This document shows positions 1-64,000 of a stretch of 64,000 nucleotides of DNA, piece by piece. The position numbers and the translations under genes were made by a program. Numbering within the stretch: position 1 is the stretch's first letter; every line of letters starts with the position of its first letter. The stretch is from a virus (Duplodnaviria > Caudoviricetes): IMG/VR virus record IMGVR_UViG_3300020048_000093, positions 13,745-77,744 of that record; one strand, 5' to 3'. The notes beneath the pieces were generated by a model. It worked only from the letters and a program-made list of their open reading frames with translations, was not told where the DNA came from and did not search any database.

Positions 1-105
1 GAATGCTCGGCATATAAGAATACAGGGACCCTTCCAGAAAGCGTGGTCGGTGTCGGACCGGTCGACAAACAAAAGAGCCTGTTCAGCAGGCGAGGAGAAA
101 AGTGA
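1..105 (+). CDS. Partial CDS (C-terminus), hypothetical; ends in QKSLF
   Basis: Open frame 1-105, ECSAYKNTGTLPESVVGVGPVDKQKSLFSRRGEK*. Stop overlaps the next ATG (gtga/atg). Confidence 0.6.
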   Translation, partial: ECSAYKNTGTLPESVVGVGPVDKQKSLFSRRGEK

Positions 106-467
106 TGGATCATACGAAAGAGCCGTGGATCAAGGATAATCATACTGGAATACCCACCAATATATTTTCAGAGGTGGGTATGCGTGTTGCTCGTTGCGAC
201 TTCGATGGCGACCATGAAAGCTTGGAAGCACAAGCCAATGCCCGCCGTATTGTGGCGTGTGTGAACGCCTGTATAGGTATCGATACTGAAACTCTGGAAG
301 CTCCGGGAAGCCTTGCAGAAATAATCAGAAACAGAAAAAGTCAGTTCGATGAATTGCTTGCGGCGCTTACCGAAGCGGCAAATGATTATATAAGCCAAAA
401 CGGAAGCCGCCCGTCATGGTGGACAAATGATATCGCACAAATAGCAAAAAATGAGGCTAATAATTGA
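102..467 (+). CDS. Hypothetical early phage protein (ANARRIVAC...DELLAAL type)
   Basis: RBS gaggag; coupled to neighbours; similar to the next ORF. Confidence 0.8.
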   Translation: MMDHTKEPWIKDNHTGIPTNIFSEVGMRVARCDFDGDHESLEAQANARRIVACVNACIGIDTETLEAPGSLAEIIRNRKSQFDELLAALTEAANDYISQNGSRPSWWTNDIAQIAKNEANN

Positions 468-739
468 CCAAAGCCCAACGTATCAACGCCTGCATTCGGG
501 CATGTGCAGGGATACCTGATGATGTGATCTCCGATCCTGGCTATTCCATCAAGGCCGAGCTCGATACCCTGGACAACCAAATCGAGATGCGAACCAAGGC
601 GGAGCAGGAACGCGACGAACTTCTTGCGGCACTGAAAAAAATATCAGTTCTTTCCGGTAGTTCAAATCGGTATATTGACGACTACGGAGAGATAGCACGC
701 GACATAATCGCAAAAATAGAGGTGGAAAATGAAATATAA
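464..739 (+). CDS. Hypothetical early phage protein, paralogue of 102..467
   Basis: RBS gagg; shares RIxACxxACxGI and DELLAAL with the upstream ORF. Confidence 0.8.
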   Translation: MTKAQRINACIRACAGIPDDVISDPGYSIKAELDTLDNQIEMRTKAEQERDELLAALKKISVLSGSSNRYIDDYGEIARDIIAKIEVENEI

Positions 740-899
740 ATGCAACGAATGCTGCAAGGTAGGAGAAGTAAATCCTTGTATTTTAGAAGTAAAAGGTGCC
801 GACTTCTCACCGAAATTCTGTCCTTTTGATAGTGAAACTGCGAAAGCTGAATGGAAAAAAGTAACAAAAGAGACAAAAGGTGAAAAAGATGGACGATAA
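729..899 (+). CDS. Small Cys-rich hypothetical protein (56 aa, not in ORF track)
   Basis: Hand translation MKYKCNECCKVGEVNPCILEVKGADFSPKFCPFDSETAKAEWKK...; RBS gaggtgg; fills the gap between coupled ORFs. Confidence 0.7.
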   Translation: MKYKCNECCKVGEVNPCILEVKGADFSPKFCPFDSETAKAEWKKVTKETKGEKDGR

Positions 900-1089
900 G
901 AAGATAAAACTGGCCGTAAAGGTTGCGAAAGAGTTTATCGCACTTGCGGATGAAATGGAAAAGACCGAGAAAGCTAGCTTTACCGGATTCAACGGACTAA
1001 CATACCCATCCCGCAAACACAGAGGAGCAGTTCGCCGCCGTTCGATGGACCTTACTCGGGCGCTTGCAGACATGAGGTGTCCGAAATGA
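880..1089 (+). CDS. Hypothetical protein
   Basis: ORF in the co-directional early cluster. Confidence 0.7.
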   Translation: MKKMDDKKIKLAVKVAKEFIALADEMEKTEKASFTGFNGLTYPSRKHRGAVRRRSMDLTRALADMRCPK

Positions 1090-1529
1090 GGCTTACGAAA
1101 GACAATGAGGAACTGCGAAGGATTGAAATAGTCAGGTACCTCGATGGTGAGCCTAAAACATGTGGAGATATATCTGGACATGACGGAACCATAAGCCCCG
1201 ACAACATCCCGACATACATACTCCGGCTTATAAAGCGTGGCGTACTTATATCGAAGCATACACGCGGGCATTACATGGGGTACAAGCTCGACATGCCACT
1301 TGCCCAGGCCCTTGTCCTGGTCGAGGCAAAAGGGTACTGCGAAAAAGTTACACGCCGCATGGAATACCACCTTTCGGAGGCTTATCGGGAAAAGTTGGCT
1401 AAAAAGGCATCCGATCGGGAAATGGTCAAGGCCATAAAGAATCACGTTCCGGCCGGAGACAACCCACCCTGGTGGGGATTGATTACCCGGCGCGAGACAA
1501 TTGACTGCAAACTGGTAGCAAAAAAATGA
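1077..1529 (+). CDS. Hypothetical protein, possible winged-HTH N-terminus
   Basis: IVRYLDGEPKTCGDIS...TYILRLIKRGVL has wHTH-like spacing; RBS gaggtg (start may be 1086). Confidence 0.65.
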   Translation: MSEMRLTKDNEELRRIEIVRYLDGEPKTCGDISGHDGTISPDNIPTYILRLIKRGVLISKHTRGHYMGYKLDMPLAQALVLVEAKGYCEKVTRRMEYHLSEAYREKLAKKASDREMVKAIKNHVPAGDNPPWWGLITRRETIDCKLVAKK

Positions 1530-1732
1530 GAACACCTATAATTTGTCATCAAGTTTCATGCGATGAATACCGGTCAGATAAAGGGCATACAGTAAGGCGA
1601 GAATACGGGAAAACTCCAAACGGTAATGACTTGCAAGGCAGATGGGTTTATCGAAATACGAAGGGAGATATGAAAGATTTTAGCTTATATAGGCACGATT
1701 TGGCTTTCCGCAATCATCTTGAACTGAAATAA
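1526..1732 (+). CDS. Hypothetical protein
   Basis: Start overlaps the upstream stop (atga). Confidence 0.65.
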   Translation: MRTPIICHQVSCDEYRSDKGHTVRREYGKTPNGNDLQGRWVYRNTKGDMKDFSLYRHDLAFRNHLELK

Positions 1733-1743
1733 GGAGTGATACG

Positions 1744-1914
1744 ATGATACCGACATTCGAGAACGAAGAAGAGGAAAACGCGTTCTACCGGAAAGAAGCA
1801 GGGGAGTGCGTGAAATGCGTAAATTATCAGTACGATGACGCCATTTTCGGTGATGACTGCAGCGAGTGCAGCCGGTTTTACGGAGATCACTTCGAGGAAA
1901 AGGAGACAAAATGA
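1744..1914 (+). CDS. Small acidic Cys-rich protein (56 aa, CxxC...CxxC; not in ORF track)
   Basis: RBS aaggag; MIPTFENEEEENAFYRKEAGECVKCVNYQYDDAIFGDDCSECSRFYGDHFEEKETK*; stop overlaps the next ATG. Confidence 0.75.
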   Translation: MIPTFENEEEENAFYRKEAGECVKCVNYQYDDAIFGDDCSECSRFYGDHFEEKETK

Positions 1915-2285
1915 GGGAGATAAAGTTCCGGGCCGTGCATTACGGAGAATTACTAAACAGGGTTTTTACTCCGTTCGATGCCCATAAAATGCTTACCGGA
2001 CAATTACGGAACGACGACGAAAGCGACTATTTCGACCCGTGCGCAGAATTCGAGCAATATACCGGACTACTCGACAAAAACGGGAAAGAGATTTACGAGG
2101 GTGACGTAGTAAAAATGGGCGACGGAATCCTAACTGTGTTTTATCAAGCCCCGTCATTTGTGATGAAAGAAAAGAAAACTCACAAGCACTGGCACGTGTT
2201 TGTCCTTGCAGAATCCGAAAGGCAGTTTTGTGAAGTCATCGGAAACATCCATGACAATCCCGAATTACTGGAGAAAACGAAATGA
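1911..2285 (+). CDS. YopX-family phage protein
   Basis: MREIKFRA...QYTGLLDKNGKEIYEGDVV...EVIGNIHDNPELLE signature; RBS aaggag before 1911. Confidence 0.92.
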   Translation: MREIKFRAVHYGELLNRVFTPFDAHKMLTGQLRNDDESDYFDPCAEFEQYTGLLDKNGKEIYEGDVVKMGDGILTVFYQAPSFVMKEKKTHKHWHVFVLAESERQFCEVIGNIHDNPELLEKTK

Positions 2286-2455
2286 CTGTAACCTGCGAAC
2301 ACGCTTCAACATGTAACGCGGCAATGTACTGCACCCATGCAAAACCACACGAGCCGATTTTACCGTGGAAAGCAAATGCCATTAAGAAAATGTGCGACTA
2401 CAACCATGCTTGTGACTACACTTGCGAGGTAGTCAAATGTGAGCCGGTAAAATGA
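2282..2455 (+). CDS. Small Cys/His-rich protein (57 aa; not in ORF track)
   Basis: MTVTCEHASTCNAAMYCTHAKPHEPILPWKANAIKKMCDYNHACDYTCEVVKCEPVK*; coupled to the YopX stop. Confidence 0.65.
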   Translation: MTVTCEHASTCNAAMYCTHAKPHEPILPWKANAIKKMCDYNHACDYTCEVVKCEPVK

Positions 2456-2472
2456 CACAATTGTACACAAGG

Positions 2473-2501
2473 TAGACCGTAAAAAGTTAAAGTGGTATAA
2501 T
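2473..2501 (+). promoter_or_regulatory. Sigma70-type promoter for the RNA cluster
   Basis: TAGACC (2473-78), 17-bp spacer, extended -10 TGgTATAAT (2493-2501), 14 nt upstream of the first tRNA-like element. Confidence 0.8.
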
Positions 2502-2515
2502 GATTTAAGTGGACA

Positions 2516-2599
2516 GGAAGCGAGGCGCAATGGGCGCAAAGAATGAAGGCGGCAATGGATGCCCGGAAATCCACGCGGGTTCGACTCCCGCCGCTTCCA
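2516..2599 (+). ncRNA. tRNA-like element with unpaired anticodon arm (type II geometry)
   Basis: Perfect acceptor GGAAGCG/CGCTTCC+A, D stem GCGC/GCGC, variable hairpin TGGAT/ATCCA, T arm GCGGG-TTCGACT-CCCGC. The 17 nt at the anticodon position do not pair. Confidence 0.7.
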
Positions 2600-2604
2600 T
2601 TTTC

Positions 2605-2675
2605 GCCTGGTTAGTTAAACGGTATAACTGCTGACCTGTAATCAGCAATTGCGGGTTCGACTCCTGCACCCGGCT
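2605..2675 (+). tRNA. tRNA-Thr(UGU), atypical (C33, one acceptor mismatch, no encoded CCA)
   Basis: Acceptor GCCTGGT/ACCCGGC (6/7), D stem GTTA/TAAC, anticodon stem GCTGA/TCAGC with loop CCTGTAA, T arm GCGGG-TTCGACT-CCTGC. Confidence 0.85.
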
Positions 2676-2990
2676 CGATGCTTCTTAGCAAGGCGCATCA
2701 GGACCATTAGCGCGGGCGCACGGGATTGGTCTCCACGTGATCGAAGCGCGGCAAAGACCTGGCAACGGGGATGCACCAAGTGGCATGACCACCAGGCAGT
2801 ATACCGGCGTGCTACACACCGGAACGAACGGAATCGAACGTCCGTTATGGCACGCCACCGAAAAGACGACGCGGCGGTCGGTTCTCCGGACACAGGGGAA
2901 GGGCAGATCAAGAGGATTCGTGAAAGGGATCCCGCCGTTCAGTCGGACAGATTCCTTTCGTGTCCCGTCGATTCGGGAAACTGCCCATAA
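2676..2990 (+). ncRNA. Putative structured ncRNA (~310 nt)
   Basis: GC-rich, no RBS-led ORF, dense hairpins and a crossing helix pair (see findings). Confidence 0.55.
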
Positions 2991-3012
2991 CATACAGTAG
3001 TCGGAGGTTCAT

Positions 3013-3174
3013 ATGACCGAAGCGTGTCCATATTGCTTAAAGCCTATAACATGGATGCGCAACATCGAGTTCGAACTGATTATGGTCGAACGCGAAGTTA
3101 CTGAAGTGATAACTGAGAGCGGACGGAAGATTAAAGGTCAGAAGCCGCATATATGCCAAAAGGAAGGGGAATAG
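3013..3174 (+). CDS. Small putative Zn-binding protein (53 aa, CPYC...HIC; not in ORF track)
   Basis: RBS ggagg; MTEACPYCLKPITWMRNIEFELIMVEREVTEVITESGRKIKGQKPHICQKEGE*. Confidence 0.8.
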   Translation: MTEACPYCLKPITWMRNIEFELIMVEREVTEVITESGRKIKGQKPHICQKEGE

Positions 3175-3407
3175 TGGGACAACCGGCAAAGCCAGAGCTG
3201 CACGAATACATCGATGACCTTTTCCGTCAAGAAGTATTCGGCAGCGTGACCTTCCGCTTCCAGAAGGGGATTCTTGAGGGGATAAGCGAAAACCTTGAAA
3301 TAAAGATGCCAGATATCGTTGACGCCTACCGGGCGGGAGATACCCTATTAAAAAAAAAGGTTCTGATAGTACGCAGGAACCAAATACAAATGGATAAAAT
3401 CGATTGA
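3174..3407 (+). CDS. Hypothetical protein (YezD/DUF2292-like FGSVTFRFQKG segment)
   Basis: GTG overlapping the upstream TAG; motif resemblance by eye only. Confidence 0.6.
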   Translation: MGQPAKPELHEYIDDLFRQEVFGSVTFRFQKGILEGISENLEIKMPDIVDAYRAGDTLLKKKVLIVRRNQIQMDKID

Positions 3408-3694
3408 ATACCTATATTTACGGGTTAATCATAGCGTTGTTTGCTATATTGCTGCTGATACTTGCGGTAGGGTCGGCATGGATCAATCTGTTTGACGAGG
3501 AAGCCATAATGCAATGCAAAAAGTGCGGGGAAAGTGTAAAATACATAAAGAGTCATGACAACACAGAAGTGTATACCGTTGAAACAACCATCATACAGGT
3601 GGTAAAGAGCAACGGGAGAGAAGTGGGCGGGTATCTGCTCCATGTATGTGAGGCAACAGGAAAGTACAATGACACCAACAAAGAAACCGACTAA
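3404..3694 (+). CDS. N-terminal TM helix plus CxxC...HxC domain paralogous to 3013..3174
   Basis: Hydrophobic first ~30 aa; CKKC...VVKSNGREVGGYLLHVC aligns with the 3013 protein. Confidence 0.7.
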   Translation: MNTYIYGLIIALFAILLLILAVGSAWINLFDEEAIMQCKKCGESVKYIKSHDNTEVYTVETTIIQVVKSNGREVGGYLLHVCEATGKYNDTNKETD

Positions 3695-4523
3695 ACCGAA
3701 AAAACCGGCCAGTAAAGCAAAAGCACCAAAGAAGACCGAGACAAAGCCGAAAACGGCCGAGACAGGCAAACCTGCAAGGAAACCGAGAGGAAAAGCCGTT
3801 ACAGAGGGGGAAAAGAACACTCTTCCAGACGGAACCATCATAGACCTGGATTCCCTCGACTACGGGGAGGATGCAAAGCTCACTCTTCAACAAAAAAGGT
3901 TTGTGTTTTGGTATACCTACCCGGACAATATAGGCTTTATGTGCCAGGCAAAGGCGGCGCGATTGGCCGGATATTCCCCAGCACGGGTAGCAAACGCCGG
4001 ATACAAGCTCATGAGGGTCCCAGAAGTACAAAAGGCAATCAAAATGGTGCTGGACTTAACGGTAAAGACGGATCTCGTAGAACAATACCATCAAACATTC
4101 GAGCGGCTCAAAATACAGGCGCATTACAACATTGCCGATTACTACAAGAAAGAAACACGCTTTCGGAAAGAAACGATTAACGGTAAGGAAGTTGATATAC
4201 CCTATGATATAGAGGTATTAAAAGACCTTGATGAACTTACACCCTTGCAGCTCAAAGCTATCGATAATGTCGATTACAGGTCTCAAAAGGGAATTCGGGT
4301 GTATGTAATGGGTGATCGGTACAGAGCCATGCAATCCCTTATCGATATGTACAACAAAGTGTATGGTGACAAGGAAAAAGACGGCTTCGATGTAACCTTG
4401 ACTGCTGAAATAATCAAGGAACGACTATCGGCAAGAATCGAGATCCGGAAGAAAAACGCTGAAGCCTCAAGGAACGCAGAGGGCTATTTTGATGCACCGT
4501 CATCATTGCCGCAAGAAGAATAG
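3669..4523 (+). CDS. terS: Terminase small subunit
   Basis: LTLQQKRFVFWY...QAKAARLAGYS HTH; directly upstream of terL; Lys/Pro-rich N-tail. Confidence 0.85.
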   Translation: MTPTKKPTKPKKPASKAKAPKKTETKPKTAETGKPARKPRGKAVTEGEKNTLPDGTIIDLDSLDYGEDAKLTLQQKRFVFWYTYPDNIGFMCQAKAARLAGYSPARVANAGYKLMRVPEVQKAIKMVLDLTVKTDLVEQYHQTFERLKIQAHYNIADYYKKETRFRKETINGKEVDIPYDIEVLKDLDELTPLQLKAIDNVDYRSQKGIRVYVMGDRYRAMQSLIDMYNKVYGDKEKDGFDVTLTAEIIKERLSARIEIRKKNAEASRNAEGYFDAPSSLPQEE

Positions 4524-4586
4524 AATCTACCAAAAAACCATTATAATGCTATTATGTGGCGACGTATGGAGATAAAACGAGGTTAA

Positions 4587-6185
4587 ATGGCAACTAACGG
4601 GCCTTTGTGGACACCAGAAGAAAAACTCAACTACATCGGAGCCTTTGTAAACGTCGATGATAAGCCACTGGATCTTGATTTCTGGCAAGAGGACTTCATA
4701 AAGACAAACTGCAAGTATTCGGTATTACTGAAAAGCAGACGCACGGGGTTTTCGTTCGCAACCGGCTTGAAGGGTTTTATCAAGGCAATGGACCCTGCCC
4801 GTATCAAGTATGTCCGGCAATTTGTATCCTACAATGAGGATGATGCCAAAGAGAAAATCAATTATGCCCGTGAGTTTTACAATTCGATCCCGAAAGAATA
4901 CAAAAAGCCGCTCATATCTGATACCAAAACGCAGATGGAATTCCTGGATGCAAACGGGAAAACAACCAGCCGACTGATATCCATTGCGTGCCGGCCGCCT
5001 CGTGGTAAGGGCGGGGATATCGTATTCGACGAAATGGGCATATTCCCTGCGAATAAGGCGAAAGTCATCTATACAGCCGGCCTTCCGGTAATAGCCCGTG
5101 GCGGATGCATAGAAGTTGGAAGCACGCCTCTTGGTAAAATCGGCATGTTCTATGACCTTTGTACGGATAAAACAAAATACAGCGAGTATGCCAGGGTATT
5201 TGTCCCGTGGTGGTTCTCATCGGCCTTGTGTAATGACCACAGAAACGCGCCAAAAATTGCGTCGTCAATGGATACCGAAGAGCGTGTCGCCTTTTTTGGT
5301 CTACCGGCCCTGAAGAGTATCTACAACTCAATGTTTCTTGAAGACTTCCAGCAGGAATTCGAATGTTCTTTCGTAGACGGTGCCAGTAGTTATATCACAT
5401 TTGACCTGATTCACGACAATACTCCGGGCATGCGGTCGAATGATCGTGCAGCAGAGCTGGGTGAAGAAGATGACGAATCTGACATGGAGATTCATGCCTT
5501 CAGGGACGTTGATTCCTTGCTCATAGGCTACGATCCGTCCATACATGGTACTTTGTATCTCGGGTATGACGTTGCACGCCGTAGAGACGCGGCTGTGGTG
5601 TTTGCCATCGGAGTAACACCAGAAGGAAAGAAGCGCAGCGTGGCAGAAATCGAGATGACTAATACGAAGTTTGAAGTCCAGCTCGACGTTATCCGGAAAA
5701 TTATGAAGCATCTTCCCGTTGTCCGTATCTGCATGGACCAGACCGGCCAGGGTGAACCGCTTTGTGAACGGCTGGAAGATGAATTCGGAATAGCACGGGT
5801 TGAAGGGATTATTTTCGGGCCGGAGTCAAAAGAGATAATGGCCATCGGTGTTCGGTCCGGTCTTGAACAGAAAGAGTATTTACTTCAAAATGACCCTAAG
5901 TTCCATAAGCAAATTCATTCCATAAAAAGGATTGTTACAATTGCCGGACGTTTCCGGTATGATGCACAGAGGGACGAGACGGGTCACGCAGATAGTTTTT
6001 GGGCATGGGCATTGGCAAGTTACGCGGTTTCATCCATAAAGCAAATCGCAACAAAGAAAAACGACTTCTACAAACAGTATGCAGACAAGAAGGCCGGGAA
6101 AATAGAGAGCGTATCCGATAAAAAGAAGGAAGCCAGACCTCGTTCACAAGCTGCGGTACTGGCAAGATTCAGGAGGGACCGGTAA
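4587..6185 (+). CDS. terL: Terminase large subunit (Mu gp28/Terminase_6-like)
   Basis: KSRRTGFS Walker A, IVFDE Walker B, GSTP motif; nuclease GYDVARRRD and HADSFWA. Confidence 0.95.
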   Translation: MATNGPLWTPEEKLNYIGAFVNVDDKPLDLDFWQEDFIKTNCKYSVLLKSRRTGFSFATGLKGFIKAMDPARIKYVRQFVSYNEDDAKEKINYAREFYNSIPKEYKKPLISDTKTQMEFLDANGKTTSRLISIACRPPRGKGGDIVFDEMGIFPANKAKVIYTAGLPVIARGGCIEVGSTPLGKIGMFYDLCTDKTKYSEYARVFVPWWFSSALCNDHRNAPKIASSMDTEERVAFFGLPALKSIYNSMFLEDFQQEFECSFVDGASSYITFDLIHDNTPGMRSNDRAAELGEEDDESDMEIHAFRDVDSLLIGYDPSIHGTLYLGYDVARRRDAAVVFAIGVTPEGKKRSVAEIEMTNTKFEVQLDVIRKIMKHLPVVRICMDQTGQGEPLCERLEDEFGIARVEGIIFGPESKEIMAIGVRSGLEQKEYLLQNDPKFHKQIHSIKRIVTIAGRFRYDAQRDETGHADSFWAWALASYAVSSIKQIATKKNDFYKQYADKKAGKIESVSDKKKEARPRSQAAVLARFRRDR

Positions 6186-7889
6186 ATGGGGATGATAAAT
6201 ATATCGCAAGATGAACTTGTGGCGCATTTGAGAAAGTCAGGGATAATTAAAAAAGAGAACAAGTCCATCGTTCCGATGAGGAATGTCACCAAACAAGTTG
6301 AAGAAACAAAATCCGTTACAATAAACCCCTTTAACCGGCTCATGCAGCGCGGGGGCAAGAATGTTATTGAGCCTAACCGAAAGATCACCTATCAGGTATT
6401 GCGAACGGTATCGGAAAAGGCATGGATCATAAATCTCATTATCGGGCACCTTATAGCACAGACTCGCCCCTTCATGAAGGCCTCGACCGACAATAATGTC
6501 CGGGGATATCAGGTACGGCTCAAGGACAAAGACCATGCGCCTAATGCCAAAGAGAAGGAATTGATAAAGACCTATACTGAATTCTTCCAGCGCACTGGTT
6601 TTGGAGTGGACCCTGAACGGGAAGACAACCTGGTGAACTATTCCGCGAAGATAATCCGCGATGCGCTCACGCTTGATCAGGTTACCACCGAAATACAGAG
6701 AACGCGCGGAACGCAAGTTTACGCCTTCTGGGCGATTGACCCGGCAACCATCTATAAATGTTCAGAAGAGGGATACAACGGGGATGACAAAATCAAGTTC
6801 ATCCAGGAAATTGACCTTGTAACAACCGCTTATTATACCCGTGATGATCTGATATTTGACTATCAGCACCCACGGTCAGACGTGAATCATTCGGGATACG
6901 GTTATTCGGTTGTCGAACAGGCCATAGACCTGATTACCGGTATGATCAACTCATATATTTACAATATGGGGTTTTTCACTGAAGACAAGCTCCCTCGCGG
7001 TATGCTTCTGCTTCAGGGTGACGCGGACATGGAAGAGGTGGAGGCCATTGAAGACTATCTGGTCAACATTATGTCTGGCGGACCATCATCGAAATGGCGG
7101 GTTCCCATCATACCTGCCGGAAGTACTTCAGGGGAAAACGGAAAGAAATTCGAGTGGGTAAATCTCCAGGGTTCGAATAAGGACATGGAATTCTCACAGT
7201 GGATGGAGTTTATCTGGTCAAGCGTCGCGGCCATGTTCGGGGTTGACCTGGAAGAGCTCGGCATAAAGACCAGCAAAAGTACTTCTGTCATGGGAGACAA
7301 CACCGGACCGAAGATAGAGGCCTCGAAATCCAGAGGGCTTAGTTCAACGCTGTCTTTTTGTGAATCTCACTTCCAGAAAATCCTTGACAAGATTGACCCT
7401 CGGTTTGATTTTGAGTTTGTCGGATACGAACGCGACGACCCTACGCTCAAAAATGCGACACGGGAAGCAGACCTACGCACCTTCAAGACAATAGACGAGC
7501 TCAGGGCAGAAGATGACAAGAAGCCTTTCAACCAGCCGTGGTCTACCGTACCGTTAAATCCCTACGTGGTGCAGCTCATTCAATCCGCTCAACAGCAGCA
7601 GGACGGGCAAGGTGGTCCGGAAGACGGTATGCCGCCCGAAGGTTCTGAAGAGCAGGGACGGGAAGGCGACGATCAAGGTGGAGAAGAACAGGACGCATAT
7701 CGGAAGCTCATGATGGGCGATGAGAATGAATCTGATGACGCAGAAGATGACGGACCAAACGAATCAAATACCGACAGCGATGCCAGATTGAGGCCTCCGT
7801 CCAAAGAAGAGCTTGCTGGCCGTAAGGGAAGTATTTACGACCAATTCAAGAAGTCAATCATAGACGACGTTATAGAGATAATAGTTTAG
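6186..7889 (+). CDS. Portal protein
   Basis: IIRDALTLDQ, GYGYSVVE, FFTEDKLPRGML, DMEFSQWMEF...AMFGVDLEELG, TIDELR motifs; follows terL; acidic C-tail. Confidence 0.93.
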   Translation: MGMINISQDELVAHLRKSGIIKKENKSIVPMRNVTKQVEETKSVTINPFNRLMQRGGKNVIEPNRKITYQVLRTVSEKAWIINLIIGHLIAQTRPFMKASTDNNVRGYQVRLKDKDHAPNAKEKELIKTYTEFFQRTGFGVDPEREDNLVNYSAKIIRDALTLDQVTTEIQRTRGTQVYAFWAIDPATIYKCSEEGYNGDDKIKFIQEIDLVTTAYYTRDDLIFDYQHPRSDVNHSGYGYSVVEQAIDLITGMINSYIYNMGFFTEDKLPRGMLLLQGDADMEEVEAIEDYLVNIMSGGPSSKWRVPIIPAGSTSGENGKKFEWVNLQGSNKDMEFSQWMEFIWSSVAAMFGVDLEELGIKTSKSTSVMGDNTGPKIEASKSRGLSSTLSFCESHFQKILDKIDPRFDFEFVGYERDDPTLKNATREADLRTFKTIDELRAEDDKKPFNQPWSTVPLNPYVVQLIQSAQQQQDGQGGPEDGMPPEGSEEQGREGDDQGGEEQDAYRKLMMGDENESDDAEDDGPNESNTDSDARLRPPSKEELAGRKGSIYDQFKKSIIDDVIEIIV

Positions 7890-7907
7890 CCAAAACGGGG
7901 GTTTTAT

Positions 7908-9377
7908 ATGATTTTGGTACGTGTAAATAAAGCAATGATCGATGCGTTGATGGAAAAGTCTCGCAAAGGGACGCATTTGGTCCCTGAAAAGAGAATAGTT
8001 ACCCGTGACGGAAAGACCTTCCAGATGACTGTGTGGGTGGATCCCAGGGACAAAGCGGCACCGGCGCAGGGTGGTTTTGACTTTGATGAAAAACCCGTTG
8101 CAAAGAAGAATACCAAAACAGCTGCGGAAATGAATAAAGAAGTATCTGATAAACGAAAAAAGGACGCCTCCTATGAATATCGAGCGAAAGGCGATATGGT
8201 ACAGGTAAGGAAGCCAGGTTCTTCTACATGGGACAATCTTGCACCTACAAAGGATGCCGTTACAGCAAAAAAGCTTTCGGAAAAAATGAATGATGATGAC
8301 GCTTCAGAAGCGCAGATCGACGCAGGTGGGGAAGCCGCACGAGCTCAGGATGACTTCGCCGAACACATGATTGGCAAGGGAAATCTAAAATCTGGTAAAC
8401 TAAAGGATATATCAGTATTGCTCGATAGGCAATTTGGTGTAGATTTGTTGCCAGAAGAGGTTTCTGATTATCTCAGCAAACACGGCATCAGTGATAAAGG
8501 TCTTTCAGTTGATATAGCCGCTTCGATAAGCAAGAAACTGAGATCAGACCTTGTTGGCTTGGCAGGTGGCGGACATACGGTACCAAAAGTTACAACGACC
8601 GAAAAAGCAAATCGTACGCGAAGTGAGATACTCAAGGAAGCAAGCTTAGCCTTGGATGAAGTAAGAAATTTCCACTATCACGGAGACAAATTCAATACAA
8701 CATACGAGTTGGCACGTGCAATTGGAAACGGTGAGATTGACACTGCATCCGCCTTGCATGAAGTTCGCGAAGCGTTCTCCATGATGACAAACCGCAAGCT
8801 GCACAATGGGAAGTTCCCAGATACTTACGCGATTGCAAACGCTATAGACGAATTGAAGAAACCAAGCAATGAAACCCTTGAACAGAAAAAGGTTAAAACT
8901 TCTGTAGAACCAGAAGTAACCTATGAAAAATATCATCATCACGGAGATGACGATGCAATGAACTACAAGGAAATGCCAAAGGATACGCCAAAAGAATCCG
9001 TCAAAAAAAACGAAAGCCTTCTTTCAAAGCTTGGGATCGGGCCAGTTACGGAAGCTGAAAATGAAGAATTTGAACAGTTTATGGTTTGGGAAAAGGAAAA
9101 TAAATATCAAGCAAGGAATAGCAGCAGTCCGTATCAGGCAAGAAAGGACCTAAAAAAAATACAGGAGCTAATGGAGATACATCCTGTTGTTTTGATTCCT
9201 GTGATGGAAAAATTGTATGCGCAGGGGGTGAATTCCGACGCACTTGCGCCTTTCGTGAGTATAATTAAAAAAACGCGAGAGACAGGTAGTCCTTTTACGG
9301 TAGATAAGCCCATGAAATTCGGTATAGAAAAGTCTATCGGCCTGTTCGTCCAGGGTATGATTAAGGGCAAAAAATAA
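7908..9377 (+). CDS. Putative capsid-packaged protein with shared N-terminal sorting motif
   Basis: EKSRKGTHLVPEKRIVTRDGKTFQMTVWVDP then QGGFDF; lies between portal and MuF. Confidence 0.75.
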   Translation: MILVRVNKAMIDALMEKSRKGTHLVPEKRIVTRDGKTFQMTVWVDPRDKAAPAQGGFDFDEKPVAKKNTKTAAEMNKEVSDKRKKDASYEYRAKGDMVQVRKPGSSTWDNLAPTKDAVTAKKLSEKMNDDDASEAQIDAGGEAARAQDDFAEHMIGKGNLKSGKLKDISVLLDRQFGVDLLPEEVSDYLSKHGISDKGLSVDIAASISKKLRSDLVGLAGGGHTVPKVTTTEKANRTRSEILKEASLALDEVRNFHYHGDKFNTTYELARAIGNGEIDTASALHEVREAFSMMTNRKLHNGKFPDTYAIANAIDELKKPSNETLEQKKVKTSVEPEVTYEKYHHHGDDDAMNYKEMPKDTPKESVKKNESLLSKLGIGPVTEAENEEFEQFMVWEKENKYQARNSSSPYQARKDLKKIQELMEIHPVVLIPVMEKLYAQGVNSDALAPFVSIIKKTRETGSPFTVDKPMKFGIEKSIGLFVQGMIKGKK

Positions 9378-9379
9378 GC

Positions 9380-10714
9380 ATGGAATATAAACTCACAGTC
9401 CAGAACGTCAACGATACCAACCGGCGACATAAATACCTGGCGGCGGTAGATTCTCTGGCCAAGGCCATGAAGGTACCGGTGTCGCTCAAGCCAAAGAAGT
9501 CCGACAAGGAAGAGAAATTCCCGTATCGTTCCTATCAGGATCTTGTGCAAAAGTGGGTTTATTACTATGCCGGTATGCTGGACCAGATATATGATACGGC
9601 TTGTGAGGTGTTTGACCTTCCAAAGATTCAGACATTCAGCAAGGCTGCGTATTCTGGAAAGCTCATGTACAAGGGCAAGATTCTATATCAGCCAGACACC
9701 GGATTGCCGATAACCAACAAACAGTGGAATGACTTCGTAAAGGCACTGGACCGGTATCTTAATCAAGGGCTTGAGAATGCCGGAGACAGAATCGTTCTTG
9801 ATTCGCAAGCCCTCGGGAAAATCCTTGATCGTATGCTCAAATACCAGTCATGGGGCGGGATAAAAAACACCAGATTGGAAGACATGCTTTACAAGAAACA
9901 TAATTTTGACTATTTATCCGATGAAAGAAACTATCGCAAGGTGTTCGGGGTTCCGGATTATGAGGCAGACCGACTGACCGTGGCAAAAGAGCATTGCGCC
10001 ATGTATATTCGGGGTATTGAGGATCAAACCAGGACGGCGATAAAAAAGACTTTCATAGCCGGAATAAAGGAGCGGAAGTCAAAAAGTGCCGTCTCCCAGG
10101 ATTTGTTCGACAAGTTCGGATCATTGAATAAGGACTGGCAGCGGATAGTTGAAACGGAAACAAACGACAATTTGAACACCGGAATACTGTTATCAGAACG
10201 AACGGTAATGAAAGAAGGCGATAAGCTCTATTTCCAGCGCATTGAAATGAAGGATGAAATAACTTGCGATCACTGCAACCGGATAAACGGCATGGTGGTG
10301 TTATGGTCAGATACGGCTCTTGAAGACGAAAGAATTCAAGACCAATATGCTGACGTAGCGATATGGGAAGGAAAGACCCGCGTGGGACATGGATCGAAAG
10401 ACGAATGGGTAGCGGCCGGCAGTCAGCATCCCTGGTGCAGGGGGCTATGGACAAAGTGGAATCAACCGGAAGAAGGCGAGACAATCAGCCTGCATGACGC
10501 GGCCATAGCAAAGATGAAAAGCCGTGAAGCAGCATGGGGAGCAGCGGTAAAACAGGCAACTTCCGAATTCAACAATAGCGGTACTAAGAACCCGGACGAT
10601 ACGACGGCCGGCTTCCGTGAACGGATCAACGAGCTTTACAATGCTTCGGGCGAAAACGATAAGGGCAAGTGGGCGAAGGACTGGTTCAAGAATAACTGGC
10701 AAGGAGACGAATGA
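9380..10714 (+). CDS. MuF / SPP1 gp7-like minor head protein
   Basis: WQRIVETE, TCDHC, HPWCRG motifs; head-module position. Confidence 0.88.
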   Translation: MEYKLTVQNVNDTNRRHKYLAAVDSLAKAMKVPVSLKPKKSDKEEKFPYRSYQDLVQKWVYYYAGMLDQIYDTACEVFDLPKIQTFSKAAYSGKLMYKGKILYQPDTGLPITNKQWNDFVKALDRYLNQGLENAGDRIVLDSQALGKILDRMLKYQSWGGIKNTRLEDMLYKKHNFDYLSDERNYRKVFGVPDYEADRLTVAKEHCAMYIRGIEDQTRTAIKKTFIAGIKERKSKSAVSQDLFDKFGSLNKDWQRIVETETNDNLNTGILLSERTVMKEGDKLYFQRIEMKDEITCDHCNRINGMVVLWSDTALEDERIQDQYADVAIWEGKTRVGHGSKDEWVAAGSQHPWCRGLWTKWNQPEEGETISLHDAAIAKMKSREAAWGAAVKQATSEFNNSGTKNPDDTTAGFRERINELYNASGENDKGKWAKDWFKNNWQGDE

Positions 10715-13700
10715 TGAATGCATTCCAAAGACTAATGATACCGGTTCAAGATATGCTAGAAAAGGCTCGGCGATATAACCCGAAACTGGTACAGAGAACA
10801 ATAACCGTTACGAATAAAGACGGAACAACATACACCAAGCGGGCATGGGTAGACCCTACCGAAAAGGACGCTGAAAAGCCGAAGAATGTACAGTTCGATC
10901 TTTTCGGAGGCGACGATGCCCCTATTCTCGCCGTTTCGGTGGAAAAAAAGGCCGATAGCGGCACGGTGAATAACCGGACAGATACAGGAGAGGAATCGAA
11001 CGATATCAAGAGCGTTCGGCAGCGTGTTTTCAATTCCATGAAAAGAGAAGGGTATACTCAAAAAGAGGCGGATTACAGTACTGAATTCAAGAAACGGGTG
11101 TCAGATACTCTCAAAAAGAAAGCAGAAATCAGTGCCCGAAACAGGGAAAAAACCAATGTTTTGCCCGTAAAAGGCCCAGAAACTACCCGTAAACAGGTGG
11201 AATTACCTGAAATTGAGGGCGAAAAACAAGCCGTTTACGATACCGTACATGAAACCCCGCCAAGCAACCGTGGTGATTTGGACGTTTCAATAGTTGATAC
11301 CGACTTCAGGGATTATGGATCATGGTCCGGAAAAGGAAAGAACCTCAATCCAGCTGCACGAGGAAAGCTCAATCAAGAGGTTGCGGAATTACTTTTGAAA
11401 AGCCGGGATTCTCTCACAGAAGAGGACAAGGGAAAGATTCAGAAATATTCAGGCTTCGGCGGGGTGAAGGCAGCCGACGAGCGCGGGGTGCTTTATGACT
11501 TTTACACCTCTCCGCCTGTCGCAAAGATGGCATGGAAGATGCTGGACAAGATAGTTCCAGTCCAAGCAGGGGAATCGGTGCTTGAACCCTCGTGCGGATC
11601 GGGAGTGTTCTTTGACGTTACTCCTGCCGGCGTGGAGAAAACCGGCGTCGAGTTGGATACCAGGACGGCCGCAGTTGCCTCTATCCTTCAGGAAGGCGCA
11701 AACATACATACCGGATCATTCGAGCAATTCAATATGCACAACACCAAGCGGTTTTCACGGGTTATAGGCAATGCGCCTTTCGGGGACCGGTCGGTTACAA
11801 CCTCATTCATGGATATGCCGGAAGAAAAAAGCCTTGATAAGTATTTTATATCTCGGTCAATTGACGCTCTTGTGGACGGCGGGTCAATGGGGCTTATTGT
11901 GCATCCGGGTGTGCTCGATGGGAAAAGCAACAGGGATTGGCGAGCCGAACTCCAAAAGAAGGGTCAGTTCATGGGAGCGGTACGGTTGCCGAACGGATCA
12001 TTTAAGCATACACAGACCGGCGTGCAGCCGGATATGCTTTTTTTCCGCAAGTATCCCGAAGAGGTCCAGAAGCGACTCGATCAGCTCGATGAGTCCGGCC
12101 TGAAGGAAGCGGGTTTCTGGCACGAGGGATGGGCGGAAGGAACCTACTACGATGAAAACAAGACCCATATCCTCGGGGAGCTAAATGAGGGAGGTGGAAA
12201 CTGGGGATCGGACGTTGTTGAAGGGGACCTTTCACTATCAGATATGGACAAGGCAATAGCGACATTCAATCCAGAACCGGACAAAACAACCGCTGATTTG
12301 GACAAACTAAACAGCATGACGACAAAACTGGCCGGCGAAAATAAAAAAGTGGAATCCATGCTTACCGAATCAGAGGCCGAGGCGGTTGCCTGTAAAACAC
12401 TTTCCGTTGGCATGACAAAGAGCATTGACGGAAAAGTCTACCGGCTCAATGAAAACCATCGTTGGGAACTGGTAAAGGGAGCCGACGAAACAACTTCTGA
12501 AAAGCTGGAAAAAGTGAAAGCCATTGCCGAGAAGGTGAAGGCGATCCGGGAAGCGATGCATAATGACGAACCGGTAGATGATCTCCAGAGGGAGGCCCGT
12601 ACTCTGCTCCAGGACTATAAAGATGAGCATGGGACAAACCCGATGGATGACAAGGATGTAAAGCGCCTGCTTACGGCCCATGCCTCACTTTCCGGAGTGT
12701 ACGAGGGCCTGGTCGATATAGATGATGATATTCTCAACAAACAGAATGTATACGCCAAAGAGATTGATATTGTGGACGGCCATAATCCGGCCGTCACGGC
12801 CCTTCTTACCCTGCAGAAAAACATGCTGGAAGCAACACCTGCAAACATACAGAGTTACTTTCCAAACGATATCGACGCGCTTATGAAGGAATTACAGGAC
12901 AACAAAGACTGCTTCCTGACACCTGACGGAAGCTGGGAGCTGCGGGAAGACTTCATTGCCGGTGACGCGTGGGTAAAAATTGATGCCCTGAAAGCCGCAA
13001 TCGAGGAACACGATGGAGATAAATGGGTCAATGAGCGGGCAAAGTGGCAAGCGGGAATTACCGATCTGGAAGCGGCAGTTGGCTGGACAAGCATCGAAGA
13101 AGCCGAATTTACGCCTCAATCTTCATGGATTCCTGAAGAAATCATAAATAAATGGGCCAAAGACCCGGACGGAATGGCTATTCAATATGCCCTGTCAGAC
13201 AAGGTTCTTTCCCGGAACGAAGAGGGAAAGTGGGGCGTCAAGGGAACGAAAGACAAATATATCCGTCCCAAAAACTGGCGGGATGAGGGTGAAACGATAG
13301 AAGCTGGAACTTGGTACCCATTGAATGACGAAATCGCTTATTTTCTCAATCTGCAAAAACAGCGATCAAAGAATATCGATACCGAAACGTATGACACCAA
13401 CGCACGGGAAAACTTCAAGAACTGGGTAGCAAACAATCCGAATGTTCGGATGGAGCTCGAAGCACTGTTTAACCGTAAGTTCAATTGTGATATCGGTACG
13501 CCTACTAAAACCTATGCGGTAAAGATAGACGGTTGGAATCCGTCCGTTATCTTGGGCGGGCATCAGTGGCAGACGATCCACCACCTCTATCGCGCCGGGA
13601 AGGGTATTACGGCTCTAGGTACTGGCTTTGGCAAGACACTGGCTTCGGTTGGCCTTATGGCCCTGCTTCGACAAGAAGGCAAGGTGAAGCGCCCTATGGT

Positions 13701-16446
13701 GCAGGTCCCTAACAATAAGGTCAAAGACTGGGTAAAGACGTTTGCAAAGGCCATGCCGGGCCTCAAAGTCGGATCCGTTGATCCTGAATCTGAAGGATAC
13801 GGCAATCAAGTCAAGCGCTATAAAATGTACCAGGATCTTGCAAATGGCGATTACGATGTAATAATCCTGCCTGAATCGTCGGCAACCGAAATTCAATTGA
13901 GTGAGGAAGAGGACGCCAGGATAACTTCGGACGTTGTATCTGCTCAGATTATGGACAAGACTGCGGGGAAGAGTGACCGGAAGGTGGCAACCGCGAAAGA
14001 ATCGGCTCTTGGAAAGATGCAGAACGGAAAAACAAACAAAACCATTTCGTTTGAGGATCTTGGATGCGATGCGCTTTTCGTAGATGAGGCCCATAACTAC
14101 AAAAATTTGTTCAGCAGCACGCTGTCCAGGGAAACAGGAATGAATGACGGTCGCCGTTCAGATCGCGCCATGAGTCTGTTCAAGAAAAGTGAGTTTATAC
14201 GACATTCACATGATGGAAAAAACGTGTTCCTTTGCACGGCAACACCGCTTACGAATTCGCCTCTCGAATACTACAATATGCTCATGCACGTAGCACCGGA
14301 AATGCTTACAAAGCTGTCGATAAACAATATCGATGACTTTATCAGGAATTTCGCCGATATCGAAACGGGCATGAAGTGCGACTGGGGATCGGGAAAAGCC
14401 AAAGAAGGCCGGATACTGAAGGGATTCAAGAATCTCCGGTCCCTGCAAGATATGTTTTTCAAGTATACCGATCTTCAGAACGATTCAACAAAAATCGGTC
14501 TGGCAAAGCCGTCCGCAAACAATGTTCCCAATGTGATACCAATGCAGAAGGAGCAAACGGAAGAATTGCGTGATATATCGGCCCAGCTTGAAGAATTCAA
14601 AAACGCAAGCAAAGACGAAAAGGCCGCAAAATATGAAGGAGAGAATTATCTTACCTTCTATTCCAGGATGCGGACCGCTTCACTCGATCTTGAGCTCTAT
14701 GATCCGGTAAAGTACAAGGGGTGGAAAAACCCGAAGCTCGAAAAGCTTGCCCAGAACGCAATGGACAGCTTTACAGCGACTTCAGGGGGGCAGGTGATAT
14801 TCTGCGACCGGGTATTGTCCGGGGACGGCTCCATGAACATGCACGATAAGATCAAGGCCGAATTAGTTGCCAAAGGATTCAAGGAATCTGAAATTGTCGT
14901 AGTAAACGGGACAACAAAGACCGGAGGGGCAAAAAGTGATTCTGCCCTTGAGCACCTGGTATCCGAAGCGATAGACGGCTTCAATACGGGAAAGTACAAG
15001 GTTATAATCGGGACGACGCCTACGCTCGGGGAGGGTGTTAACCTTCAGAAAAATAGTGCAGCCCTCCATCATTTTGATATTCCATACCGTCCCTCAGACT
15101 TCATTCAGCGAAACGGTCGTATCGACCGTCAGGGAAACAAGCAGGGGGATGTTGCGCTGCACACGTACCTTTCGGCCGGCACAATCGACAATTACTCGGT
15201 CAATCTGGTCCAGAACAAGGCAAACTGGATCGACCAGCTCTTGAAAACGAAGTCGAACGTGTTCATGAACCCGAATGATGACTCGTATGTTGATCCGGAC
15301 GAATTGCTATTGGCCCTCACGGAAGAATGGGGAGACAAGGATAAGGCCGTAGATCGAAGAGCCGAAATGAACAAAATCAAGGCAGACAAGATTCAGGAAG
15401 CCAATCAAAACAAGGTTCATGACATGATGGGGGCATTGAGCCAGATGCGCGGTTCAATAAATGGATATCAGGGGGACAAGGGAACGGTACAATATCAGAA
15501 CCGGGTCAGGAAAATTCAAAGCATCGAAGATTCTCTCCGTAACAATACCGAATTCAAGAATCTCGATTTGCTTACAGAAAACCCTCCCGATTTTATCTAT
15601 GACAAGAAAAAGAGGCGAGCATACCAGAAAGGCGATAAATTCATGCTCACGGATGGAATTTTTGAGGTGAAATCGATAAACCATAAAAATCAGAAAATGG
15701 TACTCGTGGGTCTTGATGGGGCAACCAGCACAGAATGGTCGGCCAGTGATGGTTTGTATGGAAACTATTCGTACAAAGGAAAGGCCAACGACGAAGAGAT
15801 AAAGAAACTCCAGACGCTTTACTCCCAAAATGAATATGCCGAACAAACACCGGAATTCAAGAAGGATAATTACAAACGGTATATGTCGTTTGTTAAAATC
15901 AGACCACAAGATTTAATTTTCGAGGCACGCGAGGATACTGAGGGAAAAATCCGTATAGGACGGGTAAGCAGCTATACGCAGCGGGATCGGACACCGAGCT
16001 CGCTCATCAATCCGTATGAACCGGAAGGACGTTCCCGTATCGAAGCATACTTGAAGGGAAACGATCATGAAAACATGGATGCCTCTGCCGCGAGTGACCC
16101 GGTATTCAAAGAACTGGGGCTATCGGAAGGAATAAAAACGGCAGTAATAGCCGATTATCATGCCAAACCGGAGTCGAAGTTTATCGATGCAGAAGTTGGT
16201 AGTACCTGGGTTAGTGCCAAATCGATAGCGGAGAAGATGAACGTTGCTCTTGGTAATTCCGAAAATGACAAGGTACGGGAGTATGATATAAAGAACGTAG
16301 CAGAGATGCACCCTGACTACGAGACTGATTATGAACGAATCGGGCGTGATTATGATTGGCGAATACGTCGTAAATCGGTAGAAAAGGCAATAAAATCTGG
16401 CTATCTAAAACCGCAAAAACTGCTTATAATGGGCATAAAGAGGTGA
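10711..16446 (+). CDS. DarB-like N6-MTase-fold plus SNF2 (DExH) helicase fusion, putative injected protein
   Basis: YSGFGG, FYTSP, LEPSCGSG, GNAPFG (MTase); LGTGFGKT (13615), DEAH (14083), QRNGRIDRQG (helicase); shared N-terminal motif. Confidence 0.9.
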   Translation: MMNAFQRLMIPVQDMLEKARRYNPKLVQRTITVTNKDGTTYTKRAWVDPTEKDAEKPKNVQFDLFGGDDAPILAVSVEKKADSGTVNNRTDTGEESNDIKSVRQRVFNSMKREGYTQKEADYSTEFKKRVSDTLKKKAEISARNREKTNVLPVKGPETTRKQVELPEIEGEKQAVYDTVHETPPSNRGDLDVSIVDTDFRDYGSWSGKGKNLNPAARGKLNQEVAELLLKSRDSLTEEDKGKIQKYSGFGGVKAADERGVLYDFYTSPPVAKMAWKMLDKIVPVQAGESVLEPSCGSGVFFDVTPAGVEKTGVELDTRTAAVASILQEGANIHTGSFEQFNMHNTKRFSRVIGNAPFGDRSVTTSFMDMPEEKSLDKYFISRSIDALVDGGSMGLIVHPGVLDGKSNRDWRAELQKKGQFMGAVRLPNGSFKHTQTGVQPDMLFFRKYPEEVQKRLDQLDESGLKEAGFWHEGWAEGTYYDENKTHILGELNEGGGNWGSDVVEGDLSLSDMDKAIATFNPEPDKTTADLDKLNSMTTKLAGENKKVESMLTESEAEAVACKTLSVGMTKSIDGKVYRLNENHRWELVKGADETTSEKLEKVKAIAEKVKAIREAMHNDEPVDDLQREARTLLQDYKDEHGTNPMDDKDVKRLLTAHASLSGVYEGLVDIDDDILNKQNVYAKEIDIVDGHNPAVTALLTLQKNMLEATPANIQSYFPNDIDALMKELQDNKDCFLTPDGSWELREDFIAGDAWVKIDALKAAIEEHDGDKWVNERAKWQAGITDLEAAVGWTSIEEAEFTPQSSWIPEEIINKWAKDPDGMAIQYALSDKVLSRNEEGKWGVKGTKDKYIRPKNWRDEGETIEAGTWYPLNDEIAYFLNLQKQRSKNIDTETYDTNARENFKNWVANNPNVRMELEALFNRKFNCDIGTPTKTYAVKIDGWNPSVILGGHQWQTIHHLYRAGKGITALGTGFGKTLASVGLMALLRQEGKVKRPMVQVPNNKVKDWVKTFAKAMPGLKVGSVDPESEGYGNQVKRYKMYQDLANGDYDVIILPESSATEIQLSEEEDARITSDVVSAQIMDKTAGKSDRKVATAKESALGKMQNGKTNKTISFEDLGCDALFVDEAHNYKNLFSSTLSRETGMNDGRRSDRAMSLFKKSEFIRHSHDGKNVFLCTATPLTNSPLEYYNMLMHVAPEMLTKLSINNIDDFIRNFADIETGMKCDWGSGKAKEGRILKGFKNLRSLQDMFFKYTDLQNDSTKIGLAKPSANNVPNVIPMQKEQTEELRDISAQLEEFKNASKDEKAAKYEGENYLTFYSRMRTASLDLELYDPVKYKGWKNPKLEKLAQNAMDSFTATSGGQVIFCDRVLSGDGSMNMHDKIKAELVAKGFKESEIVVVNGTTKTGGAKSDSALEHLVSEAIDGFNTGKYKVIIGTTPTLGEGVNLQKNSAALHHFDIPYRPSDFIQRNGRIDRQGNKQGDVALHTYLSAGTIDNYSVNLVQNKANWIDQLLKTKSNVFMNPNDDSYVDPDELLLALTEEWGDKDKAVDRRAEMNKIKADKIQEANQNKVHDMMGALSQMRGSINGYQGDKGTVQYQNRVRKIQSIEDSLRNNTEFKNLDLLTENPPDFIYDKKKRRAYQKGDKFMLTDGIFEVKSINHKNQKMVLVGLDGATSTEWSASDGLYGNYSYKGKANDEEIKKLQTLYSQNEYAEQTPEFKKDNYKRYMSFVKIRPQDLIFEAREDTEGKIRIGRVSSYTQRDRTPSSLINPYEPEGRSRIEAYLKGNDHENMDASAASDPVFKELGLSEGIKTAVIADYHAKPESKFIDAEVGSTWVSAKSIAEKMNVALGNSENDKVREYDIKNVAEMHPDYETDYERIGRDYDWRIRRKSVEKAIKSGYLKPQKLLIMGIKR

Positions 16447-16449
16447 ATT

Positions 16450-16833
16450 ATGTTTTATGACAATGAATTTGTTGATACATTGGAGAAAAGCCTCAAGATT
16501 CCGGCAGGGATACCCTATTTATACCAGATGGCGAAAACCATCGGGGACATGCTGGAAACAAACAAAATGATATACAAATCTTTCGGCGTATACTGGTGGG
16601 CAATGAAAGAGGCACTACAGGCCTATTGTCCAAACAGGAACGCATGGTTCATGGGAACTTACACGGATCACCTCATGAAAGAACGGGCGTGGCATGGTTC
16701 TTTGTTCCGATCCGTTCTTGCAGCGGTATACTATCATAGCCAGCAGGACACCTATACCAGTGACCATTACTGGGAAGACAGCGATGGAATCGAGCACGAT
16801 TACACGCTTTTCGATGAAGACGCGGGATGCTGA
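16450..16833 (+). CDS. Hypothetical protein downstream of the DarB-like gene
   Basis: RBS gaggtg; begins LEKSLKIPAG. Confidence 0.8.
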   Translation: MFYDNEFVDTLEKSLKIPAGIPYLYQMAKTIGDMLETNKMIYKSFGVYWWAMKEALQAYCPNRNAWFMGTYTDHLMKERAWHGSLFRSVLAAVYYHSQQDTYTSDHYWEDSDGIEHDYTLFDEDAGC

Positions 16834-18191
16834 AGTCAATAATTTTCGGGGGTGGGAATATGCAAGGATTGATAGTAAAGGGTAAAAAACCCGTCGCGCA
16901 GCCGGTGCTGGGTATTCCCGTTACCCATGAAATGGTAAAAGCATTGAATACGGGAAAGCTTGTCCAGAAGAAAATACAGGTGACAAATAAGTCTGGAAAA
17001 ACCTTCCAGGTAAACAAGTGGGTAAAGCCGGATCAAGGCGGTTCATCCGGAAAACCCAAAAAAGACCCTGAAGACGTTCGAGGTTCGAAGCACGGATACG
17101 GTATGCACAATATCCAGAACGGGGACAAAATATCGTTCAAATCGAATGGAAAAACAATGATGGGTACGGTAGTTGACGATTCCAGCCTTGACGGATTGGT
17201 CGTAAAAGATGCCGTGGGAGATAAGTTTCCAGTGGCGTGGAAGGAAATAACCGGATTCAGGTCGAGTACAGGATCAAAGGTCCCTCGGGACAAAGATGGA
17301 TCCGGTAAAGGCGGGGGAGGTAAGGGTGGCGGCCGGGATGATGATGGAAATGTCACAGAGAATAGCCCGGATTTTATTAGCCCTGAAAAGTTCAATGCAG
17401 CAGAATGGAAAGTCCAGCATGATGATCCAAACGCAACGGAGGAAAGCGTGCTTGAGAGTTTTGGCAAAGATACCAATGAAATAAAAAAGGCCATATCAAC
17501 GACTCAGGCTAGACTGAAGCGTCTTGAACAAACCATTCATACGCATAGGCTAGCAGGAGAGGGAGAAAATGCGGTTTATGATGATGAGCGCACGCAAAAG
17601 CATGTAGAAATTATTAAAAAGATTTTAACGCCAGAAAAAATACGGGGAGCCATGCCTGAAGAGGGTAAAAGACCAACCTTCACAATGCTAGGAGGCCGTG
17701 GCGGTTCGGGTAAGTCATGGTTTGATGGACAGGTTTATCATTCGGATAAAGCAATAGTTCTGGATGCCGATGAGATTAAGGGCATGCTTCCGGAATATGA
17801 GGGATATAATGCTGAACAGGTTCACGAAGAGTCAAGTGATATTCTTGAACGTATTCTTGCAATGGCAAAAGAACAAGGCTTGAATGTAGTTCTTGATGCA
17901 ACCATGAAAACAGAAAAATCAGCTATGAGGAAAATCGAAGCTTTCAAAGGTTCTGGATATCGAATCGAGGCCCACTATATGCACCTCCCTCGTCAGGAAG
18001 CAGCAAAGCGGGCAGTATCAAGATTTATGGGAAAGACTAAACGGTATGTACCTATCGGTGTTGTTTTGTCGAATACCGGAAACGAAGCAACATTTGAAGC
18101 CGTCAAGAAACATGCTGACGCCTGGAGCTTCCGAGACAACAATGTTGAGAGGGGTCAGGAACCGAAACTTATTTCGGAATACAAGGCTTGA
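16827..18191 (+). CDS. Zeta-toxin-like P-loop kinase with shared N-terminal motif and SH3-like module
   Basis: MLGGRGGSGKS (17691), DADEIK, HEES, NVVLDATM, RAVSRF motifs. Confidence 0.85.
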   Translation: MLKSIIFGGGNMQGLIVKGKKPVAQPVLGIPVTHEMVKALNTGKLVQKKIQVTNKSGKTFQVNKWVKPDQGGSSGKPKKDPEDVRGSKHGYGMHNIQNGDKISFKSNGKTMMGTVVDDSSLDGLVVKDAVGDKFPVAWKEITGFRSSTGSKVPRDKDGSGKGGGGKGGGRDDDGNVTENSPDFISPEKFNAAEWKVQHDDPNATEESVLESFGKDTNEIKKAISTTQARLKRLEQTIHTHRLAGEGENAVYDDERTQKHVEIIKKILTPEKIRGAMPEEGKRPTFTMLGGRGGSGKSWFDGQVYHSDKAIVLDADEIKGMLPEYEGYNAEQVHEESSDILERILAMAKEQGLNVVLDATMKTEKSAMRKIEAFKGSGYRIEAHYMHLPRQEAAKRAVSRFMGKTKRYVPIGVVLSNTGNEATFEAVKKHADAWSFRDNNVERGQEPKLISEYKA

Positions 18192-18216
18192 TAAAGCTAT
18201 CGTATAGTATTATAGT
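18188..18216 (+). promoter_or_regulatory. Internal promoter for the 51-aa ORF
   Basis: TTGATA, 17 bp, TATAGT; the -35 overlaps the Zeta stop codon. Confidence 0.7.
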
Positions 18217-18232
18217 TCAATAGGAGGCAATT

Positions 18233-18388
18233 ATGGACATTCTTAAAGTAGATCCAGATTATGATTGTGCAGATACAGATAGTCGATTTGAAGATATGCC
18301 GAAAGTCTTCCAGGATTTATCGAAAGAGCTTTTCGAGAAGGCCAAAAAAAAGCCTGAAGAAAACAACAAAGATAGTGAAGAAAAATAA
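18233..18388 (+). CDS. Small acidic protein (51 aa), candidate antitoxin/immunity (not in ORF track)
   Basis: RBS aggagg; MDILKVDPDYDCADTDSRFEDMPKVFQDLSKELFEKAKKKPEENNKDSEEK*. Confidence 0.75.
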   Translation: MDILKVDPDYDCADTDSRFEDMPKVFQDLSKELFEKAKKKPEENNKDSEEK

Positions 18389-18391
18389 ATC

Positions 18392-18419
18392 AAAAGGGTC
18401 CCTTCGGGGGCCTTTTTTA
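18392..18419 (+). terminator. Intrinsic terminator
   Basis: GGGTCCC-TTCG-GGGGCCT hairpin followed by a T tract. Confidence 0.85.
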
Positions 18420-18514
18420 TTTGGTAATGATGTATAGATCATGCATGGCAAGGTATTGTATAATAAATGCAAGTTGCTTCATCATATCCAGTAAATGAAG
18501 GCGGGCAAGCCAGA

Positions 18515-20641
18515 ATGTATTTTATCCTTCCAGTTCTAGAAAAAGCTCGAAAAAATCTCAAGCTCATTCCCAAAACAGTGACCGTTACCCGCGAAGGGAC
18601 GACATACGAGACTACAGTATGGGTTTTGCCTACTAAAAAACTCACTCTAAACAACGATACTCAGTTTGATCTGTTTGCTGATGCCGATATTCAGGAGAAA
18701 AGCCTGAAGGCGAGATTGCTCAAGAATATACGAGAAGGTACAAACGTGACCTTTCTCGAAAACGGTAAAATTATTTCAGGCATGGTTGTCTATTCCGGTT
18801 ATGAATATAGCAAGATTGTATCAAAAAAGATCGCATACCGAGTTGATAATGACGATATCAAGTCAATCGTTCCGGAAAAAAGGCCCGAAGAGATAGCAAA
18901 AATCATAAAAGCCGTGACCCCTGAAACACGGACCGCAACGGAGGCACAGTTATTTGGAGCCGATCTGAAAGAAGACTTACCTGAAGTTTATCACTATGAA
19001 CCTACCAGGGTGGAAGAGGAGCCATACAGCTCAGATAATCGAATCTGCTGGGATTTCCGTGATGTAATTCCGGTTCAAATTGGTTTGATATCCGAAAAGG
19101 ACATACTTACTAAAGAACCGCCGAGCTGGATTCCGTTAATTGATTCCGATGAACGATTCCGATCGGTAGGAAACAGGGTAGAAGCAGTAAAAATAGGCGA
19201 TAATGATTACCTCATAAGGGGCGGAGCCGGAACTGTTAATTATGCCAGGGTAAATCTCGATGTATTGGCTGCAACACAGGATTATTACCTTAAAAGGGCA
19301 AAGGCCTTGGCGCATAATAAGTTTGAAGAGACAAAGGCCAAACGAAGAGACAACGGGTCGAGCGATGCCTATGTGAAAAAACACCCGGTAAGGGTCGTGG
19401 GTGAGAATCGCGCCATGTTCACAACACTCGAAATGTCAACGAGTTTTATGGGATTAAGAGGCAATGCACGATTTAAACCAATCAAGGCCGCCATAGACGA
19501 TATGAAGCAGAAATTATCCGACATGAACATCCAGCTCGAAGAAAACTACACCTCATACAATAAAGGGCAGCAGACTGCTTACGGTAATTCGGGGACAAAG
19601 ACAGACCTGCTCGATAAATACGGCGTCCTGGTGAAGAGACAGAATGGGGATGCGATAACGAAAAAAGAAATAGGTGATATCAGTACCGCACTGGAATCAA
19701 TATTTTCTGTATTTGGCAATCGGGCAAGCATGGCAAAATCCTTCGGGTTGAAAATAAGCCATTCCGGTACGGTCCTGATGCACGCACGAAAGGCGTCTGG
19801 TATATTTTTTCCTGCCTTCAATGCGATTGGCGTTACCATGCAGGGCGGACCGCGCGGCTTCGGGTTTACTTTGTCTCACGAATGGGCGCACTTCATGGAC
19901 AATTACCTCGGTACAAAATCCGGCCGACATAACTATGCTTCAGACGACTGGGCCTCGCTGCCGGGACAAATTGCCAGCATTTTCCGGAAAAGCATGGCAT
20001 TGCCTCAGAAATCAGACTACCAAAACCGTACCTGTGAATGTTTCGCGCGGGCGATGGAACAGTATTTTTCCTACAAAACAGGGGAACAGGATGCGCTTAT
20101 AGCAGGGGCAAGCAAGGGGAACCAGGTACCAAAGGGTGAATTCGAGAAAAATCTGGTCCCATTGATTGACCGATTCTTCCAGGAAAACAATGAATTGCTG
20201 AAATCACTCACCTTCAGCGGATTCCCGCTCCAGGGGCGAACGAAGATCCATGGCATGGATATCAGCATCGAGAACAGGAAAGGAAGCGTCCGAAGCGGGG
20301 TTTCGGACAACGGGCATGAATGGCATACGAAAATGCACTTTGCGTATGGATATATCCGGGGAACGGTAGGCAAGGACAAGGATCATCTTGATTGTTACAT
20401 TGGCCCAAACAAGAAGTCGGAAAAGGTATTCATTGTACATCAGAACAATCCGGAAACAGGCGCATACGACGAGGATAAAGTAATGCTTGGGTTTGATGAT
20501 GCTGAACAGGCGAAAAAGGCGTATCTCGGGCAATATGATAGTCCGGCATTTTTTGGTAGTATGGATGCAACGGATATCGAAGCTTTCAAGGGAAAGATTT
20601 TCCAGAGAAAACAGCACGGAAAAAAACTGATAATCAGATAA
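18515..20641 (+). CDS. Polyvalent protein: shared N-motif, SH3-like module, LPD1/zincin-like (HExxH), C-terminal InPase-like domain
   Basis: SHEWAH (19877)...ECFARAMEQY; GRTKIHGMDISIENRKGSVRSG...YGYIRGT.G.DKDHLDCYIG...YDEDKVMLGF. Start could be 18467. Confidence 0.82.
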   Translation: MYFILPVLEKARKNLKLIPKTVTVTREGTTYETTVWVLPTKKLTLNNDTQFDLFADADIQEKSLKARLLKNIREGTNVTFLENGKIISGMVVYSGYEYSKIVSKKIAYRVDNDDIKSIVPEKRPEEIAKIIKAVTPETRTATEAQLFGADLKEDLPEVYHYEPTRVEEEPYSSDNRICWDFRDVIPVQIGLISEKDILTKEPPSWIPLIDSDERFRSVGNRVEAVKIGDNDYLIRGGAGTVNYARVNLDVLAATQDYYLKRAKALAHNKFEETKAKRRDNGSSDAYVKKHPVRVVGENRAMFTTLEMSTSFMGLRGNARFKPIKAAIDDMKQKLSDMNIQLEENYTSYNKGQQTAYGNSGTKTDLLDKYGVLVKRQNGDAITKKEIGDISTALESIFSVFGNRASMAKSFGLKISHSGTVLMHARKASGIFFPAFNAIGVTMQGGPRGFGFTLSHEWAHFMDNYLGTKSGRHNYASDDWASLPGQIASIFRKSMALPQKSDYQNRTCECFARAMEQYFSYKTGEQDALIAGASKGNQVPKGEFEKNLVPLIDRFFQENNELLKSLTFSGFPLQGRTKIHGMDISIENRKGSVRSGVSDNGHEWHTKMHFAYGYIRGTVGKDKDHLDCYIGPNKKSEKVFIVHQNNPETGAYDEDKVMLGFDDAEQAKKAYLGQYDSPAFFGSMDATDIEAFKGKIFQRKQHGKKLIIR

Positions 20642-20651
20642 CGGAGGAAGC

Positions 20652-20975
20652 ATGGCGGAACTAAAACAATTGGCGGGCGTACTGAATGTCCAGATTTATA
20701 AAGGAAATACACGGGACATCGAGCTTGATTGGAATATAAACCTGGTTGGGTATACCTTTATGGCAAAAATTGTTAATGCGACGACTGGAGCGTTGATTGT
20801 CGCGGTTCCTGTTATAGTCGTTGACTTGGCAGCCGGCCAAATAACTCTGAAAATTACCGATGCCGTAGCACTGGCGACACCCATAGGGGTACACAAGCTC
20901 TTGTTGGACTGGGTGGACCCTGATACGCTTATAAGAACCGTGACGGCCGGAACGTATGAAGTGAGTTATGCCTAA
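20652..20975 (+). CDS. BppU N-terminal-like beta-sandwich virion protein
   Basis: IYKGNTRDI...NLVGYTFMAKI...GQITLKIT...GTYEV pattern. Confidence 0.65.
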   Translation: MAELKQLAGVLNVQIYKGNTRDIELDWNINLVGYTFMAKIVNATTGALIVAVPVIVVDLAAGQITLKITDAVALATPIGVHKLLLDWVDPDTLIRTVTAGTYEVSYA

Positions 20976-21250
20976 TGGGAGATATCAATGTAATAGCCGG
21001 GAATTCCGACAGAATCATCATCCAGGCACGTCAGTACGAACTGGACACCGAAGGCGTCAGGGTTGAGATTGTCGAGCAAAGACAGGTAGTGGCCATTCGG
21101 AATGTCACAAAAATAGCCGTAGAAGCGGTCTTCAAGGGATTTAAAGGTGATCCAGGCATATCACCGAAAGTGCTCTATGGCATAGAAGAGGAGCCGGTGA
21201 ATGCGGAAGATGCGCCGGAAGGCGCTGTTTATTATCAATACCTGCCATAA
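20975..21250 (+). CDS. Putative virion fibre/adaptor protein
   Basis: GFKGDPG collagen-like triplet; C-terminal APEGAVYYQY motif. Confidence 0.55.
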   Translation: MGDINVIAGNSDRIIIQARQYELDTEGVRVEIVEQRQVVAIRNVTKIAVEAVFKGFKGDPGISPKVLYGIEEEPVNAEDAPEGAVYYQYLP

Positions 21251-21287
21251 CTATGGCAATATCATATTATTCTAAGGAGAAAGATTT

Positions 21288-21701
21288 ATGGGTAATACAA
21301 TTGATCGAAGGATGAGTTATGCTGCGGTAAATGCCGAGGCCGATGCCTTGGCCATTTTGGCGAACACTGGATATATCCGAATTTATGACGGCACACGTCC
21401 GACGAATGCCGACACGGCGGTTGGCGCACAAGTGCTTCTGGCTGAATTGCGGTTTGGGGAGACGGCCTTTGGTGCAGCCGTAAACGGCGTTCTGACGGCG
21501 AACGCAATAACAGCGGACTCATCGGCGAACGCCGGAGGAACTGCATCATGGGCGCGTATTTTGAAGTCTGACGGTACGACGGCTTTGTGGGATGACGAAG
21601 TTGGCACCGCGACTTCGAATATCATATTGAACTCCGTCACCATAGGACTGGGCGCGAATGTTTCTATCTCGGCGCTGACACACACGGTTCCGAGGTCGTA
21701 A
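21288..21701 (+). CDS. Conserved phage virion structural protein
   Basis: GYIRIYDGTRP.NAD...LLAEL...GTASWARI...DEVGT...ILNSVTI..G..VSIS pattern; RBS aaggag. Confidence 0.7.
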   Translation: MGNTIDRRMSYAAVNAEADALAILANTGYIRIYDGTRPTNADTAVGAQVLLAELRFGETAFGAAVNGVLTANAITADSSANAGGTASWARILKSDGTTALWDDEVGTATSNIILNSVTIGLGANVSISALTHTVPRS

Positions 21702-22015
21702 TGAATATAGGCGACAAACTCGATCCGGTAGCAATCGGACACACGGCAATCGATATAAAAGGCCTCTTGATCGAAGCCGGGTATGTTATGCCACAGGGAT
21801 CCATAGCAAAACTCCCGAGACTTCCCGGAGAGGTCGAAGCGCGTATAACCGAAATGAAGGCAGCGCAGGAAAAATTCGAGACTCTGGATGAGACAAAGGC
21901 ATTCCATTGTGCACACTGTAGCACAAATAATTCCGGAGCATGGCGGAAGGAAACGGCAACAGGACAGGAATTTCTGGTTTGTGGTGAATGTCACACAGTA
22001 ACGGAGGTGCGATAA
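21701..22015 (+). CDS. Hypothetical protein with C-terminal Zn ribbon (CAHC...CGEC)
   Basis: Coupled ORF; two CxxC pairs. Confidence 0.7.
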   Translation: MNIGDKLDPVAIGHTAIDIKGLLIEAGYVMPQGSIAKLPRLPGEVEARITEMKAAQEKFETLDETKAFHCAHCSTNNSGAWRKETATGQEFLVCGECHTVTEVR

Positions 22016-22384
22016 ATGGCCGCTAAACTTGAACATGCAACACTCGTGACAACGGCTGCAACGGCAGACCAGGTAATACTTACTGTCACGCTCTCTGCTC
22101 CATTTCTTGTAAAGCTCATGGCTCTTGGTGCCGCGTTCACTACGTACTCCGCAACGGAAGCTGCCGTAGGGCTCGGTCGCATCCAGACGTATGTCGCGGC
22201 AGCATGGGGACAGAGGTTCGAGCAGCGTTTCCAGAATACCGACCTCGACAATAATGCTGGGATGTCCATCCTCCCTCTCGGGTCCGGAATCACCTTCGCC
22301 ACGGGCGAGAATCTCAGGGCGATCTGCACCCCGGCCGGTACGACCTCCACCCGGTGGCCGGCGTCGTTCTGGGGCGAAGCGTAA
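22016..22384 (+). CDS. Beta-rich putative virion protein, paralogue 1
   Basis: RBS ggagg; clear similarity to 22385..22759. Confidence 0.8.
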   Translation: MAAKLEHATLVTTAATADQVILTVTLSAPFLVKLMALGAAFTTYSATEAAVGLGRIQTYVAAAWGQRFEQRFQNTDLDNNAGMSILPLGSGITFATGENLRAICTPAGTTSTRWPASFWGEA

Positions 22385-22759
22385 ATGGCAGCGTACCTCG
22401 GTCACTCCATGCTGGTGACGACATCCGTCGCCGGCGAGCAGGTTATTCATTCCCTGACCGTGGCAGGTTCCCCGCTCAACATGAAATTCCTGTCGATCGG
22501 GGCCGCCTACACCACGTACAACGCCACGGAAGCGTACCTCGGTTTCGCCCGGTTCCAGTTCGATATCGGTTCTGGATGGGAGACGAAGGACCGAAGCCCC
22601 GCATTCGTGAACACTGACTTGGACAACAACAATCCGCTCATCATCCGGCCGCTCGGCGCAGGGCAGTCCTTGCCCGTCGGTCAAAGCATCCGTGGTATTT
22701 GCACGCCGACGACGGCAACGAGTATCCGCTGGTCCTGCTGCATATGGGGAGAACAATAA
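22385..22759 (+). CDS. Beta-rich putative virion protein, paralogue 2
   Basis: Shares MAA.L.H..LVTT, GAA.TTY.ATEA..G, NTDLDNN, PLG.G, ICTP...RW....WGE. Confidence 0.8.
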   Translation: MAAYLGHSMLVTTSVAGEQVIHSLTVAGSPLNMKFLSIGAAYTTYNATEAYLGFARFQFDIGSGWETKDRSPAFVNTDLDNNNPLIIRPLGAGQSLPVGQSIRGICTPTTATSIRWSCCIWGEQ

Positions 22760-23109
22760 TGCTCGTGAAGCTTGAAGAGGTGTGGCGTGACAGACTTGCA
22801 CTCGACGCGATGCAGCGTGAAATCACCCGCCAGCGCATCTTCGGCTGGCGCCCGTGGGAGATACTTCTTCCACCTGAGCTGCTCTATCCGATGCTGGAAG
22901 AAGTGTCGTCCGGCATGGTTACGTCCTGGAGTCCTACCGTTTGTGGCGCAGGCGTGCAGGTCGGAAATCAGGGTGAACTTGCAATCCGCTTTGTTCGCAC
23001 GGGTGAGAAAGAATCCCCTGTAATGGTCAAATCAATGCCCTATCAGCCCTTCAACAAGGACGCCATTACTCCAATCGAGGTAAACAATGGGCATCAGATT
23101 CGAGGCTAA
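22759..23109 (+). CDS. Hypothetical protein
   Basis: ATG overlapping the upstream stop; RBS ggggag. Confidence 0.65.
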   Translation: MLVKLEEVWRDRLALDAMQREITRQRIFGWRPWEILLPPELLYPMLEEVSSGMVTSWSPTVCGAGVQVGNQGELAIRFVRTGEKESPVMVKSMPYQPFNKDAITPIEVNNGHQIRG

Positions 23110-23521
23110 CTACCAGCGAATTGCTGGTATCGCCCCGCTCATCGTAAACGATAATGATCCTCTGACACGCTGGTTCCGCGTACATGAGTGGCAGGTCGAT
23201 CCTGGCTTTACCGGGAAGCTCCTCATGGTCATGCTCAATGTCGAGACGCAGTTCCCGATTCCTCCTACGGCTGATTATGGCTGGATGCGCGTCTCGGCTG
23301 CGCTTGACGCAGGCGAAGTGAAGTGGCAGACGAAGTGGGAAAGCCGCTTCATAGGTGCTGCACTCACTGCAAAGCAGTTCACCCCGCGTCTCCAGATCAT
23401 TCCTGTGGGGTCCGGTATTACATTTACTGCAGGTCAAGGCCTCATGACCCAAGCCCTCTCCTCCACGACCACCGCGCATCGCTGGTGGTCCTGCTACGTT
23501 ATTGATGCGGGGGTAGTATGA
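23087..23521 (+). CDS. Beta-rich putative virion protein, distant paralogue 3
   Basis: IIPVGSGITFTAGQ...RWWSCY matches ILPLGSGITFATGE...RW of paralogue 1. Confidence 0.75.
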   Translation: MGIRFEANYQRIAGIAPLIVNDNDPLTRWFRVHEWQVDPGFTGKLLMVMLNVETQFPIPPTADYGWMRVSAALDAGEVKWQTKWESRFIGAALTAKQFTPRLQIIPVGSGITFTAGQGLMTQALSSTTTAHRWWSCYVIDAGVV

Positions 23522-24375
23522 ATGTAGAATATGGCGAGAAGATATTTGATGACACTGCAATGATGGGGGACAACACCAACCGTGTTGATGACATAATGGC
23601 TGTCCCGTCCGTCGGAAAAGAATCAATTGTCCGGTACAAGGTTCCCGTGGAGCGCAATGCACACGTACAGTGCATGGCACTTAATTGTGACTATGGCGCT
23701 CTCCTCTTGCAGGGTGCCTATACCACGGCGCAGGATGGAGCGCAGGTGCAGGTCCGCTTTGGAGGAGCAGTCAAGTTCGAGCAGAAATTTAACTGGACGG
23801 GCTTGCAGGGATACATCGGCGGAGCAGATGACTACAATGCAGAAAATGAGGTTATGTTTTCCTGTCATAATCAAGCGATCAATGCAGGCACGGTCATTGA
23901 CTTCTATATCACTGGAAAGTCGAATGTGCGAAGGATGATAAACGGAGATCTCTACGGCGTCCTTGATGACGGTACAGTGGTCCGTGTTGGCATAAAACAA
24001 GCTGTTGACAACACCGTTGCCACTTCTGTCCCGTTGTACACTGTCCCTGCCGGGCGGATTCTCTATATCAGCCAGATGGTTGTCACCACTCGGCATATCG
24101 ACATATACGCCGGGAAAGGATATTTCACATACAATGGACTCGCAGTCATGGCCTTCGACGTTGCGCAGACAGAACTCGGCGGCGTCTATGGGCTTGTGTT
24201 CCCCTTCTATGACCTCCCGCTCAAGGAGAGCGCGTCCATCGGCTTCCGCCTCGACTCCTTCGCGTGTGGGAATGAAGTTGTCACAGGTACAGTGTATTCT
24301 GATGAGCATCCGCTTATTGACCCTGCGGCCGTGGCCGCAGCCGTCTGGACCAGAGCAGGCAGAACGCTTACATGA
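23518..24375 (+). CDS. Two-domain beta-rich protein ending in an AVWxxxxRT fibre motif
   Basis: LYTVPAG-type module; C-terminal AAVAAAVWTRAGRTLT. Confidence 0.75.
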   Translation: MNVEYGEKIFDDTAMMGDNTNRVDDIMAVPSVGKESIVRYKVPVERNAHVQCMALNCDYGALLLQGAYTTAQDGAQVQVRFGGAVKFEQKFNWTGLQGYIGGADDYNAENEVMFSCHNQAINAGTVIDFYITGKSNVRRMINGDLYGVLDDGTVVRVGIKQAVDNTVATSVPLYTVPAGRILYISQMVVTTRHIDIYAGKGYFTYNGLAVMAFDVAQTELGGVYGLVFPFYDLPLKESASIGFRLDSFACGNEVVTGTVYSDEHPLIDPAAVAAAVWTRAGRTLT

Positions 24376-25535
24376 TCGTAGAGGATATAGTCGATAAGAT
24401 ATGGTCACATCCATCCCGAACCGTCGATGCAGGCTCTCCTGCTGCTTCCGATGGATCGATAGTCGATGATGTTGCCTATGCAGTCTGGACGTATATCACT
24501 CGCACCACAGAAGGCGGCGTATCCGCTATCACCGGTATTGCTTCAGGTACGCAATCACTCCAGTCCGGAAACGCGTCAGGCGAGGTTCTGGCAGCACCAA
24601 TCACAGGAACCGCATCTGGCGTCCAAAAGGCGCAAACAGGCACCGGAACGGGCAGCGTCGTCGCTCCAGCGGTGTCTGGAACATCTACCGGTACGCAGGC
24701 AAAACAGACAGGAACCGGAATGGGAACCGTCGTGTCGGCGGGAATTTCCGGGACAGGCCAGGGAACGCAAGTCGGGCAAGAAGGATCAGGATCGGGCACG
24801 GTTGGCGTTGCTCCGGTAAGCGGTACAGCATCCGGTACACAGTCCTCACAAAGCGGGACGGGTTCAGGAGCTCAAACTTTCGCCGGAATAAGTTCGGGAA
24901 CACAAGCAAGGCAGACTGGAGCGGCCCTGGGACAACAGGCATTTGCAGGGGCTTCATCAGGATCCCAGATAAAACAGACAGGCGTTGCTTCTGGAATGGT
25001 GGTGGCGGGTGTTTTTGGTGCAGTTTCTGGTTCGCAAGTACGTCAAACAGGAGTTGGATCAGGAGCCATAGCAATCCCTTCTGTTGCAGGGTCCGCATCC
25101 GGACAACAGGCGCGTCAATCAGGTTCAGGGAGCGGCCTTCAGTCCTTTTCGGCAAACGTAACCGGAACACAGATCAGACAGACCGGAACCGCAACGGCAC
25201 TGTTGACGTTAACAGGGATTGCCTCTGGTATCCAAACAAGACAGATAGGGTCCGCTGCAGGACAAAACTCTCATGAAGCTTATTCGAGTGGAACACAAAC
25301 ACCTCAGCACGGAGGCGGGATAGGCTCTCAATCGTATCAAGGAATATCAGTTGGATCACAGACACGACAAACAGGAACAGGTTACGGATTGTCTGATCTG
25401 GATATTCCTGTTCGAATACAAGTCGAAGGGCAATGGAAGAAAATGAAGGCGATTTGTGTTAAGGTTGATGGGCAATGGAAACGAGTCAGGGGCATACATA
25501 TACGTGTGTCTGGAACATGGAAAAACGTATTATAG
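24372..25535 (+). CDS. Gly/Ser/Thr/Gln repeat fibre-like protein
   Basis: 13 GxQxxQxG repeats; C-terminal triple V.G.WK repeat. Confidence 0.8.
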   Translation: MIVEDIVDKIWSHPSRTVDAGSPAASDGSIVDDVAYAVWTYITRTTEGGVSAITGIASGTQSLQSGNASGEVLAAPITGTASGVQKAQTGTGTGSVVAPAVSGTSTGTQAKQTGTGMGTVVSAGISGTGQGTQVGQEGSGSGTVGVAPVSGTASGTQSSQSGTGSGAQTFAGISSGTQARQTGAALGQQAFAGASSGSQIKQTGVASGMVVAGVFGAVSGSQVRQTGVGSGAIAIPSVAGSASGQQARQSGSGSGLQSFSANVTGTQIRQTGTATALLTLTGIASGIQTRQIGSAAGQNSHEAYSSGTQTPQHGGGIGSQSYQGISVGSQTRQTGTGYGLSDLDIPVRIQVEGQWKKMKAICVKVDGQWKRVRGIHIRVSGTWKNVL

Positions 25536-25544
25536 GAGCGTAAC

Positions 25545-28500
25545 ATGAGTTTTTTTATGATTGAAGATTATTCGTATAATGATAGTGACCTGGCAAATTT
25601 GAGAAAATCAGGCGCTCTTAACCTTGAGGTGGGCGGGTATACCGAACTTTCCATGAGAGAATATTTTGCCATGCAAAAATCATTGAAGGTGGCAAATGAG
25701 TATATCCGGATGCAAAAAGGCATTAAAATACCGGCAGGCGGGCGATGGATCACTGTTCACCCGAACGGAGGAGACGAAAAAGGGACTCCACTGCTCATTC
25801 AGGAGACGGGAGAAAAAGGAACCGCGCACGTTATCGCTGGGGCCGGGGGAAAGCTCAATGGCCTGAAGCTCAACAAGATAAAAAGCAAAGAAGAGTATAA
25901 GGAAAAATCTGAACAGCGAAACGAGGAAAAGAAAAAGAAGAAACTCGAAGACCGCCTGGCAGAACAGGAAACTGTGTCACAGATGAGCTCTGAAAAGCGC
26001 AAGGAATATAAAGAAGGAAAGAAGGCCGCAAAAATAAACGCCAAAGAAACAGAGAGTAACGACAAAAAAGCACGAGCCGAGGCCGAACAAGAATTCGTAA
26101 ACCACATGGCCGGCGTGATGGGTTGGGAGCAAGAAGAGATAGAAGAGGACTTTGCAGAACGCAGAAAAGCGATTTATCAGCAGCTTGAGGATTGCGATGA
26201 CAAGGCACTTGAAAAAAAGCTGGGTAAAGAACTTGAACATATAAACAAAGCCGAGGAACGCGCAATTAAAAGTCAGCGTTCGAATTTTCTATCGGCATCA
26301 AAAGAAGCTATCAAACAGATTCAGCGGGAACTTCTTGTAGACTCCGAAATGAGGCAACAGGTTGAAGCAGGGCTTGGTGGTTCATCCGGAGCCGAAGACG
26401 TTATACGTAAAGAAAACGCAGGAAACAGCAAAGGGTTCCAGGCCGAATACCGGGACAATGCCGAGAAAAAAGGCGGCCTGGATAACAAAGCTCTTGAGAC
26501 TGAAAAGAGAGAGGCCTTTGAGAAGCGCATGACTGAAATAGCACAAGAAAACCCGAACCTTGCTGCCATGATCTCCGGTGGCATAAAAACCAACAAGGCC
26601 ATTAACGATATAAAGAAAGACGTGTATACCAAAGAAGAGACCCCGATTACTCCAATTTCAGAGGTAGATAAGAAAACCGAGTTACTAAAAAACTATCTTG
26701 AAATGAAAAAGAAGCTAGCCGATATTGATAAAAAGAACGAGCCAGGGGTCCAGATAAACCTTGAAGGAACTCCAGAAGAGGCCGAGGACTCTGTTGACGG
26801 GCTTGTTTATGGAAAGGGAGTTTCAATCGACTATGCCGAACTGCTAGACAATGAGCTTGAGGATGAAGCCGAACAGATAAAGACCGAACGACAGGCCGCC
26901 GTTCATTCGTCACTACTCGATACCATCGACAAAAATCCCGGAGGATCCGCGAAATGGATAGCGAACGGGAATTATTCCGGTTTCAGTTCAATCGCCCTTG
27001 CTGCCATGAAAACCGAAGGGATTGATCGTGATGCCGTGGATATTTTAGGCGTTGGCGCAAGCTCGAAGCTGGTTGCCATGATGGCCCGGCGCTCGATGAC
27101 CAAAGAAGACTACCAGGACTTCTCCTATGGTATGCAGAAATATCACGAAGAGGTAAACGAATCCATAGCAAAGGATGCGGTAGAAAAAGGGAAAGACCTT
27201 ATAGCGCGGGCGGAATCTATCAAAGCGGAAATCGACGCCAATCCCGACGATCTGGCCGTGGCAAAAGAGCTGAATGAATCTCGGCTTTCCTATCTTGACG
27301 AGGCCAATAGGGTAGTCGGCCAGGCACTCGGGTCGCTTGAATCATCGGCAGCTATGGTTTTGGCTCTGAAGGATGGCAAGGACCCTGAATCGCTCGAAGT
27401 GAACCTCGGCGCTGTCTCGAACGAGGACGCGATCGTCAAGATGCACGCCCTTGGGCTCGAAAAGGGAGATTTTACCATCAACGCTGCCGGAGAAAACAAA
27501 GTCGTTACCATTACCGGAGTGGATAAACTGGTCAAGCCGGTTGATGCAGAAGAATTGCGTATCGAACAGGAAGTATCGGCAATCAAGGCCGGCGCAATGG
27601 ACGAGGACGGGTGGCTTCCGGCCGGCCTGGTGGAACGAACCTCTGAAAGTTATGAGGATCCGGGTCCTGATGCGCAGTTACCGGTGGGCGATGTCGATAA
27701 TCAGTCTCTTGGATTTGATGAAAACGGCGAAGTTAATGCAAAAGGGTATCACGATACCGAAGAAGCTGCTCACAGGACGCTTGGAGAAATGCCTGAGGGG
27801 TCGATGGCATACAAGCCAATCAGCGATCTTACCTCATCTGAACAAACCGATCTACGGCGCTATTGGGAGAACAATATCTACAAGGGGAGCATGTCGGAAG
27901 CGACAGCCGGACAGGACTTTGCAGAAGGAAAAGGAATCTCACGTCAAGCGGCATGGTCAAAATTCCTGAAGGGAGAGAACGGAGGGAGCGAATCGGCAAC
28001 CATGGCCGCAATTCAAAATGACCTGATTACCAATCACTCGACTGAAGATATGTTCGGAGAAAAAGACCTTCCGCCATTGGCAAGGGTAACTCCCGGTAAA
28101 TATGAAACATATCGTGCCAATGTAACTGGCGCAAGAGAGTTGTTTGATGCAATTGCCGAATTGAATAATCCTGATACGGTAATCGACGCCAAAGAAGCTA
28201 AAAAAGAAAGCGATAAACTTGAAGCTGCATTGCCGAAAAAACTGGACGAATTGTATTCCGCACAAATGAAGGATCATTACCTGAAGTTTATGTCAGGTCA
28301 CACGGAGGATGAATTCAAGGCAGGAGAAACAAGACAGGAGCGTAGTCCGTGGGGAGAGTATGTTCGGATGCACGGGGACGTTGGAAAGGCACAAGAGGCC
28401 GTACAAGACCGCATACGGGGAGATTTCAACGATAAATTCATCAAGAATTATGGAAGAGTTACCGGGAAACGATTAAAAACACGTTCTGAGAAGATTCGGA

Positions 28501-30482
28501 ATTCGCAGGATCATGTTCTCGGTATGCTCCACAAGGACGTTCGGGATTCCTATACGCAACGATACCAGAAGGAAATGGGCGAAGCGGGTGGAGAGCTTGC
28601 CAATCGGAATAACGGTAAATTTGCAGCCGGTTCATGGAAAGACAAGCTCAATGGTTATCTGGAAGAAAAAAAGAAAGCTGATGCCCAGCAGGTTGATATG
28701 TTCGCGGACCCAGAGGATATCAAACAAGATGACGGGACGGAAATAAAGTCTATCGGAAAGCGTGCCGAGACGCAGCTTGCATCGATGTTGCCGCAGCTTG
28801 CACAAAATCAACTTCGAGGTCAGCACTTTAAGGTCAATACCATGACTTCAAAGGGCGAGCGGCAGCGGGCGATTAAAATGCTGGAATCGGCAAAGCGTAT
28901 CAATCTGTCGTTCGGAACGGGAAAGGGAAAAACCATTATCTCAATCGGGGCTTTTACAGACCTGAAAGCGCAAGGCAAGGCTAAAAGGGCAATTTTCGCA
29001 GTTCCCTCTGTCGTCCAAAGCCAATTTGGCAATGAGGTCAATGTGTTCTGTGAACCGGGAAAATTCAAGGTTCAGTCAAATCCCTCGCTCTCTCGGGACG
29101 AACGGATTGAAGCCATGAAAGAAGGCAAGAATGATATGGTGGTTTTCACTCACCAGTCGCTGCGGGATGATCTGGTTCACCTTATGGCCAAAAACAACAA
29201 TAAAACCCCAGAAGCCATGAAAGAGCACTTCAATTCGCTTGGAGCAAAGGAGCGTAAGGAATTGCTCGGGGAAACGCTCAAAAAAGAAGGTATCAATTTT
29301 GATATGATGACTGTTGATGAGGCGCACTACACAACGAACCGGAAGGGAAAGGAAGACACCACCCTGTCGAACGTCCTGGATGCCCTTAATCAGAACGTAA
29401 CGTACTTCATGAACCAAACTGCTACTCCGGTCAAGAATGACGCGTCAGAGGCCTTTGACATGCTGCACAAGGTAGCTCCGGAAAAGTTTACTGACCGGAA
29501 TGAGTTTATAAAGCGGTATGGGGTCGATGCGAGCTTCTCGAAAAAATCTCTTCAACGGCTTATAAACAGGTACAATTATGCCAGTCAGACCGTAACCGGG
29601 ACAAAGCGAATCGACAACAAGGAAACCGTCAAAATGGTTGGTTCTCAGGCAGCCGAGTATGATAAAGTCGAAACTATGTTCAGAAGGGCAAGCAAGGCGG
29701 ATAGAGCAGGAACGGCCGACGTGGAAGCCATGAAATTTCTTTCTCCGAATTCCTTCAAGAATGTTCCCGAAGAGAAGCATGAAGAAATTGCCAAACGCCT
29801 GCAGCAAGCTTCTGGAACGATCAAGGAAGAGGCGTTGAACCGGGTAGTGAATCAATACGATTGGAAGAATAATGCAAAAGTCGCACGAACACTTGAGCTG
29901 GTAGAAGCAAAGAAGTACACCGAGGACAATGCGAAAACAGCAAGCAAGGCAGGAGGACAGAAGCCGGGAGTCATATTTGCCCACAATATCCAGACGGTCG
30001 AGAACCTGAGACAGGCCATGACCGAAAAGGGGATGCGGGTGGGAATTATTCAGGGGAGCATGAGCGGTCAAGAAAAGGAAAAGGTAAAAGTGGGATTCAA
30101 TCCTTCTGATCCAAAAGATCGTATTTTTGATGTGCTTCTCTGTTCCGACGCCGGGGCAACTGGTTTGAATCTGCAAAATGCCGGGTATCTTATGAATTTC
30201 GACCTTCCTCAAACATCCTGGGTGAAGCAGCAGCGCGAGGGTCGTATAGACCGCATGGGCCAGGCTCACTCTGAAATAGAATACCATGATATCGTGACTG
30301 ATACGGACCACGAAAAAAAGAAGTGGGAACGTATTCAACGGAAAAAGGCGCTGGGAGCAATATTCGAAGAGGATCCAGGCGTACTCGATGATACTGGTTT
30401 GGCCGCTACTATCGCCAATGTCAAAAAAGAACGGTACAATACCGGTACTGAACAAACACGCGATGAAAAGAGGGCGGCATGA
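25545..30482 (+). CDS. Large coiled-coil plus SNF2/DExH helicase protein (second helicase, no MTase motifs)
   Basis: SFGTGKGKT, DEAH (29316), TATP, GATGLNLQ, QREGRIDRMG; RBS aggag. Confidence 0.88.
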   Translation: MSFFMIEDYSYNDSDLANLRKSGALNLEVGGYTELSMREYFAMQKSLKVANEYIRMQKGIKIPAGGRWITVHPNGGDEKGTPLLIQETGEKGTAHVIAGAGGKLNGLKLNKIKSKEEYKEKSEQRNEEKKKKKLEDRLAEQETVSQMSSEKRKEYKEGKKAAKINAKETESNDKKARAEAEQEFVNHMAGVMGWEQEEIEEDFAERRKAIYQQLEDCDDKALEKKLGKELEHINKAEERAIKSQRSNFLSASKEAIKQIQRELLVDSEMRQQVEAGLGGSSGAEDVIRKENAGNSKGFQAEYRDNAEKKGGLDNKALETEKREAFEKRMTEIAQENPNLAAMISGGIKTNKAINDIKKDVYTKEETPITPISEVDKKTELLKNYLEMKKKLADIDKKNEPGVQINLEGTPEEAEDSVDGLVYGKGVSIDYAELLDNELEDEAEQIKTERQAAVHSSLLDTIDKNPGGSAKWIANGNYSGFSSIALAAMKTEGIDRDAVDILGVGASSKLVAMMARRSMTKEDYQDFSYGMQKYHEEVNESIAKDAVEKGKDLIARAESIKAEIDANPDDLAVAKELNESRLSYLDEANRVVGQALGSLESSAAMVLALKDGKDPESLEVNLGAVSNEDAIVKMHALGLEKGDFTINAAGENKVVTITGVDKLVKPVDAEELRIEQEVSAIKAGAMDEDGWLPAGLVERTSESYEDPGPDAQLPVGDVDNQSLGFDENGEVNAKGYHDTEEAAHRTLGEMPEGSMAYKPISDLTSSEQTDLRRYWENNIYKGSMSEATAGQDFAEGKGISRQAAWSKFLKGENGGSESATMAAIQNDLITNHSTEDMFGEKDLPPLARVTPGKYETYRANVTGARELFDAIAELNNPDTVIDAKEAKKESDKLEAALPKKLDELYSAQMKDHYLKFMSGHTEDEFKAGETRQERSPWGEYVRMHGDVGKAQEAVQDRIRGDFNDKFIKNYGRVTGKRLKTRSEKIRNSQDHVLGMLHKDVRDSYTQRYQKEMGEAGGELANRNNGKFAAGSWKDKLNGYLEEKKKADAQQVDMFADPEDIKQDDGTEIKSIGKRAETQLASMLPQLAQNQLRGQHFKVNTMTSKGERQRAIKMLESAKRINLSFGTGKGKTIISIGAFTDLKAQGKAKRAIFAVPSVVQSQFGNEVNVFCEPGKFKVQSNPSLSRDERIEAMKEGKNDMVVFTHQSLRDDLVHLMAKNNNKTPEAMKEHFNSLGAKERKELLGETLKKEGINFDMMTVDEAHYTTNRKGKEDTTLSNVLDALNQNVTYFMNQTATPVKNDASEAFDMLHKVAPEKFTDRNEFIKRYGVDASFSKKSLQRLINRYNYASQTVTGTKRIDNKETVKMVGSQAAEYDKVETMFRRASKADRAGTADVEAMKFLSPNSFKNVPEEKHEEIAKRLQQASGTIKEEALNRVVNQYDWKNNAKVARTLELVEAKKYTEDNAKTASKAGGQKPGVIFAHNIQTVENLRQAMTEKGMRVGIIQGSMSGQEKEKVKVGFNPSDPKDRIFDVLLCSDAGATGLNLQNAGYLMNFDLPQTSWVKQQREGRIDRMGQAHSEIEYHDIVTDTDHEKKKWERIQRKKALGAIFEEDPGVLDDTGLAATIANVKKERYNTGTEQTRDEKRAA

Positions 30483-30700
30483 CAGACCATACAACCAACC
30501 TTTGCACCCTGTTGGCAAAGATCGAGAAACGAAAAGATGAAACCGTATTGGCAGGACAGAAAATTGAACTTGCCATAAACCGGGCGCATAATGGTACGCA
30601 GGCCAATGTAGAGCGGTTGCGGCATAAGGCACAAGGCGGGGATCAAGCTGCCGAAACGGCCTATCTATCCCTGCTCCGTGCAAGAAAGCGAATCTCTTGA
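30479..30700 (+). CDS. Small helical hypothetical protein
   Basis: Coupled (atga) to the helicase stop. Confidence 0.6.
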   Translation: MTDHTTNLCTLLAKIEKRKDETVLAGQKIELAINRAHNGTQANVERLRHKAQGGDQAAETAYLSLLRARKRIS

Positions 30701-30726
30701 CATAACACAGGAATACCAACTACACT
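30697..30726 (+). promoter_or_regulatory. Putative promoter upstream of the capsid operon
   Basis: TTGACA, 18 bp, TACACT. Confidence 0.55.
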
Positions 30727-30772
30727 ATATGTACAGTTCGTTTATAGAAATACGTGACGCTAAATAATATTT

Positions 30773-30816
30773 GGGTCACATGCCCTTAATCGGGTGTGTG
30801 GCCCTTTTTCTTTTTT
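30773..30816 (+). terminator. Terminator-like hairpin just before the protease gene
   Basis: 13-bp stem (with G-U pairs) GGGTCACATGCCC/GGGTGTGTGGCCC, loop TTAATC, then TTTTTCTTTTTT. Confidence 0.75.
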
Positions 30817-30834
30817 CGGTTCAACAGGAGACGC

Positions 30835-32283
30835 ATGAAAGATATTGCACTTGACGACAGAATATACCTCGAACTTCGACTGTCTAAAGCCATAGAGACC
30901 GATGCCCATGGCAATTGGATTATAGAGGCCGAAGCATCGAATGAGAATCTTGACTTTGACGGACAGGTAGTTCTTCAGCGTGCATTATCAGGATCTAAGG
31001 ATTATTTTCTCGCCAATGGCGTTATTTCTTACGATCATCGACATCTGCGAGCAGACCCCGAAGACCCGAATTGGTCGCCTGAAAAATATATCATCGGCGA
31101 ACCGATTGGTGTCACTACGCGTGGCGGCAGTACATTCGTAAAAGCAAAGCTGTATAAGTCAAACGAAGTCGCTCGGGAAATTGTAAAGAAGCTGCAGGAT
31201 GGTTCTACCAGGATGAAAACGTCAGTCGGCGGTAAACGTCCTGAAGTTGTTTCGTCATGGGACCAGAAGCTCGGTCGGGCGGTCGAAAAGGTGGTCCGGG
31301 TGCTTTGGGACGAACTGGCAATAACCTTCAAGCCGGTCAATCAAACGCTCGAACCAGTGGCATTATCAAGCGCCGCGTTCGTAAAATCCCTTGAAGCCGG
31401 CTTTGGAACCGATTCGGCAACGATGACTGGCGGACGGGCAATGATTCCTTCTGATCTGAAGACCGACGAAAGCAAGAAGGACATTTATGCACTGGCCATG
31501 GGCCTTACCTACAAAGATGTTCAGGATGAAAAACAGGCGACACAATTTCTTATAAATCGAGGCTGCACGCCTGAAAAGGCCAAGGCGGTCATTCGATATG
31601 TAATTTCACAGAAAGATCCGATTAAGGAGGAAATTTCAATGGATGCAAATCTAATCAAGTCATTCGAAGAGTCAATTTTGACACTCGAAAAGAGCATGAA
31701 GAAACCCGCGAAGGGTGCTGTTGAACCTGATGGCGACGAAGACATGGGGAAGGGTTTTACCGAATTCCCGCCCAAAGACGCTATTGAAGGAAACGACGAA
31801 CCCGATCCCGACGAGGAACTGGATGAAGACGGAAACCCCATTCAGAAACCAGCCAAACGTGTTGAGAAATCGCTGTATAACGAGTTGAAGGACACCAGTT
31901 CCGACTTTCTCGATGTGACTCCGTTTCTCGATAACCTGGCGAAAAGTATTTCCCGCCGCATGAGCGCGATGGAAAAACAGGTAACTGAAATGGTCTCTTT
32001 CCAGAAATCCATGGGTGGTGCCCTTGTGGCTACCGGGAATCTGGTAAAAAGTCTTGGTGATGGTCCGATGCCTCGTCAGGCAACCGTGAACAAGCAGGAA
32101 CGCTCGTTTACTGGATCTGATGGAAAAGTAACAACCATGACCAAATCGCAGATGCGGGATCAGGTACAGAAGGGTTTTGAAGCGGGTAAAATCTCGCTCC
32201 AGGATATGAGCAAAATGGAAGACAGAATCAACAAGGGAATCGCAATCAGCGAACCCGACATGATCTTCCTCAAGTCACTGTAA
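30835..32283 (+). CDS. Prohead protease fused to scaffold-like C-terminal region
   Basis: AEASNENLDFDGQ, NGVISYDH, IIGEP, SVGG, ELAITFKPVN; RBS caggag before 30835. Confidence 0.88.
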   Translation: MKDIALDDRIYLELRLSKAIETDAHGNWIIEAEASNENLDFDGQVVLQRALSGSKDYFLANGVISYDHRHLRADPEDPNWSPEKYIIGEPIGVTTRGGSTFVKAKLYKSNEVAREIVKKLQDGSTRMKTSVGGKRPEVVSSWDQKLGRAVEKVVRVLWDELAITFKPVNQTLEPVALSSAAFVKSLEAGFGTDSATMTGGRAMIPSDLKTDESKKDIYALAMGLTYKDVQDEKQATQFLINRGCTPEKAKAVIRYVISQKDPIKEEISMDANLIKSFEESILTLEKSMKKPAKGAVEPDGDEDMGKGFTEFPPKDAIEGNDEPDPDEELDEDGNPIQKPAKRVEKSLYNELKDTSSDFLDVTPFLDNLAKSISRRMSAMEKQVTEMVSFQKSMGGALVATGNLVKSLGDGPMPRQATVNKQERSFTGSDGKVTTMTKSQMRDQVQKGFEAGKISLQDMSKMEDRINKGIAISEPDMIFLKSL

Positions 32284-32296
32284 GGAGGGAAAACAT

Positions 32297-33712
32297 ATGG
32301 ATTTCCTACAACCGTCAAGCACGGGCGAAACAATGTTTGGCTCCGTTTCCGAAGGCGAGCTTCAGAAAGCTCTCTCTGCGGGATACGAAACCAACTCGGC
32401 TTCCATGACCGGGGGCCGTGCCCTCATTCCGGAAGATATTGAAATGAGCATGGTAAACGCCATGGCTGCCAAGAAAGAGGACTTCAAACTCACCAACCTC
32501 TTGAAGACCCAGAAAGTAAATTCGACCGTGCACGAATATACTCGGCGTAACGACGCAGGCGATCATGGAAACATTTTCGTCAGCGAAGGTGGATCCGCTG
32601 GTGCCGGAAGCCAGACGCTCGAACGCGTTACCCGCCCTATGAAATACATGCAGAACTACCGGGAAGTTACCTTGCAGATGCAGGTGGCACGGACACTCGA
32701 AGATGCAATGGCATCCGAAAAGCTTGCCGGAACACTTACCATCCTGAAGGGTCTCGAACAGGGAATGTTCCATGCGGATAGCGCGATTGTACCCGTACAG
32801 TTCGATTCGGTTCTCAAGCAGGTTAAATCAAACACTGCGAGACGCAACCTCATCGATCTTCGCGGTAAGAAGATGACAGATACGGCCGGCGAAGACTCGA
32901 TTACGGAAATTGCACGCCAGGTATTTGAGAACGGCGGAAGCCTCTCTCATACCTTCATGCCCTCCATGATCGCCCAGGACTTCCAGCTGCTTGCCAGGAA
33001 CCGCCTCCGCTTCGGTGCCGAAGACACCAAGGCAGCGATGGTAGCGATGGAATATCCGACAACCTTCTCCAGTCCCATAAAGATTGCGGGTAAAGATGCC
33101 GGTGCTGATAAAATGTTCCGCGTGAAGGGCGTTATTACCGCTTCCGGAGACGTCACGCTCAGGCCTGATGCACCTACGTTTGCAAAAGCCGCACAGGCAT
33201 TAACCGCTTCCCAGGGCCGAGGCTTTGATGCAACCACCGCAGGAACGTATTACTACACGGTTTTTGCCATTAACGAATTCGGTATTTCTGCCGGAGCAAC
33301 AGCAACCTCCCAGGCAGTAACCACGGGCCAGGAAGTTCAGCTTACCATTACCCCTGGAGCGAAGAGAGGAACCGGATATATTATCTGCCGCTCGAAAGTA
33401 GGGGCATCAGATGGTACCGATTGCCGCGAGATGGTTCGTTGTGCGGATTCCGGTTCGGCTACTACCGTTTACAAAGACCAGAACGAAGACCTCCCCGGAA
33501 CAGGCGAGATTCTGTACCTGTCCTACGATGCCGTTGAAATGACAGCACAGTTCGACCAGTTCTTGCCGCTGATGAAGTTCGATCTCTTCCCGACGCGGGC
33601 AGCGGTCACTCCGTTCCTCATCGTTCTGTTCGGTACTCCCGATATCAAAGTGCCCTGGTATCATGGTGTCGTGAAGAACGTCGGCTACACGAGCGACGGC
33701 TTCTTTAACTAA
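32297..33712 (+). CDS. Major capsid protein
   Basis: Strong RBS aaggagg; KALSAGY...GGRAL, STVHEY, LEQGMFHAD, FDSVLKQV resemble SPO1/K-type capsids. Confidence 0.92.
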   Translation: MDFLQPSSTGETMFGSVSEGELQKALSAGYETNSASMTGGRALIPEDIEMSMVNAMAAKKEDFKLTNLLKTQKVNSTVHEYTRRNDAGDHGNIFVSEGGSAGAGSQTLERVTRPMKYMQNYREVTLQMQVARTLEDAMASEKLAGTLTILKGLEQGMFHADSAIVPVQFDSVLKQVKSNTARRNLIDLRGKKMTDTAGEDSITEIARQVFENGGSLSHTFMPSMIAQDFQLLARNRLRFGAEDTKAAMVAMEYPTTFSSPIKIAGKDAGADKMFRVKGVITASGDVTLRPDAPTFAKAAQALTASQGRGFDATTAGTYYYTVFAINEFGISAGATATSQAVTTGQEVQLTITPGAKRGTGYIICRSKVGASDGTDCREMVRCADSGSATTVYKDQNEDLPGTGEILYLSYDAVEMTAQFDQFLPLMKFDLFPTRAAVTPFLIVLFGTPDIKVPWYHGVVKNVGYTSDGFFN

Positions 33713-33718
33713 GCTGAT

Positions 33719-33746
33719 GGCCCGGCGAGAAATTGCCGGGCTTTTA
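33719..33746 (+). terminator. Terminator after the major capsid gene
   Basis: GCCCGGC/GCCGGGC stem followed by TTTTA. Confidence 0.65.
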
Positions 33747-33765
33747 TGCAAACAGGAGATTTCGA

Positions 33766-33960
33766 ATGGGAACGCTTAATGATACTATGTGCCGGGCATG
33801 TCCCGCACTCAAAGACCTTGCAGAACGACTTGCTCTGATGACCACGCTGGTCAATGAACTGCGGGCAGATCACAATGCACACTGCGCGATGGGATCGGGA
33901 ACACATACCGCTGCCGACGCTACCAATGTTGTAACCAGCCCCGCCATGGCTGTTCTGTAA
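33766..33960 (+). CDS. Small head-associated/decoration-like protein
   Basis: RBS caggag; LVNELRADHNAH coiled-coil; follows the MCP gene. Confidence 0.65.
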   Translation: MGTLNDTMCRACPALKDLAERLALMTTLVNELRADHNAHCAMGSGTHTAADATNVVTSPAMAVL

Positions 33961-33970
33961 AGGTACATAC

Positions 33971-35083
33971 ATGATAAACGCCGTTGTAAACAATCATGAC
34001 ATTTTGCTAACTCTGACTGACGCTTCGACCTTACCCGGATTTTTAGGGTATCGACTGGAACGTAAAACAGAAACCGGTGCATGGTTTGTCTGGAACGGCG
34101 TTTTTTTTGCCTCAAGCGGGTATGCTCCTCTGCCGGGAATTCGCTTTTCCGATTACGATATGGCAGATGGTCTTTATCAGTACCGATACGCCATAGACAC
34201 GGGCGTTTTATCCGAATATCAGTATTCCGACTGGGTGAATATCAATGCCGGCCGTGTTGGATGGTCTTTTGAAAACTATACTCCGCCAGAAGGTCTTTTT
34301 GGCGAGGTTTTGACCGCCGACGACCTCCGATATACCTATCTTTGGGGCATCGACTTCCGTGCTTCAAATGGTGATATTTTCACCGATGCACAAGTAAGAA
34401 CGAAAATAAACTCGGCAATTGATGAAATTGCACGGGCATTAAAGATAACAATCAAGAAAACACGAGTACACTGTCAGCCAGGTGCGGAACTAGTTGAGGG
34501 AATCGACTATGACGAGGCAGAAGATCCTTACGCATATAGACATGATAAGTGGCGACGCTCTGGGCGTATTGCCTTGCGAAAACGGCCTATTATTTCAATA
34601 TCTCGCTTTGATCTATACAGCATATCAGACCAGAAAATCCTTGATCTTATGACCTGGATAAGTGCGGATCACCGAAAGGGAATTATTAACTTTTTCCCGA
34701 AAGCAGGGGCCGATGGACAGTTTCGGATTGCTCCGGCTTCTATGTCGATGGGGATATCACTGATAGGAGGTGATTATCCGCATGGGTACAAGATCGATTA
34801 CGTCGCTGGATATGAAAACGCGAGCAAGGTTCCTTCAGACTTGCGTGATGTGATAGGTAAAGCTGCGGCATGTAAGTTGCTGAATATAATTGGAGATGGA
34901 TTGATAGCCGGTTTTTCATCATCTTCATTATCAATGGATGGAGTTTCGGAAAGTTTTTCTTCTACACAATCGGCAACCAATGCGTATTTCGGCGCACGTA
35001 TCCAGGTATATCTAAAGGATATTGAGTCTTATTTAAAGGAAAATCGGACAAAATTCGGCTCTTTCGTAATAGGAAGCATATAA
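33971..35083 (+). CDS. Head-tail adaptor (neck) protein with N-terminal Fn3-like domain
   Basis: LWGID, IDYVAGY, VPSDLRDVIGKAAA, SLSMDGVSESFSST motifs. Confidence 0.8.
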   Translation: MINAVVNNHDILLTLTDASTLPGFLGYRLERKTETGAWFVWNGVFFASSGYAPLPGIRFSDYDMADGLYQYRYAIDTGVLSEYQYSDWVNINAGRVGWSFENYTPPEGLFGEVLTADDLRYTYLWGIDFRASNGDIFTDAQVRTKINSAIDEIARALKITIKKTRVHCQPGAELVEGIDYDEAEDPYAYRHDKWRRSGRIALRKRPIISISRFDLYSISDQKILDLMTWISADHRKGIINFFPKAGADGQFRIAPASMSMGISLIGGDYPHGYKIDYVAGYENASKVPSDLRDVIGKAAACKLLNIIGDGLIAGFSSSSLSMDGVSESFSSTQSATNAYFGARIQVYLKDIESYLKENRTKFGSFVIGSI

Positions 35084-35688
35084 TGTCCGGAACCACAGTA
35101 GAGCTTATCAAGGCCAAAGACTACAGCAAGCTTGTACCTGAAAAAATCACCAGGGCCGATGGGTCCATCGCAACATACTGGGTATCGCCCGAGGATCGGA
35201 ACGAAGGAAAACTGAAGGGTCAGCAGAATTTATTTGACGACGCACCAAAGACCGGTGGCCGTGGTTATTTCGATGAGCTCGACAAGGGCGCTGAAGACCT
35301 TCAGATAAAACCTTTGGTAAATAAAGTTGCCGCGTATGACCCTGAGCTCGCAAAGCGACTGGAAGCAAAATATAAAAACTATCATTTTGACCGGGACACG
35401 AAAGAAAAGGACATAGAAATAGACTTTCAGACGGCATGGTGCCTGAAGCGTATGGCGGATCGTCCGGGGGAAGCTAAGGACTTTCAGGCAGAGTATCATG
35501 AGAAGACGGACAAGATGGTATCCATGTTGAACAACCGGAAAAACGCCATGCTGAAGATCAAGAAGGGGTCATCCGTGAGAGTTGGGCACGAAAATGGGAT
35601 AATAGACGGATTTTCCAAACGAGGCTTCCCTATGGTACGCGTAGGGGCAATATCACGTCCTTTATTCCATGAGGAACTTACGTTATGA
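35083..35688 (+). CDS. Putative packaged protein with the shared N-terminal motif, embedded in neck genes
   Basis: LIKAKDYSKLVPEKITRADGSIATYWVSP, then QQNLF. Confidence 0.75.
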   Translation: MSGTTVELIKAKDYSKLVPEKITRADGSIATYWVSPEDRNEGKLKGQQNLFDDAPKTGGRGYFDELDKGAEDLQIKPLVNKVAAYDPELAKRLEAKYKNYHFDRDTKEKDIEIDFQTAWCLKRMADRPGEAKDFQAEYHEKTDKMVSMLNNRKNAMLKIKKGSSVRVGHENGIIDGFSKRGFPMVRVGAISRPLFHEELTL

Positions 35689-36830
35689 GCAAAGGCCAAG
35701 GATTAGGGAAGAATTCACCGATAAATCTTAGTCTCGGAAAAGAAAACTACGAAGCACTTATTGAGCGTCATGGGCAATGGGTTCGGTGGCTTCAGGCAAT
35801 AAAATGCACCTGTACGACACTCAATAATCGCCCTGCTATCAATTGTGCGCTATGCGGGGGTGAAGGATACCAATATCGATTCCAGAAAACAATCGACGAG
35901 GTACTTTCCTTGTTCGTCACGGATGGTCTGATTGAATTACCTGCAAAGTTTAATGATGTCGTAATACATGATATCCGCGATTATATGGGATTGGAGTATA
36001 CTGAGACTGGGCGGTTTGGGCGGTTTGTACGGATATCCGGTCCGAGACAGCCGGGAAAAGGCGAGCGGATAGATTTATCCGTAACAAGATCGATAGTGAA
36101 AGCCTTTGAGACTCAATCGGTAAAATACAATGGACTCGGTTCGTTTATTGTTGATGGTCTTACCCTTGCCGGCGCAGAGGGCGTAGCGAATAACCGGGTC
36201 ACAAGCGCCGATATAGTATCGATAGGATCGCTTGAAAACGAAACTATCAGTGTAACATACCCTGTTTCGGCAACAAAACGCGCCATTGCATTTGCCGAAG
36301 TATTCGATGACCCGGAAGAAACCGACGTGTTGATTGCCAGGAACATCGAATATGTAGATCCTTTTTTCTTTGTAGTTACCGGACAGCAAGTGCATGAATC
36401 TGATGCGAAATTCCTAGAAAGCATCCAGGGCGATGCAAGCATGAGTTTTCCCGAATGTTATAAGGTTGGAGAAGGTGATGTCGTAACACTTTTGGCAGCC
36501 AACCAGGTAGGAAAAAAGTCAATTTCAAGAGGGACCGGGGATTACGATACCTTGCCTGAATTTTACGTAGAATCGATAACTCAAATCGAAGATGCCTCAC
36601 AGACGTATCTTTCGGGAACAGATTATGTCTTGTGGGGAACAAACAAAATTCGCTGGATTACCGACAACCGGCCGGCAGCAGGGACTAATTACTTTGTATT
36701 TTATGAATTCAATCCAACATATCGAGTAGTAAAAGACTATCCGAACGTTCGGTCAAGCGAAAACCAAAACCTGCCGCGTCGAGTGGCATTGAAGCTACTT
36801 TCAACCTTTGCGGACAGGAAGCTGATATGA
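35685..36830 (+). CDS. Head closure / neck protein
   Basis: IERHGQWVRW..AIKCTC...C.LC.G.G motif; Y...P.Y.V...P..R C-terminus. Confidence 0.75.
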   Translation: MSKGQGLGKNSPINLSLGKENYEALIERHGQWVRWLQAIKCTCTTLNNRPAINCALCGGEGYQYRFQKTIDEVLSLFVTDGLIELPAKFNDVVIHDIRDYMGLEYTETGRFGRFVRISGPRQPGKGERIDLSVTRSIVKAFETQSVKYNGLGSFIVDGLTLAGAEGVANNRVTSADIVSIGSLENETISVTYPVSATKRAIAFAEVFDDPEETDVLIARNIEYVDPFFFVVTGQQVHESDAKFLESIQGDASMSFPECYKVGEGDVVTLLAANQVGKKSISRGTGDYDTLPEFYVESITQIEDASQTYLSGTDYVLWGTNKIRWITDNRPAAGTNYFVFYEFNPTYRVVKDYPNVRSSENQNLPRRVALKLLSTFADRKLI

Positions 36831-37669
36831 TACAGATGACGATCATGCCGAAAGATGATTATCTCGCCATGCTGAACGCCAGGATGAAATTTATTGGATC
36901 AGGAAGTATGCCTGCAACTTCCAGCGCCTTCAAGGCGGCGGCAAGTGTTGTTGCTACGGTCTGGAAGGGTTACGCGACAGGAACAGCTATTCCGGGAAGT
37001 GAAAAACCGATAAAAAGTGCATCGTATGCTGCCGGGGTAAAAGTACTTCAAGGTGGGCCTTTTGAATACACAATTTACAATGATTCCAAAATGGCGCAAT
37101 CCATAGAGGACGGAACACCTGAGCTCGATATGAAAACAACACATCCATACGGCCCTAAAAGCCGGGTGGCGAACAAGGGGACAAAATCGCACCCAAGATG
37201 GGTACCGTATTTGATTATTCCAATACGTTGGGGGACTCCTGGTTCAGGAGGACACTTCAGGAACATTATTCCGGAGCAGGTATATGCGATGCTTCGGGCA
37301 CAAATGAAGGCAGGGGAATTCGTCCGAACTTCTGTAAAGAAGACGACTCATCTCGAAGCAAACTTCGCAGGAGAAGGTGTTCCTCGTGCCGAATATCAGG
37401 GAGAAAACGGACAAGATGGCTGGGGGTCTGTTCTGAATGGAATAGGCGGAAACATGGAAGGAATGTCTGTCATGAATAATGACTCTGGAAAGAAAAAAAG
37501 TTCCGGATATATGACATTCAGGATTATTTCTGCAGAATCACCGGTTGGATCATGGATCAAACCTGCGGTTCCTGCCAGAAATATTTCACGCCTTGTTGCT
37601 GAAAACACACGGGATATTGTTACAGAAATGATACAATCAGGAATATTAAAGGACATTGGTAAGATATGA
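36827..37669 (+). CDS. Tail completion / neck protein
   Basis: IEDG...DMK...YLIIPIR...YMTFRIISAESP..SWI motifs; position. Confidence 0.7.
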   Translation: MIQMTIMPKDDYLAMLNARMKFIGSGSMPATSSAFKAAASVVATVWKGYATGTAIPGSEKPIKSASYAAGVKVLQGGPFEYTIYNDSKMAQSIEDGTPELDMKTTHPYGPKSRVANKGTKSHPRWVPYLIIPIRWGTPGSGGHFRNIIPEQVYAMLRAQMKAGEFVRTSVKKTTHLEANFAGEGVPRAEYQGENGQDGWGSVLNGIGGNMEGMSVMNNDSGKKKSSGYMTFRIISAESPVGSWIKPAVPARNISRLVAENTRDIVTEMIQSGILKDIGKI

Positions 37670-38379
37670 TAGTAATACTCAACAAGGGTACAATGATTGA
37701 AGACGTTCTCATATCAGAATTCAAGCAATACCTTGAGGAGATTCATTTCAGCGAATTATACCCGGTTATTGGAAGCGTTCGAATAACGAATGAACATCCT
37801 TTTGCACTTCTGCTCAATCAGCAGTCAAATGGCGTATCATTTACCGGGCAGCTTTTTCCCTGCATAACCGTTGTTTCCGGAAGTGACGAGAAAGTCGGAC
37901 CACTCACCGAATACCATGATCGAACCGATTTCAGTCTTGTTTCCAGTGATGTATCACTGATAAAGGAAGCCGGGTATCAGATTTCCCAGGGATCGATTGA
38001 CTGGCTCAATGCGTATTTTGTTGACCATGAGACCATTTACGGTCAAACTGCGGTAGGGCAACGCAGGGATCATATAACAGTCGAAATATGGTCAGAAAAC
38101 ATACAGTTAAAAAATGAACTGTATAATATCGTTGAAATGTTTCTATGCGGCCCCAAAAGAGATTTGCTTTCAACAAAGCATAGCATTACCGTTACCGATG
38201 ATACGGTTCGGGGCCAGCGAAGCGGAAACTACAATCTCGATTTTGGTCAGCTTTTATATGGCGGGCAGATTTCTTTTGAGGCGGACTATTTAATCGAGCA
38301 ATCGGTACTCGATACGGATATTATAGATACGAATAATGATGTTATACTGGAGGTAGTAAATCATGTCAGAACCGGCTAA
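37666..38379 (+). CDS. Putative tail terminator
   Basis: Position immediately before the sheath gene; FPCITV motif. Confidence 0.6.
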   Translation: MIVILNKGTMIEDVLISEFKQYLEEIHFSELYPVIGSVRITNEHPFALLLNQQSNGVSFTGQLFPCITVVSGSDEKVGPLTEYHDRTDFSLVSSDVSLIKEAGYQISQGSIDWLNAYFVDHETIYGQTAVGQRRDHITVEIWSENIQLKNELYNIVEMFLCGPKRDLLSTKHSITVTDDTVRGQRSGNYNLDFGQLLYGGQISFEADYLIEQSVLDTDIIDTNNDVILEVVNHVRTG

Positions 38380-38551
38380 AACGAGTGTACCTGAGGATCG
38401 TAAAATGGGTGTGACGCAATTCCTGGGGACCCATCCACAGGAAATGAACGGGATAGGCGAGTTGGTAAAATCGCTCTATGCAGGAAAGATTTTGACGGAA
38501 ATAGAATGGGCAAAGGAAATCGATACCCTTCTGTCTCGCAAGCTTAAATAA
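38363..38551 (+). CDS. Small conserved pre-sheath protein
   Basis: RBS ggagg; position. Confidence 0.6.
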   Translation: MSEPAKTSVPEDRKMGVTQFLGTHPQEMNGIGELVKSLYAGKILTEIEWAKEIDTLLSRKLK

Positions 38552-38562
38552 GGAGAGAAACA

Positions 38563-40293
38563 ATGGGAGTAAGACCTGCTATTTTTGAATCGGCCGGCAA
38601 GCGGTCGGAACACCTGATTCCTGGAGCGTATTCACGGAATAATACAGTGAGCGCTGCTTCTGGTGGTGTATCATCTTCGAACGGTGTCGTTATGGGCCAG
38701 TCAATCGGAGGAAAGCCGAATGTAATTTATTGGTTCTCGTCCGTAGCCGAGGCAGCTGATGTTCTTGTTAGTGGCCCGCTTCTTGAGGCTGTAGCGCACG
38801 CATTCAACCCCGGAGGTGGTTATACCCCACAGAAGATCGGTGCCATGCGCGTAAACCCCGGCACGCAGTCTGTTCGGTCGCTCAAAGCGTCTGCCGTGGA
38901 GATTCTTTCCGTAAAAAGCTGGGCATTCGGAGTCCATGCAAACCAGCTCAAAATGTGGCTGAAGAACGGAACCTTAGCCAATTCGAAGCGAGTTGATTTT
39001 TCCTACAAGGGAAGCGACACGATAACGGACAATATAATCCTGGACTCTTTTTCCCTGATATATACCGGACTTGGCTCTGCCTGTTCGGTAACAATCACAA
39101 AGACGGGAATTACGACGACCTGTACGGGGGCTGCGGGTGACGACCAGAACATTAGCTTCGCCTCGTTTGCAACCATCGGGGAGCTTGTTTCCAAATTCAA
39201 CGATACTTCGGTGTATACGGCTATTTTGCTCGATACGTCTTCATCGGCAGTAACGACAAATCTTGATACCGTATCCGGTGTTGCCATAAAGGCCGGTGTT
39301 ACCACCTTCAGAAGCAACATGTATGCTCTCAAGCTGGCTTTGGAAGCTTCGCCGTATGTAGACTCCGTGACATTTAACGATACCCAGGCCAACCGTATAG
39401 TGCCTGACGTTGACGCCGGGTATATCTACTTCAGCGGTGCCGTTGACGGAGCATACACCGTAACGGAATGGGCTGCCTCTCTTACCGCAATGGAAACCGA
39501 AGATGTACAGATGATTGCTACGCACTCTACGGACAATGCGGTGCATACACTCATCAAAAACCATTGCGTAGCCATGTCGAGCGTGACTAATCGCAGAGAA
39601 CGGTCATTCCTTCTGGGTGGAGCGATTGGGGAAAGCGTCGATAATGCAATTGTCGCGGCGAAAGCGTTTGGTACGCACAACGGATCGTATTGCTATCCGC
39701 ACATCACCACTAATAATCCGATGACCGGAGTCGTAGAAACCGTAAGTGCGGCCATTTTTGCATGTAAACTCCTGGGCATGGAAGCGAGTGTCGCTGTAAA
39801 CGAACCGCTTACCTGGAAGAGCGTCGATGTTCTTGCTTGGGGCAAGACGCTTTCCGTTACCGATACGGGCAAGCTGATCCAGGGTGGTGTACTAGCCGGT
39901 GGAATCACCGACGACAACCGGATTGCAGTAATTCGAGCCGTTACAACCAACCAGAGCGACGACCTGCAGCTGTGCGAGCGGTCGATGGTTCGCGAGGCCA
40001 ATTATATGGCCCGCGACCTTCGCGTCCGCATGACAAAAATGGTCGGGCGACCGGATGTACCCACATCGGGTGGATCCGAAGAATCCATTTTCATCATGGC
40101 TACGAAAGATTGGGCCGGAAGCGGACTGATTTATCCGAATGATAACGGGGATTTTTACTGGGGTCTGAGCATTGTGAAAAACGGCGATCAGACTTTCATC
40201 CGGTACAATGTATATTTGACCGCACCGAAGAATTTCTTCTTCATTACGGCCAACAACTACGTGTATTCATCCATTCAGTCCGTGGCGATATAA
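38563..40293 (+). CDS. Contractile tail sheath protein
   Basis: IPGAYS, G.S.GGKPN, HC..MS....RER, EPLTWK, IRAVTT motifs. Confidence 0.93.
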   Translation: MGVRPAIFESAGKRSEHLIPGAYSRNNTVSAASGGVSSSNGVVMGQSIGGKPNVIYWFSSVAEAADVLVSGPLLEAVAHAFNPGGGYTPQKIGAMRVNPGTQSVRSLKASAVEILSVKSWAFGVHANQLKMWLKNGTLANSKRVDFSYKGSDTITDNIILDSFSLIYTGLGSACSVTITKTGITTTCTGAAGDDQNISFASFATIGELVSKFNDTSVYTAILLDTSSSAVTTNLDTVSGVAIKAGVTTFRSNMYALKLALEASPYVDSVTFNDTQANRIVPDVDAGYIYFSGAVDGAYTVTEWAASLTAMETEDVQMIATHSTDNAVHTLIKNHCVAMSSVTNRRERSFLLGGAIGESVDNAIVAAKAFGTHNGSYCYPHITTNNPMTGVVETVSAAIFACKLLGMEASVAVNEPLTWKSVDVLAWGKTLSVTDTGKLIQGGVLAGGITDDNRIAVIRAVTTNQSDDLQLCERSMVREANYMARDLRVRMTKMVGRPDVPTSGGSEESIFIMATKDWAGSGLIYPNDNGDFYWGLSIVKNGDQTFIRYNVYLTAPKNFFFITANNYVYSSIQSVAI

Positions 40294-40305
40294 GGAGCTT
40301 GTAAT

Positions 40306-40794
40306 ATGGGATTACCCAACGTAAAAGAAAAAATCATAGCAACCGGTGCCGATCTTCAGATTCGCATAGGTATCGACACGACAACACCCGAGGAGATTAT
40401 CGGACTGGCAACCGGAATGAATTCCACAGAAAGCTTTCAGAACCAGGACGCCGTAGTCATTGGTAACTTGGGTCCGGTTTCGATTGACGCACAGGGATAC
40501 AATTGTTCGATAACAGTCAATTCATTCGTTCCTGCAAAAGGCACGTTTAATGGGACGCTTCAGTACGACGGAAGCGGGACCACAACCCTTGCAGAGAACA
40601 AGCCGTCGAGAGCCGATCTTATGTCTTCCGGAAAACCGAAATGCTTTGCATATCTTGACTTCTTCAACAAGAAGGAAAATAAGGTTATTGCGGCATTCAA
40701 GGGTGTAGTCGTTGATTCGTTCGGCATTCAGATCGAGGGAAATACGTATGTTCGCTCGAACATGCAACTTCGGGCACTGGAACAGACCATATGA
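40306..40794 (+). CDS. Tail tube protein
   Basis: Follows the sheath; IIGLA...VIGNLGP pattern. Confidence 0.85.
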   Translation: MGLPNVKEKIIATGADLQIRIGIDTTTPEEIIGLATGMNSTESFQNQDAVVIGNLGPVSIDAQGYNCSITVNSFVPAKGTFNGTLQYDGSGTTTLAENKPSRADLMSSGKPKCFAYLDFFNKKENKVIAAFKGVVVDSFGIQIEGNTYVRSNMQLRALEQTI

Positions 40795-41318
40795 GCGATC
40801 ATTTCGAATTCGAGATTGTCGATCCGCCGAAAGTTGAAGAGAAAAAACCAACCGAGGCGGAAAAAGCATCCCTTTTCGAGAGCATCTTGATGGGTAAGGA
40901 TATCACCACTAAAGTTACTACCTCACGGGGTGACTTTGTGGTGAAGTATCCAACCGGGAAGGACCTAGGGACAATAGACCGCATAAAGGCCATGCGCCGA
41001 AACGGGATCAGTGCCGATTCATTCGACGCCTTGGCCGGGTATACATCAACCGTTTATGCAACACTCGATGTCGTCGTAATAAAGGGTCCTGAATGGTTTG
41101 AAAAAGCCAAAAAGGATAAGCCGAATTTCAGTTTCGAGGGGGTGCCGGACGACGAGTTGATAAACGAACTCTACAGTCGGGCACTTGATTTTCGCAACAA
41201 TGTGCAAGGTCGAATTAAATCGGAAAGAGAAGATACAAAAGAAGCTTCCTTTGCCGGTCCTAAAGAAACTGTGGATGATGGAGCATTTTCGGGTATTGCC
41301 CACGGACCAACGACTTGA
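40791..41318 (+). CDS. Tail assembly chaperone
   Basis: Between tube and tape measure; ATLDVVVIKGPEW motif. Confidence 0.8.
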   Translation: MSDHFEFEIVDPPKVEEKKPTEAEKASLFESILMGKDITTKVTTSRGDFVVKYPTGKDLGTIDRIKAMRRNGISADSFDALAGYTSTVYATLDVVVIKGPEWFEKAKKDKPNFSFEGVPDDELINELYSRALDFRNNVQGRIKSEREDTKEASFAGPKETVDDGAFSGIAHGPTT

Positions 41319-41487
41319 TTTGATAAGCGACCGTCAGATTGACATGTTTTTCGAGTATGCAATGAGTTACACAGACGAAGCAGCACGCTGGGCATATCAG
41401 AAAGAAGACGAAAAGCATGATTTCGATGAAGAGCAGTTACGCGAAATCGGGTATACCGAAGAAGAAATTGCGGAGATAAATAAGTGA
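41275..41487 (+). CDS. Second tail chaperone segment (overlapping +1 frame; possible frameshift product)
   Basis: MMEHFRVLPTDQRLDL...; the open frame extends back to 41185 and overlaps the end of the first chaperone. Confidence 0.6.
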   Translation: MMEHFRVLPTDQRLDLISDRQIDMFFEYAMSYTDEAARWAYQKEDEKHDFDEEQLREIGYTEEEIAEINK

Positions 41488-43682
41488 CGAACGTAGGAAT
41501 AAAACTAAGTCTTGACTCTGCCGAAGCGGTAGCCAGCGCGAATGAAATGGCCCGTGCCTTCAAGGGAATGTCGTCCGCTATGGCTTCCGCTGCCGAAGGC
41601 GGAGATCCGCAAAAGGCCCGTGAATATGCTCAAGCCATGAAATCCATTCAAAACCTTCAGGATCCAAACGGAGGTCCCGGGGGAAGGGTCGGGCAGCAAG
41701 GACGTATGCAGAACGGAGCTCTGAGCGTCGTAAACTCCATGCCAGGGTATGTAAATACACTGGGTCGTGGAGACCTGGCGGGTGCTTCAATTTCTGCTTC
41801 CAGGGATATCAGTGGAGGAGTTCGCGGTGCCGGACGGGATGTTTTATCCGATGACAAGAACTCCGGATTAGGCAAAGCTTTAATGGGCGTTGGTATTGGC
41901 GGCGCAGTAATAGCCGGCTTGGCCGCAGGCGCAAACGCCATTGCAGAACAGTGGGAAAAGGTTCGAGAAGCTTCGATGGGACTCACGGCATCCCTTGAAA
42001 ATGTTGCCGGAGGCGCAGAAGAAAACGGAAAGAAAATCATACACGCATTCGCGTCGGCGGCAGAAGCGGCAAACAAATGGGGATATTCATCCGAAGAAGG
42101 CGTGGCAAATGCAAAAGCTCTGTCAAAATATGGACTAACCGAGAAAAGCGGTGTGTATTCTGCGTCAGAAAACGTTTTCAAGTTTGCCAGGACAACCGAT
42201 GTAGATCGTTCGCTGCTGGAGCAGGTGAAGGGCGGGGCATCCAGGTATGGGAAAGGCGCAAATGCTCTTGAGTATACCTTCGGTGGTTTGCAATCGGCCG
42301 GAATGCAAAAGGGTCAATATGCTGAATATCTTCAAATACTGTCAAAGATGTTTGAAGATTCCCTTTCCCGAGGTGTAGTTAAAGGATACGACAAACTTTC
42401 CGGTAACATGGCCTTGATGAATAAAATAGGCGGTGGAAATAATCCTTTATGGCAGGGAGAGCAGGGATACTCTCGATTCCAGTCTATGAACAATGGCGTT
42501 GTAAACGCAACAAACCTATCATCACTCACGGACGTAATGACATACAAGGCCGCGAAGTCATTGCTTGGAAAAGGCGCAAGCATTACTGATACCATGATGA
42601 TGATGGAGGGCGGAATAACGCCTGAATTAATGAAGAAACAGGCCGGCCAGATTTTTTCAAATCTTGGGCACGATCAAACAACCGTAAACGGTGCTCTAAA
42701 AAATATGTACGGATTGAATTGGACCGGAGCCGAGACTGTTCGTCAGTTTATGGAAAAGGGTGATTACGCCGGAGCTACGGCTTTAATAAAAGACCCTGGA
42801 AAATTCGAATCCGACGATTTACGAGCTCTAAGACTCCAAGAAAAGGTCTCTACCGATGTAGCAGTTATTGGTTCTACCTTCGCTGGATACAAAACCGATC
42901 TTATGTCGAAGCTTGAAAGCATGACAAGCACCCTGGTATATGCGATAAAAGGCGATATACGAAGCGACTTGCGACCAGGTGAAATATTATCTGGAGTATT
43001 TGGAAGAGTAGAACAGTCGGGAAGGCAAAAGGGGTTTGCTACCGATTATCTTTCGGAAAAGGCTGCGTCTGTTTTTTCTGGATCGCTTTCTAAAGGTTCT
43101 GATACAGAGGAATACATAAGAATGTCGGCGTTGGGAAAGAAACTCAAGGGGCTGACTTCTGAGCAAAGAGAGTATGCAAATTGGCACAACCTGTTCAATC
43201 CATCTGGAGATACAAGCGATTGGCGTTCATGGGCCTCTGCCGGAGAAAAAGGATTATTGACTCTTGAAGGTATGAAAAATATTCCTTCTGCACCAAAAAT
43301 ACACGAACCAGACAATCCTCTTTATGTTGGTAAAAAAGGGTCATATGTAGATCATGGCGGATACGTAGATACCTACATGAAAGAAGCCCTTGATTATAAA
43401 TTTACCTCACAAAAGCAAAAGGATGCTTTTAACAGTTCTGACGAAGCAAAGACGTTCATGAATCTCCTGAAGAACGACCGGTCAAATGGAGTTGATTCTT
43501 CAGAGTATAAATATCTGATCGAGGCGTTTAGGGAAATGCTACAAAATTATCAAGTAAAAGATTCGAATGGTTCGATAATTGGCATGGGATCAGCATTACA
43601 GGCAAATACTGATGCGATAAAAGCTTTGATTCCAAAGATGGATACGCTCACTATTGTTCGTGATGACGGGTATTCAGCGTGA
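41484..43682 (+). CDS. Tape measure protein
   Basis: Ala/Gly-rich helical 732 aa after the chaperones. Confidence 0.85.
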   Translation: MTNVGIKLSLDSAEAVASANEMARAFKGMSSAMASAAEGGDPQKAREYAQAMKSIQNLQDPNGGPGGRVGQQGRMQNGALSVVNSMPGYVNTLGRGDLAGASISASRDISGGVRGAGRDVLSDDKNSGLGKALMGVGIGGAVIAGLAAGANAIAEQWEKVREASMGLTASLENVAGGAEENGKKIIHAFASAAEAANKWGYSSEEGVANAKALSKYGLTEKSGVYSASENVFKFARTTDVDRSLLEQVKGGASRYGKGANALEYTFGGLQSAGMQKGQYAEYLQILSKMFEDSLSRGVVKGYDKLSGNMALMNKIGGGNNPLWQGEQGYSRFQSMNNGVVNATNLSSLTDVMTYKAAKSLLGKGASITDTMMMMEGGITPELMKKQAGQIFSNLGHDQTTVNGALKNMYGLNWTGAETVRQFMEKGDYAGATALIKDPGKFESDDLRALRLQEKVSTDVAVIGSTFAGYKTDLMSKLESMTSTLVYAIKGDIRSDLRPGEILSGVFGRVEQSGRQKGFATDYLSEKAASVFSGSLSKGSDTEEYIRMSALGKKLKGLTSEQREYANWHNLFNPSGDTSDWRSWASAGEKGLLTLEGMKNIPSAPKIHEPDNPLYVGKKGSYVDHGGYVDTYMKEALDYKFTSQKQKDAFNSSDEAKTFMNLLKNDRSNGVDSSEYKYLIEAFREMLQNYQVKDSNGSIIGMGSALQANTDAIKALIPKMDTLTIVRDDGYSA

Positions 43683-45067
43683 GGACTGTATATCAGAACC
43701 CCAGGCCGGCAATAGCCATATATCGGCCCGAATACGACAATGCCGTGTTCAGGCAAAATCTTGTGGTTGCGTATGATCCATATGCTACCGGTCCGGGAAC
43801 GGTTTCTACTGGCCTGCTGGCGTACACATTTAACGAGACAGTAAAAGGGATAGGAGGGTCATTCAGTTTCGAAGTAACCCCTGAAATGGATAACAAAGGA
43901 TCCACCTGGTATGAAAAGATAAACAAAATGGATCTCGTATACATACAAGAAGCAGGCGAGATACGGTATGTCGGAGTCATACACAAAAAAAGATATTCAT
44001 CCAGGATGACCGATAAGGGACCCGTCAGAACAATCTCATTTGATGGAGATTCGATAGGAGAAATGCTTAATCGCTTCCAGCTAATATTTGATTACAAGTT
44101 ATTCCCAACAATAGACGCAGAAACGGCCGGTCTAAAACTGGCAGATGCGATAAATGAAAAGGAAATAACGATAAAAGAGCTGTTTACCTCAATATATACC
44201 GCATTCATGGACATAACTGAGCAATACCACAATACCAATTCCGGTGTCAGAACTGTACTAGATGAATTTATATCGCTTGATAGGTGCGAGGATTCAAATG
44301 TTACGTATCTTATGCAGAATTCTTTTTATCAGCAGAATGTAAATACCATGATAGGAATGTGGCAAAACTACTTGCCATCTCCCGTGTATGAAATATTCGG
44401 AAGGTACAATAACAAAGTAAATAAACTGGAAATAATTGCAAGGGAGTGCCCGTTTGGAGATGATGAGTTTCTTGCACTGGATCAATATACAATCGACCCT
44501 GTGCAGGTTATTGATTACGACCTGTCGGAAAGCGATGACGAGGTATACACGGCATTTTATTCATATCTCGTAGGCGACCAGTTTGATAAATCGTTTTACA
44601 TGGCTGCAGACGGACTTGAAGGAAAGATGGTTTTGACAGACAGCGATAAATTCAAGATGTATGGGTTCAGACCGCTTGAGGCCACATTTCGCTTCTATTC
44701 TAAATCTAACTTCAAAGAAGATGCGAATATACTTGCCGATATGCACAAAAAATACAATGAAAAACTATGTAAGTGGTATAAAAATATCGACAACATGCTC
44801 GTTGGAACTATTACCATAAAAACGGACTGGTCCGGTAAAAGCTATCCAGTGGTAGGATGCAGACTGGGATGGATTGGAGCTCAGTTTTACATTCAGGACA
44901 TAGCACACTCATGGGCGTACGGGACCAGCCCGTCAATGAAAATCACAGTTATCAGAGGGTATCAATACGCAGGTTCTAAAACCGGAAAAATACGCAACGT
45001 CGGACAAGCATTAAAGGAATTCGAGAAACAGCAGCCGGAAAAAACAACCACACCAAGGAACGCATGA
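43679..45067 (+). CDS. Baseplate hub protein
   Basis: GGSFSFEV, YGFRPLEA, FYIQDIAHSW...TVIRG motifs. Confidence 0.75.
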   Translation: MRTVYQNPRPAIAIYRPEYDNAVFRQNLVVAYDPYATGPGTVSTGLLAYTFNETVKGIGGSFSFEVTPEMDNKGSTWYEKINKMDLVYIQEAGEIRYVGVIHKKRYSSRMTDKGPVRTISFDGDSIGEMLNRFQLIFDYKLFPTIDAETAGLKLADAINEKEITIKELFTSIYTAFMDITEQYHNTNSGVRTVLDEFISLDRCEDSNVTYLMQNSFYQQNVNTMIGMWQNYLPSPVYEIFGRYNNKVNKLEIIARECPFGDDEFLALDQYTIDPVQVIDYDLSESDDEVYTAFYSYLVGDQFDKSFYMAADGLEGKMVLTDSDKFKMYGFRPLEATFRFYSKSNFKEDANILADMHKKYNEKLCKWYKNIDNMLVGTITIKTDWSGKSYPVVGCRLGWIGAQFYIQDIAHSWAYGTSPSMKITVIRGYQYAGSKTGKIRNVGQALKEFEKQQPEKTTTPRNA

Positions 45068-45825
45068 TAATCACACAAGTTGTAAGGAACAATAAAAAGG
45101 TCACAAATAATCTTGACGGACGATCCATAACAGAGTCGCTTTCCCATAGATATGGCATCTGGGCAATCGTAAGCGCTGTTCATTCTGACAGTGTTTCGGT
45201 AGACGTTACCCTGGAAACGGGTTTTGCGGTCAAATACATTCCTGTTGCGAGCCGAGAGTGGTTTAATGATTCGGGAGAGAATGTTTCAGGCGAACGCGAT
45301 CTGCCTACAGTAGGTTCGCGAGTTTTTATCTTTATGCCTGATAAACGCATTGAAACAGGGTTTGTACTTTGTTCTGGATATAACCCTCTTTCTGCAAAGG
45401 GCGAGGCTGCCTTATCAGAATCCGGAAAAGAAAACGAGCGTCTTCAAATCCTTCCGGGTAACTGGAAACGGGTATATGATTACGTCACGGGAGATTTTAC
45501 CGAAACCTCACCGGACGAGTTGATTAAACTGACCGTAAAACCGGCAGGTACTGTAGAGATTTTAGCGTTTGACACGAAGATTACGGCAGCAAAAGACGAT
45601 TCGTTGACCATTGAGGCTTTTGACTGTACAATAATCATAAAAGACGGCGACGTAAGCCTGGTGGGTAAAAAGGTAACATTGTCGGGAACCGACGTGGTTT
45701 TAACGGGCGGAAAACTGACTACATCCGGAAGCGCATCACCTAGCGGTTCTGGGCCATATTGTGGAATTCCAGTGTGCCCATTTACAGGAGCACCTCATGT
45801 CGGAAACATTGTAATGGGGACATAA
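45064..45825 (+). CDS. Baseplate spike (gpV/gp45-like) with C-terminal metal-binding tip motif
   Basis: DLPTVGSRVFIFMP OB-fold motif; C-terminal GPYCGIPVCPFTGAPH. Confidence 0.8.
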   Translation: MIITQVVRNNKKVTNNLDGRSITESLSHRYGIWAIVSAVHSDSVSVDVTLETGFAVKYIPVASREWFNDSGENVSGERDLPTVGSRVFIFMPDKRIETGFVLCSGYNPLSAKGEAALSESGKENERLQILPGNWKRVYDYVTGDFTETSPDELIKLTVKPAGTVEILAFDTKITAAKDDSLTIEAFDCTIIIKDGDVSLVGKKVTLSGTDVVLTGGKLTTSGSASPSGSGPYCGIPVCPFTGAPHVGNIVMGT

Positions 45826-45826
45826 A

Positions 45827-46087
45827 ATGGCAATGGATAAAACCTTACTAGGAACGGCAATTGCAAATATAATTACGGATTCTACCGCCAGCTCCGAGGA
45901 TAAGGCAAAGGTAAAAGCTTTGTGGTCTGACATTGCCGGGGCAATAATTGATCATATCAAGACAAATGCAATCGTAACCACTCCCATATCGACTATTGTC
46001 GCTGGATCAGCAGCGGTAACTACAGCTCCGGGAGCGGCGGTTGTAACCGGATCCGGTTCCGGAACAGGAACGGGAACAATATCGTGA
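45827..46087 (+). CDS. Small spike-associated protein
   Basis: IAGAIIDHIKTNA.V...G.G.G.I pattern; follows the spike gene. Confidence 0.65.
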   Translation: MAMDKTLLGTAIANIITDSTASSEDKAKVKALWSDIAGAIIDHIKTNAIVTTPISTIVAGSAAVTTAPGAAVVTGSGSGTGTGTIS

Positions 46088-47745
46088 GTTACAATATGGT
46101 TCAAAAAGATATTTGGAAAAAATCATATTTGATTGAAATTCTGTCTGGTGACACGTTGTTTGACGCGTTTACATTTTCATTGCCTCCAGAATCGGAAGAG
46201 TTTGTCCAATCCCAAAGAAAAACAGAAACGAAAACATTCGGCGGATTATGGGTAGATGACTACGGTACTGATGCGGTAAAAATCAACCTGTCAGGTACTA
46301 CCGGAAACAGGGAGATGAAGAAAATATATCGCCCAGGGGTAAGGACCGGAAGCGATATGTTTTTAACCGGTGAAGAAGAAATTGCATACATAAGAGACAA
46401 TATTGTAAATTACAAAAACAGATACAAAAATGATTCCGGAAGCCTCAGGATGATGCTGTATGATCTGTCAAAGATAAGTGATTCATACAAGATGGAAAGC
46501 GGTGCATTTTCTACTGGATCAAATAGCTGGGAAGTTTTTCTCGGAGATTTCAAATATTCTCGCACAAAAGATAGACCATTTGTTTTCACCTATTCGATAG
46601 AATTTACCGGAATACCGTACACCAAAAAATCTACTCAATACGCACCGGCAAGAAATGAACCAGAGAAAATAATATCTACGGCAGAACGTATAAAGACAAA
46701 TCTGGACAAGCTTACCGAAAGTTATTTGTTTGCACAGGGAGTGTTGAAAACAATACAGGACGCAAAGGCAAAGGTTACAGCATTTGTTGACGAATATAAC
46801 CGCTATCTTTCATTGATAAATGGAATAGGTGACACGTGGGAGTCGATAACAAAGGAAATAACAGGAATACGAACATTCCTTCTGGATCAGACGCAACGAG
46901 TGTATGATTTATCGTTAAATGCCTGGACTGGCGGGATAAAAAACATAGGTAATTCAGTTAATGCAATAGCTGCGGAGTGCGTGGCCCTGTGGGAGTCACC
47001 AGACACACTTCCGGAACAATGGAAAACGAATGAGCAAAAGTATTATGATTCTACCGACCTTGTATTGCAGGAACTACAGGATGACTTCGCCTACCTAACG
47101 GCATCATCAAAATCGGCAGACACACCAGAACTCATACCAGTTCTCGACGAAGAGGGGAATCGATCCATTGAGGTTGTGTACGGAAATTTTGAAGTGGTCG
47201 TAGACAGCACAATGACGCTTGAAACAATCGCACAAAAGTACCTGGGAGATTCCGGTCTGGCTATTTTGATAGCCGCTTACAATGGCGTTTCCTCAATAAC
47301 CGATCTGGCACCAGGGGACACAATAAAAATCCCGGTAGTTCTTGACAAGTATTATAATTCTGAAAATCTTATTTACACTCCTTCTGAAGAAACCGACCAG
47401 CTTGGAAAAGACATTGCTTTGTCAGACAAGGAAATGCAGGTATCGGTAACAGGTGATTTTCTTCTGTCTTCAGGAACTGGCAATCTTTCACAGGCCATAA
47501 CCATGCGGCTGCAAGAAAATGTTGACAATCGTATTAAATGGTCTACATATGGAATAAAGAACACCATAGCCGATCCAGTTGCGAGTATTTCATATCTCAT
47601 CGCATCTATAAATGCAACCGTTACAGATGATCCGAGAGTATCAAACATTGAAAATCTGAGGATGAAAGGAATCGGTGATAAAATATCGGTTGCTTTCGAC
47701 TATACCTCGGCATCCGGTAAAGAATCATATTCAGGAGTTGTGTAA
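46084..47745 (+). CDS. Tube initiator plus LysM plus gp25-like wedge fusion
   Basis: INLSGTTG N-domain; LysM TLETIAQKYLG...IAAYNG...GDTIKIP; C-terminal NLSQAITMRL...DDPRVSNI. Confidence 0.72.
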   Translation: MSYNMVQKDIWKKSYLIEILSGDTLFDAFTFSLPPESEEFVQSQRKTETKTFGGLWVDDYGTDAVKINLSGTTGNREMKKIYRPGVRTGSDMFLTGEEEIAYIRDNIVNYKNRYKNDSGSLRMMLYDLSKISDSYKMESGAFSTGSNSWEVFLGDFKYSRTKDRPFVFTYSIEFTGIPYTKKSTQYAPARNEPEKIISTAERIKTNLDKLTESYLFAQGVLKTIQDAKAKVTAFVDEYNRYLSLINGIGDTWESITKEITGIRTFLLDQTQRVYDLSLNAWTGGIKNIGNSVNAIAAECVALWESPDTLPEQWKTNEQKYYDSTDLVLQELQDDFAYLTASSKSADTPELIPVLDEEGNRSIEVVYGNFEVVVDSTMTLETIAQKYLGDSGLAILIAAYNGVSSITDLAPGDTIKIPVVLDKYYNSENLIYTPSEETDQLGKDIALSDKEMQVSVTGDFLLSSGTGNLSQAITMRLQENVDNRIKWSTYGIKNTIADPVASISYLIASINATVTDDPRVSNIENLRMKGIGDKISVAFDYTSASGKESYSGVV

Positions 47746-48821
47746 TGGAAATAAGAAGCTTTACGACTATATTCAATACCATGAAGAATTGGATAATCAC
47801 CAAGCAGGACAAGTTGACTGATTTTAACAACGGAAGTGTTATTTCTTCACTTGTTGAAGCGATTGCCCGTGAAATTGCACAGATTTATATTCGGTGCAGG
47901 GTCGGGTACGATCAGTTTCTTAGCGCTATACCTTACTCGGTATTCAAATTTTACGCGAAACAAGGTGGTTATGCCGTAGGGTCGGTTGTTTTTTCACGGA
48001 CCGCCTCGGCGTTGTCAGCTACGCAAATACCAGCCGGGACCATAGTAGCTGCTGATACTTTTTTCTACACCACAACAGCAAACGGATCAATAGCTTCCGG
48101 GCAAATAGCATCGGCTCCGATACCGGTGATATCCTCAAAAATAGGATTTGACTATAATGTTGACAGCGGGCAGATATCAAAAATAATTTCTATATTGCCT
48201 TCGGATATTACTTCCGTCACCAATACTCTTAAATTTACCGGTGGATTTGACACAGAGACTGATTTTGATTTTACCGCTCGATTTCAGGATTATATAAAAG
48301 GATTATCACATACAAATATTTACGGAATCATGACAGCTGGAAAAAAATCATCGTATGTGCGATCAGTTTCACTCATCGAACACTTTCCTCCCGTGGACGA
48401 CATTTTTAATGTTACCGTGTATGTCGATGATGGAACTGGATACACTAGCCCTGAAGCAATAACAGACGTTACAAATATATTGGAGGGAGATGGAAGTCCT
48501 GAAAACCCTGGATATAAAGCGTGCGGAATCAATTTCAGAGTTCTTGCCCCGACAGTCGTCCTGGTTGATCTTGAATTTACCCTGTACACAAGAAATACAG
48601 ATGAGATGGTGGCGAAGTATGACGCTGAAAAAACAGTACGTGAGTATATAAACAATCTTCTTATCGGAGACGATGTTATTCTTTCGACGCTTGTGGTTAC
48701 ACTGAGAAACACCTTCTATATTTATGATGTAGATATTGCAAGCCCGTCAGGAAATATTACAATAGGTTCGTCGCAGCTTGCCAGATTTGGAAGCGCGGCA
48801 ATAACTGTGGTATCGGAGTAA
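47745..48821 (+). CDS. Baseplate J-like wedge protein
   Basis: LTDFNNGSVISSLVEA, IPAGT, GGFDTETD..F..RF motifs. Confidence 0.9.
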   Translation: MEIRSFTTIFNTMKNWIITKQDKLTDFNNGSVISSLVEAIAREIAQIYIRCRVGYDQFLSAIPYSVFKFYAKQGGYAVGSVVFSRTASALSATQIPAGTIVAADTFFYTTTANGSIASGQIASAPIPVISSKIGFDYNVDSGQISKIISILPSDITSVTNTLKFTGGFDTETDFDFTARFQDYIKGLSHTNIYGIMTAGKKSSYVRSVSLIEHFPPVDDIFNVTVYVDDGTGYTSPEAITDVTNILEGDGSPENPGYKACGINFRVLAPTVVLVDLEFTLYTRNTDEMVAKYDAEKTVREYINNLLIGDDVILSTLVVTLRNTFYIYDVDIASPSGNITIGSSQLARFGSAAITVVSE

Positions 48822-48823
48822 TC

Positions 48824-49852
48824 ATGGGCGCTGGAAACAACCTAATCAGGAATACGGCAAGAGGCATACGAAAAGATGACAAAACATTCCAGGCGATCAT
48901 TTCTGATGATCTGGGATTCGGTGCTACGGCGAACGAACTTGACGCAGTTGTTTCGTATTGTGATATGTATACAAAAATCGACAAGGTAGAAAATCAGACC
49001 GAAACAAGCCTTGAGAGTTCCGTAAGGTTTTTCACGGGACTTAAAAAGAACTTCGAAGAAACAGACGCCAGTTACTTGAAGCGTTTTATGGCATGGACAC
49101 ACAGAAGCGGAGATACGGTATGGGGAACAAAACATAATATCAAACACATTTTTAATGTTTATTTTCCTTCTGCGGAAGTTTTTGTATCAGAAAATACCGA
49201 TGGTATAAATCTGATGGTAAACGGTGATTTTGAGGATCCTGCCGGAGTCGAATGGGTAATGGTGAACACCTTGATTACAAATTCCGCCAGGTTCGCAAAT
49301 GAAAGCGGAGCTTCTATAGGTACGGAAGGGTCATTGAAGCAAACCGTCAGTTTGTCCGCTGGATCGTACTTTCTCCATTTTTTCATGCTCGGCCAATTGC
49401 GTGTCACGATCAAAGATACCGGTTTGAATAAATACTGGAATTTCACTTCGTTTTCATGGCAAAGCGCTATATCGTCGAAAGGATTTGTGAGCTCTACCTG
49501 GGACATACAGGATATGTTTTTTATACTTGCCCATACAGCAGATATAGAAATATCCATCGAAAGCGATACCGGGTCGTTTGTAGACTATTTCAGGCTCAAT
49601 AAAAAAGAAAAGCATCCGTCATTCACGCTGCTTGTTTGTTTTTCGTCCGCGAGCCTTGGTGAATCGCTTTTTGCTTCGTCCGGGAATGCCGATCCTATTG
49701 ACGGCCAAAATTATGATGCGATGAGTTATTACGACAGCGCATTCCTGAGCGGAGTGTCTGGATCTGCGAGAAGCATTTACGACAGCTTGCTTAATGAAGT
49801 AAAACCATGCGGGGTCATGGCTACTCTTGAACTGATAGAACGAAGCATATAG
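48824..49852 (+). CDS. Baseplate I-like protein with carbohydrate-binding-like insert
   Basis: ETDASYLKR...GTKHNI; NLMVNGDFE module; VKPCGV C-terminus. Confidence 0.7.
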   Translation: MGAGNNLIRNTARGIRKDDKTFQAIISDDLGFGATANELDAVVSYCDMYTKIDKVENQTETSLESSVRFFTGLKKNFEETDASYLKRFMAWTHRSGDTVWGTKHNIKHIFNVYFPSAEVFVSENTDGINLMVNGDFEDPAGVEWVMVNTLITNSARFANESGASIGTEGSLKQTVSLSAGSYFLHFFMLGQLRVTIKDTGLNKYWNFTSFSWQSAISSKGFVSSTWDIQDMFFILAHTADIEISIESDTGSFVDYFRLNKKEKHPSFTLLVCFSSASLGESLFASSGNADPIDGQNYDAMSYYDSAFLSGVSGSARSIYDSLLNEVKPCGVMATLELIERSI

Positions 49853-49862
49853 GAGGAACATT

Positions 49863-51191
49863 ATGGCCTTTAAGACAACTAAAATACTGGAAAATGAAAT
49901 TGCAAAGCAGGTTGATTTTCAATACGCCAACAGAAGCGGAATAGAAAACCTGTCGAGTTTTATCAGGTATGTATTCAAGACACCGAATAGCGTGGTAATG
50001 GGCGGAAAGGTACTTCAAGCTTCCCCGGTAAGCATGAATGTGTTAATTGACCCTCTCCTTGCTTTTTCGTCAACTGTAATCGCTTTTTCCGATTCGATTT
50101 CTGGACCATTTGCCATTGAAGCTTCGAATACCCAAGACAGGATCGATATTGTCCAGGTTAAGGGCGAGTATGTCGGTTTTGATACCCAACAGAGAGCTTT
50201 TAATGATCCGGCAACCATGACAAAAACCTATTCCGATGTTGATACAAAGGAAAAAATAGAAAATGTTATCCTAATAAAGAAGGGTGTTCCTGGGTCAGAT
50301 GCGGCTCCATCGGTAGATGCTGGATATATAAAGCTGGCTGAAGTAAAAGTTAGGGCAAACACGACAAGCATATTGACGGCCGATATTATAAATATTACCT
50401 CTGATTTGCCTGGATCAGAAAACAACACATGGACAACAGATAAAAGCAGTTCATTTGGTATGTTGAATATCACTGAATTCAAAATGCTGTTCAGGGTAGG
50501 ACATACCAACAATGGAACACATGCAACAGAGTCTATAAAGGCATCGAATATTAAATTCAGCATATCAGATGACGGAGTGACGACAGGGTTGCTTCCGCTG
50601 AATACTATTATAAGCGCTGCAGGTATGGCTGATATTGCAGAAAATACCATTTTGACCACGATATTGCAAACCCTGGCAACCATCAAAGAAAACAAGGACT
50701 CAAAGGATGCTTCCGGTGGATATGTTGGTCTCACGCTGTTCAAGATGAACTTCAAAAACGCGCTCAACACCATAACTTCGTTTTTTACCAATGCAAACAC
50801 CGCCGCAAGAACGTACACATTCCGGGATCGGGACGGGACGATAGCCGACGATACTGACCTTTCCGAGTTGTACAACATAGTGAGGGAAACGTATCAAAAG
50901 ACCGTGACAGTCTCAGCTCCATATACCCGTTTTACTTTTTCTGGGTTGGGTATTCCTGATGCGGTATATTCGGCGTTCAGTCAGTTAAAGGGAGTGAATA
51001 CCAAGTTTGTGCATCAGGTTTCTTTGGTGTGCTCGGGGACATATGTGGATGTTTATATATATTTCAACGCAGACGGTGTTATCGGTGACGGGACCCCGGT
51101 GGTAAAATGGGGATCGAAAAAGTTTGGTGCGTTCAAGTTTGGGCAGAGTGAGTCCATAGAGATAGATTTGTTTTTTAGAAAGGAGGCGTAA
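49863..51191 (+). CDS. Proximal tail fibre protein
   Basis: QDRIDIV, APSVDAGYIKLAEVKV motifs; follows baseplate genes. Confidence 0.75.
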   Translation: MAFKTTKILENEIAKQVDFQYANRSGIENLSSFIRYVFKTPNSVVMGGKVLQASPVSMNVLIDPLLAFSSTVIAFSDSISGPFAIEASNTQDRIDIVQVKGEYVGFDTQQRAFNDPATMTKTYSDVDTKEKIENVILIKKGVPGSDAAPSVDAGYIKLAEVKVRANTTSILTADIINITSDLPGSENNTWTTDKSSSFGMLNITEFKMLFRVGHTNNGTHATESIKASNIKFSISDDGVTTGLLPLNTIISAAGMADIAENTILTTILQTLATIKENKDSKDASGGYVGLTLFKMNFKNALNTITSFFTNANTAARTYTFRDRDGTIADDTDLSELYNIVRETYQKTVTVSAPYTRFTFSGLGIPDAVYSAFSQLKGVNTKFVHQVSLVCSGTYVDVYIYFNADGVIGDGTPVVKWGSKKFGAFKFGQSESIEIDLFFRKEA

Positions 51192-51193
51192 AA

Positions 51194-51478
51194 ATGGTCG
51201 GGATTCCGGAGAATCTGCAGAATAGGGTTGACTGGGAAAATGCGTTCAAATATGCACTTGCGCATGAGTCGGTAAGAAGCAAGATGAAGGAAAAACTTGT
51301 CGATCTTGCACGGACGGGAACGGCTCTCGTTATTAAAAAGGGCGTGACCAAGCCGGCAGAAGAGCAGACAGCATCCGATTTTGATGTGGTTGAGGATGCC
51401 GGGTCTGCTTTGATCCGCTCGGGATTTACTTCCGCAGAAGTGGCATCGATGATTGTAACACTTGAAGGAGGTGTGTAA
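51194..51478 (+). CDS. Hypothetical tail-associated protein
   Basis: RBS aggagg; coupled between fibre genes. Confidence 0.7.
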   Translation: MVGIPENLQNRVDWENAFKYALAHESVRSKMKEKLVDLARTGTALVIKKGVTKPAEEQTASDFDVVEDAGSALIRSGFTSAEVASMIVTLEGGV

Positions 51479-52650
51479 TGGCAATTTACAAAATAACCGA
51501 TGGAGTAGATGATGCAACCATCGCGTCTATCGCCCAGTTCCATGATGTAAAATCAACGGGCGCAAGCTATCTGTCGAAAAAGAATCCTTTTTTGTATGCG
51601 GAAAATAGGATCCTTCTTGCAAAGGATACGATTATCACGATAAAGAATCCTGGCTGGAAGATTTTTGTCCAGAAGGATGCGGATGCCGAGCTTATCGAGT
51701 CCGATCTTGATACCGGAGTATTCGCCGTAGGAACAGACTACTATGTCTATCTGTGTGATAATGGCGCTAATGGTTTACTCAAATTGTCGGCTAATTCGAC
51801 GTTCCCTGCGGGATACAACGCGGATACTTCGCGCAAAATTGGCGGTTTTCACTATGGGCATATCAGAAAGGTTTCGGCTGACGGTATGTACATACCGATT
51901 GATTCTGCAGACGCCAAGTTTGGTCTGGGTAGTACTGTTTGGAAAAACAATGTCACTATCGGAATCGTTCCCAACAGCGTCTGGGATTTGAAAAACAGAC
52001 CATCGTGTTCTCCGGAAGGAATGGTAAAAGTCGGAAACATTTGGGTGGACATCTATCAGTCTTCTGCCGCTGAGACGGTAACGTTTTTGTCAGGAACAAA
52101 CGGACTTCATGTTTCTGCGGGAAAATTGCAATCGAAATACGGAGCGATTCCTGTTACCGGCACCGAAGGTCTCAATTGGTACAATTTTCTTGAACTTGGA
52201 TCGCGTATTGGAAAAAGAATGCCATCTAACGCAGAATGGATCGCCGGAGCCTTCGGAAATCCTGAGGGTGAAGATGCAGCTGATAACTATGGTTGGACAA
52301 AAACCACAAATTCAGCTCGGGTGCGCACTGGTGTAAAGGTAAATTCATCTACCGGTGTATATGATGCTTCAACGGGAATCAAACCATATGCCATCAGCGC
52401 CTTTAATCTGGTAGACTGCGTTGGTAACGTCTACGAATGGATTGATGAGATTATCGGATCTCCAGGAGCGGCATGGGTTGATGGTCCAGGACTGGGAATG
52501 GGTGACACTTACGGTACTCCGTATGCGCTACTTGCGGGCGGCAACTGGAATGGTGGCGTGCACGCTGGTGCGCGGTGTGTGAACGCGGACAGCACCCCCT
52601 GGGGTGTGAGCACGCCCGTCGGGTGCCGCCTTGCCTGTGACGCGCTGTAA
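51478..52650 (+). CDS. DGR target: receptor-binding protein with C-type-lectin/FGE fold and C-terminal VR
   Basis: KRMPSNAEW, DCVGNVYEW, GGNW...G.R motifs; contains the VR. Confidence 0.93.
   Translation: MAIYKITDGVDDATIASIAQFHDVKSTGASYLSKKNPFLYAENRILLAKDTIITIKNPGWKIFVQKDADAELIESDLDTGVFAVGTDYYVYLCDNGANGLLKLSANSTFPAGYNADTSRKIGGFHYGHIRKVSADGMYIPIDSADAKFGLGSTVWKNNVTIGIVPNSVWDLKNRPSCSPEGMVKVGNIWVDIYQSSAAETVTFLSGTNGLHVSAGKLQSKYGAIPVTGTEGLNWYNFLELGSRIGKRMPSNAEWIAGAFGNPEGEDAADNYGWTKTTNSARVRTGVKVNSSTGVYDASTGIKPYAISAFNLVDCVGNVYEWIDEIIGSPGAAWVDGPGLGMGDTYGTPYALLAGGNWNGGVHAGARCVNADSTPWGVSTPVGCRLACDAL
52532..52642 (+). repeat. DGR variable repeat (VR)
   Basis: 111-nt match to 53103..53213 with 11 mismatches, each opposite an A in TR. 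Confidence 0.97.
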
Positions 52651-52703
52651 GCGCGCCTGTGCGACTGGAAACTGAAAAACTGTTTTTAAGGAAGAGGTAA
52701 CCT

Positions 52704-53099
52704 GTGGAATCGGTCGATGGAAAAGTTGAATCTGCGCCAAATATCTCCGCTGGAACTGCCCGATATGGCGTAGAATCACTGAAGTTGTTTCAAAAAGTCG
52801 AGGACTTTGTGAACTATCTTTTTCCGATAATCGACCGATTCCCAAAAACCGAACGATTGGCACTGGTATCTCAAATGAAAAACCTTTGCTACGAAATGTT
52901 GAAAACTATAATAAAAACACAGAAGTCTTCGTCGAAGAAGTCTGGTTGGTATGAGGTTGATGTTCAGCTTGAAATGGTAAGGTTTTTTCTGAGACACGCA
53001 AGAACAAGAAAATATCTCGCCCCACGGAGCTATGAGACAGCTGCAAGGAGCGTGGTCGAGATAGGCCGACTTATAGGAGGCTTGATAAAAGGCGCTTGA
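52704..53099 (+). CDS. avd: DGR accessory variability determinant (four-helix bundle)
   Basis: FPKTERLALVSQMK...DVQLEMVRFFLR...EIGRLIGGLIK; lies between target and TR. Confidence 0.92.
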   Translation: MESVDGKVESAPNISAGTARYGVESLKLFQKVEDFVNYLFPIIDRFPKTERLALVSQMKNLCYEMLKTIIKTQKSSSKKSGWYEVDVQLEMVRFFLRHARTRKYLAPRSYETAARSVVEIGRLIGGLIKGA

Positions 53100-53102
53100 T
53101 AT

Positions 53103-53213
53103 TTGCGGGCGGCAACTGGAATGATGGCGTGCACGATGGTGCGCGGTGTGTGAACACGAACAACACCCCCTGGAATGTGAACACGAACATCGGGTGCCGC
53201 CTTGCCTGTGACG
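53103..53213 (+). repeat. DGR template repeat (TR)
   Basis: 24 adenines, all at codon positions 1-2 in the target frame; 8 AAY codons. Confidence 0.97.
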
Positions 53214-53372
53214 ATAGTGATAAAATAAGTCGTGCTGGATCAAGGTCTGGTACGCAGTGACGGTCCTGGGGGTGAAACTTCTAGGACCAACCGGAAACGG
53301 GTTGATATGCGGAAACGCACATTTATACGTCAGATCAAGCTCCTACTCCGTAAATCCGGGGAAACTATGTTG

Positions 53373-53403
53373 GCGGAGCCCCTTCGGGGTCTCCGTTTTT
53401 TAT
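53373..53403 (+). terminator. Intrinsic terminator between the TR spacer and RT
   Basis: GCGGAGCCCC-TTCG-GGGTCTCCGT (one mismatch) followed by a T tract. Confidence 0.8.
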
Positions 53404-53440
53404 TATATGTGTATATTAAGTTAAAATATAAAGGCGCACC

Positions 53441-54508
53441 ATGTCAGACAGTTTATTTGAACGAATTTACGATTACGAGAACTTATACCAGGCTTATTTA
53501 CTTGCCAGAAGACAAAAAAGATATCGCGGACAGGTGTTGGACTTTTCATATAATTTGGAGGGGAACCTTATTCGACTGCAAAACGAACTTTTATGGAAAA
53601 CATACCAGATTGGTCCATACCGTCAATTCAAAGTGTATGAACCAAAAGAAAGACTGATTTCTGCTTTGCCGTTCAGGGACAGAGTGGTTCAACATGCTAT
53701 TTGCCGGGTTGTAGAATCGATATTTGAGAATCCCATGATATACGATTCGTATGCGTGTAGAACCGGACGAGGCAGTTTGATGGCAGCAAATAGATTGTCC
53801 TATTTTATCGGTAAATCAGGGACCAATAAGTACCTAAAATGCGATATCAAGAAGTATTTTCAGTCGATCAATGTGCCAATATTAAAAACAATCATCAGGA
53901 AATATATCACCGATACCAATGTTCTTTGGATAATTGATCTTATTTTGGACAGCGCAATTGGATCAGGAGTTCCTATTGGCAACTTGTTGTCACAGCTCTT
54001 TGCCAACGTGTATCTGAATGAGCTTGATTTTCATATGAAGGTTAAGCTCCAGGTTAAATATTACATCAGGTATATGGACGATGTTCTGATACTTGATTCA
54101 TCTACAGAAAAGCTTCGAGAAAATCTATCAGAAATCGAATCGTTCCTGGAAAACAAACTAGCTCTTCGGCTAAACGATAAAACCCACATAGGTACAACTT
54201 CCGAAGGAATAGAGTTTGTGGGATATCGGGTATTCCTTCATAACAGAATCATAAAAAAACAGAGCATTGGGAGAATGAACAATAAGTATCGGGCATGGAA
54301 AAAAGGGAAGGTTCCGGATGCACGTTATTTGAGGTCGATAGGATCATGGGTTGGACATGCCAAGGGAACTGCGTGCCACGAACTGGTAGAAAAGATTCTT
54401 TTAAATAGCCTGATGAGCTGCATCTTGAAGAAAAGGCCTGTAATAGTGTTAAATGTATCTGAAAATAATCACGACAGGAATCATGCCGTGACAAGGACGG
54501 TGAAATAA
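53441..54508 (+). CDS. DGR reverse transcriptase
   Basis: FRDRVVQHA, KCDIKKYF, GVPIGNLLSQLFAN, RYMDD, GIEFVGY. Confidence 0.97.
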   Translation: MSDSLFERIYDYENLYQAYLLARRQKRYRGQVLDFSYNLEGNLIRLQNELLWKTYQIGPYRQFKVYEPKERLISALPFRDRVVQHAICRVVESIFENPMIYDSYACRTGRGSLMAANRLSYFIGKSGTNKYLKCDIKKYFQSINVPILKTIIRKYITDTNVLWIIDLILDSAIGSGVPIGNLLSQLFANVYLNELDFHMKVKLQVKYYIRYMDDVLILDSSTEKLRENLSEIESFLENKLALRLNDKTHIGTTSEGIEFVGYRVFLHNRIIKKQSIGRMNNKYRAWKKGKVPDARYLRSIGSWVGHAKGTACHELVEKILLNSLMSCILKKRPVIVLNVSENNHDRNHAVTRTVK

Positions 54509-54509
54509 A

Positions 54510-55175
54510 ATGGAATTAATAATTACAATTGTATCTTTCGTGTCAACATTGACGCCGTTTCAGGCAATACTAACGATAGCAGTTTTGATTTTATTTCTAT
54601 CACAAGGTTGGCTCACGTTTCAGGGGTTCAAGTTCAGGAAGGAGTCCCGTAAGAAACCTACGGCCTGCCTTCACGGGCGTGCCGGCGCATGTGAGCTGCT
54701 CCGTCGTCAGATGGAGATTGCAGAGGTGTACCTCCAAAAGGTGGTCACTGCTGCCTTGGACCATTATTTGGACGAGCGTGCCAGCAGGAAGGGTGAGGAT
54801 GTGATACTTGCCACCGATATCGAAGCGTTCTGCTATGACCTGACTTTGTACCGTGTCAGCAGGAATATAAAAAATGAGATAAGATCGTTCTTTGCCGCCA
54901 ACCATTTGGCCGAGATGGATGAATCAGAATTTGAGCTTTATATGAAGCGACGCACGGACCAGATCATTGTTACCATGACATCCCTTATGGACAAACTGTA
55001 TTATCCCGGAAGCGACCCGTCACGCCGAGAACTTTACGAATACAACCAGACCAAACTCATGCCAATTTTCCACTCCGCCATGGAAGCCACGCTCCGGCAA
55101 GGCCGGAAGCTGGCAATCCAGTTCGCGGCAGGTGATCTTGATAAATATATGGAGCGATCAGATGAACATAATTGA
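54510..55175 (+). CDS. Membrane-anchored lysis-cassette protein
   Basis: Hydrophobic N-terminal ~38 aa; immediately before the endolysin. Confidence 0.65.
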   Translation: MELIITIVSFVSTLTPFQAILTIAVLILFLSQGWLTFQGFKFRKESRKKPTACLHGRAGACELLRRQMEIAEVYLQKVVTAALDHYLDERASRKGEDVILATDIEAFCYDLTLYRVSRNIKNEIRSFFAANHLAEMDESEFELYMKRRTDQIIVTMTSLMDKLYYPGSDPSRRELYEYNQTKLMPIFHSAMEATLRQGRKLAIQFAAGDLDKYMERSDEHN

Positions 55176-55758
55176 CAAGTATCTCACGGTAAACGGTTTT
55201 TCAAGGACCGGAAAAAAACGGTCGAAGACACTCGGGATAGTAATGCACAATATCGGCAAGGACAATCAGAGCGCTCTCGACGTTATTGCATACTTCGAAG
55301 GATTGAAATGCCAGAACGCTCTTGACGCAACACCCGATATTTCGGCATCAGCTCAGTACGTAATAGACCTGGACGGTACAGTATACCGTCTCATGGACGA
55401 GGATGAGAAAGCATACCACTGCGGAACCTCGAAGCCTGATCCTGTGTCAGGATTCATATATACCGAAAAGGCCCGAGTAAGGTTCGGACAGTTCGCAGCC
55501 AATCCCGATGAATCCAGCCCGAACTCCTGCACAATTGGTATCGAGATGTGTCACAAGGACGGAGGAACCTTCACTTCTGCAACAATAGGTTCTGCTGCAA
55601 AATTATGCGCAGACTTATGCCGGCGCTACTCTCTCGATCCCATGCAGGACATACTGACACATCATGAGGTAGTTGGCTGGAAACAATGTCCGATATTATG
55701 GACAAATATACCGGCTTTTCTGCTGGCTTTCAAATCAGATGTGGCGAAGATACTATGA
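55162..55758 (+). CDS. Endolysin, N-acetylmuramoyl-L-alanine amidase (Amidase_2)
   Basis: IVMHNIG, SAQYVIDLDG, AYHCG, TIGIEMC, ILTHHEVVGWKQCP. Confidence 0.93.
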   Translation: MNIIDKYLTVNGFSRTGKKRSKTLGIVMHNIGKDNQSALDVIAYFEGLKCQNALDATPDISASAQYVIDLDGTVYRLMDEDEKAYHCGTSKPDPVSGFIYTEKARVRFGQFAANPDESSPNSCTIGIEMCHKDGGTFTSATIGSAAKLCADLCRRYSLDPMQDILTHHEVVGWKQCPILWTNIPAFLLAFKSDVAKIL

Positions 55759-55979
55759 AGTGGCTTGAAGGTGTATTTGCATATATCAGGTCTCTTAAAC
55801 CCATTGAGTTATCAAGTCTCATAATTGCCTGTTCAATCGCTATTCTGGCTTTGGCAAAAGCATGTAAAATCGCCAGGATAAAAAAAATCGGTACGTTGGA
55901 ATTTGATACCAGTTTGGAAAAAAAACCTGCCCGAAAGATGTTTGGTAAAAGAACAAGGAAGGTGAAAAGTGAAACATAA
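55755..55979 (+). CDS. Small single-TM protein
   Basis: Coupled ORF; hydrophobic LSSLIIACSIAILALA; basic C-tail. Confidence 0.6.
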   Translation: MKWLEGVFAYIRSLKPIELSSLIIACSIAILALAKACKIARIKKIGTLEFDTSLEKKPARKMFGKRTRKVKSET

Positions 55980-56421
55980 AACTTTATGGATCGTTATTGT
56001 GTGGCTCGTTTTTCTGATAGGCGCAATTGCCCTGCAGGTTGTGATGCCAAACGGATTCCCATTGGCAGAAATTGTAAACCTCGTTGGCATAATCAGCTTG
56101 TCCTATGTCGGGATCGATAAGGCAAAGTCGGTTGTAATGGCGGCAAAAGCACCTCCTGGAGAGTTCGGAACGGATTACATAGCTCCGATGCAGGACAAGA
56201 ACCTTTGGATCGTGATAGTTTGGCTTGTTATTCTGATAGAAACGCTCGTGGTCCAGTTTGCAGTAACCATTATTTTCCCCGACAAAACAGTACCAATTCC
56301 CATAACTGACGTTATCAGTTTCTCGGGAATACTTTCCGCAGCGTATGTCGGACTGGACAAGGGCGTGAAGGTTGCAGCCGTCACCGGAAAGGCCGTCTCG
56401 CCAGAAGGAAGTGAAAAATGA
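55969..56421 (+). CDS. Holin-like 4-TM protein with internal duplication
   Basis: Two LWIVIVWLV...YVG.DK repeats. Confidence 0.65.
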   Translation: MKHKTLWIVIVWLVFLIGAIALQVVMPNGFPLAEIVNLVGIISLSYVGIDKAKSVVMAAKAPPGEFGTDYIAPMQDKNLWIVIVWLVILIETLVVQFAVTIIFPDKTVPIPITDVISFSGILSAAYVGLDKGVKVAAVTGKAVSPEGSEK

Positions 56422-56699
56422 ATACAATTACCGTGTGTCTTGCGTCAATCTGTCTGGTGACATGCTTGGTTTTGGGTATTTATTACTATGTTAAGTACCT
56501 GAAAAAAAGGCTTTCGGAATATATACAAGAAAATCAGGCATTGAAGTCAAATCTTGAAGTAGCAAACCACCGAATTCTTCAACTATCCCAATTAAACGTC
56601 GCAACAAATGCGGCAGAGGCAAAGGCACATGAAAAAAAAGAATCCCTTGAGGCAACTCCTGACGCTGCTCTCGTTAATCGGGCTAATAATCTCTTTTAG
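56418..56699 (+). CDS. i-spanin (Rz-like)
   Basis: N-terminal TM followed by coiled coil. Confidence 0.7.
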   Translation: MNTITVCLASICLVTCLVLGIYYYVKYLKKRLSEYIQENQALKSNLEVANHRILQLSQLNVATNAAEAKAHEKKESLEATPDAALVNRANNLF

Positions 56700-56916
56700 C
56701 GGGTGCAAGACTGTTCCAGAACCAGACCCGGAGGTGCTAAATCCGGCCATACAGAGGCCCGAAGCGCCTGCATTGAGTAAACTGACGTTTATCGACAAGG
56801 ATGGGGGCCTATGGCTCTCCTATGACGAATACAGGAAGCTTGAAGGCAATATCATTGCCATGAAAGCCTATTCGGAAAAACTTGAAGCGGTAATCGGGTA
56901 TTATGAAAAACAGTGA
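56629..56916 (+). CDS. o-spanin (Rz1-like lipoprotein)
   Basis: MKKK...LIISFSG-C lipobox, Pro-rich segment; overlaps the i-spanin gene. Confidence 0.75.
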   Translation: MKKKNPLRQLLTLLSLIGLIISFSGCKTVPEPDPEVLNPAIQRPEAPALSKLTFIDKDGGLWLSYDEYRKLEGNIIAMKAYSEKLEAVIGYYEKQ

Positions 56917-57690
56917 TTAACGGCCGGCCCTGAATTTCTTCTGGAAGTTCAGGATCGCCCGCTGCTCTCCGGCATCATACGTTTCCATGATAAACGGCTC
57001 GTTGCCCGTCGCCCTGATTTTATAGACTGCTTCAAGATACCCGGAAAGGTGATCCCTCTCTTCTGCCGGAAGATCATCCGAAAAATTCAGAATATCAGTA
57101 CCATCGATCATGATTTTTGTCGAAGTTACCTTGATTACCGGGTGGTATGATTCATCCGGTTCATCAGAAGCCGTTGCCCATTCCTTGAATTCCATAAATG
57201 TCGATGAGGCTATTTTTTTGTAAACCGAAGCTTTCGCATGAGAATACTTTTTAAGTGCCATCTTCAGATATCGTAATTTATGAGCGTTGTTCTCGATATT
57301 GAATCCGGCTTTATTGAGATTCGAAAAATGATCAATGAAGACTTCGGCTATTATTTTGGCATCGCTTATCGTCTGTACGGACATGCCCTGCCCTTCATAG
57401 AGGTGTTTGGCGTATTCGAGGTATGACTTGTATCCGAGCGTCTCATACAGGGCTTCTCGGTCTATTACGACGCATCCAATACCGATTAACAACAGGGACG
57501 CTTTCGCGTTTGTGGCAAGATTCACCATCGTTTGCTCGATGGTCCCGATGTCCTTTGAGCTGAAGGCTTGAATGGCGGATTTACCAAGGTCTTTGTCGCC
57601 AAACCGTAATTCTTGAATGTAGTTGAAATGATATTTATCGACGATGATACCATTGTCGAATTCGTTGATTATCACCTGTGTCTTAGCCAT
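56917..57690 (-). CDS. Hypothetical protein resembling spirochaete partition-associated (PFam49/DUF3102-like) proteins
   Basis: IDREALYETLGYKSYLEYA...SVQTISDAKIIA pattern by eye; RBS ggagg; downstream of int. Confidence 0.55.
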   Translation of the reverse strand: MAKTQVIINEFDNGIIVDKYHFNYIQELRFGDKDLGKSAIQAFSSKDIGTIEQTMVNLATNAKASLLLIGIGCVVIDREALYETLGYKSYLEYAKHLYEGQGMSVQTISDAKIIAEVFIDHFSNLNKAGFNIENNAHKLRYLKMALKKYSHAKASVYKKIASSTFMEFKEWATASDEPDESYHPVIKVTSTKIMIDGTDILNFSDDLPAEERDHLSGYLEAVYKIRATGNEPFIMETYDAGEQRAILNFQKKFRAGR

Positions 57691-57711
57691 TCAAGCCTCC
57701 GATAAAAATTA

Positions 57712-58842
57712 TTATTTGTCGTCCAGTCGCTTCCGCAAAACTTCCGTTGCTCCTGAAACTCGTTGGAAAAGCTCTTCAACATTGGGATGATCATAATTAT
57801 TTTGGTGTTTTACGGTTTTATGGCCGTACATTTCCGCAGCCAGGGCACGGTCGATATCAATAGTCTGTGTTACCGCCGTATGCCGTAGACAATATTGCGT
57901 CCGGCCTTTTTGGGGCACCTGGGCACGAGCCAATGCAAACAGGAAGCAGGCGTTTCCCTGGTCAACACGGAATGGAAAAACTCTTTCGGTGGTGCAAGTT
58001 TCCCGAAGTGTTTTGAGTAGCATATTGCCGAATTCGGACAAGATGGCGGCCCTGAATTGTGTTTTCCCGCCTTTTGTTCCGGGATAAGAGACGCCAGAAT
58101 ACCCACGAACACGTTTTACAATAGGGAACCCTCCCCATTGTTCGCTGTAGTCGGTCCATGTCCACGCCAGCGCTTCTGACGGCCGGCATCCAGTATCCCG
58201 CAGGACTATGCCCCACAAAAGATACAATGGGGACTCCCATACAAGAAGGGCGCGTTTCAGGTCAGAAGGAAAAATCTTGTTTATTTCTTCCGAGGTGAAG
58301 GGGATCCGCTCCTTTGAGTCATTCCCGAACTTTTCAACGTCCGCCAAGGGGTTTGAAGAAAGGATTTTCTGAGCGCAAGCGGACTGCATTATCTCCTTGA
58401 AAACCTCAAGCGTTTTGTTTTTTGTGTCCGCTGCAAGCTTTAATTTTATTACCCAGGCGTCTATTTCGTATGGCGTAATCTCGGTAATTTTGTAATTCCG
58501 GAAGTAGGGCAATATGTGGTTTTTCAATAATCCGGATCGTTTCAGGTAAAAATCTTCAAGATATTCCCTGTTTTTTTTGGCCTTCATCTTGCGAAAATGA
58601 CTGTCTTTGTCGTAAAAACCTTCAGCAATAGTGCCAAAAGTAGGATTAGCGATGTCTCTGGATTTGTTGTTTCCACCTGTTATTTTGTACAACTGCTCCC
58701 GTTCTGATGCCCATTGAACCGCCTCTTCCGGGGTTTTATAGGGTGTAATAATCCAGTGTCCAGGATTCCAGATATAGCAAATTTGGTATCTTTCCAGCTC
58801 TTTTCGGTAGGAAACTTTGATTCTTTTCTTTGGCCTGGGCAT
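57712..58842 (-). CDS. int: Tyrosine recombinase / integrase
   Basis: DTGCRPSEA (R), YCLRH, YGH, NNYDH catalytic residues. Confidence 0.93.
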   Translation of the reverse strand: MPRPKKRIKVSYRKELERYQICYIWNPGHWIITPYKTPEEAVQWASEREQLYKITGGNNKSRDIANPTFGTIAEGFYDKDSHFRKMKAKKNREYLEDFYLKRSGLLKNHILPYFRNYKITEITPYEIDAWVIKLKLAADTKNKTLEVFKEIMQSACAQKILSSNPLADVEKFGNDSKERIPFTSEEINKIFPSDLKRALLVWESPLYLLWGIVLRDTGCRPSEALAWTWTDYSEQWGGFPIVKRVRGYSGVSYPGTKGGKTQFRAAILSEFGNMLLKTLRETCTTERVFPFRVDQGNACFLFALARAQVPQKGRTQYCLRHTAVTQTIDIDRALAAEMYGHKTVKHQNNYDHPNVEELFQRVSGATEVLRKRLDDK

Positions 58843-58870
58843 GGTTTTACTCCCTGTAGGCGTTGAATCA

Positions 58871-59181
58871 TATACGAAGAATCGATACCAACCGTCCTAA
58901 AAGCGGCCCTCAATTCAGCGCAGGGCGAACCGTATACGCGAATCGTATACGGATGGCGAAAATCGTCTGCTAAATCGTTATACCAAAACGAATTAGCACT
59001 GATTTTCTTTTGCCGGAGACGTGCCCAGAACAACGCGTCATGTATAGATAGGAAAGCATATAACGCAATCCTATGTATAATAGTAAACTAACAGTATTGT
59101 TATGTCAAATTGTAAATGATACACGCCGTATATGAAACATGAATTGGGTGTTTTTTAACGTATACGAATTATAAACGAATC
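58871..59181. repeat. Short TATACG/CGAATC repeats upstream of int (possible attP arm sites)
   Basis: CGTATACG at 58931, 58944 and 59159; related units at 58871, 58979 and 59170. Confidence 0.45.
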
Positions 59182-59258
59182 ATGCACGGATAATAAAACG
59201 CATTTTTTAGCGTTCTGTAAAAATAATTTTACGATTTTAATTTAAAATGGGAAGAGTT

Positions 59259-59589
59259 AATGTATACAATAACCCCCCTCCAGCGTACCAAATGTATACA
59301 ATAACCCCGTATTAAGCGAGTTATTGCATACAGAATGAATCAGCAATTTCTTGCAGGACGGACAATTTTTCCATTTCCACAATTGGTAAAATTATACAAA
59401 AGGATACACGTACTGTATGATAAAGTAGTTATTGCATACATTTGGTACCGTTTAGCGGAGTTAATGTATACAATAACTCCCGTTTATCAGGGGTTATTGC
59501 ATACATTTGTACACATATTGATATTGATATTGATATTGATACTGAAATAGAAAGAGAAAGAGAAAGGGATCCGAGTTATTGCATACATT
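59259..59589. repeat. Seven 14-15-bp iteron-like repeats (direct and inverted) plus hexamer microsatellite
   Basis: AATGTATACAATAAC at 59259, 59291, 59463; GTTATTGCATACA(TT) at 59320, 59428, 59493, 59575; (ATATTG)x4 at 59515. Confidence 0.85.
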
Positions 59590-59622
59590 TAAAAAGTCAC
59601 GAATCCAAACAAAAAAATCAGC

Positions 59623-59651
59623 TTGACAGATTTTGAATAGACGCTTACATT
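59623..59651 (+). promoter_or_regulatory. Promoter of the secreted moron gene
   Basis: TTGACA, 17 bp, TACATT. Confidence 0.75.
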
Positions 59652-59668
59652 CAGCAAAAGAGGCGAAT

Positions 59669-60436
59669 GTGAAAAAAATTATTGTGAGTGTAGTTTTTCT
59701 CGTAGGAATATTTTCCCAACTATGTTTATTCGGTCAAGGCAAAACTACTCTTGAGTATAATCTACCAGACACTTTTCCAAAAATAACCGACACAAGCTAC
59801 TTCGAGAAAACCATAGCAAAATTTATCGGCCCATATTTCGATGGATACGTACCCGATTCAAATATTCAAGTTTATATTCATGGCGACGGCCGTACGGTTC
59901 TTAAAGTAAATATCTCTGACAAAATTATTGAGAGTAAAGTCTATTGGGGTCGCTCCGGAAAAACAACCCCGATATTAAATCTTTCAATTCCGAAATTATA
60001 CTGTGAAATTTTACATGATTGGTTTTATAAATCGATTTTAACAGATGAAACAATCAAGCAGCAGGATATTGATTCTCTTGATATAGTCTACGCCTTTGAA
60101 TATCAAAACGAACGGGGAAAAATACAGATTCAAGGTGTCCCAGGAAAGGTATATGATAGTTGGTATAAGCAGTATGTAAGCGCTATGATAATTTCCAGAC
60201 CTGTTTTTGTAGAATGTAAAGGAAATGCGGATAAACTATATGATGGCGCAACGCCCCCGGATGCTCAAAAAGATAACACCACGTTATTTTTAACAAAACC
60301 GTACAACCCGCTTACTGAAAAATATAGCGCATCCTATCTCGTGTATTATTTATTTGGCGTAGATGACTTGATAAAAGATGTTCCTCCAATGGACGGAATG
60401 ATAGTTTTTACTAGCACACCAATGGTTATTCAATAA
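59669..60436 (+). CDS. Secreted/periplasmic protein (moron-like)
   Basis: GTG start with RBS agagg; signal peptide MKKIIVSVVFLVGIFSQLCLFG; own promoter; AT-rich. Confidence 0.75.
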   Translation: MKKIIVSVVFLVGIFSQLCLFGQGKTTLEYNLPDTFPKITDTSYFEKTIAKFIGPYFDGYVPDSNIQVYIHGDGRTVLKVNISDKIIESKVYWGRSGKTTPILNLSIPKLYCEILHDWFYKSILTDETIKQQDIDSLDIVYAFEYQNERGKIQIQGVPGKVYDSWYKQYVSAMIISRPVFVECKGNADKLYDGATPPDAQKDNTTLFLTKPYNPLTEKYSASYLVYYLFGVDDLIKDVPPMDGMIVFTSTPMVIQ

Positions 60437-61409
60437 TTATTGAACCTGCAAGCAAGGTTTTTCTAAGACAAAAAACCGGTGGGTGCGGTATCTCTGTTTT
60501 GGTCCAATTGTTTTCCCAGCATACGATAAGCTGACACTTTGCATTTTCAGCAACATGATCTATATATTTAGTTGCATTATATTCAAATTCTAAAGCAACA
60601 GACGCTTTGATTCCATTTTTTTGTATACACTCTATTTTTGCATCAGGGAATCTTGCCCTGTTATAATCTATGCGATTGAAAAATAACTTCTGATTACTTA
60701 ACTCGAATTCCAATTTACATAATACCGGGAAAAGGATGCAGAACAGACTAACTGTTCCCGTTTCATCAAGCGGTTCATTCGGGTGATAAGCGATTATTTC
60801 GGAAAACAAAGAGTGTGACTGTATTGGGTTTCCCTGCCATCCATCAATATCAAAAGCCCTTTTCTCTTTTTTATTTATCTCCCTTATTATATTTTGCTCT
60901 TTTAAAACACTTCGAACCATCTTTTCGCAATCTTCTTGTGAAACGGCAATGCCCATTCCAGTAGCTTCTCTCATTCTAACGATGGCGATTTTTAGAGTTT
61001 GACCTGTATATGGCGGTTTCAACATTTTTTTCTGCATATCTGCGCCCAGCAGCGGGTCTTCGTCGAAAAGGCCCGACTCGGCCTTTCTCATTGCCTCCAG
61101 AAGCATGGATCTCTGAATTTGTGACAAGTCGCTTAAGATAAGTAAATGCGAGGCAAGCATAATGTTGGTAATATCAGATATAGAAAAATTACTAAAAATT
61201 TTAACATATGCCTCGGCTTGATTTGCAGACAAACCCAACTCATTGAGCACGTATGCGGTGAATGTCACGAACTTTGGAGCAAACGAACCATCTTTGCCTA
61301 TTTGGTCAAGATTTTTCCCAATAATCCACGCCTGTTTCCCGGAATTATTAACCTGATGTATCAATTCTTTCAAATTTTCCGTTCGAGCTTCTAAAGATGT
61401 GTCGTTCAT
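60426..61409 (-). CDS. DUF3102-like N-domain plus PD-(D/E)xK restriction-endonuclease-like domain
   Basis: FPDAKIE...VALEFEY...H...CQLIVCWENNW. Confidence 0.75.
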   Translation of the reverse strand: MNDTSLEARTENLKELIHQVNNSGKQAWIIGKNLDQIGKDGSFAPKFVTFTAYVLNELGLSANQAEAYVKIFSNFSISDITNIMLASHLLILSDLSQIQRSMLLEAMRKAESGLFDEDPLLGADMQKKMLKPPYTGQTLKIAIVRMREATGMGIAVSQEDCEKMVRSVLKEQNIIREINKKEKRAFDIDGWQGNPIQSHSLFSEIIAYHPNEPLDETGTVSLFCILFPVLCKLEFELSNQKLFFNRIDYNRARFPDAKIECIQKNGIKASVALEFEYNATKYIDHVAENAKCQLIVCWENNWTKTEIPHPPVFCLRKTLLAGSIIIE

Positions 61410-61452
61410 AAATCTATCATCCTTTTAGTTTCCGAAATCATGATAAATAATC

Positions 61453-61833
61453 CTACCCCGAGTCCCTTATGCGGGCGGCACCGTTGGTTCCGGCATAGGC
61501 GCTGATCATTTCGACGACAGATCGCCTTCGTTCGTCATCGAGCAGTTCGAGATCGGATATGACTTTTTCGTATTTTTTATACAGCGAGAGCATTTTTTGA
61601 TCCTTGAATCCGGAAATGTTTTCCTTTCCGTAAACCAGATACTCAACAGAAGTTTCAAGGTATTTGGCAATATCAACAGCAATATTTACAGGAGGGAAAC
61701 GCCCTCCTGTTTTCAAAGAGGAAAGCGTAGACGATGACATACCTATAGATGACGCAACCGCGCCGTCCTTTTGAGATAAATCTGAAAATCTTTCCCAGAA
61801 CCCTTCGGCTCCTTCGTTCTTTCCACGTCCCAT
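61453..61833 (-). CDS. CI-like XRE HTH repressor
   Basis: VASSIGMSSSTLSSLKTGGRFP...IAKYLETSVEYLVYG. Confidence 0.9.
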   Translation of the reverse strand: MGRGKNEGAEGFWERFSDLSQKDGAVASSIGMSSSTLSSLKTGGRFPPVNIAVDIAKYLETSVEYLVYGKENISGFKDQKMLSLYKKYEKVISDLELLDDERRRSVVEMISAYAGTNGAARIRDSG

Positions 61834-61914
61834 ATTTATAGTATCGTACGTAATTACGAAAAAAATCCATAAAATCTTCTTGACACAAACGTAATTAGGC
61901 TATAATCTGTCATT
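61834..61914. promoter_or_regulatory. Divergent switch promoters with two operators
   Basis: Palindrome CGTAATTACG (61849-58) and a 9/10 copy CGTAATTAGG (61890-99); TTGACA (61880-85) with TAATCT at 17 bp or TATAAT at 15 bp. Confidence 0.75.
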
Positions 61915-62091
61915 ATGAAGCTTAAATACGTTTTTAGAAACATTTCAGTGCCTCTTACTGAAGAGCAGTTTGAGGAAATGAAGGCCTACGTGGAAGAGCA
62001 TCACCTGAAAAGGGGTGCATGGGTTGCAGGACTGATGCTCGATGCCATGAGCGCGAAGCAGGGTAAAGGGCAGCAGGAGGGAGCGAAGTGA
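61915..62091 (+). CDS. Cro-position ribbon-helix-helix protein (58 aa; not in ORF track)
   Basis: MKLKYVFRNISVPLTEEQFEEMKAYVEEHHLKRGAWVAGLMLDAM...; divergent from the repressor; no RBS. Confidence 0.75.
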   Translation: MKLKYVFRNISVPLTEEQFEEMKAYVEEHHLKRGAWVAGLMLDAMSAKQGKGQQEGAK

Positions 62092-62687
62092 CAACCAGAG
62101 AAATCGCAGGGTCCGTTGGCAAAACAGAAAGAAGCATACAGACATGGGCGAGAAAGACTGGCGAAAAAATTGCGTCAGTTGGTGAAAAAATTGCGTCAGC
62201 CGGTCACGGAAAAGCGGCAGACTTCGACATCAATGAAACCATTGCCATCATCGAAACCGGCATGGGAAAGAACGCTGCCGACCTGTTTCGAATGAGCGCA
62301 AAAGAGAAAGCTACAGAAAATCAGGAGGTACCTACTGACCGCCTCGACCGTCTCGAATTGCTCATGGACAAAATGCTTGTAGCAATGGGAAACATGATGC
62401 TTATGCAACAGCCTGTACAAACGAAAACGCAGGAACGTGCAACGCTCCCTGCACCCGCGCTTGACCCTCGCTCTCACATCATAAAGCTGGCGAACGAGTA
62501 TGTATCCAAAACAGGAATAGAGCATAGGGATGCATACACCATGCTTTACCGAGAATTCGGATACCGGACCCACTGCAATGCAATATTGAGCGCAAAAAAT
62601 CGCGGCATGAAAATCATCGACTATATCGACAGCGAGGGACAGATCGAAACCCTTGAAGCAATCGCCCTGGAAGAGTTTGCATCATGA
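62088..62687 (+). CDS. Phage regulatory protein (N-terminal HTH; antirepressor-like C-domain)
   Basis: MTTREIA...KTERSIQTWA; C-terminal IIDYIDSEGQIETLEAIA; 21-nt tandem duplication at 62160-62201. Confidence 0.65.
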   Translation: MTTREIAGSVGKTERSIQTWARKTGEKIASVGEKIASAGHGKAADFDINETIAIIETGMGKNAADLFRMSAKEKATENQEVPTDRLDRLELLMDKMLVAMGNMMLMQQPVQTKTQERATLPAPALDPRSHIIKLANEYVSKTGIEHRDAYTMLYREFGYRTHCNAILSAKNRGMKIIDYIDSEGQIETLEAIALEEFAS

Positions 62688-63487
62688 ATAACGAACTGAT
62701 GATGACCGTTAAGACGATGGACTCCCGCGAGATCGCGGAATTGATGGGAAAGGACCACAGGAATGTATGTCGTGATATTGATATCATGTTTGACCGACTC
62801 GAAGGGGTATGCTCCGATCCGAGCACACCCCCCGAAGAGGAGTATCATCGCGGTGACAGGACACAATACAAATATCTAAAGCCGAGCACTATCGATACCT
62901 TTATGAACAAAGCAACAAATGGTGCAACAGCAATCAGAATTCGTGATCAGTTTTCTTCAACATATAAAAACCTGCAAAATGGTCAAGAATATCGCTGCTA
63001 CAAACTCCCATACCGCGAAACCATGATCCTGGTATCCGGTTATTCCGTCGAGCTTCGGGCCAAGATCATTGACCGCTGGATGGAACTCGAAGCAAAAGAA
63101 GCGAAAAAGATTCCGGCTACTTATGCGGAAGCGCTTCGGCTGGCTGCGGATCAGTCCGAGCTCATCGAAGTTCTCACTCCCAAGGCAGAAACATACGACC
63201 GGATATCGAACGCGGCCGGCCTGCGCCTTCTGTCCGAGGTGGGAAAAATCAACGGCATCGGGCCGAAAAAGATTTTCCCCATACTCGCAGAAAAAGGAAT
63301 CATTTTCAGGTTGCATGGTTCTTGGGTGCCAAGACAGGAACACCAGGATGCTGGCTACTTCGTCACGCGGGATCGGTTGGCCTGGACAGACGGAGAGGGT
63401 ATCGAGCACATGGAAATTCAGGTGTACGCGACTCCAAAAGGTGAGTTGTGGCTCGCTAAACAGCTTTTTGGAGAGGTAGCGGTGTGA
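62684..63487 (+). CDS. Rha-family / ANT(KilAC) antirepressor
   Basis: MDSREIAELMGKDHRNVCRDI; GYSVELRAKIIDRW; IPATYAEALRLAAD; VYATPKGELWL. Confidence 0.9.
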   Translation: MNNELMMTVKTMDSREIAELMGKDHRNVCRDIDIMFDRLEGVCSDPSTPPEEEYHRGDRTQYKYLKPSTIDTFMNKATNGATAIRIRDQFSSTYKNLQNGQEYRCYKLPYRETMILVSGYSVELRAKIIDRWMELEAKEAKKIPATYAEALRLAADQSELIEVLTPKAETYDRISNAAGLRLLSEVGKINGIGPKKIFPILAEKGIIFRLHGSWVPRQEHQDAGYFVTRDRLAWTDGEGIEHMEIQVYATPKGELWLAKQLFGEVAV

Positions 63488-63714
63488 ACAAACAAAAAGA
63501 CAAAGGACTTCCGGTAAGGATTTCGATAGCCCTTAAAACGCAACTCGAAGAAATCGCAAAGAAAGAGCGGAGAACCTTCAAGGACCAGCTGGCAATATTA
63601 CTTGAAGCAGGCGTGGCTGATTACGAACGCCAGATGAAATTGATCGAGCAGGTTCGGGCCGGTGGTACCGACATCGACGCAGAGTTTCTTGCCCGGAATG
63701 GGGTGATGATATGA
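63484..63714 (+). CDS. Arc/RHH-like DNA-binding protein
   Basis: LPVRISIALKTQLEEIAKKERRTFKDQLAILLE. Confidence 0.75.
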   Translation: MNKQKDKGLPVRISIALKTQLEEIAKKERRTFKDQLAILLEAGVADYERQMKLIEQVRAGGTDIDAEFLARNGVMI

Positions 63715-63763
63715 ATAAATCGATGATAAGCATAAATTTCTTATTTTTTAAGGAGTATTTGAG

Positions 63764-64000
63764 ATGATGAAATTATCAGAATTTTTGAAGGCGGTTGGTG
63801 GAAATGTCAAGAACATTGTTATTTACAAATCGGAAAAGGAGTCGATCGAAGCCGTCAAGAATGATGGCTATGCCCTCCAGTACGTGAAGGACCAGAGCGA
63901 AACGATCTGCATCGAAGCCGTCAAGAGTAATGGCTATGCACTCCAGTACGTGAAGGACCAGAGCGAAACGATCTGCATCGAAGCCGTCAAGAATGATGGC
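63764..64000 (+). CDS. Partial CDS with DUF4116-like 22-aa repeats (runs off the window)
   Basis: RBS aaggag; IEAVKNDGYALQYVKDQSETIC repeats. Confidence 0.85.
   Translation, partial: MMKLSEFLKAVGGNVKNIVIYKSEKESIEAVKNDGYALQYVKDQSETICIEAVKSNGYALQYVKDQSETICIEAVKNDG
63845..64000 (+). repeat. 66-bp coding tandem repeat
   Basis: Units start at 63845, 63911 and 63977 (partial); near-identical. Confidence 0.9.

Follow-up and report, generated by a model that had tools for sequence, protein, structure and literature searches.

A modular, conserved non-coding region behind a phage tRNA gene is a candidate cassette of small structured RNAs

Positions 2677-2990 of the window (the whole 64,000-nt stretch of DNA analysed here, taken from an IMG/VR virus record of 77.7 kb that has terminal repeats) form a real, delimited and conserved non-coding region that is modular and has no entry in the RNA catalogue. 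We explain it best as the distal part of a small RNA cassette, horizontally mobile, that starts with a promoter at 2473-2501. We consider it reasonably probable (about 0.6) that it comprises at least four separately conserved, exchangeable small RNA units that are co-transcribed with a tRNA at the head of the packaging operon and are comparable to RNAC and RNAD of T4. The finding is a well-delimited candidate and not a demonstrated new RNA class.

The region lies between a tRNA gene and the packaging genes

On the plus strand, the promoter is followed by a tRNA-like element (TLD1), a tRNA-Thr(UGU) gene, the region itself and then the ribosome-binding site and start codon of the next gene (Table 1). 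Small early-type ORFs lie upstream of the promoter on the same strand, including one for a YopX protein (1911-2285). The packaging module starts at 3013 with three small genes, followed by terS (PF03592) and terL (PF17289). No terminator-like site was found between 1500 and 4700. The initial annotation had described the region as GC-rich and as following tRNA genes and a strong extended -10 promoter. The GC content of the region is 0.57-0.62 compared to 0.43-0.49 in the flanks, 10-15 points higher, in agreement with this description. The promoter was also located, as a match to the consensus; three promoter-like sites were found in 3.2 kb, compared to 4.5 expected from shuffles. Only one true tRNA precedes the region, identified by both ARAGORN and Rfam, and the element upstream of it is tRNA-like.

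Table 1. Features of the cassette and its surroundings, and parts of the region matched by contigs of runs X5 and X10. Positions are those of the window.
Feature	Position	Strand	Details
Sigma-70-type promoter, extended -10	2473-2501	+	TAGACC, 17-nt spacer, TG, TATAAT; 10/12 matches plus TG, consensus match only
tRNA-like element (TLD1), 84 nt	2516-2599	+	ARAGORN at relaxed threshold only; partial match to Rfam tmRNA
tRNA-Thr(UGU), CCA not encoded	2605-2676	+	ARAGORN; Rfam RF00005, 53.8 bits
GC-rich non-coding region	2677-2990	+	
5' hairpin, from the first base after the tRNA	2677-2699	+	2677-2681/2695-2699 with 2683-2686/2690-2693; -6.6 kcal/mol, z -2.12, 9/200 shuffles as good
Unit A, hairpin GGACCA/UGGUCU with GC-rich loop	2701-2732	+	2701-2706/2727-2732; z -1.23
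Unit B, CCUGG/CCAGG enclosing AUGC/GCAU	2753-2797	+	2758-2762/2793-2797, 2771-2774/2783-2786; z -0.89
Unit C, optional, composite	2798-2899	+	hairpins 2804-2811/2815-2822, 2827-2832/2841-2846 and 2882-2887/2895-2900; core 2848-2881; z -0.86
Unit D, four-way junction	2900-2987	+	-37.2 kcal/mol, z -3.36, 0/200 shuffles as good
Unit D, closing stem	2901-2906/2981-2986	+	
Unit D, small hairpin	2907-2909/2915-2917	+	
Unit D, 13-bp arm	2919-2931/2950-2962	+	variable tip
Unit D, T-arm-like hairpin	2963-2967/2974-2978	+	loop UCGAUU
Shine-Dalgarno GGAGGT (3003-3008) and ATG 3013	3003-3015	+	opens packaging module; 53-aa gene conserved in TerL relatives
Matched part (X5 r16)	2706-2799		150 unlike bases before
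Matched part (X5 r17)	2753-2900		60 unlike bases before, 87 further bases after
Matched part	2770-2929		
Matched part	2842-2903		
Matched part	2849-2881		inside a 1094-nt contig
Matched part	2848-2879		
Matched part	2900-2986		

The cassette is absent from relatives of the phage

We compared 17 viral contigs with 52-73% TerL identity, many of which retain the genes from 3013 onward. In those with 59-73% TerL identity the downstream genes are retained, but neither a tRNA nor any trace of the region is present. No tRNA was found in the 15 TerL relatives scanned, and Rfam found nothing in the ten that were searched. Similarity to 2460-3012 was likewise absent from the 15 scanned relatives and from the whole records of the five closest. 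In three of the closest relatives, the exact position of the cassette is occupied by an ORF of 114-135 aa without Pfam domains (L003:4118-4519, L004:1326-1733 and L006:4116-4460). The absence from relatives makes the promoter, TLD1, the tRNA and the GC-rich region look like an inserted, lineage-specific cassette. Relatives of the YopX protein are at most 43% identical, and nothing similar to the region was found on their contigs.

Searches of larger collections gave no homologue. No useful match came from blastn and nhmmer searches with the region in 166 loci, which comprised TerL relatives, YopX relatives and contigs with tRNA-like elements, and the cultured phages searched at E<=10 gave only chance 27-nt matches inside Klebsiella phage genes. 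Exact and degenerate 20-25-mers from 2768-2787, 2853-2877, 2901-2920 and 2955-2976, together with the X10 junction described below, found no homologue in IMG/VR; patterns from 2768-2787 and 2901-2920 in JGI metagenomes, and from 2901-2920 in GTDB genomes, gave no real match. A covariance model of unit D recovered only itself from 641 kb of phage loci. The 20-mer GGGCAGATCAAGAGGATTCG is present in eight unrelated metagenome or MAG contigs (L168-L175) that have nothing else in common with the region; by a rough estimate it is commoner than expected by chance, and it may lie within a conserved coding motif.

Parts of the region recur separately in wastewater contigs

Positions 2300-3500 were compared to Logan contigs of four runs (X2, X3, X5 and X10) picked via the run index; the comparative evidence is confined to about 20 short Logan contigs, whose differences were read from a table that does not list all of them. 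Run X3, from the same study as the run that best covers the stretch, matched the phage exactly wherever its contigs covered it. X2 contains a close strain, in which tRNA-Thr continues into the region (2649-2851, 7 differences). In X5 and X10, wastewater runs from two studies, many short contigs match parts of 2706-2986 at 80-100% identity and are unlike it beyond (Table 1). The X5 contigs have a word depth of 4-19 compared to at most 1.8 for the phage's own flanks, indicating that they come from other, more abundant genomes. X10 is labelled RNA-Seq and was flagged as probably DNA, and among the runs that contain the stretch none is recorded as RNA in the run index.

A joint takes 2797 straight to 2900, omitting 102 nt (2798-2899), and two more contigs have the nine bases CCACCAGGC (identical to 2789-2797) directly before 2900; at least two contigs have this arrangement. 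One contig starting at 2900 is identical to the window over 87 nt (2900-2986). In X10, a TLD1-type element takes the place of unit D: its start, ...GGACACAGUACAGGAAGCGAGGCC, comes after the core 2848-2879. The similarity ends at 2986, and the sequence downstream differs. The limits of the matched parts define four units: A (2701-2732), B (2753-2797), C (2798-2899) and D (2900-2986).

The conserved block is non-coding

The region had been annotated as free of any ORF led by a ribosome-binding site before 3013, and this was borne out: the first start codon with a strong Shine-Dalgarno sequence is ATG 3013. Besides this one, only GTG 2920, which opens 26 codons, has any motif resembling a Shine-Dalgarno sequence. 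Four of the six frames are open across the region because the stretch is GC-rich, and the GC content by codon position is flat (0.61, 0.59 and 0.59). Two of these four frames, 2649-2990 on the plus strand and 2685-2993 on the minus strand, had no relatives among 5.8 billion proteins, and no Pfam match was found in any of the open frames. The related contigs carry indels of +1 (after 2736), -1 and -1 (2810 and 2812), +1, +2 and +1 (after 2837, 2838 and 2846) and -8 (at 2930). With net changes of +1, +2, +4 and -8 per related contig, no reading frame survives, and the conserved block is therefore non-coding. A protein-coding gene was rejected on the lack of an RBS-led start and of codon-position bias, the non-triplet indels and the absence of homologues for the two of four frames searched.

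Unit D folds exceptionally well and some variants preserve pairing

The initial annotation had pointed to a dense run of stems. These stems are present, within 1 nt of where they had been placed, but their density is not beyond chance: the minimum free energy (MFE) of the whole region is -114.3 compared to -106.4 +/- 5.4 kcal/mol for dinucleotide shuffles (z -1.46), and 10 of 100 shuffles were as good. The minus strand of the whole region folds about as well (z -1.11). Folding unit by unit revealed that only 2900-2987 is exceptional, the other pieces having z values of about -0.9 to -2.1. A search of the region against Rfam, which the initial annotation had proposed as a check of novelty, found no known family even at E<=10, so that the region is absent from that catalogue. 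With Rfam 15 (4227 models) and 324 nt submitted, there was no match at gathering scores and none at E<=10 save a pair on the minus strand; these two matches within 2677-3000 were at chance level (12.3 and 11.8 bits, E 7 and 8.3).

Unit C has a core at 2848-2879 that recurs in four contigs with unlike flanks. In its hairpin 2827-2846, three contigs from two studies (X5 r17, X5 r18 and X10 r2) carry both A2832C and U2841G, which change an A-U pair to C-G; X5 r18 has only one further difference in 160 nt. The loop of this hairpin varies from 8 to 11 nt, and RNAalifold on the reconstructed rows retains the hairpin. The single-sequence MFE structure pairs 2841 otherwise and is contradicted by the double change. 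In the hairpin 2804-2811/2815-2822, the changes at 2810-2816 of the type seen in X5 r17 retain the outer CCGG/CCGG stem and shorten the inner stem. Since the same letters occur as a loose end in X10, this variant is real. The MFE helix 2806-2814/2848-2856 was rejected as incompatible with U2813G and A2852C, which makes the fold drawn for unit C tentative.

Variation in units A and D is also consistent with their pairing. In unit A, C2731U in the X2 contig leaves G2702 paired, as G.U. For unit B, no difference was listed within 2758-2798 in four contigs. In the long arm of unit D, U2953C is present in two studies and changes G2928.U2953 to G-C. An 8-nt deletion at 2930 occurs together with G2950A and U2953C, and the reconstructed variant still folds the 13-bp arm with a shorter tip. 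A single A follows the 3' strand of unit D, and the short D-like hairpin contains GGAUUCG, a stretch positioned like the D-loop analogue of tmRNA. Of the other substitutions, about 10 of 19 are in loops or linkers of the unit scheme. The compensatory evidence is thin, comprising one clean double change together with consistent single and indel-linked changes, all in the same direction. The region is non-coding, has no Rfam match and is conserved with non-triplet indels and a few pair-preserving changes, and it is therefore best read as a structured RNA that the catalogues do not contain.

A proposed route from a common transcript to small RNAs

Extra small RNAs without an explanation have been a familiar feature of phage tRNA regions ever since T4. 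We propose that the 5' hairpin and units A, B, C and D may be exchanged, gained and lost between related elements, and that they would be transcribed together with the tRNA from the extended -10 promoter. Processing of the tRNA 3' end at 2676/2677 (also given as 2675/2676) would set the 5' end, where the hairpin begins. The tRNA-processing enzymes (RNase P and the 3' enzymes) might then cut out the cloverleaf-shaped unit D and perhaps act at other junctions, and the products would remain in the cell as stable small RNAs, in the manner of T4 RNAC and RNAD. As there is no terminator downstream, this processing would also cut the tRNA transcript apart from the packaging mRNA.

RNAC and RNAD in the tRNA region of T4 are small non-coding RNAs of unclear role beside phage tRNA genes of the same strand, presumably from a common transcript (PMC3014915). 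In the phage studied here, the promoter is followed on the plus strand by the tRNA-like element, tRNA-Thr and the region, and no terminator intervenes. The two are likened by position and description, without sequence or model comparison, and the present cassette differs in heading the packaging genes of an uncultured 78-kb phage. It adds RNA units that are in no catalogue, and this small sample shows that the movement of such units between phage-like genomes is block by block. Should unit D indeed be treated as a tRNA by the cell, it would provide a simple test system for how phages use host tRNA-processing enzymes to excise other RNAs.

As to what the RNAs do, a tRNA-shaped decoy and a binding partner of host factors are guesses. 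We also entertain, as a speculation that is more likely wrong than right by a good distance, that unit D and the anticodon-less element at 2516-2599 represent widespread, undescribed non-decoding tRNA mimics of phages, either providing RNase P/Z 'punctuation' by which neighbouring small RNAs are released or diverting, as decoys, host factors that bind tRNAs or cut them, with units A-C as new exchangeable RNA families alongside.

Alternative explanations of the region

Once the tRNAs have been removed, the 2677 hairpin and the units could instead constitute a cis-acting structured 5' leader of the packaging operon, which protects or regulates the mRNA of the 3013 gene, terS and terL through stability, processing or antitermination rather than working as free RNAs. 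The lack of any terminator-like site from the promoter to terL, the end of unit D only 16 nt before the Shine-Dalgarno sequence and the start of the hairpin right after the tRNA are consistent with such a leader. However, the related contigs are unlike the phage after 2986 and before the units, so that conservation tracks the units rather than the downstream gene, relatives carry the same packaging genes without the cassette, and no riboswitch or leader family in Rfam matched the region. We therefore regard a leader as unlikely. It is compatible with our preferred reading of separate RNA units, which may also act in cis on the packaging mRNA.

Another alternative, built on the initial annotation, is a single ornate RNA of about 310 nt, in which a long helix (2888-2900/2952-2965) is crossed by GGGCAG/CUGCCC (2901-2906/2981-2986) to form a pseudoknot, and which may represent a new class of large phage ncRNA. 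Standard pairs allow both helices to be drawn, there is no Rfam family, and a tRNA is adjacent, as is often the case for GOLLD RNAs, which are found near tRNAs and in prophages (PMC5737381). The crossed arrangement was not supported. One strand of the long helix is missing from the forms that lack 2798-2899, and the contig starting at 2900 has unit D unchanged over its 87 nt. U2953C breaks A2899-U2953 of the long helix and improves the local arm. With its enclosed hairpin, the proposed helix reaches -20.9 kcal/mol, or -30.7 at best in a nested fold, to which the crossing stem contributes no more than -8.1. This compares to -44.0 kcal/mol for the nested alternative, in which GGGCAG/CUGCCC is the closing stem of the unit D four-way junction. 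Together, the absent strand, U2953C and the energies lead us to reject the pseudoknot and the picture of one RNA, to which we assign a very low probability; the whole-region z is unexceptional, and the pieces occur separately and in other combinations in related contigs. Each GOLLD or ROOL RNA (RF01998 and RF03087) is one molecule of about 580-800 nt that contains many conserved junctions as well as pseudoknots. In contrast, the present region has 310 nt, separable parts, an unsupported pseudoknot and no Rfam match at E<=10, which places it outside this class.

A site acting at the DNA level, such as a cos/pac or terminase-binding region upstream of terS or another protein-binding or recombination site, would explain a conserved non-coding block directly upstream of packaging genes. 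It is nevertheless highly improbable. The changes keep RNA-type pairing, no repeated binding-site motifs or terminal inverted repeats were found, and the block is absent from TerL relatives. Moreover, the G.U pairs would be A.C mismatches on the other strand, and the plus strand of unit D folds better than its minus strand (-33.1 kcal/mol, z -2.48). The G.U pairs, the lower energy and the pattern of variants thus favour the plus strand.

It is equally hard to credit that the region is functionless passenger DNA, either GC-rich sequence acquired with the tRNA or a decayed copy of the 114-135 aa gene of the relatives, with hairpins as in any GC-rich sequence. The whole-region fold that is no better than shuffles, z values above -1.3 for units A-C, the relatives without the block and the lack of homologues in IMG/VR, JGI metagenomes, GTDB genomes and cultured phages would fit this explanation. 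However, two studies yielded other, more abundant genomes that keep pieces of the region at 80-100% identity while their flanks differ. The compensatory change, the indel-compensated helix and the z of unit D (-3.36) also speak against passenger DNA. In addition, tblastn of the region's four open frames against the relatives' loci that bear the 114-135 aa ORF found no similarity. A MITE or IS remnant was rejected, as there are no terminal inverted repeats and no target duplications.

Unit D compared to tRNA-shaped RNAs

Unit D is not recognised as a tRNA: it gave no Rfam tRNA match at E<=10, ARAGORN was silent at default and moderately relaxed thresholds, and the 6-bp closing stem and 6-nt UCGAUU loop depart from those of tRNAs. 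It resembles the tRNA-like domain of tmRNA (RF00023; permuted form RF04321) in shape only, through its closing stem, one long arm and T-arm-like hairpin. In contrast to tmRNA, unit D has G3-C70 and no G3.U70, a 6-nt loop for the 7-nt T loop and two unpaired bases before the 3' strand. A tag reading frame, pseudoknots and any match to tmRNA or tRNA models are all lacking in 2677-3000, which sets the region apart from tmRNA. The mascRNA and menRNA of MALAT1 and NEAT1 (RF01684) are alike in that a terminal cloverleaf unit of a longer structured transcript could let RNase P define the ends. Those RNAs are eukaryotic, however, and the only RF01684 match (14.8 bits, E 5.3) was on TLD1, not the region.

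The tRNA-like element TLD1 resembles a tmRNA 3' end

TLD1 lacks an anticodon arm but comprises an acceptor stem of 7 bp (GGAAGCG/CGCTTCC), a D-like stem and a T arm. Its 3' half resembles the 3' end of tmRNA, and Rfam aligned the 3' 70 nt to tmRNA at 19.1 bits, compared to a gathering score of 47. The 23-nt 3' end, consisting of the T arm and the 3' acceptor strand, has 43 exact matches in viral contigs. In most of these the identity extends to 27 nt, comprising the end of the spacer, the T arm and the 3' acceptor strand, and the sites are tmRNA 3' ends. TLD1 thus has its T arm and 3' acceptor strand in common with real tmRNA genes. Its acceptor pair is A3-U70 instead of G3.U70, and it has its own perfect 5' acceptor strand. 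From these features, TLD1 looks like a tmRNA 3' end rebuilt as a self-contained, tRNA-shaped RNA. No tmRNA was called by ARAGORN, and the Rfam tmRNA models matched only 2400-2602 (19.1 bits, again below 47) and 2575-2727 (14.8 bits). The region showed no similarity to the tmRNA bodies in loci L045-L087. A permuted two-piece tmRNA with tRNA-Thr as its spacer was rejected, there being no downstream 5' acceptor strand or tag frame and TLD1 being self-complementary.

Seven other viral contigs (L060, L064, L069, L074, L077, L080 and L081) bear small elements whose acceptor and T arm are the same (GGAAGCG...CGCTTCCA). These elements are multi-copy in several contigs, with three in L069 and three in L077, one of the latter with the acceptor GGAACCG. 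On these contigs, each element is preceded by a CCCGGCGAAUCGGGG-type hairpin and lies within a GC-rich, gene-free gap. The gaps adjoin recombination and replication genes (RecT, ERF, YqaJ and a replisome organiser), not packaging genes. On the minus strand of L074 (12514-13665), one such element is directly upstream of a gene with an RNA ligase domain (PF09414, E 6e-15), a pairing that hints at tRNA repair.

Other tRNA-shaped genes were seen on the viral contigs. Circularly permuted (two-piece) tmRNA genes (RF04321) are present at L049:14223-14407 on the minus strand (107 bits) and at L068:1146-1504 on the plus strand (82 bits), and a standard tmRNA at L062:1222-1580 (112 bits). The Rfam tRNA model matched 125 nt at L087:9077-9201 on the minus strand and 119 nt at L070:7205-7323 on the plus strand. 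The genes at these long matches are tRNA-shaped, with the D arm and the T arm set apart by an insert of about 50 nt, and the acceptor GGGAGCG/CGCTTCC of the L087 gene gives a G3.U70 pair.

Two pairs of 11-nt direct repeats, each with one mismatch, were also noted around the region. The gene start at 3013 (TGACCGAAGCG) reappears within it (2738-2748/3014-3024), and the 5' part of TLD1 reappears in the hairpin behind tRNA-Thr (2519-2529/2687-2697). As signals, these repeats (D2 and D3) and a 10-nt complement (2588-2597/2868-2877) were rejected because, by a rough estimate, such lengths are expected by chance in 600 nt. The two repeat pairs may be due to chance or may be scars of cassette assembly.

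Follow-up and report, generated by a model that had tools for sequence, protein, structure and literature searches.

MuF-fused toxins have a head-associated N-terminal MuF domain of about 300 residues, to which interchangeable toxin or enzyme domains are joined C-terminally; such polymorphic toxins of temperate phages were reportedly described by Jamet et al. in 2017. The proteins that a phage injects are known for few model phages. [quoted passage not shown] In T4, as that paper describes it, IPI-III and Alt carry a capsid-targeting sequence, a short N-terminal signal. The abstract of PMC7411985 describes, for giant phages of the SPN3US type, many head-internal proteins carrying the protease cutting motif of the capsid protein. 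Finally, packaging and injection were predicted for the phage polyvalent proteins (Iyer, Burroughs, Anand, de Souza and Aravind 2017, PMC5512222).

We analysed a 64,000-nucleotide stretch (the window) of the 77,744-base genome of an uncultured phage, in which five plus-strand ORFs, starting at 7908, 10711, 16827, 18467 and 35083, begin with a common module of about 50 to 65 residues: a likely head-protease site, then a basic beta-hairpin. This module will be referred to as the tag. The five motifs listed in the initial annotation are all present, in frame and N-terminal on these ORFs, and a loose pattern searched in the six frames of the window matched these five N-termini only. An HMM built from them (profile A1) and run against the 1020 six-frame ORFs of the 77,744-base genome returned only the five tagged ORFs, with E-values from 1e-24 to 8e-34, the best non-tag ORF being at E 1.3. 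Leave-one-out profiles, built from four copies, recovered the omitted fifth at E 4.6e-5 to 1.1e-19; nothing besides the tagged ORFs came below E 0.3 among the genome ORFs.

Copy 1 (7908..8087; all copies are on the plus strand) starts a 489-aa protein without known family (ORF 7908-9377), whose residues 14-86 match phrog_1917, “virion structural protein”; its candidate cut is after K17, and W-V-D-P (8034-8045) is followed by G-F-D-F-D. Copy 2 (10711..10905), with a candidate cut after K18 and W-V-D-P at 10846-10857 followed by Q-F-D-L-F, is on a 1911-aa DarB-like protein, an N6 methylase with an SNF2 helicase (ORF 10711-16446). Copy 3 (16899..17030) is on a 454-aa Zeta-type kinase (ORF 16827-18191), with a candidate cut after K38 and W-V-K-P at 17019-17030, without Q-x-D-L-F. 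Copy 4 (18515..18676) belongs to a protein of 724 aa, or 708 aa from M17, that combines phrog_22901 and InPase (ORF 18467-20641). Here the candidate cut is after K26, W-V-L-P (18620-18631) precedes Q-F-D-L-F, and a second site-like motif, I-Q-E-K-S-L, occurs about 10 residues further. Copy 5 (35083..35235; candidate cut after K10, W-V-S-P at 35179-35190) is on a 201-aa protein (ORF 35083-35688) located directly past the capsid gene block; it matches no family and continues beyond the tag with a disordered linker, a helical bundle and a small beta domain. Comparison with Pfam and PHROGs thus bears out the claim that the five bodies are unrelated.

All five ORFs lie between the portal gene (6186) and the neck and tail genes, in agreement with the head/neck location first proposed. 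The neighbouring genes, also on the plus strand, encode the portal protein (6186..7889), with an N-terminal L-R-K-S motif kept in the relative G002; an untagged MuF-like head protein (9380..10714), with an N-terminal L-A-K-A motif kept in relatives; and an untagged small Ulx-like protein (16450..16833; phrog_1629, E 1.4e-11) located between the DarB-like and the tagged Zeta genes. The Ulx-like ORF has orthologues in L017, G002 and G004, and the “KIPAG” echo of the tag that had been read in it is not kept in them. The prohead protease, fused to a scaffold-like region (30796..32283; phrog_1028 and phrog_15087), shows site-like motifs at residues 28 and 296 and is the presumed enzyme for cuts between K and A or S. 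It precedes the major capsid protein of SPO1/SU10 type (32297..33712), which has L-Q-K-A-L at its N-terminus (K24-A25). A second SNF2/DEAD helicase (25545..30482, 1645 aa) is untagged. The initial annotation had seen a tag variant at its N-terminus, which A1 does not match; we rejected this candidate, as behind a conserved M-Q-K-S-L the protein carries a different domain (R-W-I-T-V-H-P-N-G ... T-A-H-V-I-A-G-A-G-G), strongly conserved and present in four related contigs. This helicase may be cargo despite having no tag.

Beyond this phage, tag segments matched no Pfam or NCBIfam family, even at E<=10, and the only PHROGs overlapping the tag are 1917 and 25452. Searched against 1.84 billion cluster representatives, the tag profile retrieved 175 clusters at E<=1e-3, 34 of them at E<=1e-10. 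The tag is a real, uncurated domain family. The domains to which it is fused belong to the usual stock of phage-type polyvalent or Dar effectors: InPase, Zeta, LPD1, LPD3, ART-PolyVal, RelA_SpoT, ddrB-ParB, PBECR2/3, topoisomerase IB, NUDIX, SAM lyase, DNA ligase and methylase with SNF2; MuF_C co-occurs with the tag in a few members. At one locus position, the tagged Zeta of the window is replaced in a relative by a tagged RelA/SpoT.

A copy lies within the first 30 residues in 111 of the 146 family proteins (76%), and a single protein has one near its C-terminus. The remaining 35 have internal copies only, and two or three copies are found in 26 of the 146. Polyvalent proteins hold two or three internal copies at module boundaries; in G003 three units of tag plus body are joined in one 1500-aa ORF, and in the Zeta protein of G002 a copy sits behind a DUF5661 domain. 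Thus the idea of a portable address on unrelated effector-type bodies holds, but not that of a simple N-terminal one: given the internal-only copies and those behind another domain, the module is not strictly an N-terminal signal, and it does not have to be at a free N-terminus when the protein is made.

Besides this very wide cargo diversity, the tagged genes show clustering with head genes in every genome examined. Each phage has four to six tagged genes grouped beside the portal and capsid genes: six in G002 and four in G003, whose capsid proteins share 73% and 70% identity with that of the window, five in Shanette, five in vB_EalM-132 and four in CP-51. The synteny of tagged and virion genes seen in the window is also found in G002 and G004. 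For the cultured Bacillus phages Shanette and CP-51, tagged genes (gp87, gp88 and gp90 in Shanette) are directly upstream of the portal; the two others of Shanette, gp30 and gp68, are far from head genes. In a 4.7-Mb Spirochaetes MAG all four matches are on one 43.8-kb phage-like contig, and in an 8.3-Mb Hydrogenedentes MAG both are on a single contig; no tagged gene was found outside phage-like clusters in these two whole MAGs. No tag occurs in SPO1, phage K, A511 or Bc431v3, whose capsid is of the same type.

AlphaFold2 models the tag as a helix and the beta-hairpin that had been predicted, with moderate confidence (mean pLDDT 67), and a disordered linker divides it from the body, so that the model depicts an independent module. 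A short, poorly conserved leader precedes the helix, which is amphipathic and contains a near-invariant hydrophobic-x-K-(A/S); the best conserved part is a basic two-stranded beta-hairpin ending in W-V-x-P, and about a third of the copies have, some 10 residues later, an acidic Q-x-D-L-F as a fourth part. Among 150 aligned copies the K is present in 149, and the next residue is A or S in 141. What is new is that this pair, the most conserved of the tag, matches the inferred maturation site of SPO1-type capsid proteins. Near residue 24, the capsid protein of the window has (D/E)-x-L-x-K-A-L-x-A-G in common with those of its relatives and of Herelleviridae, and in the alignment its K24-A25 falls on the presumed maturation site of the phi812-type protein. 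The mature N-terminus of this reference is deduced from the length of a deposited chain: PDB 9row_B (439 aa) is the phi812-type protein 5lii (463 aa) less its first 24 residues, and so starts directly after the aligned K.

Hydrophobic-x-K-(A/S) is also found close to the N-termini of portal, MuF and protease. Of 15 packaging and head-block ORFs of the window, 12 have the motif within their first 70 residues, versus none of 25 fibre and tail ORFs (Fisher p 8e-8, the grouping being post hoc). It has only three fixed positions, with 56 occurrences in 15,820 residues of window proteins. Its places are conserved in G002, and in Shanette D-hydrophobic-x-K, with S, A or G as the next residue, is seen in portal, protease, scaffold, capsid protein and tags alike. 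Given the motif in common with the capsid site and with the N-terminal regions of portal, MuF and protease, the tag probably consists of a leader, a site for the prohead protease and a basic hairpin that is retained.

In related phages the module stands in front of, or between, anti-host enzymes of great variety, and so it is most likely a mark of proteins destined for capsid loading and injection. From these sequences we infer the cutting, loading, binding partner and injection of the tagged proteins as follows. They would enter the assembling procapsid along with portal, MuF, scaffold-protease and capsid protein. The HK97-type prohead protease would then trim the leader, or split multi-module polyproteins at each tag. 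Left at the new N-terminus, the hairpin would keep the cargo inside the head, on the inner face of the shell or on the DNA, until it exits together with the DNA. We give about an even chance to this composite cargo module, in which loading, trimming, retention and exit are all combined. A broader claim is more tentative, and to us rather doubtful: one module would define the injected proteome of many phages with SPO1-type heads, the prohead protease rather than a zincin peptidase would cut their polyvalent polyproteins at every tag within the procapsid, and the hairpin would tether the enzymes to shell or DNA, so that they exit with the genome.

The alternative that survives best, although we consider it unlikely, is that the hairpin binds nucleic acids or does some other work for the effectors once they are in the host cell, head loading being ensured by something else; it would be common to polyvalent proteins because these act on or near DNA. 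The retained segment is indeed basic (4-7 K+R versus 0-5 D+E in 26-38 residues), a real K-(A/S) cut would leave the hairpin on the mature cargo, the module is also internal in proteins, and P1 DarA-Hdf contact DNA within the head (PMC12810830). But bodies without link to DNA (Zeta kinase, InPase, NUDIX, ADP-ribosyltransferases) carry it, its N-terminal bias is strong, a fold search with the tag model gave no match to any DNA-binding domain, and the two whole MAGs confine tagged genes to phage-like clusters.

Somewhat less probable still is that the module is a processing cassette only, its protease site splitting polyproteins and its hairpin being an exosite for the protease instead of a handle for loading or retention. 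This would account for the near invariance of K-(A/S), the copies at module boundaries in multi-copy proteins and the motif common to the N-terminal regions of capsid protein, portal, MuF and protease. However, the motif occurs with no hairpin in capsid protein, portal and MuF, so the protease would not need one, and most copies start single-body proteins, from which a cut would free a mere leader of 10-40 residues.

It is improbable that the module serves to dock injected proteins on a host factor. This reading relies on the Q-x-D-L-F element past many tag copies, which we take to resemble the bacterial sliding-clamp binding motif Q-L-(S/D)-L-F, reportedly defined by Dalrymple et al. in 2001. 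Q-x-(D/S/E/N)-(L/M/I/F)-(F/L/Y) occurs in 42 of 144 copies, 10.5 +/- 2 residues past W-V-x-P, with the exact Q-L-D-L-F in four. This acidic element is nevertheless absent from two thirds of the copies, including copies 1 and 3 of the window, and its fixed spacing suggests part of a folded or bipartite unit, not a free linear motif. As for a by-product of recent duplication in this phage or of chance, without common function, for which the shortness of the motif is the sole argument, it is refuted by the genome-wide specificity, the unrelated bodies, leave-one-out E-values down to 1e-19 and a family of 175 clusters spread over Bacillota phages, phage-like contigs binned with Spirochaetes and Hydrogenedentes MAGs, and IMG/VR contigs.

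If the tag works in this way, packaged anti-defence enzymes could become readable from sequence in hundreds of uncultured phages, the division of giant polyvalent proteins into working units would be explained, and a small portable handle would be available for loading foreign proteins into phage heads and for protein delivery. As the module is present in cultured Bacillus phages, the idea is open to test by virion proteomics and reporter fusions, for example in CP-51, JL or Shanette.

Compared with the MuF-fused toxins, the principle of one N-terminal head-associated module with exchangeable bodies is the same, but the carrier is a helix-hairpin of about 50 residues instead of the roughly 300-residue MuF; Pfam detects no MuF domain on the five tagged proteins of the window, whose MuF-like protein is separate and untagged. 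As in the P1 Dar system, a giant methylase-helicase and a Ulx-like protein are encoded with head genes in the window, and the methylase-helicase is homologous to P1 DarB from residue ~202 (four matching stretches, best E 3.6e-38). In contrast to P1, one module, with a likely protease site, is common to five proteins and also occurs internally in the family; A1 found nothing in the P1 genome at E<=10, and on reading its sequence the N-terminus of P1 DarB has no W-V-x-P hairpin. In giant phages such as SPN3US, head and ejection proteins are processed by the prohead protease at a motif in common with the capsid protein, but motif and protease family are different and the abstract of PMC7411985 describes no common folded tag. 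Like the tag as proposed here, the T4 signal is carried by unrelated packaged and injected proteins, is coupled to prohead-protease cutting and is portable to foreign proteins. It has no sequence likeness to the tag, and T4 cuts after Glu while the tag would be cut after Lys. The T4 signal precedes the cut and is removed, whereas here the conserved hairpin follows the candidate cut and would stay; the arrangement is thus reversed.

The closest repertoire is that of the polyvalent proteins, with InPase, ART-PolyVal, Zeta, RelA/SpoT, ddrB-ParB, PBECR, LPD1/3 and methylase-helicase, encoded next to late or virion genes; in the window too, effector-type domains are found on tagged and neighbouring proteins whose genes lie among late and virion genes. 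The differences are that zincin-like peptidases were proposed for processing and MuF fusions named as the link to the virion (PMC5512222), and that no LPD model in Pfam, which lacks some of the LPDs, matches the tag. The tag system is thus a variant on known themes, the capsid-targeting signals of T4 and P1 and the polyvalent proteins.

The window spans bases 13745 to 77744 of one virus record of 77,744 bases. Its + strand opens with genes for the small and large terminases, the portal (6186) and a protein of 489 aa (7908), followed by a MuF-like gene (9380), a 1911-aa methylase plus SNF2 helicase (10711), an Ulx-like gene (16450), a Zeta kinase (16827) and a protein combining phrog_22901 with InPase (18467). 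A block of small fibre-like genes separates these from a second helicase of 1645 aa (25545), a protease-scaffold fusion (30796) and a capsid protein of the SPO1/SU10 type (32297); then come a 370-aa protein, a 201-aa protein (35083) and the neck and tail genes. For the protease-scaffold ORF the GTG start as listed (window 30796-30840) probably lies too far upstream; relatives start near M-K-D-I-A-L or M-V-N-Q-D-R. The window's capsid protein shares no more than 29% identity with any from a cultured phage, its nearest counterparts being on two IMG/VR contigs (73% and 70% identity). A further related contig is binned with an uncultured Spirochaetes MAG.

The N-terminal motifs that the initial annotation had reported on five ORFs (7908, 10711, 16827, 18467 and 35083) are all present where it placed them, and the bodies behind them have, as it claimed, no family in common. 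A profile built from the five N-termini (A1) and run against all six-frame ORFs of the whole genome matched these five ORFs only. With profiles made from four copies each, the omitted copy was found every time (E 4.6e-5 to 1.1e-19), the best unrelated ORF being at E 0.3. The variant that had been proposed on the second helicase, with an echo in ORF 16450, was rejected: A1 does not match there, the helicase N-terminus is a different and strongly conserved domain, and the "KIPAG" echo is absent from the orthologues of ORF 16450. This other domain (window 25545-25860; R-W-I-T-V-H-P-N-G ... T-A-H-V-I-A-G-A-G-G) is preceded by a conserved M-(Q/R/K)-K-S-L, is common to the IMG/VR relatives G002 and G003 and to the Spirochaetes and Hydrogenedentes contigs, and matches no Pfam family.

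Searched with a profile, 1.84 billion cluster representatives yielded 175 proteins at E<=1e-3, 34 of them at E<=1e-10. Counts were made on the best 150 of the 175, from which four long repeat proteins were left out, giving 146 proteins with 176 copies of the tag. Of the 146, 111 carry a copy within their first 30 residues, 26 are multi-copy (two or three), and in 35 the copies are exclusively internal; a single copy of the 176 is near a C-terminus. No model for the tag exists in Pfam-A or NCBIfam even at E<=10, and the tag overlaps two PHROGs, of which one has the label "virion structural protein".

The search bears out the diversity of cargo that had been expected, many unrelated partner domains being found in the family. 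The matches listed include InPase, Zeta, LPD1, LPD3, ART-PolyVal, ADP-ribosylating exotoxin, RelA/SpoT, ddrB-ParB, PBECR2/3, GNAT, HipA-like kinase, topoisomerase IB, NUDIX, DNA ligase, SAM lyase, PARP and methylase plus SNF2, together with many bodies without any family. This is the classic phage-type polyvalent set. In precomputed Pfam lists, PF28555 appears on the methylase-helicase (DarB-like) proteins of the family only. Where a protein has several copies, a different body follows each of them, as in the family protein P0006 (tag, ART, tag, Zeta, tag). P0004, a 1500-aa protein of the close relative G003 (L015:755-5257, - strand), carries three copies with RadC, DUF5661 and DUF6582, and sits where tagged genes are separate in the window and in G002. 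A DUF5661 is often found slightly upstream of an internal copy, with DUF6582 nearby; both may be further parts of one packaging or processing grammar. A contig binned with Hydrogenedentes has a DarB-like gene, then an Ulx-like one, a tagged RelA/SpoT and a tagged InPase polyprotein. The tagged RelA/SpoT (L017:6297-7643) occupies, after the DarB-like and Ulx-like genes, the position equivalent to that of the tagged Zeta in the window (16827-18191). This looks like cassette exchange behind a constant tag, and indicates that tag units behave as swappable cassettes.

Every tag-bearing genome checked has several tagged genes, and these are clustered: six in G002, four in G003, five in Bacillus phage Shanette, five in Exiguobacterium phage vB_EalM-132 and four in Bacillus phage CP-51. 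All four matches in the Spirochaetes MAG (4.7 Mb) are on one 43.8-kb contig, and both matches in the Hydrogenedentes MAG (8.3 Mb) on one contig, beside a fibre gene with a Mtd_N domain. The presumed linkage to head genes holds for the three tagged genes of Shanette and of CP-51 that lie directly upstream of the portal, protease, scaffold and capsid genes, but gp30 and gp68 of Shanette (the latter ParB-like, with an internal copy) are tagged yet far from head genes. Outside the tag, the small tagged proteins of the window are unrelated to those of Shanette, and the 7908 protein is unrelated to Shanette gp87. No copy was found in SPO1, phage K, A511, Bc431v3 or P1, and tblastn of single tags against phages recovered only Siminovitchvirus and one Exiguobacterium phage. 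A related-locus search with the tag alignments yielded one locus, and with the protein P0002 none. Matches of the family protein P0038 to T4-like baseplate genes (E 8e-3) are regarded as chance. Single-sequence searches, which are insensitive, gave nothing better than E=1 in 72,556 plasmids and so provide weak evidence that the tag is confined to phages.

The AlphaFold2 model of the tag (21 sequences, mean pLDDT 67) predicts a helix at residues 12-21, a hairpin at 27-34 and 40-47, and a disordered tail. The model of the 201-aa protein has residues 39-66 as a low-confidence linker between the hairpin and the body, a helical bundle with a small beta domain. Foldseek returned nothing at E<=0.001 for the tag model against the PDB or for the 201-aa protein against BFVD, and the ESM Atlas search gave no usable match. 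The hairpin, which is basic, is the most conserved part of the tag, and its partner could be the shell, the scaffold or DNA. A Q-x-D-L-F follows it at a fixed distance in 42 of 144 copies among the matches listed.

In the family alignment the helix has a K in 149 of 150 aligned copies, followed by A or S in 141 of the 150, with a hydrophobic residue two places ahead of the K. The capsid proteins of the window, G002, G003, Shanette, vB_EalM-132 and SPO1 have (D/E)-x-L-x-K-A-L-x-A-G near residue 24. The HK97 protease cuts its capsid protein after Lys. For the phi812-type capsid protein the PDB holds a 463-residue chain (5lii) and a 439-residue chain (9row), and the latter starts at residue 25, just past a V-V-K that aligns with L-Q-K of the window. 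From these chain lengths we infer that residue 25 is the mature N-terminus; our literature search found no paper stating that of an SPO1-type capsid protein.

In 12 of 15 packaging and head-block ORFs of the window (large terminase, portal, MuF, protease, capsid protein, Ulx-like protein, second helicase and each of the five tagged proteins) the site motif occurs among the first 70 residues, against none of the 25 fibre and tail ORFs (Fisher p 8e-8, for a grouping picked after seeing the data). When a weight matrix was built from the family without the copies of the window, the capsid site came 15th among 15,580 positions, and 24 of the top 25 positions fell in packaging and head-block proteins, to which 56% of the residues belong. 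G002 retains the portal, MuF, protease, capsid and helicase sites. The Ulx-like and terminase sites are probably chance, since the former is absent from G002 and the latter falls within a conserved enzyme segment. In Shanette the portal, protease, scaffold, capsid and tagged proteins show D-hydrophobic-x-K then S, A or G. The 18467-20641 protein has at residues ~78-83 a second site-like I-Q-E-K-S-L, ~10 residues past Q-F-D-L-F, so that there the whole tag could be cut out on both sides.

The tag is best seen as a leader, a candidate protease site and a retained basic hairpin. Such a site gives a simple account of the internal copies, which would mark where the prohead protease cuts a polyprotein. 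Substrates of this protease have to be in the procapsid interior, which makes capsid loading more likely, without proof. The shared element itself is confirmed, and its interpretation as a cargo tag is partly supported. The window is of particular value for connecting the tag with cultured Bacillus phages and for the shared motif of capsid maturation.

The arrangement recalls the Dar system of P1, the methylase-helicase being homologous to DarB and followed by an Ulx-like gene. The Ulx-like proteins (window 16450-16833; L017:5966-6346; L013:4407-4793, - strand; L016:7904-8290) share a conserved C-terminal Y-T-L-F-D-E-(D/N)-A-G, an acidic aromatic tail that recalls the F-D-L-F found after many tags. 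Shanette gp89 and EalM132_00062, the small untagged proteins within Herelleviridae tag clusters, do not resemble Ulx. For P1, a reporter is loaded into heads by the first 30 residues of DarB, and no N-terminal consensus common to the Dar proteins was found by the authors (PMC9024508); in sequence the window tag has no relation to the N-terminus of DarB. Relative to T4, signal and cut appear to come in the opposite order. The tagged proteins have the same domain set and gene context as the polyvalent proteins (PMC5512222); none of the LPD models in Pfam matches the tag, which may be one of the LPDs that never reached this database. For processing, that paper suggests zincin peptidases (PMC5512222), whereas the processing proposed here would be by the prohead protease.

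Follow-up and report, generated by a model that had tools for sequence, protein, structure and literature searches.

What function might be served by the short peptides of the type QFDLF that recur in the large, multi-domain head-module proteins of this temperate phage, whose genome of 77.7 kb is covered in part by the 64,000-nt stretch of DNA analyzed here (the window)? Judged by the comparisons given below, we consider it probable, at roughly 0.6, that the peptides belong to the class of motifs binding the bacterial β-sliding clamp, DnaN, and that they tether the phage enzymes to the clamp of the host; on this view the pentamer form reads Q-x-[D/S/N]-[L/M]-F, trailed by acidic residues, and QGGFDF represents its hexamer-register variant. 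The features concerned are collected in Table 1.

Table 1. Candidate clamp-binding motifs and hairpin modules, with their positions in the window.
Feature	Positions	Strand	Carrier and details
QFDLF	10891..10905	+	aa 61-65 of the DarB-like methylase/SNF2 protein (ORF 10711-16446); WVDP at aa 46, motif 12 aa downstream of WVDP
QFDLF	18662..18676	+	aa 66-70 of the InPase polyvalent protein (ORF 18467-20641); WVLP at aa 52, motif 11 aa downstream of WVLP
QQNLF	35221..35235	+	aa 47-51 of the 201-aa protein (ORF 35083-35688); WVSP at aa 33, motif 11 aa downstream of WVSP
QGGFDF, putative hexamer-register variant	8067..8084	+	aa 54-59 of the 489-aa protein (ORF 7908-9377); WVDP at aa 43
QVDMF	28689..28703	+	aa 1049-1053 of the 1645-aa SNF2 protein (ORF 25545-30482); located in a linker between domains, without hairpin
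QKSLF, probably a chance match	70..84	+	close to the C-terminal end of a 57-aa ORF (genome 13676-13849); six residues ahead of the stop at 103-105
Hairpin module, DarB-like protein	10753..10857	+	N-terminal; helix, then KLVxxxITVT..G.TY...WVDP
Hairpin module, InPase protein	18536..18631	+	N-terminal; ORF 18467-20641
Hairpin module, 489-aa protein	7950..8045	+	N-terminal; phrog_1917 'virion structural protein' matches aa 14-86
Hairpin module, 201-aa protein	35104..35190	+	N-terminal; strands 18-23 and 29-34 in the AF2 model
Hairpin module, Zeta-toxin-domain protein	16932..17030	+	ORF 16827-18191; WVKP at aa 65, followed by DPEDVRGSKHGYGMHNI, not by the motif

An N-terminal hairpin module is common to five head-module proteins of the window, and after its WVxP sequence a Q-x-[D/N]-L-F peptide follows at 11–12 residues in three of these proteins and QGGFDF in one. 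Pfam holds no model for the hairpin module and none for the motif. Translation confirmed the five internal motifs at the bases given in the sequence-only reading from which this analysis started, with Gln at position 1 in 5/5, and it also bore out that the Zeta protein carries no clamp-type motif after its hairpin. Two parts of that reading had to be given up. QKSLF had been counted among the motifs, but lies at chance level, because no counterpart of its 57-aa ORF exists in five related phages and the peptide is flanked by basic residues; and QVDMF had been said to precede a second helicase domain, whereas the only helicase core detected by Pfam is ResIII, which starts at aa 1114, ~58 aa downstream of the motif.

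A domain search of the window placed the portal gene at 6186–7889 and a MuF-like gene at 9380–10714, and all motif carriers are encoded in the head module, between the portal/MuF and the capsid genes. The surroundings are those of polyvalent proteins, with N6_Mtase plus SNF2, Zeta_toxin and InPase domains beside portal/MuF in the window, and with ART-PolyVal, LPD1, RelA_SpoT, PBECR1 and MuF_C domains in proteins of this kind from relatives. The polyvalent proteins that Iyer et al. (2017, PMC5512222) described from phages and from conjugative elements, as well as DarB of phage P1, share with the present proteins the InPase, Zeta, DarB-like N6-methylase plus SNF2, LPD1, ART-PolyVal and RelA_SpoT domains and the location next to portal/MuF, but the clamp is not mentioned in that paper, where the word 'clamp' occurs 0 times. 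We found no published descriptions of clamp-type motifs on virion or polyvalent proteins.

In the 24,757 aa of the ORFs of the genome, Q..LF is found 8 times, three of these being the sites in question, with an expectation of ~0.02 in five 20-aa post-hairpin stretches. Since the hairpin modules are paralogues, conservation is a better test than this chance count. Conservation in homologues had been proposed as a check in the sequence-only reading, and it was found: in the 201-aa protein Q47, L50 and F51 do not vary across 22 orthologues at identities down to 39%, with the linker around them having diverged, and in the SNF2 family, which has no hairpin, the form seen in QVDMF (Q-x-x-[LMF]-F) is present in 37/40 homologues at identities down to 34%, the final F being retained in 40/40. 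The DarB-like orthologues of related phages have likewise kept QFDLF or QPDLF, and close relatives of the 489-aa protein have QGSLF where QGGFDF stands, so that pentamer and hexamer are exchanged at one and the same site, a behaviour also seen among known clamp ligands. An AF2 model of the 201-aa protein, the one carrier for which linker disorder was modelled, has residues 35–60 as coil with pLDDT ~50–65, placing the motif between the hairpin and a helical bundle.

When extended to a library of 1.84 billion proteins, the comparison gave Q..[LMI]F in 43/169 hairpin modules, as compared to 1.1 expected, which is an excess of ~40-fold relative to the background of those proteins. A hexamer, Q-x-G-[FL]-x-F-[DE], occupies the same post-hairpin place in 13 representatives, tandem copies occur in 8 of the 169 modules, and the motif is absent from 113 of them. 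Among modules scoring at least 36 bits on the hairpin only, the pentamer is found in 26/60 and the hexamer in 11/60, and a scan of related phages with a hairpin-only model gave the motif in 17/27 modules. The spacing from hairpin to motif varies from 7 to 21 residues and is usually 12–13, and in fused proteins the motif stays beside the internal cassettes. It is mostly tied to a single hairpin clade (32 of the 43 modules have WVLP), and part of its recurrence is thus due to descent. Taken together, the motif exceeds what chance or shared ancestry would give and is a real, selected short linear motif.

The consensus derived from 43 independent modules, P-x-[GAS]-[AV]-Q-[FLYG]-D-[LM]-F-[DEA]-[QDE], can be set beside the definition of the bacterial clamp-binding motif, which is Q-phi-x-[L/M]-[F/L] or Q-phi-x-[L/M]-x-[F/L], as in QLGLF of Pol II, QADMF of Pol III alpha, QLNLF of UmuC, QLVLGL of Pol IV and QLSLPL of Hda (PMC11139829). 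QL[SD]LF is the form given by Dalrymple in 2001, QLxLF the tightest binder, with Asp slightly preferred at position 3 and with acidic flanks (PMC11139829). In the phage modules the initial Gln is no artefact of the search expression, as the first residue was Q in 27/27 cases when any residue was allowed before phi-D-[LM]-F after the hairpin. At position 2, which the review calls tolerant, the 43 modules show, counting one motif (the first) per module, F 18 times, L 9, G 7, Y 4, H 2 and A 1, and the window motifs have F, F, Q, V and G. Position 4 is L in 32, M in 7 and I in 4, and F invariably closes the motif, these choices having been fixed by the search pattern; the hexamer QGGFDF has F at position 4 instead of L or M. 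The two residues following the motif are mostly D, E or Q. QLDLF itself occurs four times, and published mentions of QLDLF, among the matches listed, come nearly all from clamp or replication papers. The phage peptides thus share with the bacterial motifs the Gln at position 1, L/M followed by F, a preference for Asp or Ser at position 3, the acidic C-terminal flank, the setting in disordered tails or linkers and the use of both pentamer and hexamer registers, with QLDLF present in relatives. They differ in that F, Y, G or Q often takes the place of an aliphatic residue at position 2, and in that the carriers are head-module proteins of a phage rather than replication or repair enzymes. The clamp-binding identity given to the peptides in the sequence-only reading is therefore what a selected linear motif with the published consensus, both of its forms, an acidic C-terminal flank and a disordered linker would suggest.

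A relaxed motif of this kind has been validated in another phage, since MuC of phage Mu binds the clamp via QHDLF and QPDLF, thereby tolerating H and P at position 2, and its Mor/C family, with consensus Qx[D/E][L/M]F, needs the motifs for clamp-dependent late transcription (PMC12867686). QHDLF, QPDLF and QPDIF are all found in the hairpin family. MuC resembles the present proteins in being a phage protein that uses the host clamp, with a relaxed consensus, a non-aliphatic position 2 and sometimes two copies, and phage Mu also relies on the host Pol III; it differs in being a small transcription activator with terminal motifs, as compared to large head-module enzymes with a motif behind a shared hairpin. 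DnaN is in addition targeted by TnsE of Tn7, by SocB of Caulobacter and by polypeptides of the Staphylococcus phages Twort and G1. These too are cases of mobile elements using the clamp cleft, whether for locating DNA under replication or for halting replication, although none of them is known to be a virion-packaged polyvalent protein.

The phage itself was found to encode no DnaN, PolA, PolB or Pol III alpha when its genome was searched; YqaJ, RecT, SSB and a DnaQ-like exonuclease are among its early genes. Lacking a clamp and a DNA polymerase of its own, it must have host DnaN rings loaded onto its DNA. None of its replication proteins has a comparable terminal motif. The host is suspected to belong to Spirochaetota, and in Treponema MAGs carrying related phages most cleft residues are retained in DnaN.

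If the peptides do bind the clamp, they would do so from flexible linkers of the polyvalent head-module proteins, four copies standing behind the shared hairpin and one in the inter-domain linker of the SNF2 protein without a hairpin, with the DnaN cleft taking up L/M-F in its subsite I and Q in its subsite II. The methylase/helicase, the SNF2 translocase, the InPase protein and two proteins of 201 and 489 aa, which are without known function, would thereby be tethered to clamps on DNA, either after injection or inside the virion-producing cell. We infer here clamp binding, virion packaging with injection and a benefit to the phage; localization to DNA appears more plausible than clamp poisoning, and the few dozen molecules of an injected dose are too few to out-compete the host clamp clients. 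For the DarB-like protein, a functional analogy is given by DNMT1, a eukaryotic DNA methyltransferase that is tethered to PCNA by a PIP box and acts on newly replicated DNA, although clamp, motif and domain of life are all different.

The sequence-only reading had also supposed that DNA-acting proteins carry the motif and metabolite-acting proteins do not. This stood for the Zeta-type proteins, of which 7 are in the motif-less set and 0 in the motif-bearing set, but the rule as such fails because InPase proteins, 12 of the 43 motif-bearing representatives, and proteins of unknown function carry the motif; InPase, DUF5661 and LPD1 proteins of unknown target make up the most frequent motif-bearing families. 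InPase-bearing head proteins of E. coli and Pseudomonas phages have no such motif, nor have the hairpin proteins of Bacillus phages CP-51 and JL.

The users so far known of the clamp as a platform are proteins of replication and repair and, in the case of phage Mu, a transcription factor. Binding of the present proteins to DnaN, if true, would make the host clamp a landing platform also for virion-delivered anti-defence enzymes, and would account for the way in which a few injected molecules locate DNA. Poorly understood polyvalent proteins would gain a role, for example in replication-coupled methylation or in removal of pyrophosphate at the fork, and their motifs would form a large natural library of clamp-cleft ligands relevant to clamp-targeted antibacterials. 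A tentative extension, possible rather than probable, is that hairpin plus motif form a cassette serving as a portable two-part address for unrelated enzymes, the hairpin directing capsid entry and the clamp peptide, sometimes in tandem, assembling a 'tool belt' of methylase/helicase, SNF2 translocase, pyrophosphatase and unknown proteins on host clamps around the phage DNA; for injected phage effectors, this would be a route to the site of action that has not been described before. In a more radical variant, the entire module with its hairpin would serve for docking on clamp or DNA and not as a capsid tag.

Capsid cargo addresses are known from the cargo-loading peptides of encapsulins and from the capsid-targeting sequence of T4, which are also short peptides on unrelated cargo of an HK97-fold shell, but have another consensus and are terminal, and here some cargo lacks the motif. 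Together with the hairpin or, in the SNF2 protein, by itself, the motif could accordingly be part of a loading signal that docks cargo on the scaffold/protease, the portal, the MuF-like protein or the inside of the HK97-fold capsid, its likeness to clamp-binding motifs being coincidental. All carriers being probable virion cargo, such a role would give the same distribution in the head module; the usual spacing past the hairpin, the association with one hairpin clade and the match of phrog_1917, which spans both hairpin and motif of ORF 7908, agree with it, and tandem copies could add avidity. We nevertheless find it unlikely. The motif is no general loading requirement, since Zeta and many other hairpin proteins (the 113/169) lack it, its spacing is variable, and it is near-constant across very divergent phages, whereas assembly partners evolve fast. 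The position of the SNF2 copy, at aa 1049 of 1645, would be odd for a loading peptide, and an unrelated motif would hardly match clamp ligands in Q, L/M and F, in favouring Asp, in its acidic flank and in occurring as both pentamer and hexamer.

That the motif is instead a site for the prohead maturation protease, or a dock on some other hub of the host (chaperone, protease adaptor or RNA polymerase, for example), is improbable. The cargo of many phages is processed by the prohead protease, and the motif is hydrophobic and exposed, but no similar peptide was found in the capsid protein, protease/scaffold, portal or MuF, where maturation sites would be expected; we know of no other bacterial hub that binds Q-x-D-L-F, and in the SSB-tail class the order is reversed, with acidic residues followed by IPF. 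It is far less credible still that the peptides lack function and are relics of recently duplicated tags together with chance matches. The five modules are indeed paralogues, and chance Q..LF peptides do occur in the genome, as with QKSLF and with a QHDLF in the spurious antisense ORF 52776–53243. This explanation was, however, largely refuted by the invariance of Q, L and F in the 201-aa protein, the enrichment of the motif, the Gln in 27/27 cases and the retention in the SNF2 family.

Four of the five head-module proteins sharing the N-terminal hairpin module, a short LEKAR-like helix followed by a beta-hairpin of the form KLVPxKxTVT..G.T[FY]....WVxP, carry just after the hairpin a Q-x-x-[LMI]-F-type pentamer or the hexamer QGGFDF, and a further pentamer is found in a 1645-aa SNF2 protein. 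The sequence-only reading had proposed that such peptides dock injected effectors on the host sliding clamp DnaN, and translation of the ORFs placed every motif at exactly the coordinates it had reported. The fifth hairpin protein, with a Zeta-toxin domain (16827-18191), has no motif. With 8 Q..LF peptides in 24,757 aa across the whole genome, chance predicts about 0.02 matches for the five post-hairpin stretches together. QKSLF, also listed as a clamp motif, is found six residues before the end of a 57-aa ORF; we regard it as a probable chance match, since its flank is basic and five related phages contain no relative of the ORF.

Clamp-binding-like motifs and other features of the phage (window positions, except for the first row)
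Feature	Position	Strand	Details
Recombination/replication module	genome 1-13744 (locus L064), upstream of the window		YqaJ exonuclease, RecT, SMC-like ATPase, DnaQ-like exonuclease, Lin1244_N initiator-like protein, SSB, Dam
Portal	6186-7889		
QGGFDF	8067		aa 54 of ORF 7908-9377 (489 aa); 8 aa past P of WVxP
MuF-like protein	9380-10714		
QFDLF	10891		aa 61 of DarB-like methylase/SNF2 protein (1911 aa); 12 aa past P of WVxP
QFDLF	18662		aa 66 of 724-aa protein ending in InPase; 11 aa past P of WVxP
QVDMF			starts at 28689; aa 1049 of 1645-aa SNF2 protein (ORF 25545-30482); no hairpin
QQNLF	35221		aa 47 of 201-aa protein; 11 aa past P of WVxP
DGR target gene	51478-52650		
DGR variable repeat (VR)	52529-52642		within target gene
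Avd-like ORF	52704-53099		
DGR template repeat (TR)	53100-53213		89% identical to VR
DGR reverse transcriptase	53441-54508		
Integrase	57712-58842	-	SAM-like N-terminal and central domains

Positional conservation among homologues, on which the clamp proposal had in part been made to hinge, was found in the family of the 201-aa protein, in the hairpin family and in the SNF2 family. Using the whole 201-aa protein as query we obtained 21 homologues, with identities down to 39%, and in the resulting 22-sequence alignment Q47, L50 and F51 were invariant, with positions 48-49 and the surrounding linker variable. In an AlphaFold2 model of this protein (pLDDT 79.5) the hairpin strands span residues 18-23 and 29-34, and the motif lies within a low-confidence coil (35-60), beyond which the chain forms a helical bundle and a small barrel. 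Foldseek matched the model to nothing in the PDB at E ≤ 0.001; the one part with a structural likeness, to SH3/Tudor-like domains, is the small barrel at the C-terminus. Neither the 201-aa nor the 489-aa protein had a tblastn match in cultured phages. Ten related phage records were retrieved with patterns taken from the C-termini of the 201-aa family, and when these records and loci were scanned with hairpin-only models the pentamer was present in 17 of 27 distinct hairpin modules.

For the wider hairpin family, a profile of the five N-termini was searched against 1.84 billion cluster representatives, giving 172 proteins at E ≤ 1e-3, in which a rescan with the hairpin-only model found 169 modules. 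Q..[LMI]F occurred within 45 residues after the hairpin in 43 of these, against 1.1 expected from the motif rate elsewhere in the same proteins (11 in 76,885 aa), a comparison open to retrieval bias since the search profile contained the motif columns; among the 60 modules with a hairpin-alone score of at least 36 bits, the pentamer was still present in 26 and the hexamer in 11. The first Q was mostly at +12 or +13 from the hairpin (range +7 to +21), and eight modules had two motif copies. The consensus of the motif-bearing modules was P-x-[GAS]-[AV]-Q-[FLYG]-D-[LM]-F-[DEA]-[QDE], and the residue preceding phi-D-[LM]-F, when searched without a requirement for Q, was Q in 27/27 cases. Thirteen representatives had the QGGFDF type (Q-x-G-[FL]-x-F-[DE]), and because close relatives of the QGGFDF-bearing hairpin have QGSLF at the same place, the hexamer is a register variant of the same motif. 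Motif-bearing modules typically have WVLP, whereas motif-less ones mostly have WVRP or WVKP, and the motif cassette is therefore largely one clade. A search with the module alignment matched one IMG/VR locus, having the hairpin without the motif.

The SNF2 family lacks the hairpin altogether, and nonetheless 37 of the 40 homologues examined, whose identities reach down to 34%, keep Q-x-x-[LMF]-F. Here the motif resides in an inter-domain linker, with variable positions 2 and 3; the residue after it is usually G, D or S, with acidic residues next. Some homologues contain inteins (Intein_splicing, LAGLIDADG) and others an added InPase or LPD3 (homologues P0190, P0197 and P0206), which places the 1645-aa protein also in the polyvalent class.

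The hairpin module is joined to classic domains of 'polyvalent' virion proteins, these being InPase (12), DUF5661 (9), LPD1 (6) and DarB-like methylase/SNF2 (2) in the motif-bearing set (n = 43), and Zeta toxin (7/73), ADP-ribosyltransferases, NUDIX and others in the motif-less set. It had been suggested that effectors acting on DNA have the motif and a metabolite kinase does not; Zeta proteins did lack it consistently, but InPase and function-unassigned proteins carry it, so that only the part concerning the kinase stood. The Zeta-toxin hairpin proteins (that of the window and relatives P0024, P0093 and P0096) share a different conserved block, DPEDxRGSxHGYGMHNI, at the motif's place. The motif is not a feature of all InPase head proteins, as ECML-117 and a Pbunavirus show, and InPase proteins fused to the portal in E. 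coli and Pseudomonas phages are without it. Where polyvalent proteins are fused, the hairpin with the motif often lies internally, and in several it heads a region of about 450 aa ending in LPD1, with the N-terminal hairpin of the same protein lacking the motif. This cassette of hairpin, one or two Q-x-D-L-F, about 450 aa and LPD1 recurs in relatives P0029, P0038, P0044, P0031, P0103 and P0055, often following InPase-DUF5661, with tandem motifs about 10 residues apart, often as ...LFDQPP....

Clamp-binding motifs have been defined as Q-phi-x-[L/M][F/L] and Q-phi-x-[L/M]-x-[F/L], with QLxLF the best binder, Asp slightly favoured at position 3, a tolerant position 2, mostly acidic flanks and a location in disordered tails or loops (PMC11139829), and MuC of phage Mu binds the clamp via QHDLF and QPDLF, with a family consensus of Qx[D/E][L/M]F (PMC12867686). 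Judged by sequence, the phage motif family appears to fit both descriptions point by point, and it includes QLDLF, QHDLF and QPDLF themselves. All but one of the listed literature matches to literal QLDLF were clamp or replication papers; literal QFDLF was not found in the literature searched, nor was any report of clamp-binding motifs on polyvalent proteins, and the paper defining the latter does not mention the clamp (PMC5512222).

The phage record comprises 77,744 bp with direct terminal repeats, the window being its bases 13745-77744 with genes for small and large terminase, portal, MuF-like protein and a capsid protein that distantly resembles its counterparts in SPO1- and Felix-type myoviruses, besides a tail module, a DGR cassette and an integrase. 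Because it encodes the latter the phage is temperate, and IMG/VR lists one related record as a provirus. No near-identical DNA was found among cultured phages, and a portal query matched one distant locus. We found no DnaN, PolA, PolB or Pol III alpha in the phage genome, and no polymerase, clamp or clamp loader in its recombination/replication module, wherefore the phage must use the host replisome, including the clamp. Early and replication proteins, inspected for terminal clamp-like motifs, had none; the SSB ends in DDIPF.

We therefore consider it probable, at about 0.6, that the motif serves as a clamp-binding motif tethering these enzymes to host DnaN on DNA. This reading is favoured by the close consensus match (Gln, Asp preference, acidic flank and pentamer/hexamer dimorphism), by the presence of the motif in the hairpin-less SNF2 family and its varying distance from the hairpin elsewhere, by the dependence of the phage on host clamps, and by the stability of the motif between very divergent phages, which points to a partner that is itself conserved. 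It is possible, though distinctly less probable, that the motif contacts a phage assembly partner: all carriers are probable cargo and the motif travels with one hairpin clade, but it is missing from the Zeta protein and the majority of hairpin modules. We find it unlikely that the motif is a protease site or binds another host hub, and very improbable that it is a functionless relic. No K-[SA]-type processing site between hairpin and motif was obvious by eye.

With clamp binding, the motif would more plausibly serve to localise the enzymes than to compete with host clamp clients; the number of molecules that a virion can deliver is small. Docking could couple methylation or translocation to replication, or a docked InPase could remove pyrophosphate at the fork, a role that Iyer et al. 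have speculated upon for InPase (PMC5512222). Gene context leads us to infer that the carriers are packaged and injected; it is equally conceivable that the motif acts in the cell producing the virions, since these late proteins are plentiful there. Bacillus phages CP-51 (gp27 and gp28, encoded directly upstream of the portal; locus L068) and JL (gp68; locus L067) have the module as GKLVKRxVQVKGKDGxxFxRMQWxxP, without the motif, and these cultured Herelleviridae would be suited to testing the hairpin as a capsid tag.

Regarding the host, relatives of the phage were found in two contigs of Treponema MAGs (113 and 157 kb), and a homologue of the SNF2 protein in a 364-kb Rectinema MAG contig. In the Treponema MAGs that carry these relatives, DnaN retains most of the cleft residues known from E. 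coli (R152, T172, G174, R176, L177, P242, V247, M362, N320 and P363). The hairpin module matched 2 of 301 Spirochaetota genomes, and ORF 18467 is similar in its middle part to proteins of Leptospira phages, in which the motif is absent. Relatives were binned in MAGs of several phyla, including Hydrogenedentes (contig L044/L050/L052) and Treponema, Lachnospiraceae and Clostridia (L040-L043); only the two Treponema contigs and the Rectinema contig clearly exceed phage genome size, and the other assignments may be errors.

The window also holds a complete diversity-generating retroelement (DGR; 51478-54508). Antisense to its Avd/TR region runs an apparent ORF of 155 aa (52776-53243, minus strand) starting M-I-QHDLF, which was rejected as a real ORF; it is almost certainly not a gene, its MuC-type N-terminal look exemplifying a chance match.
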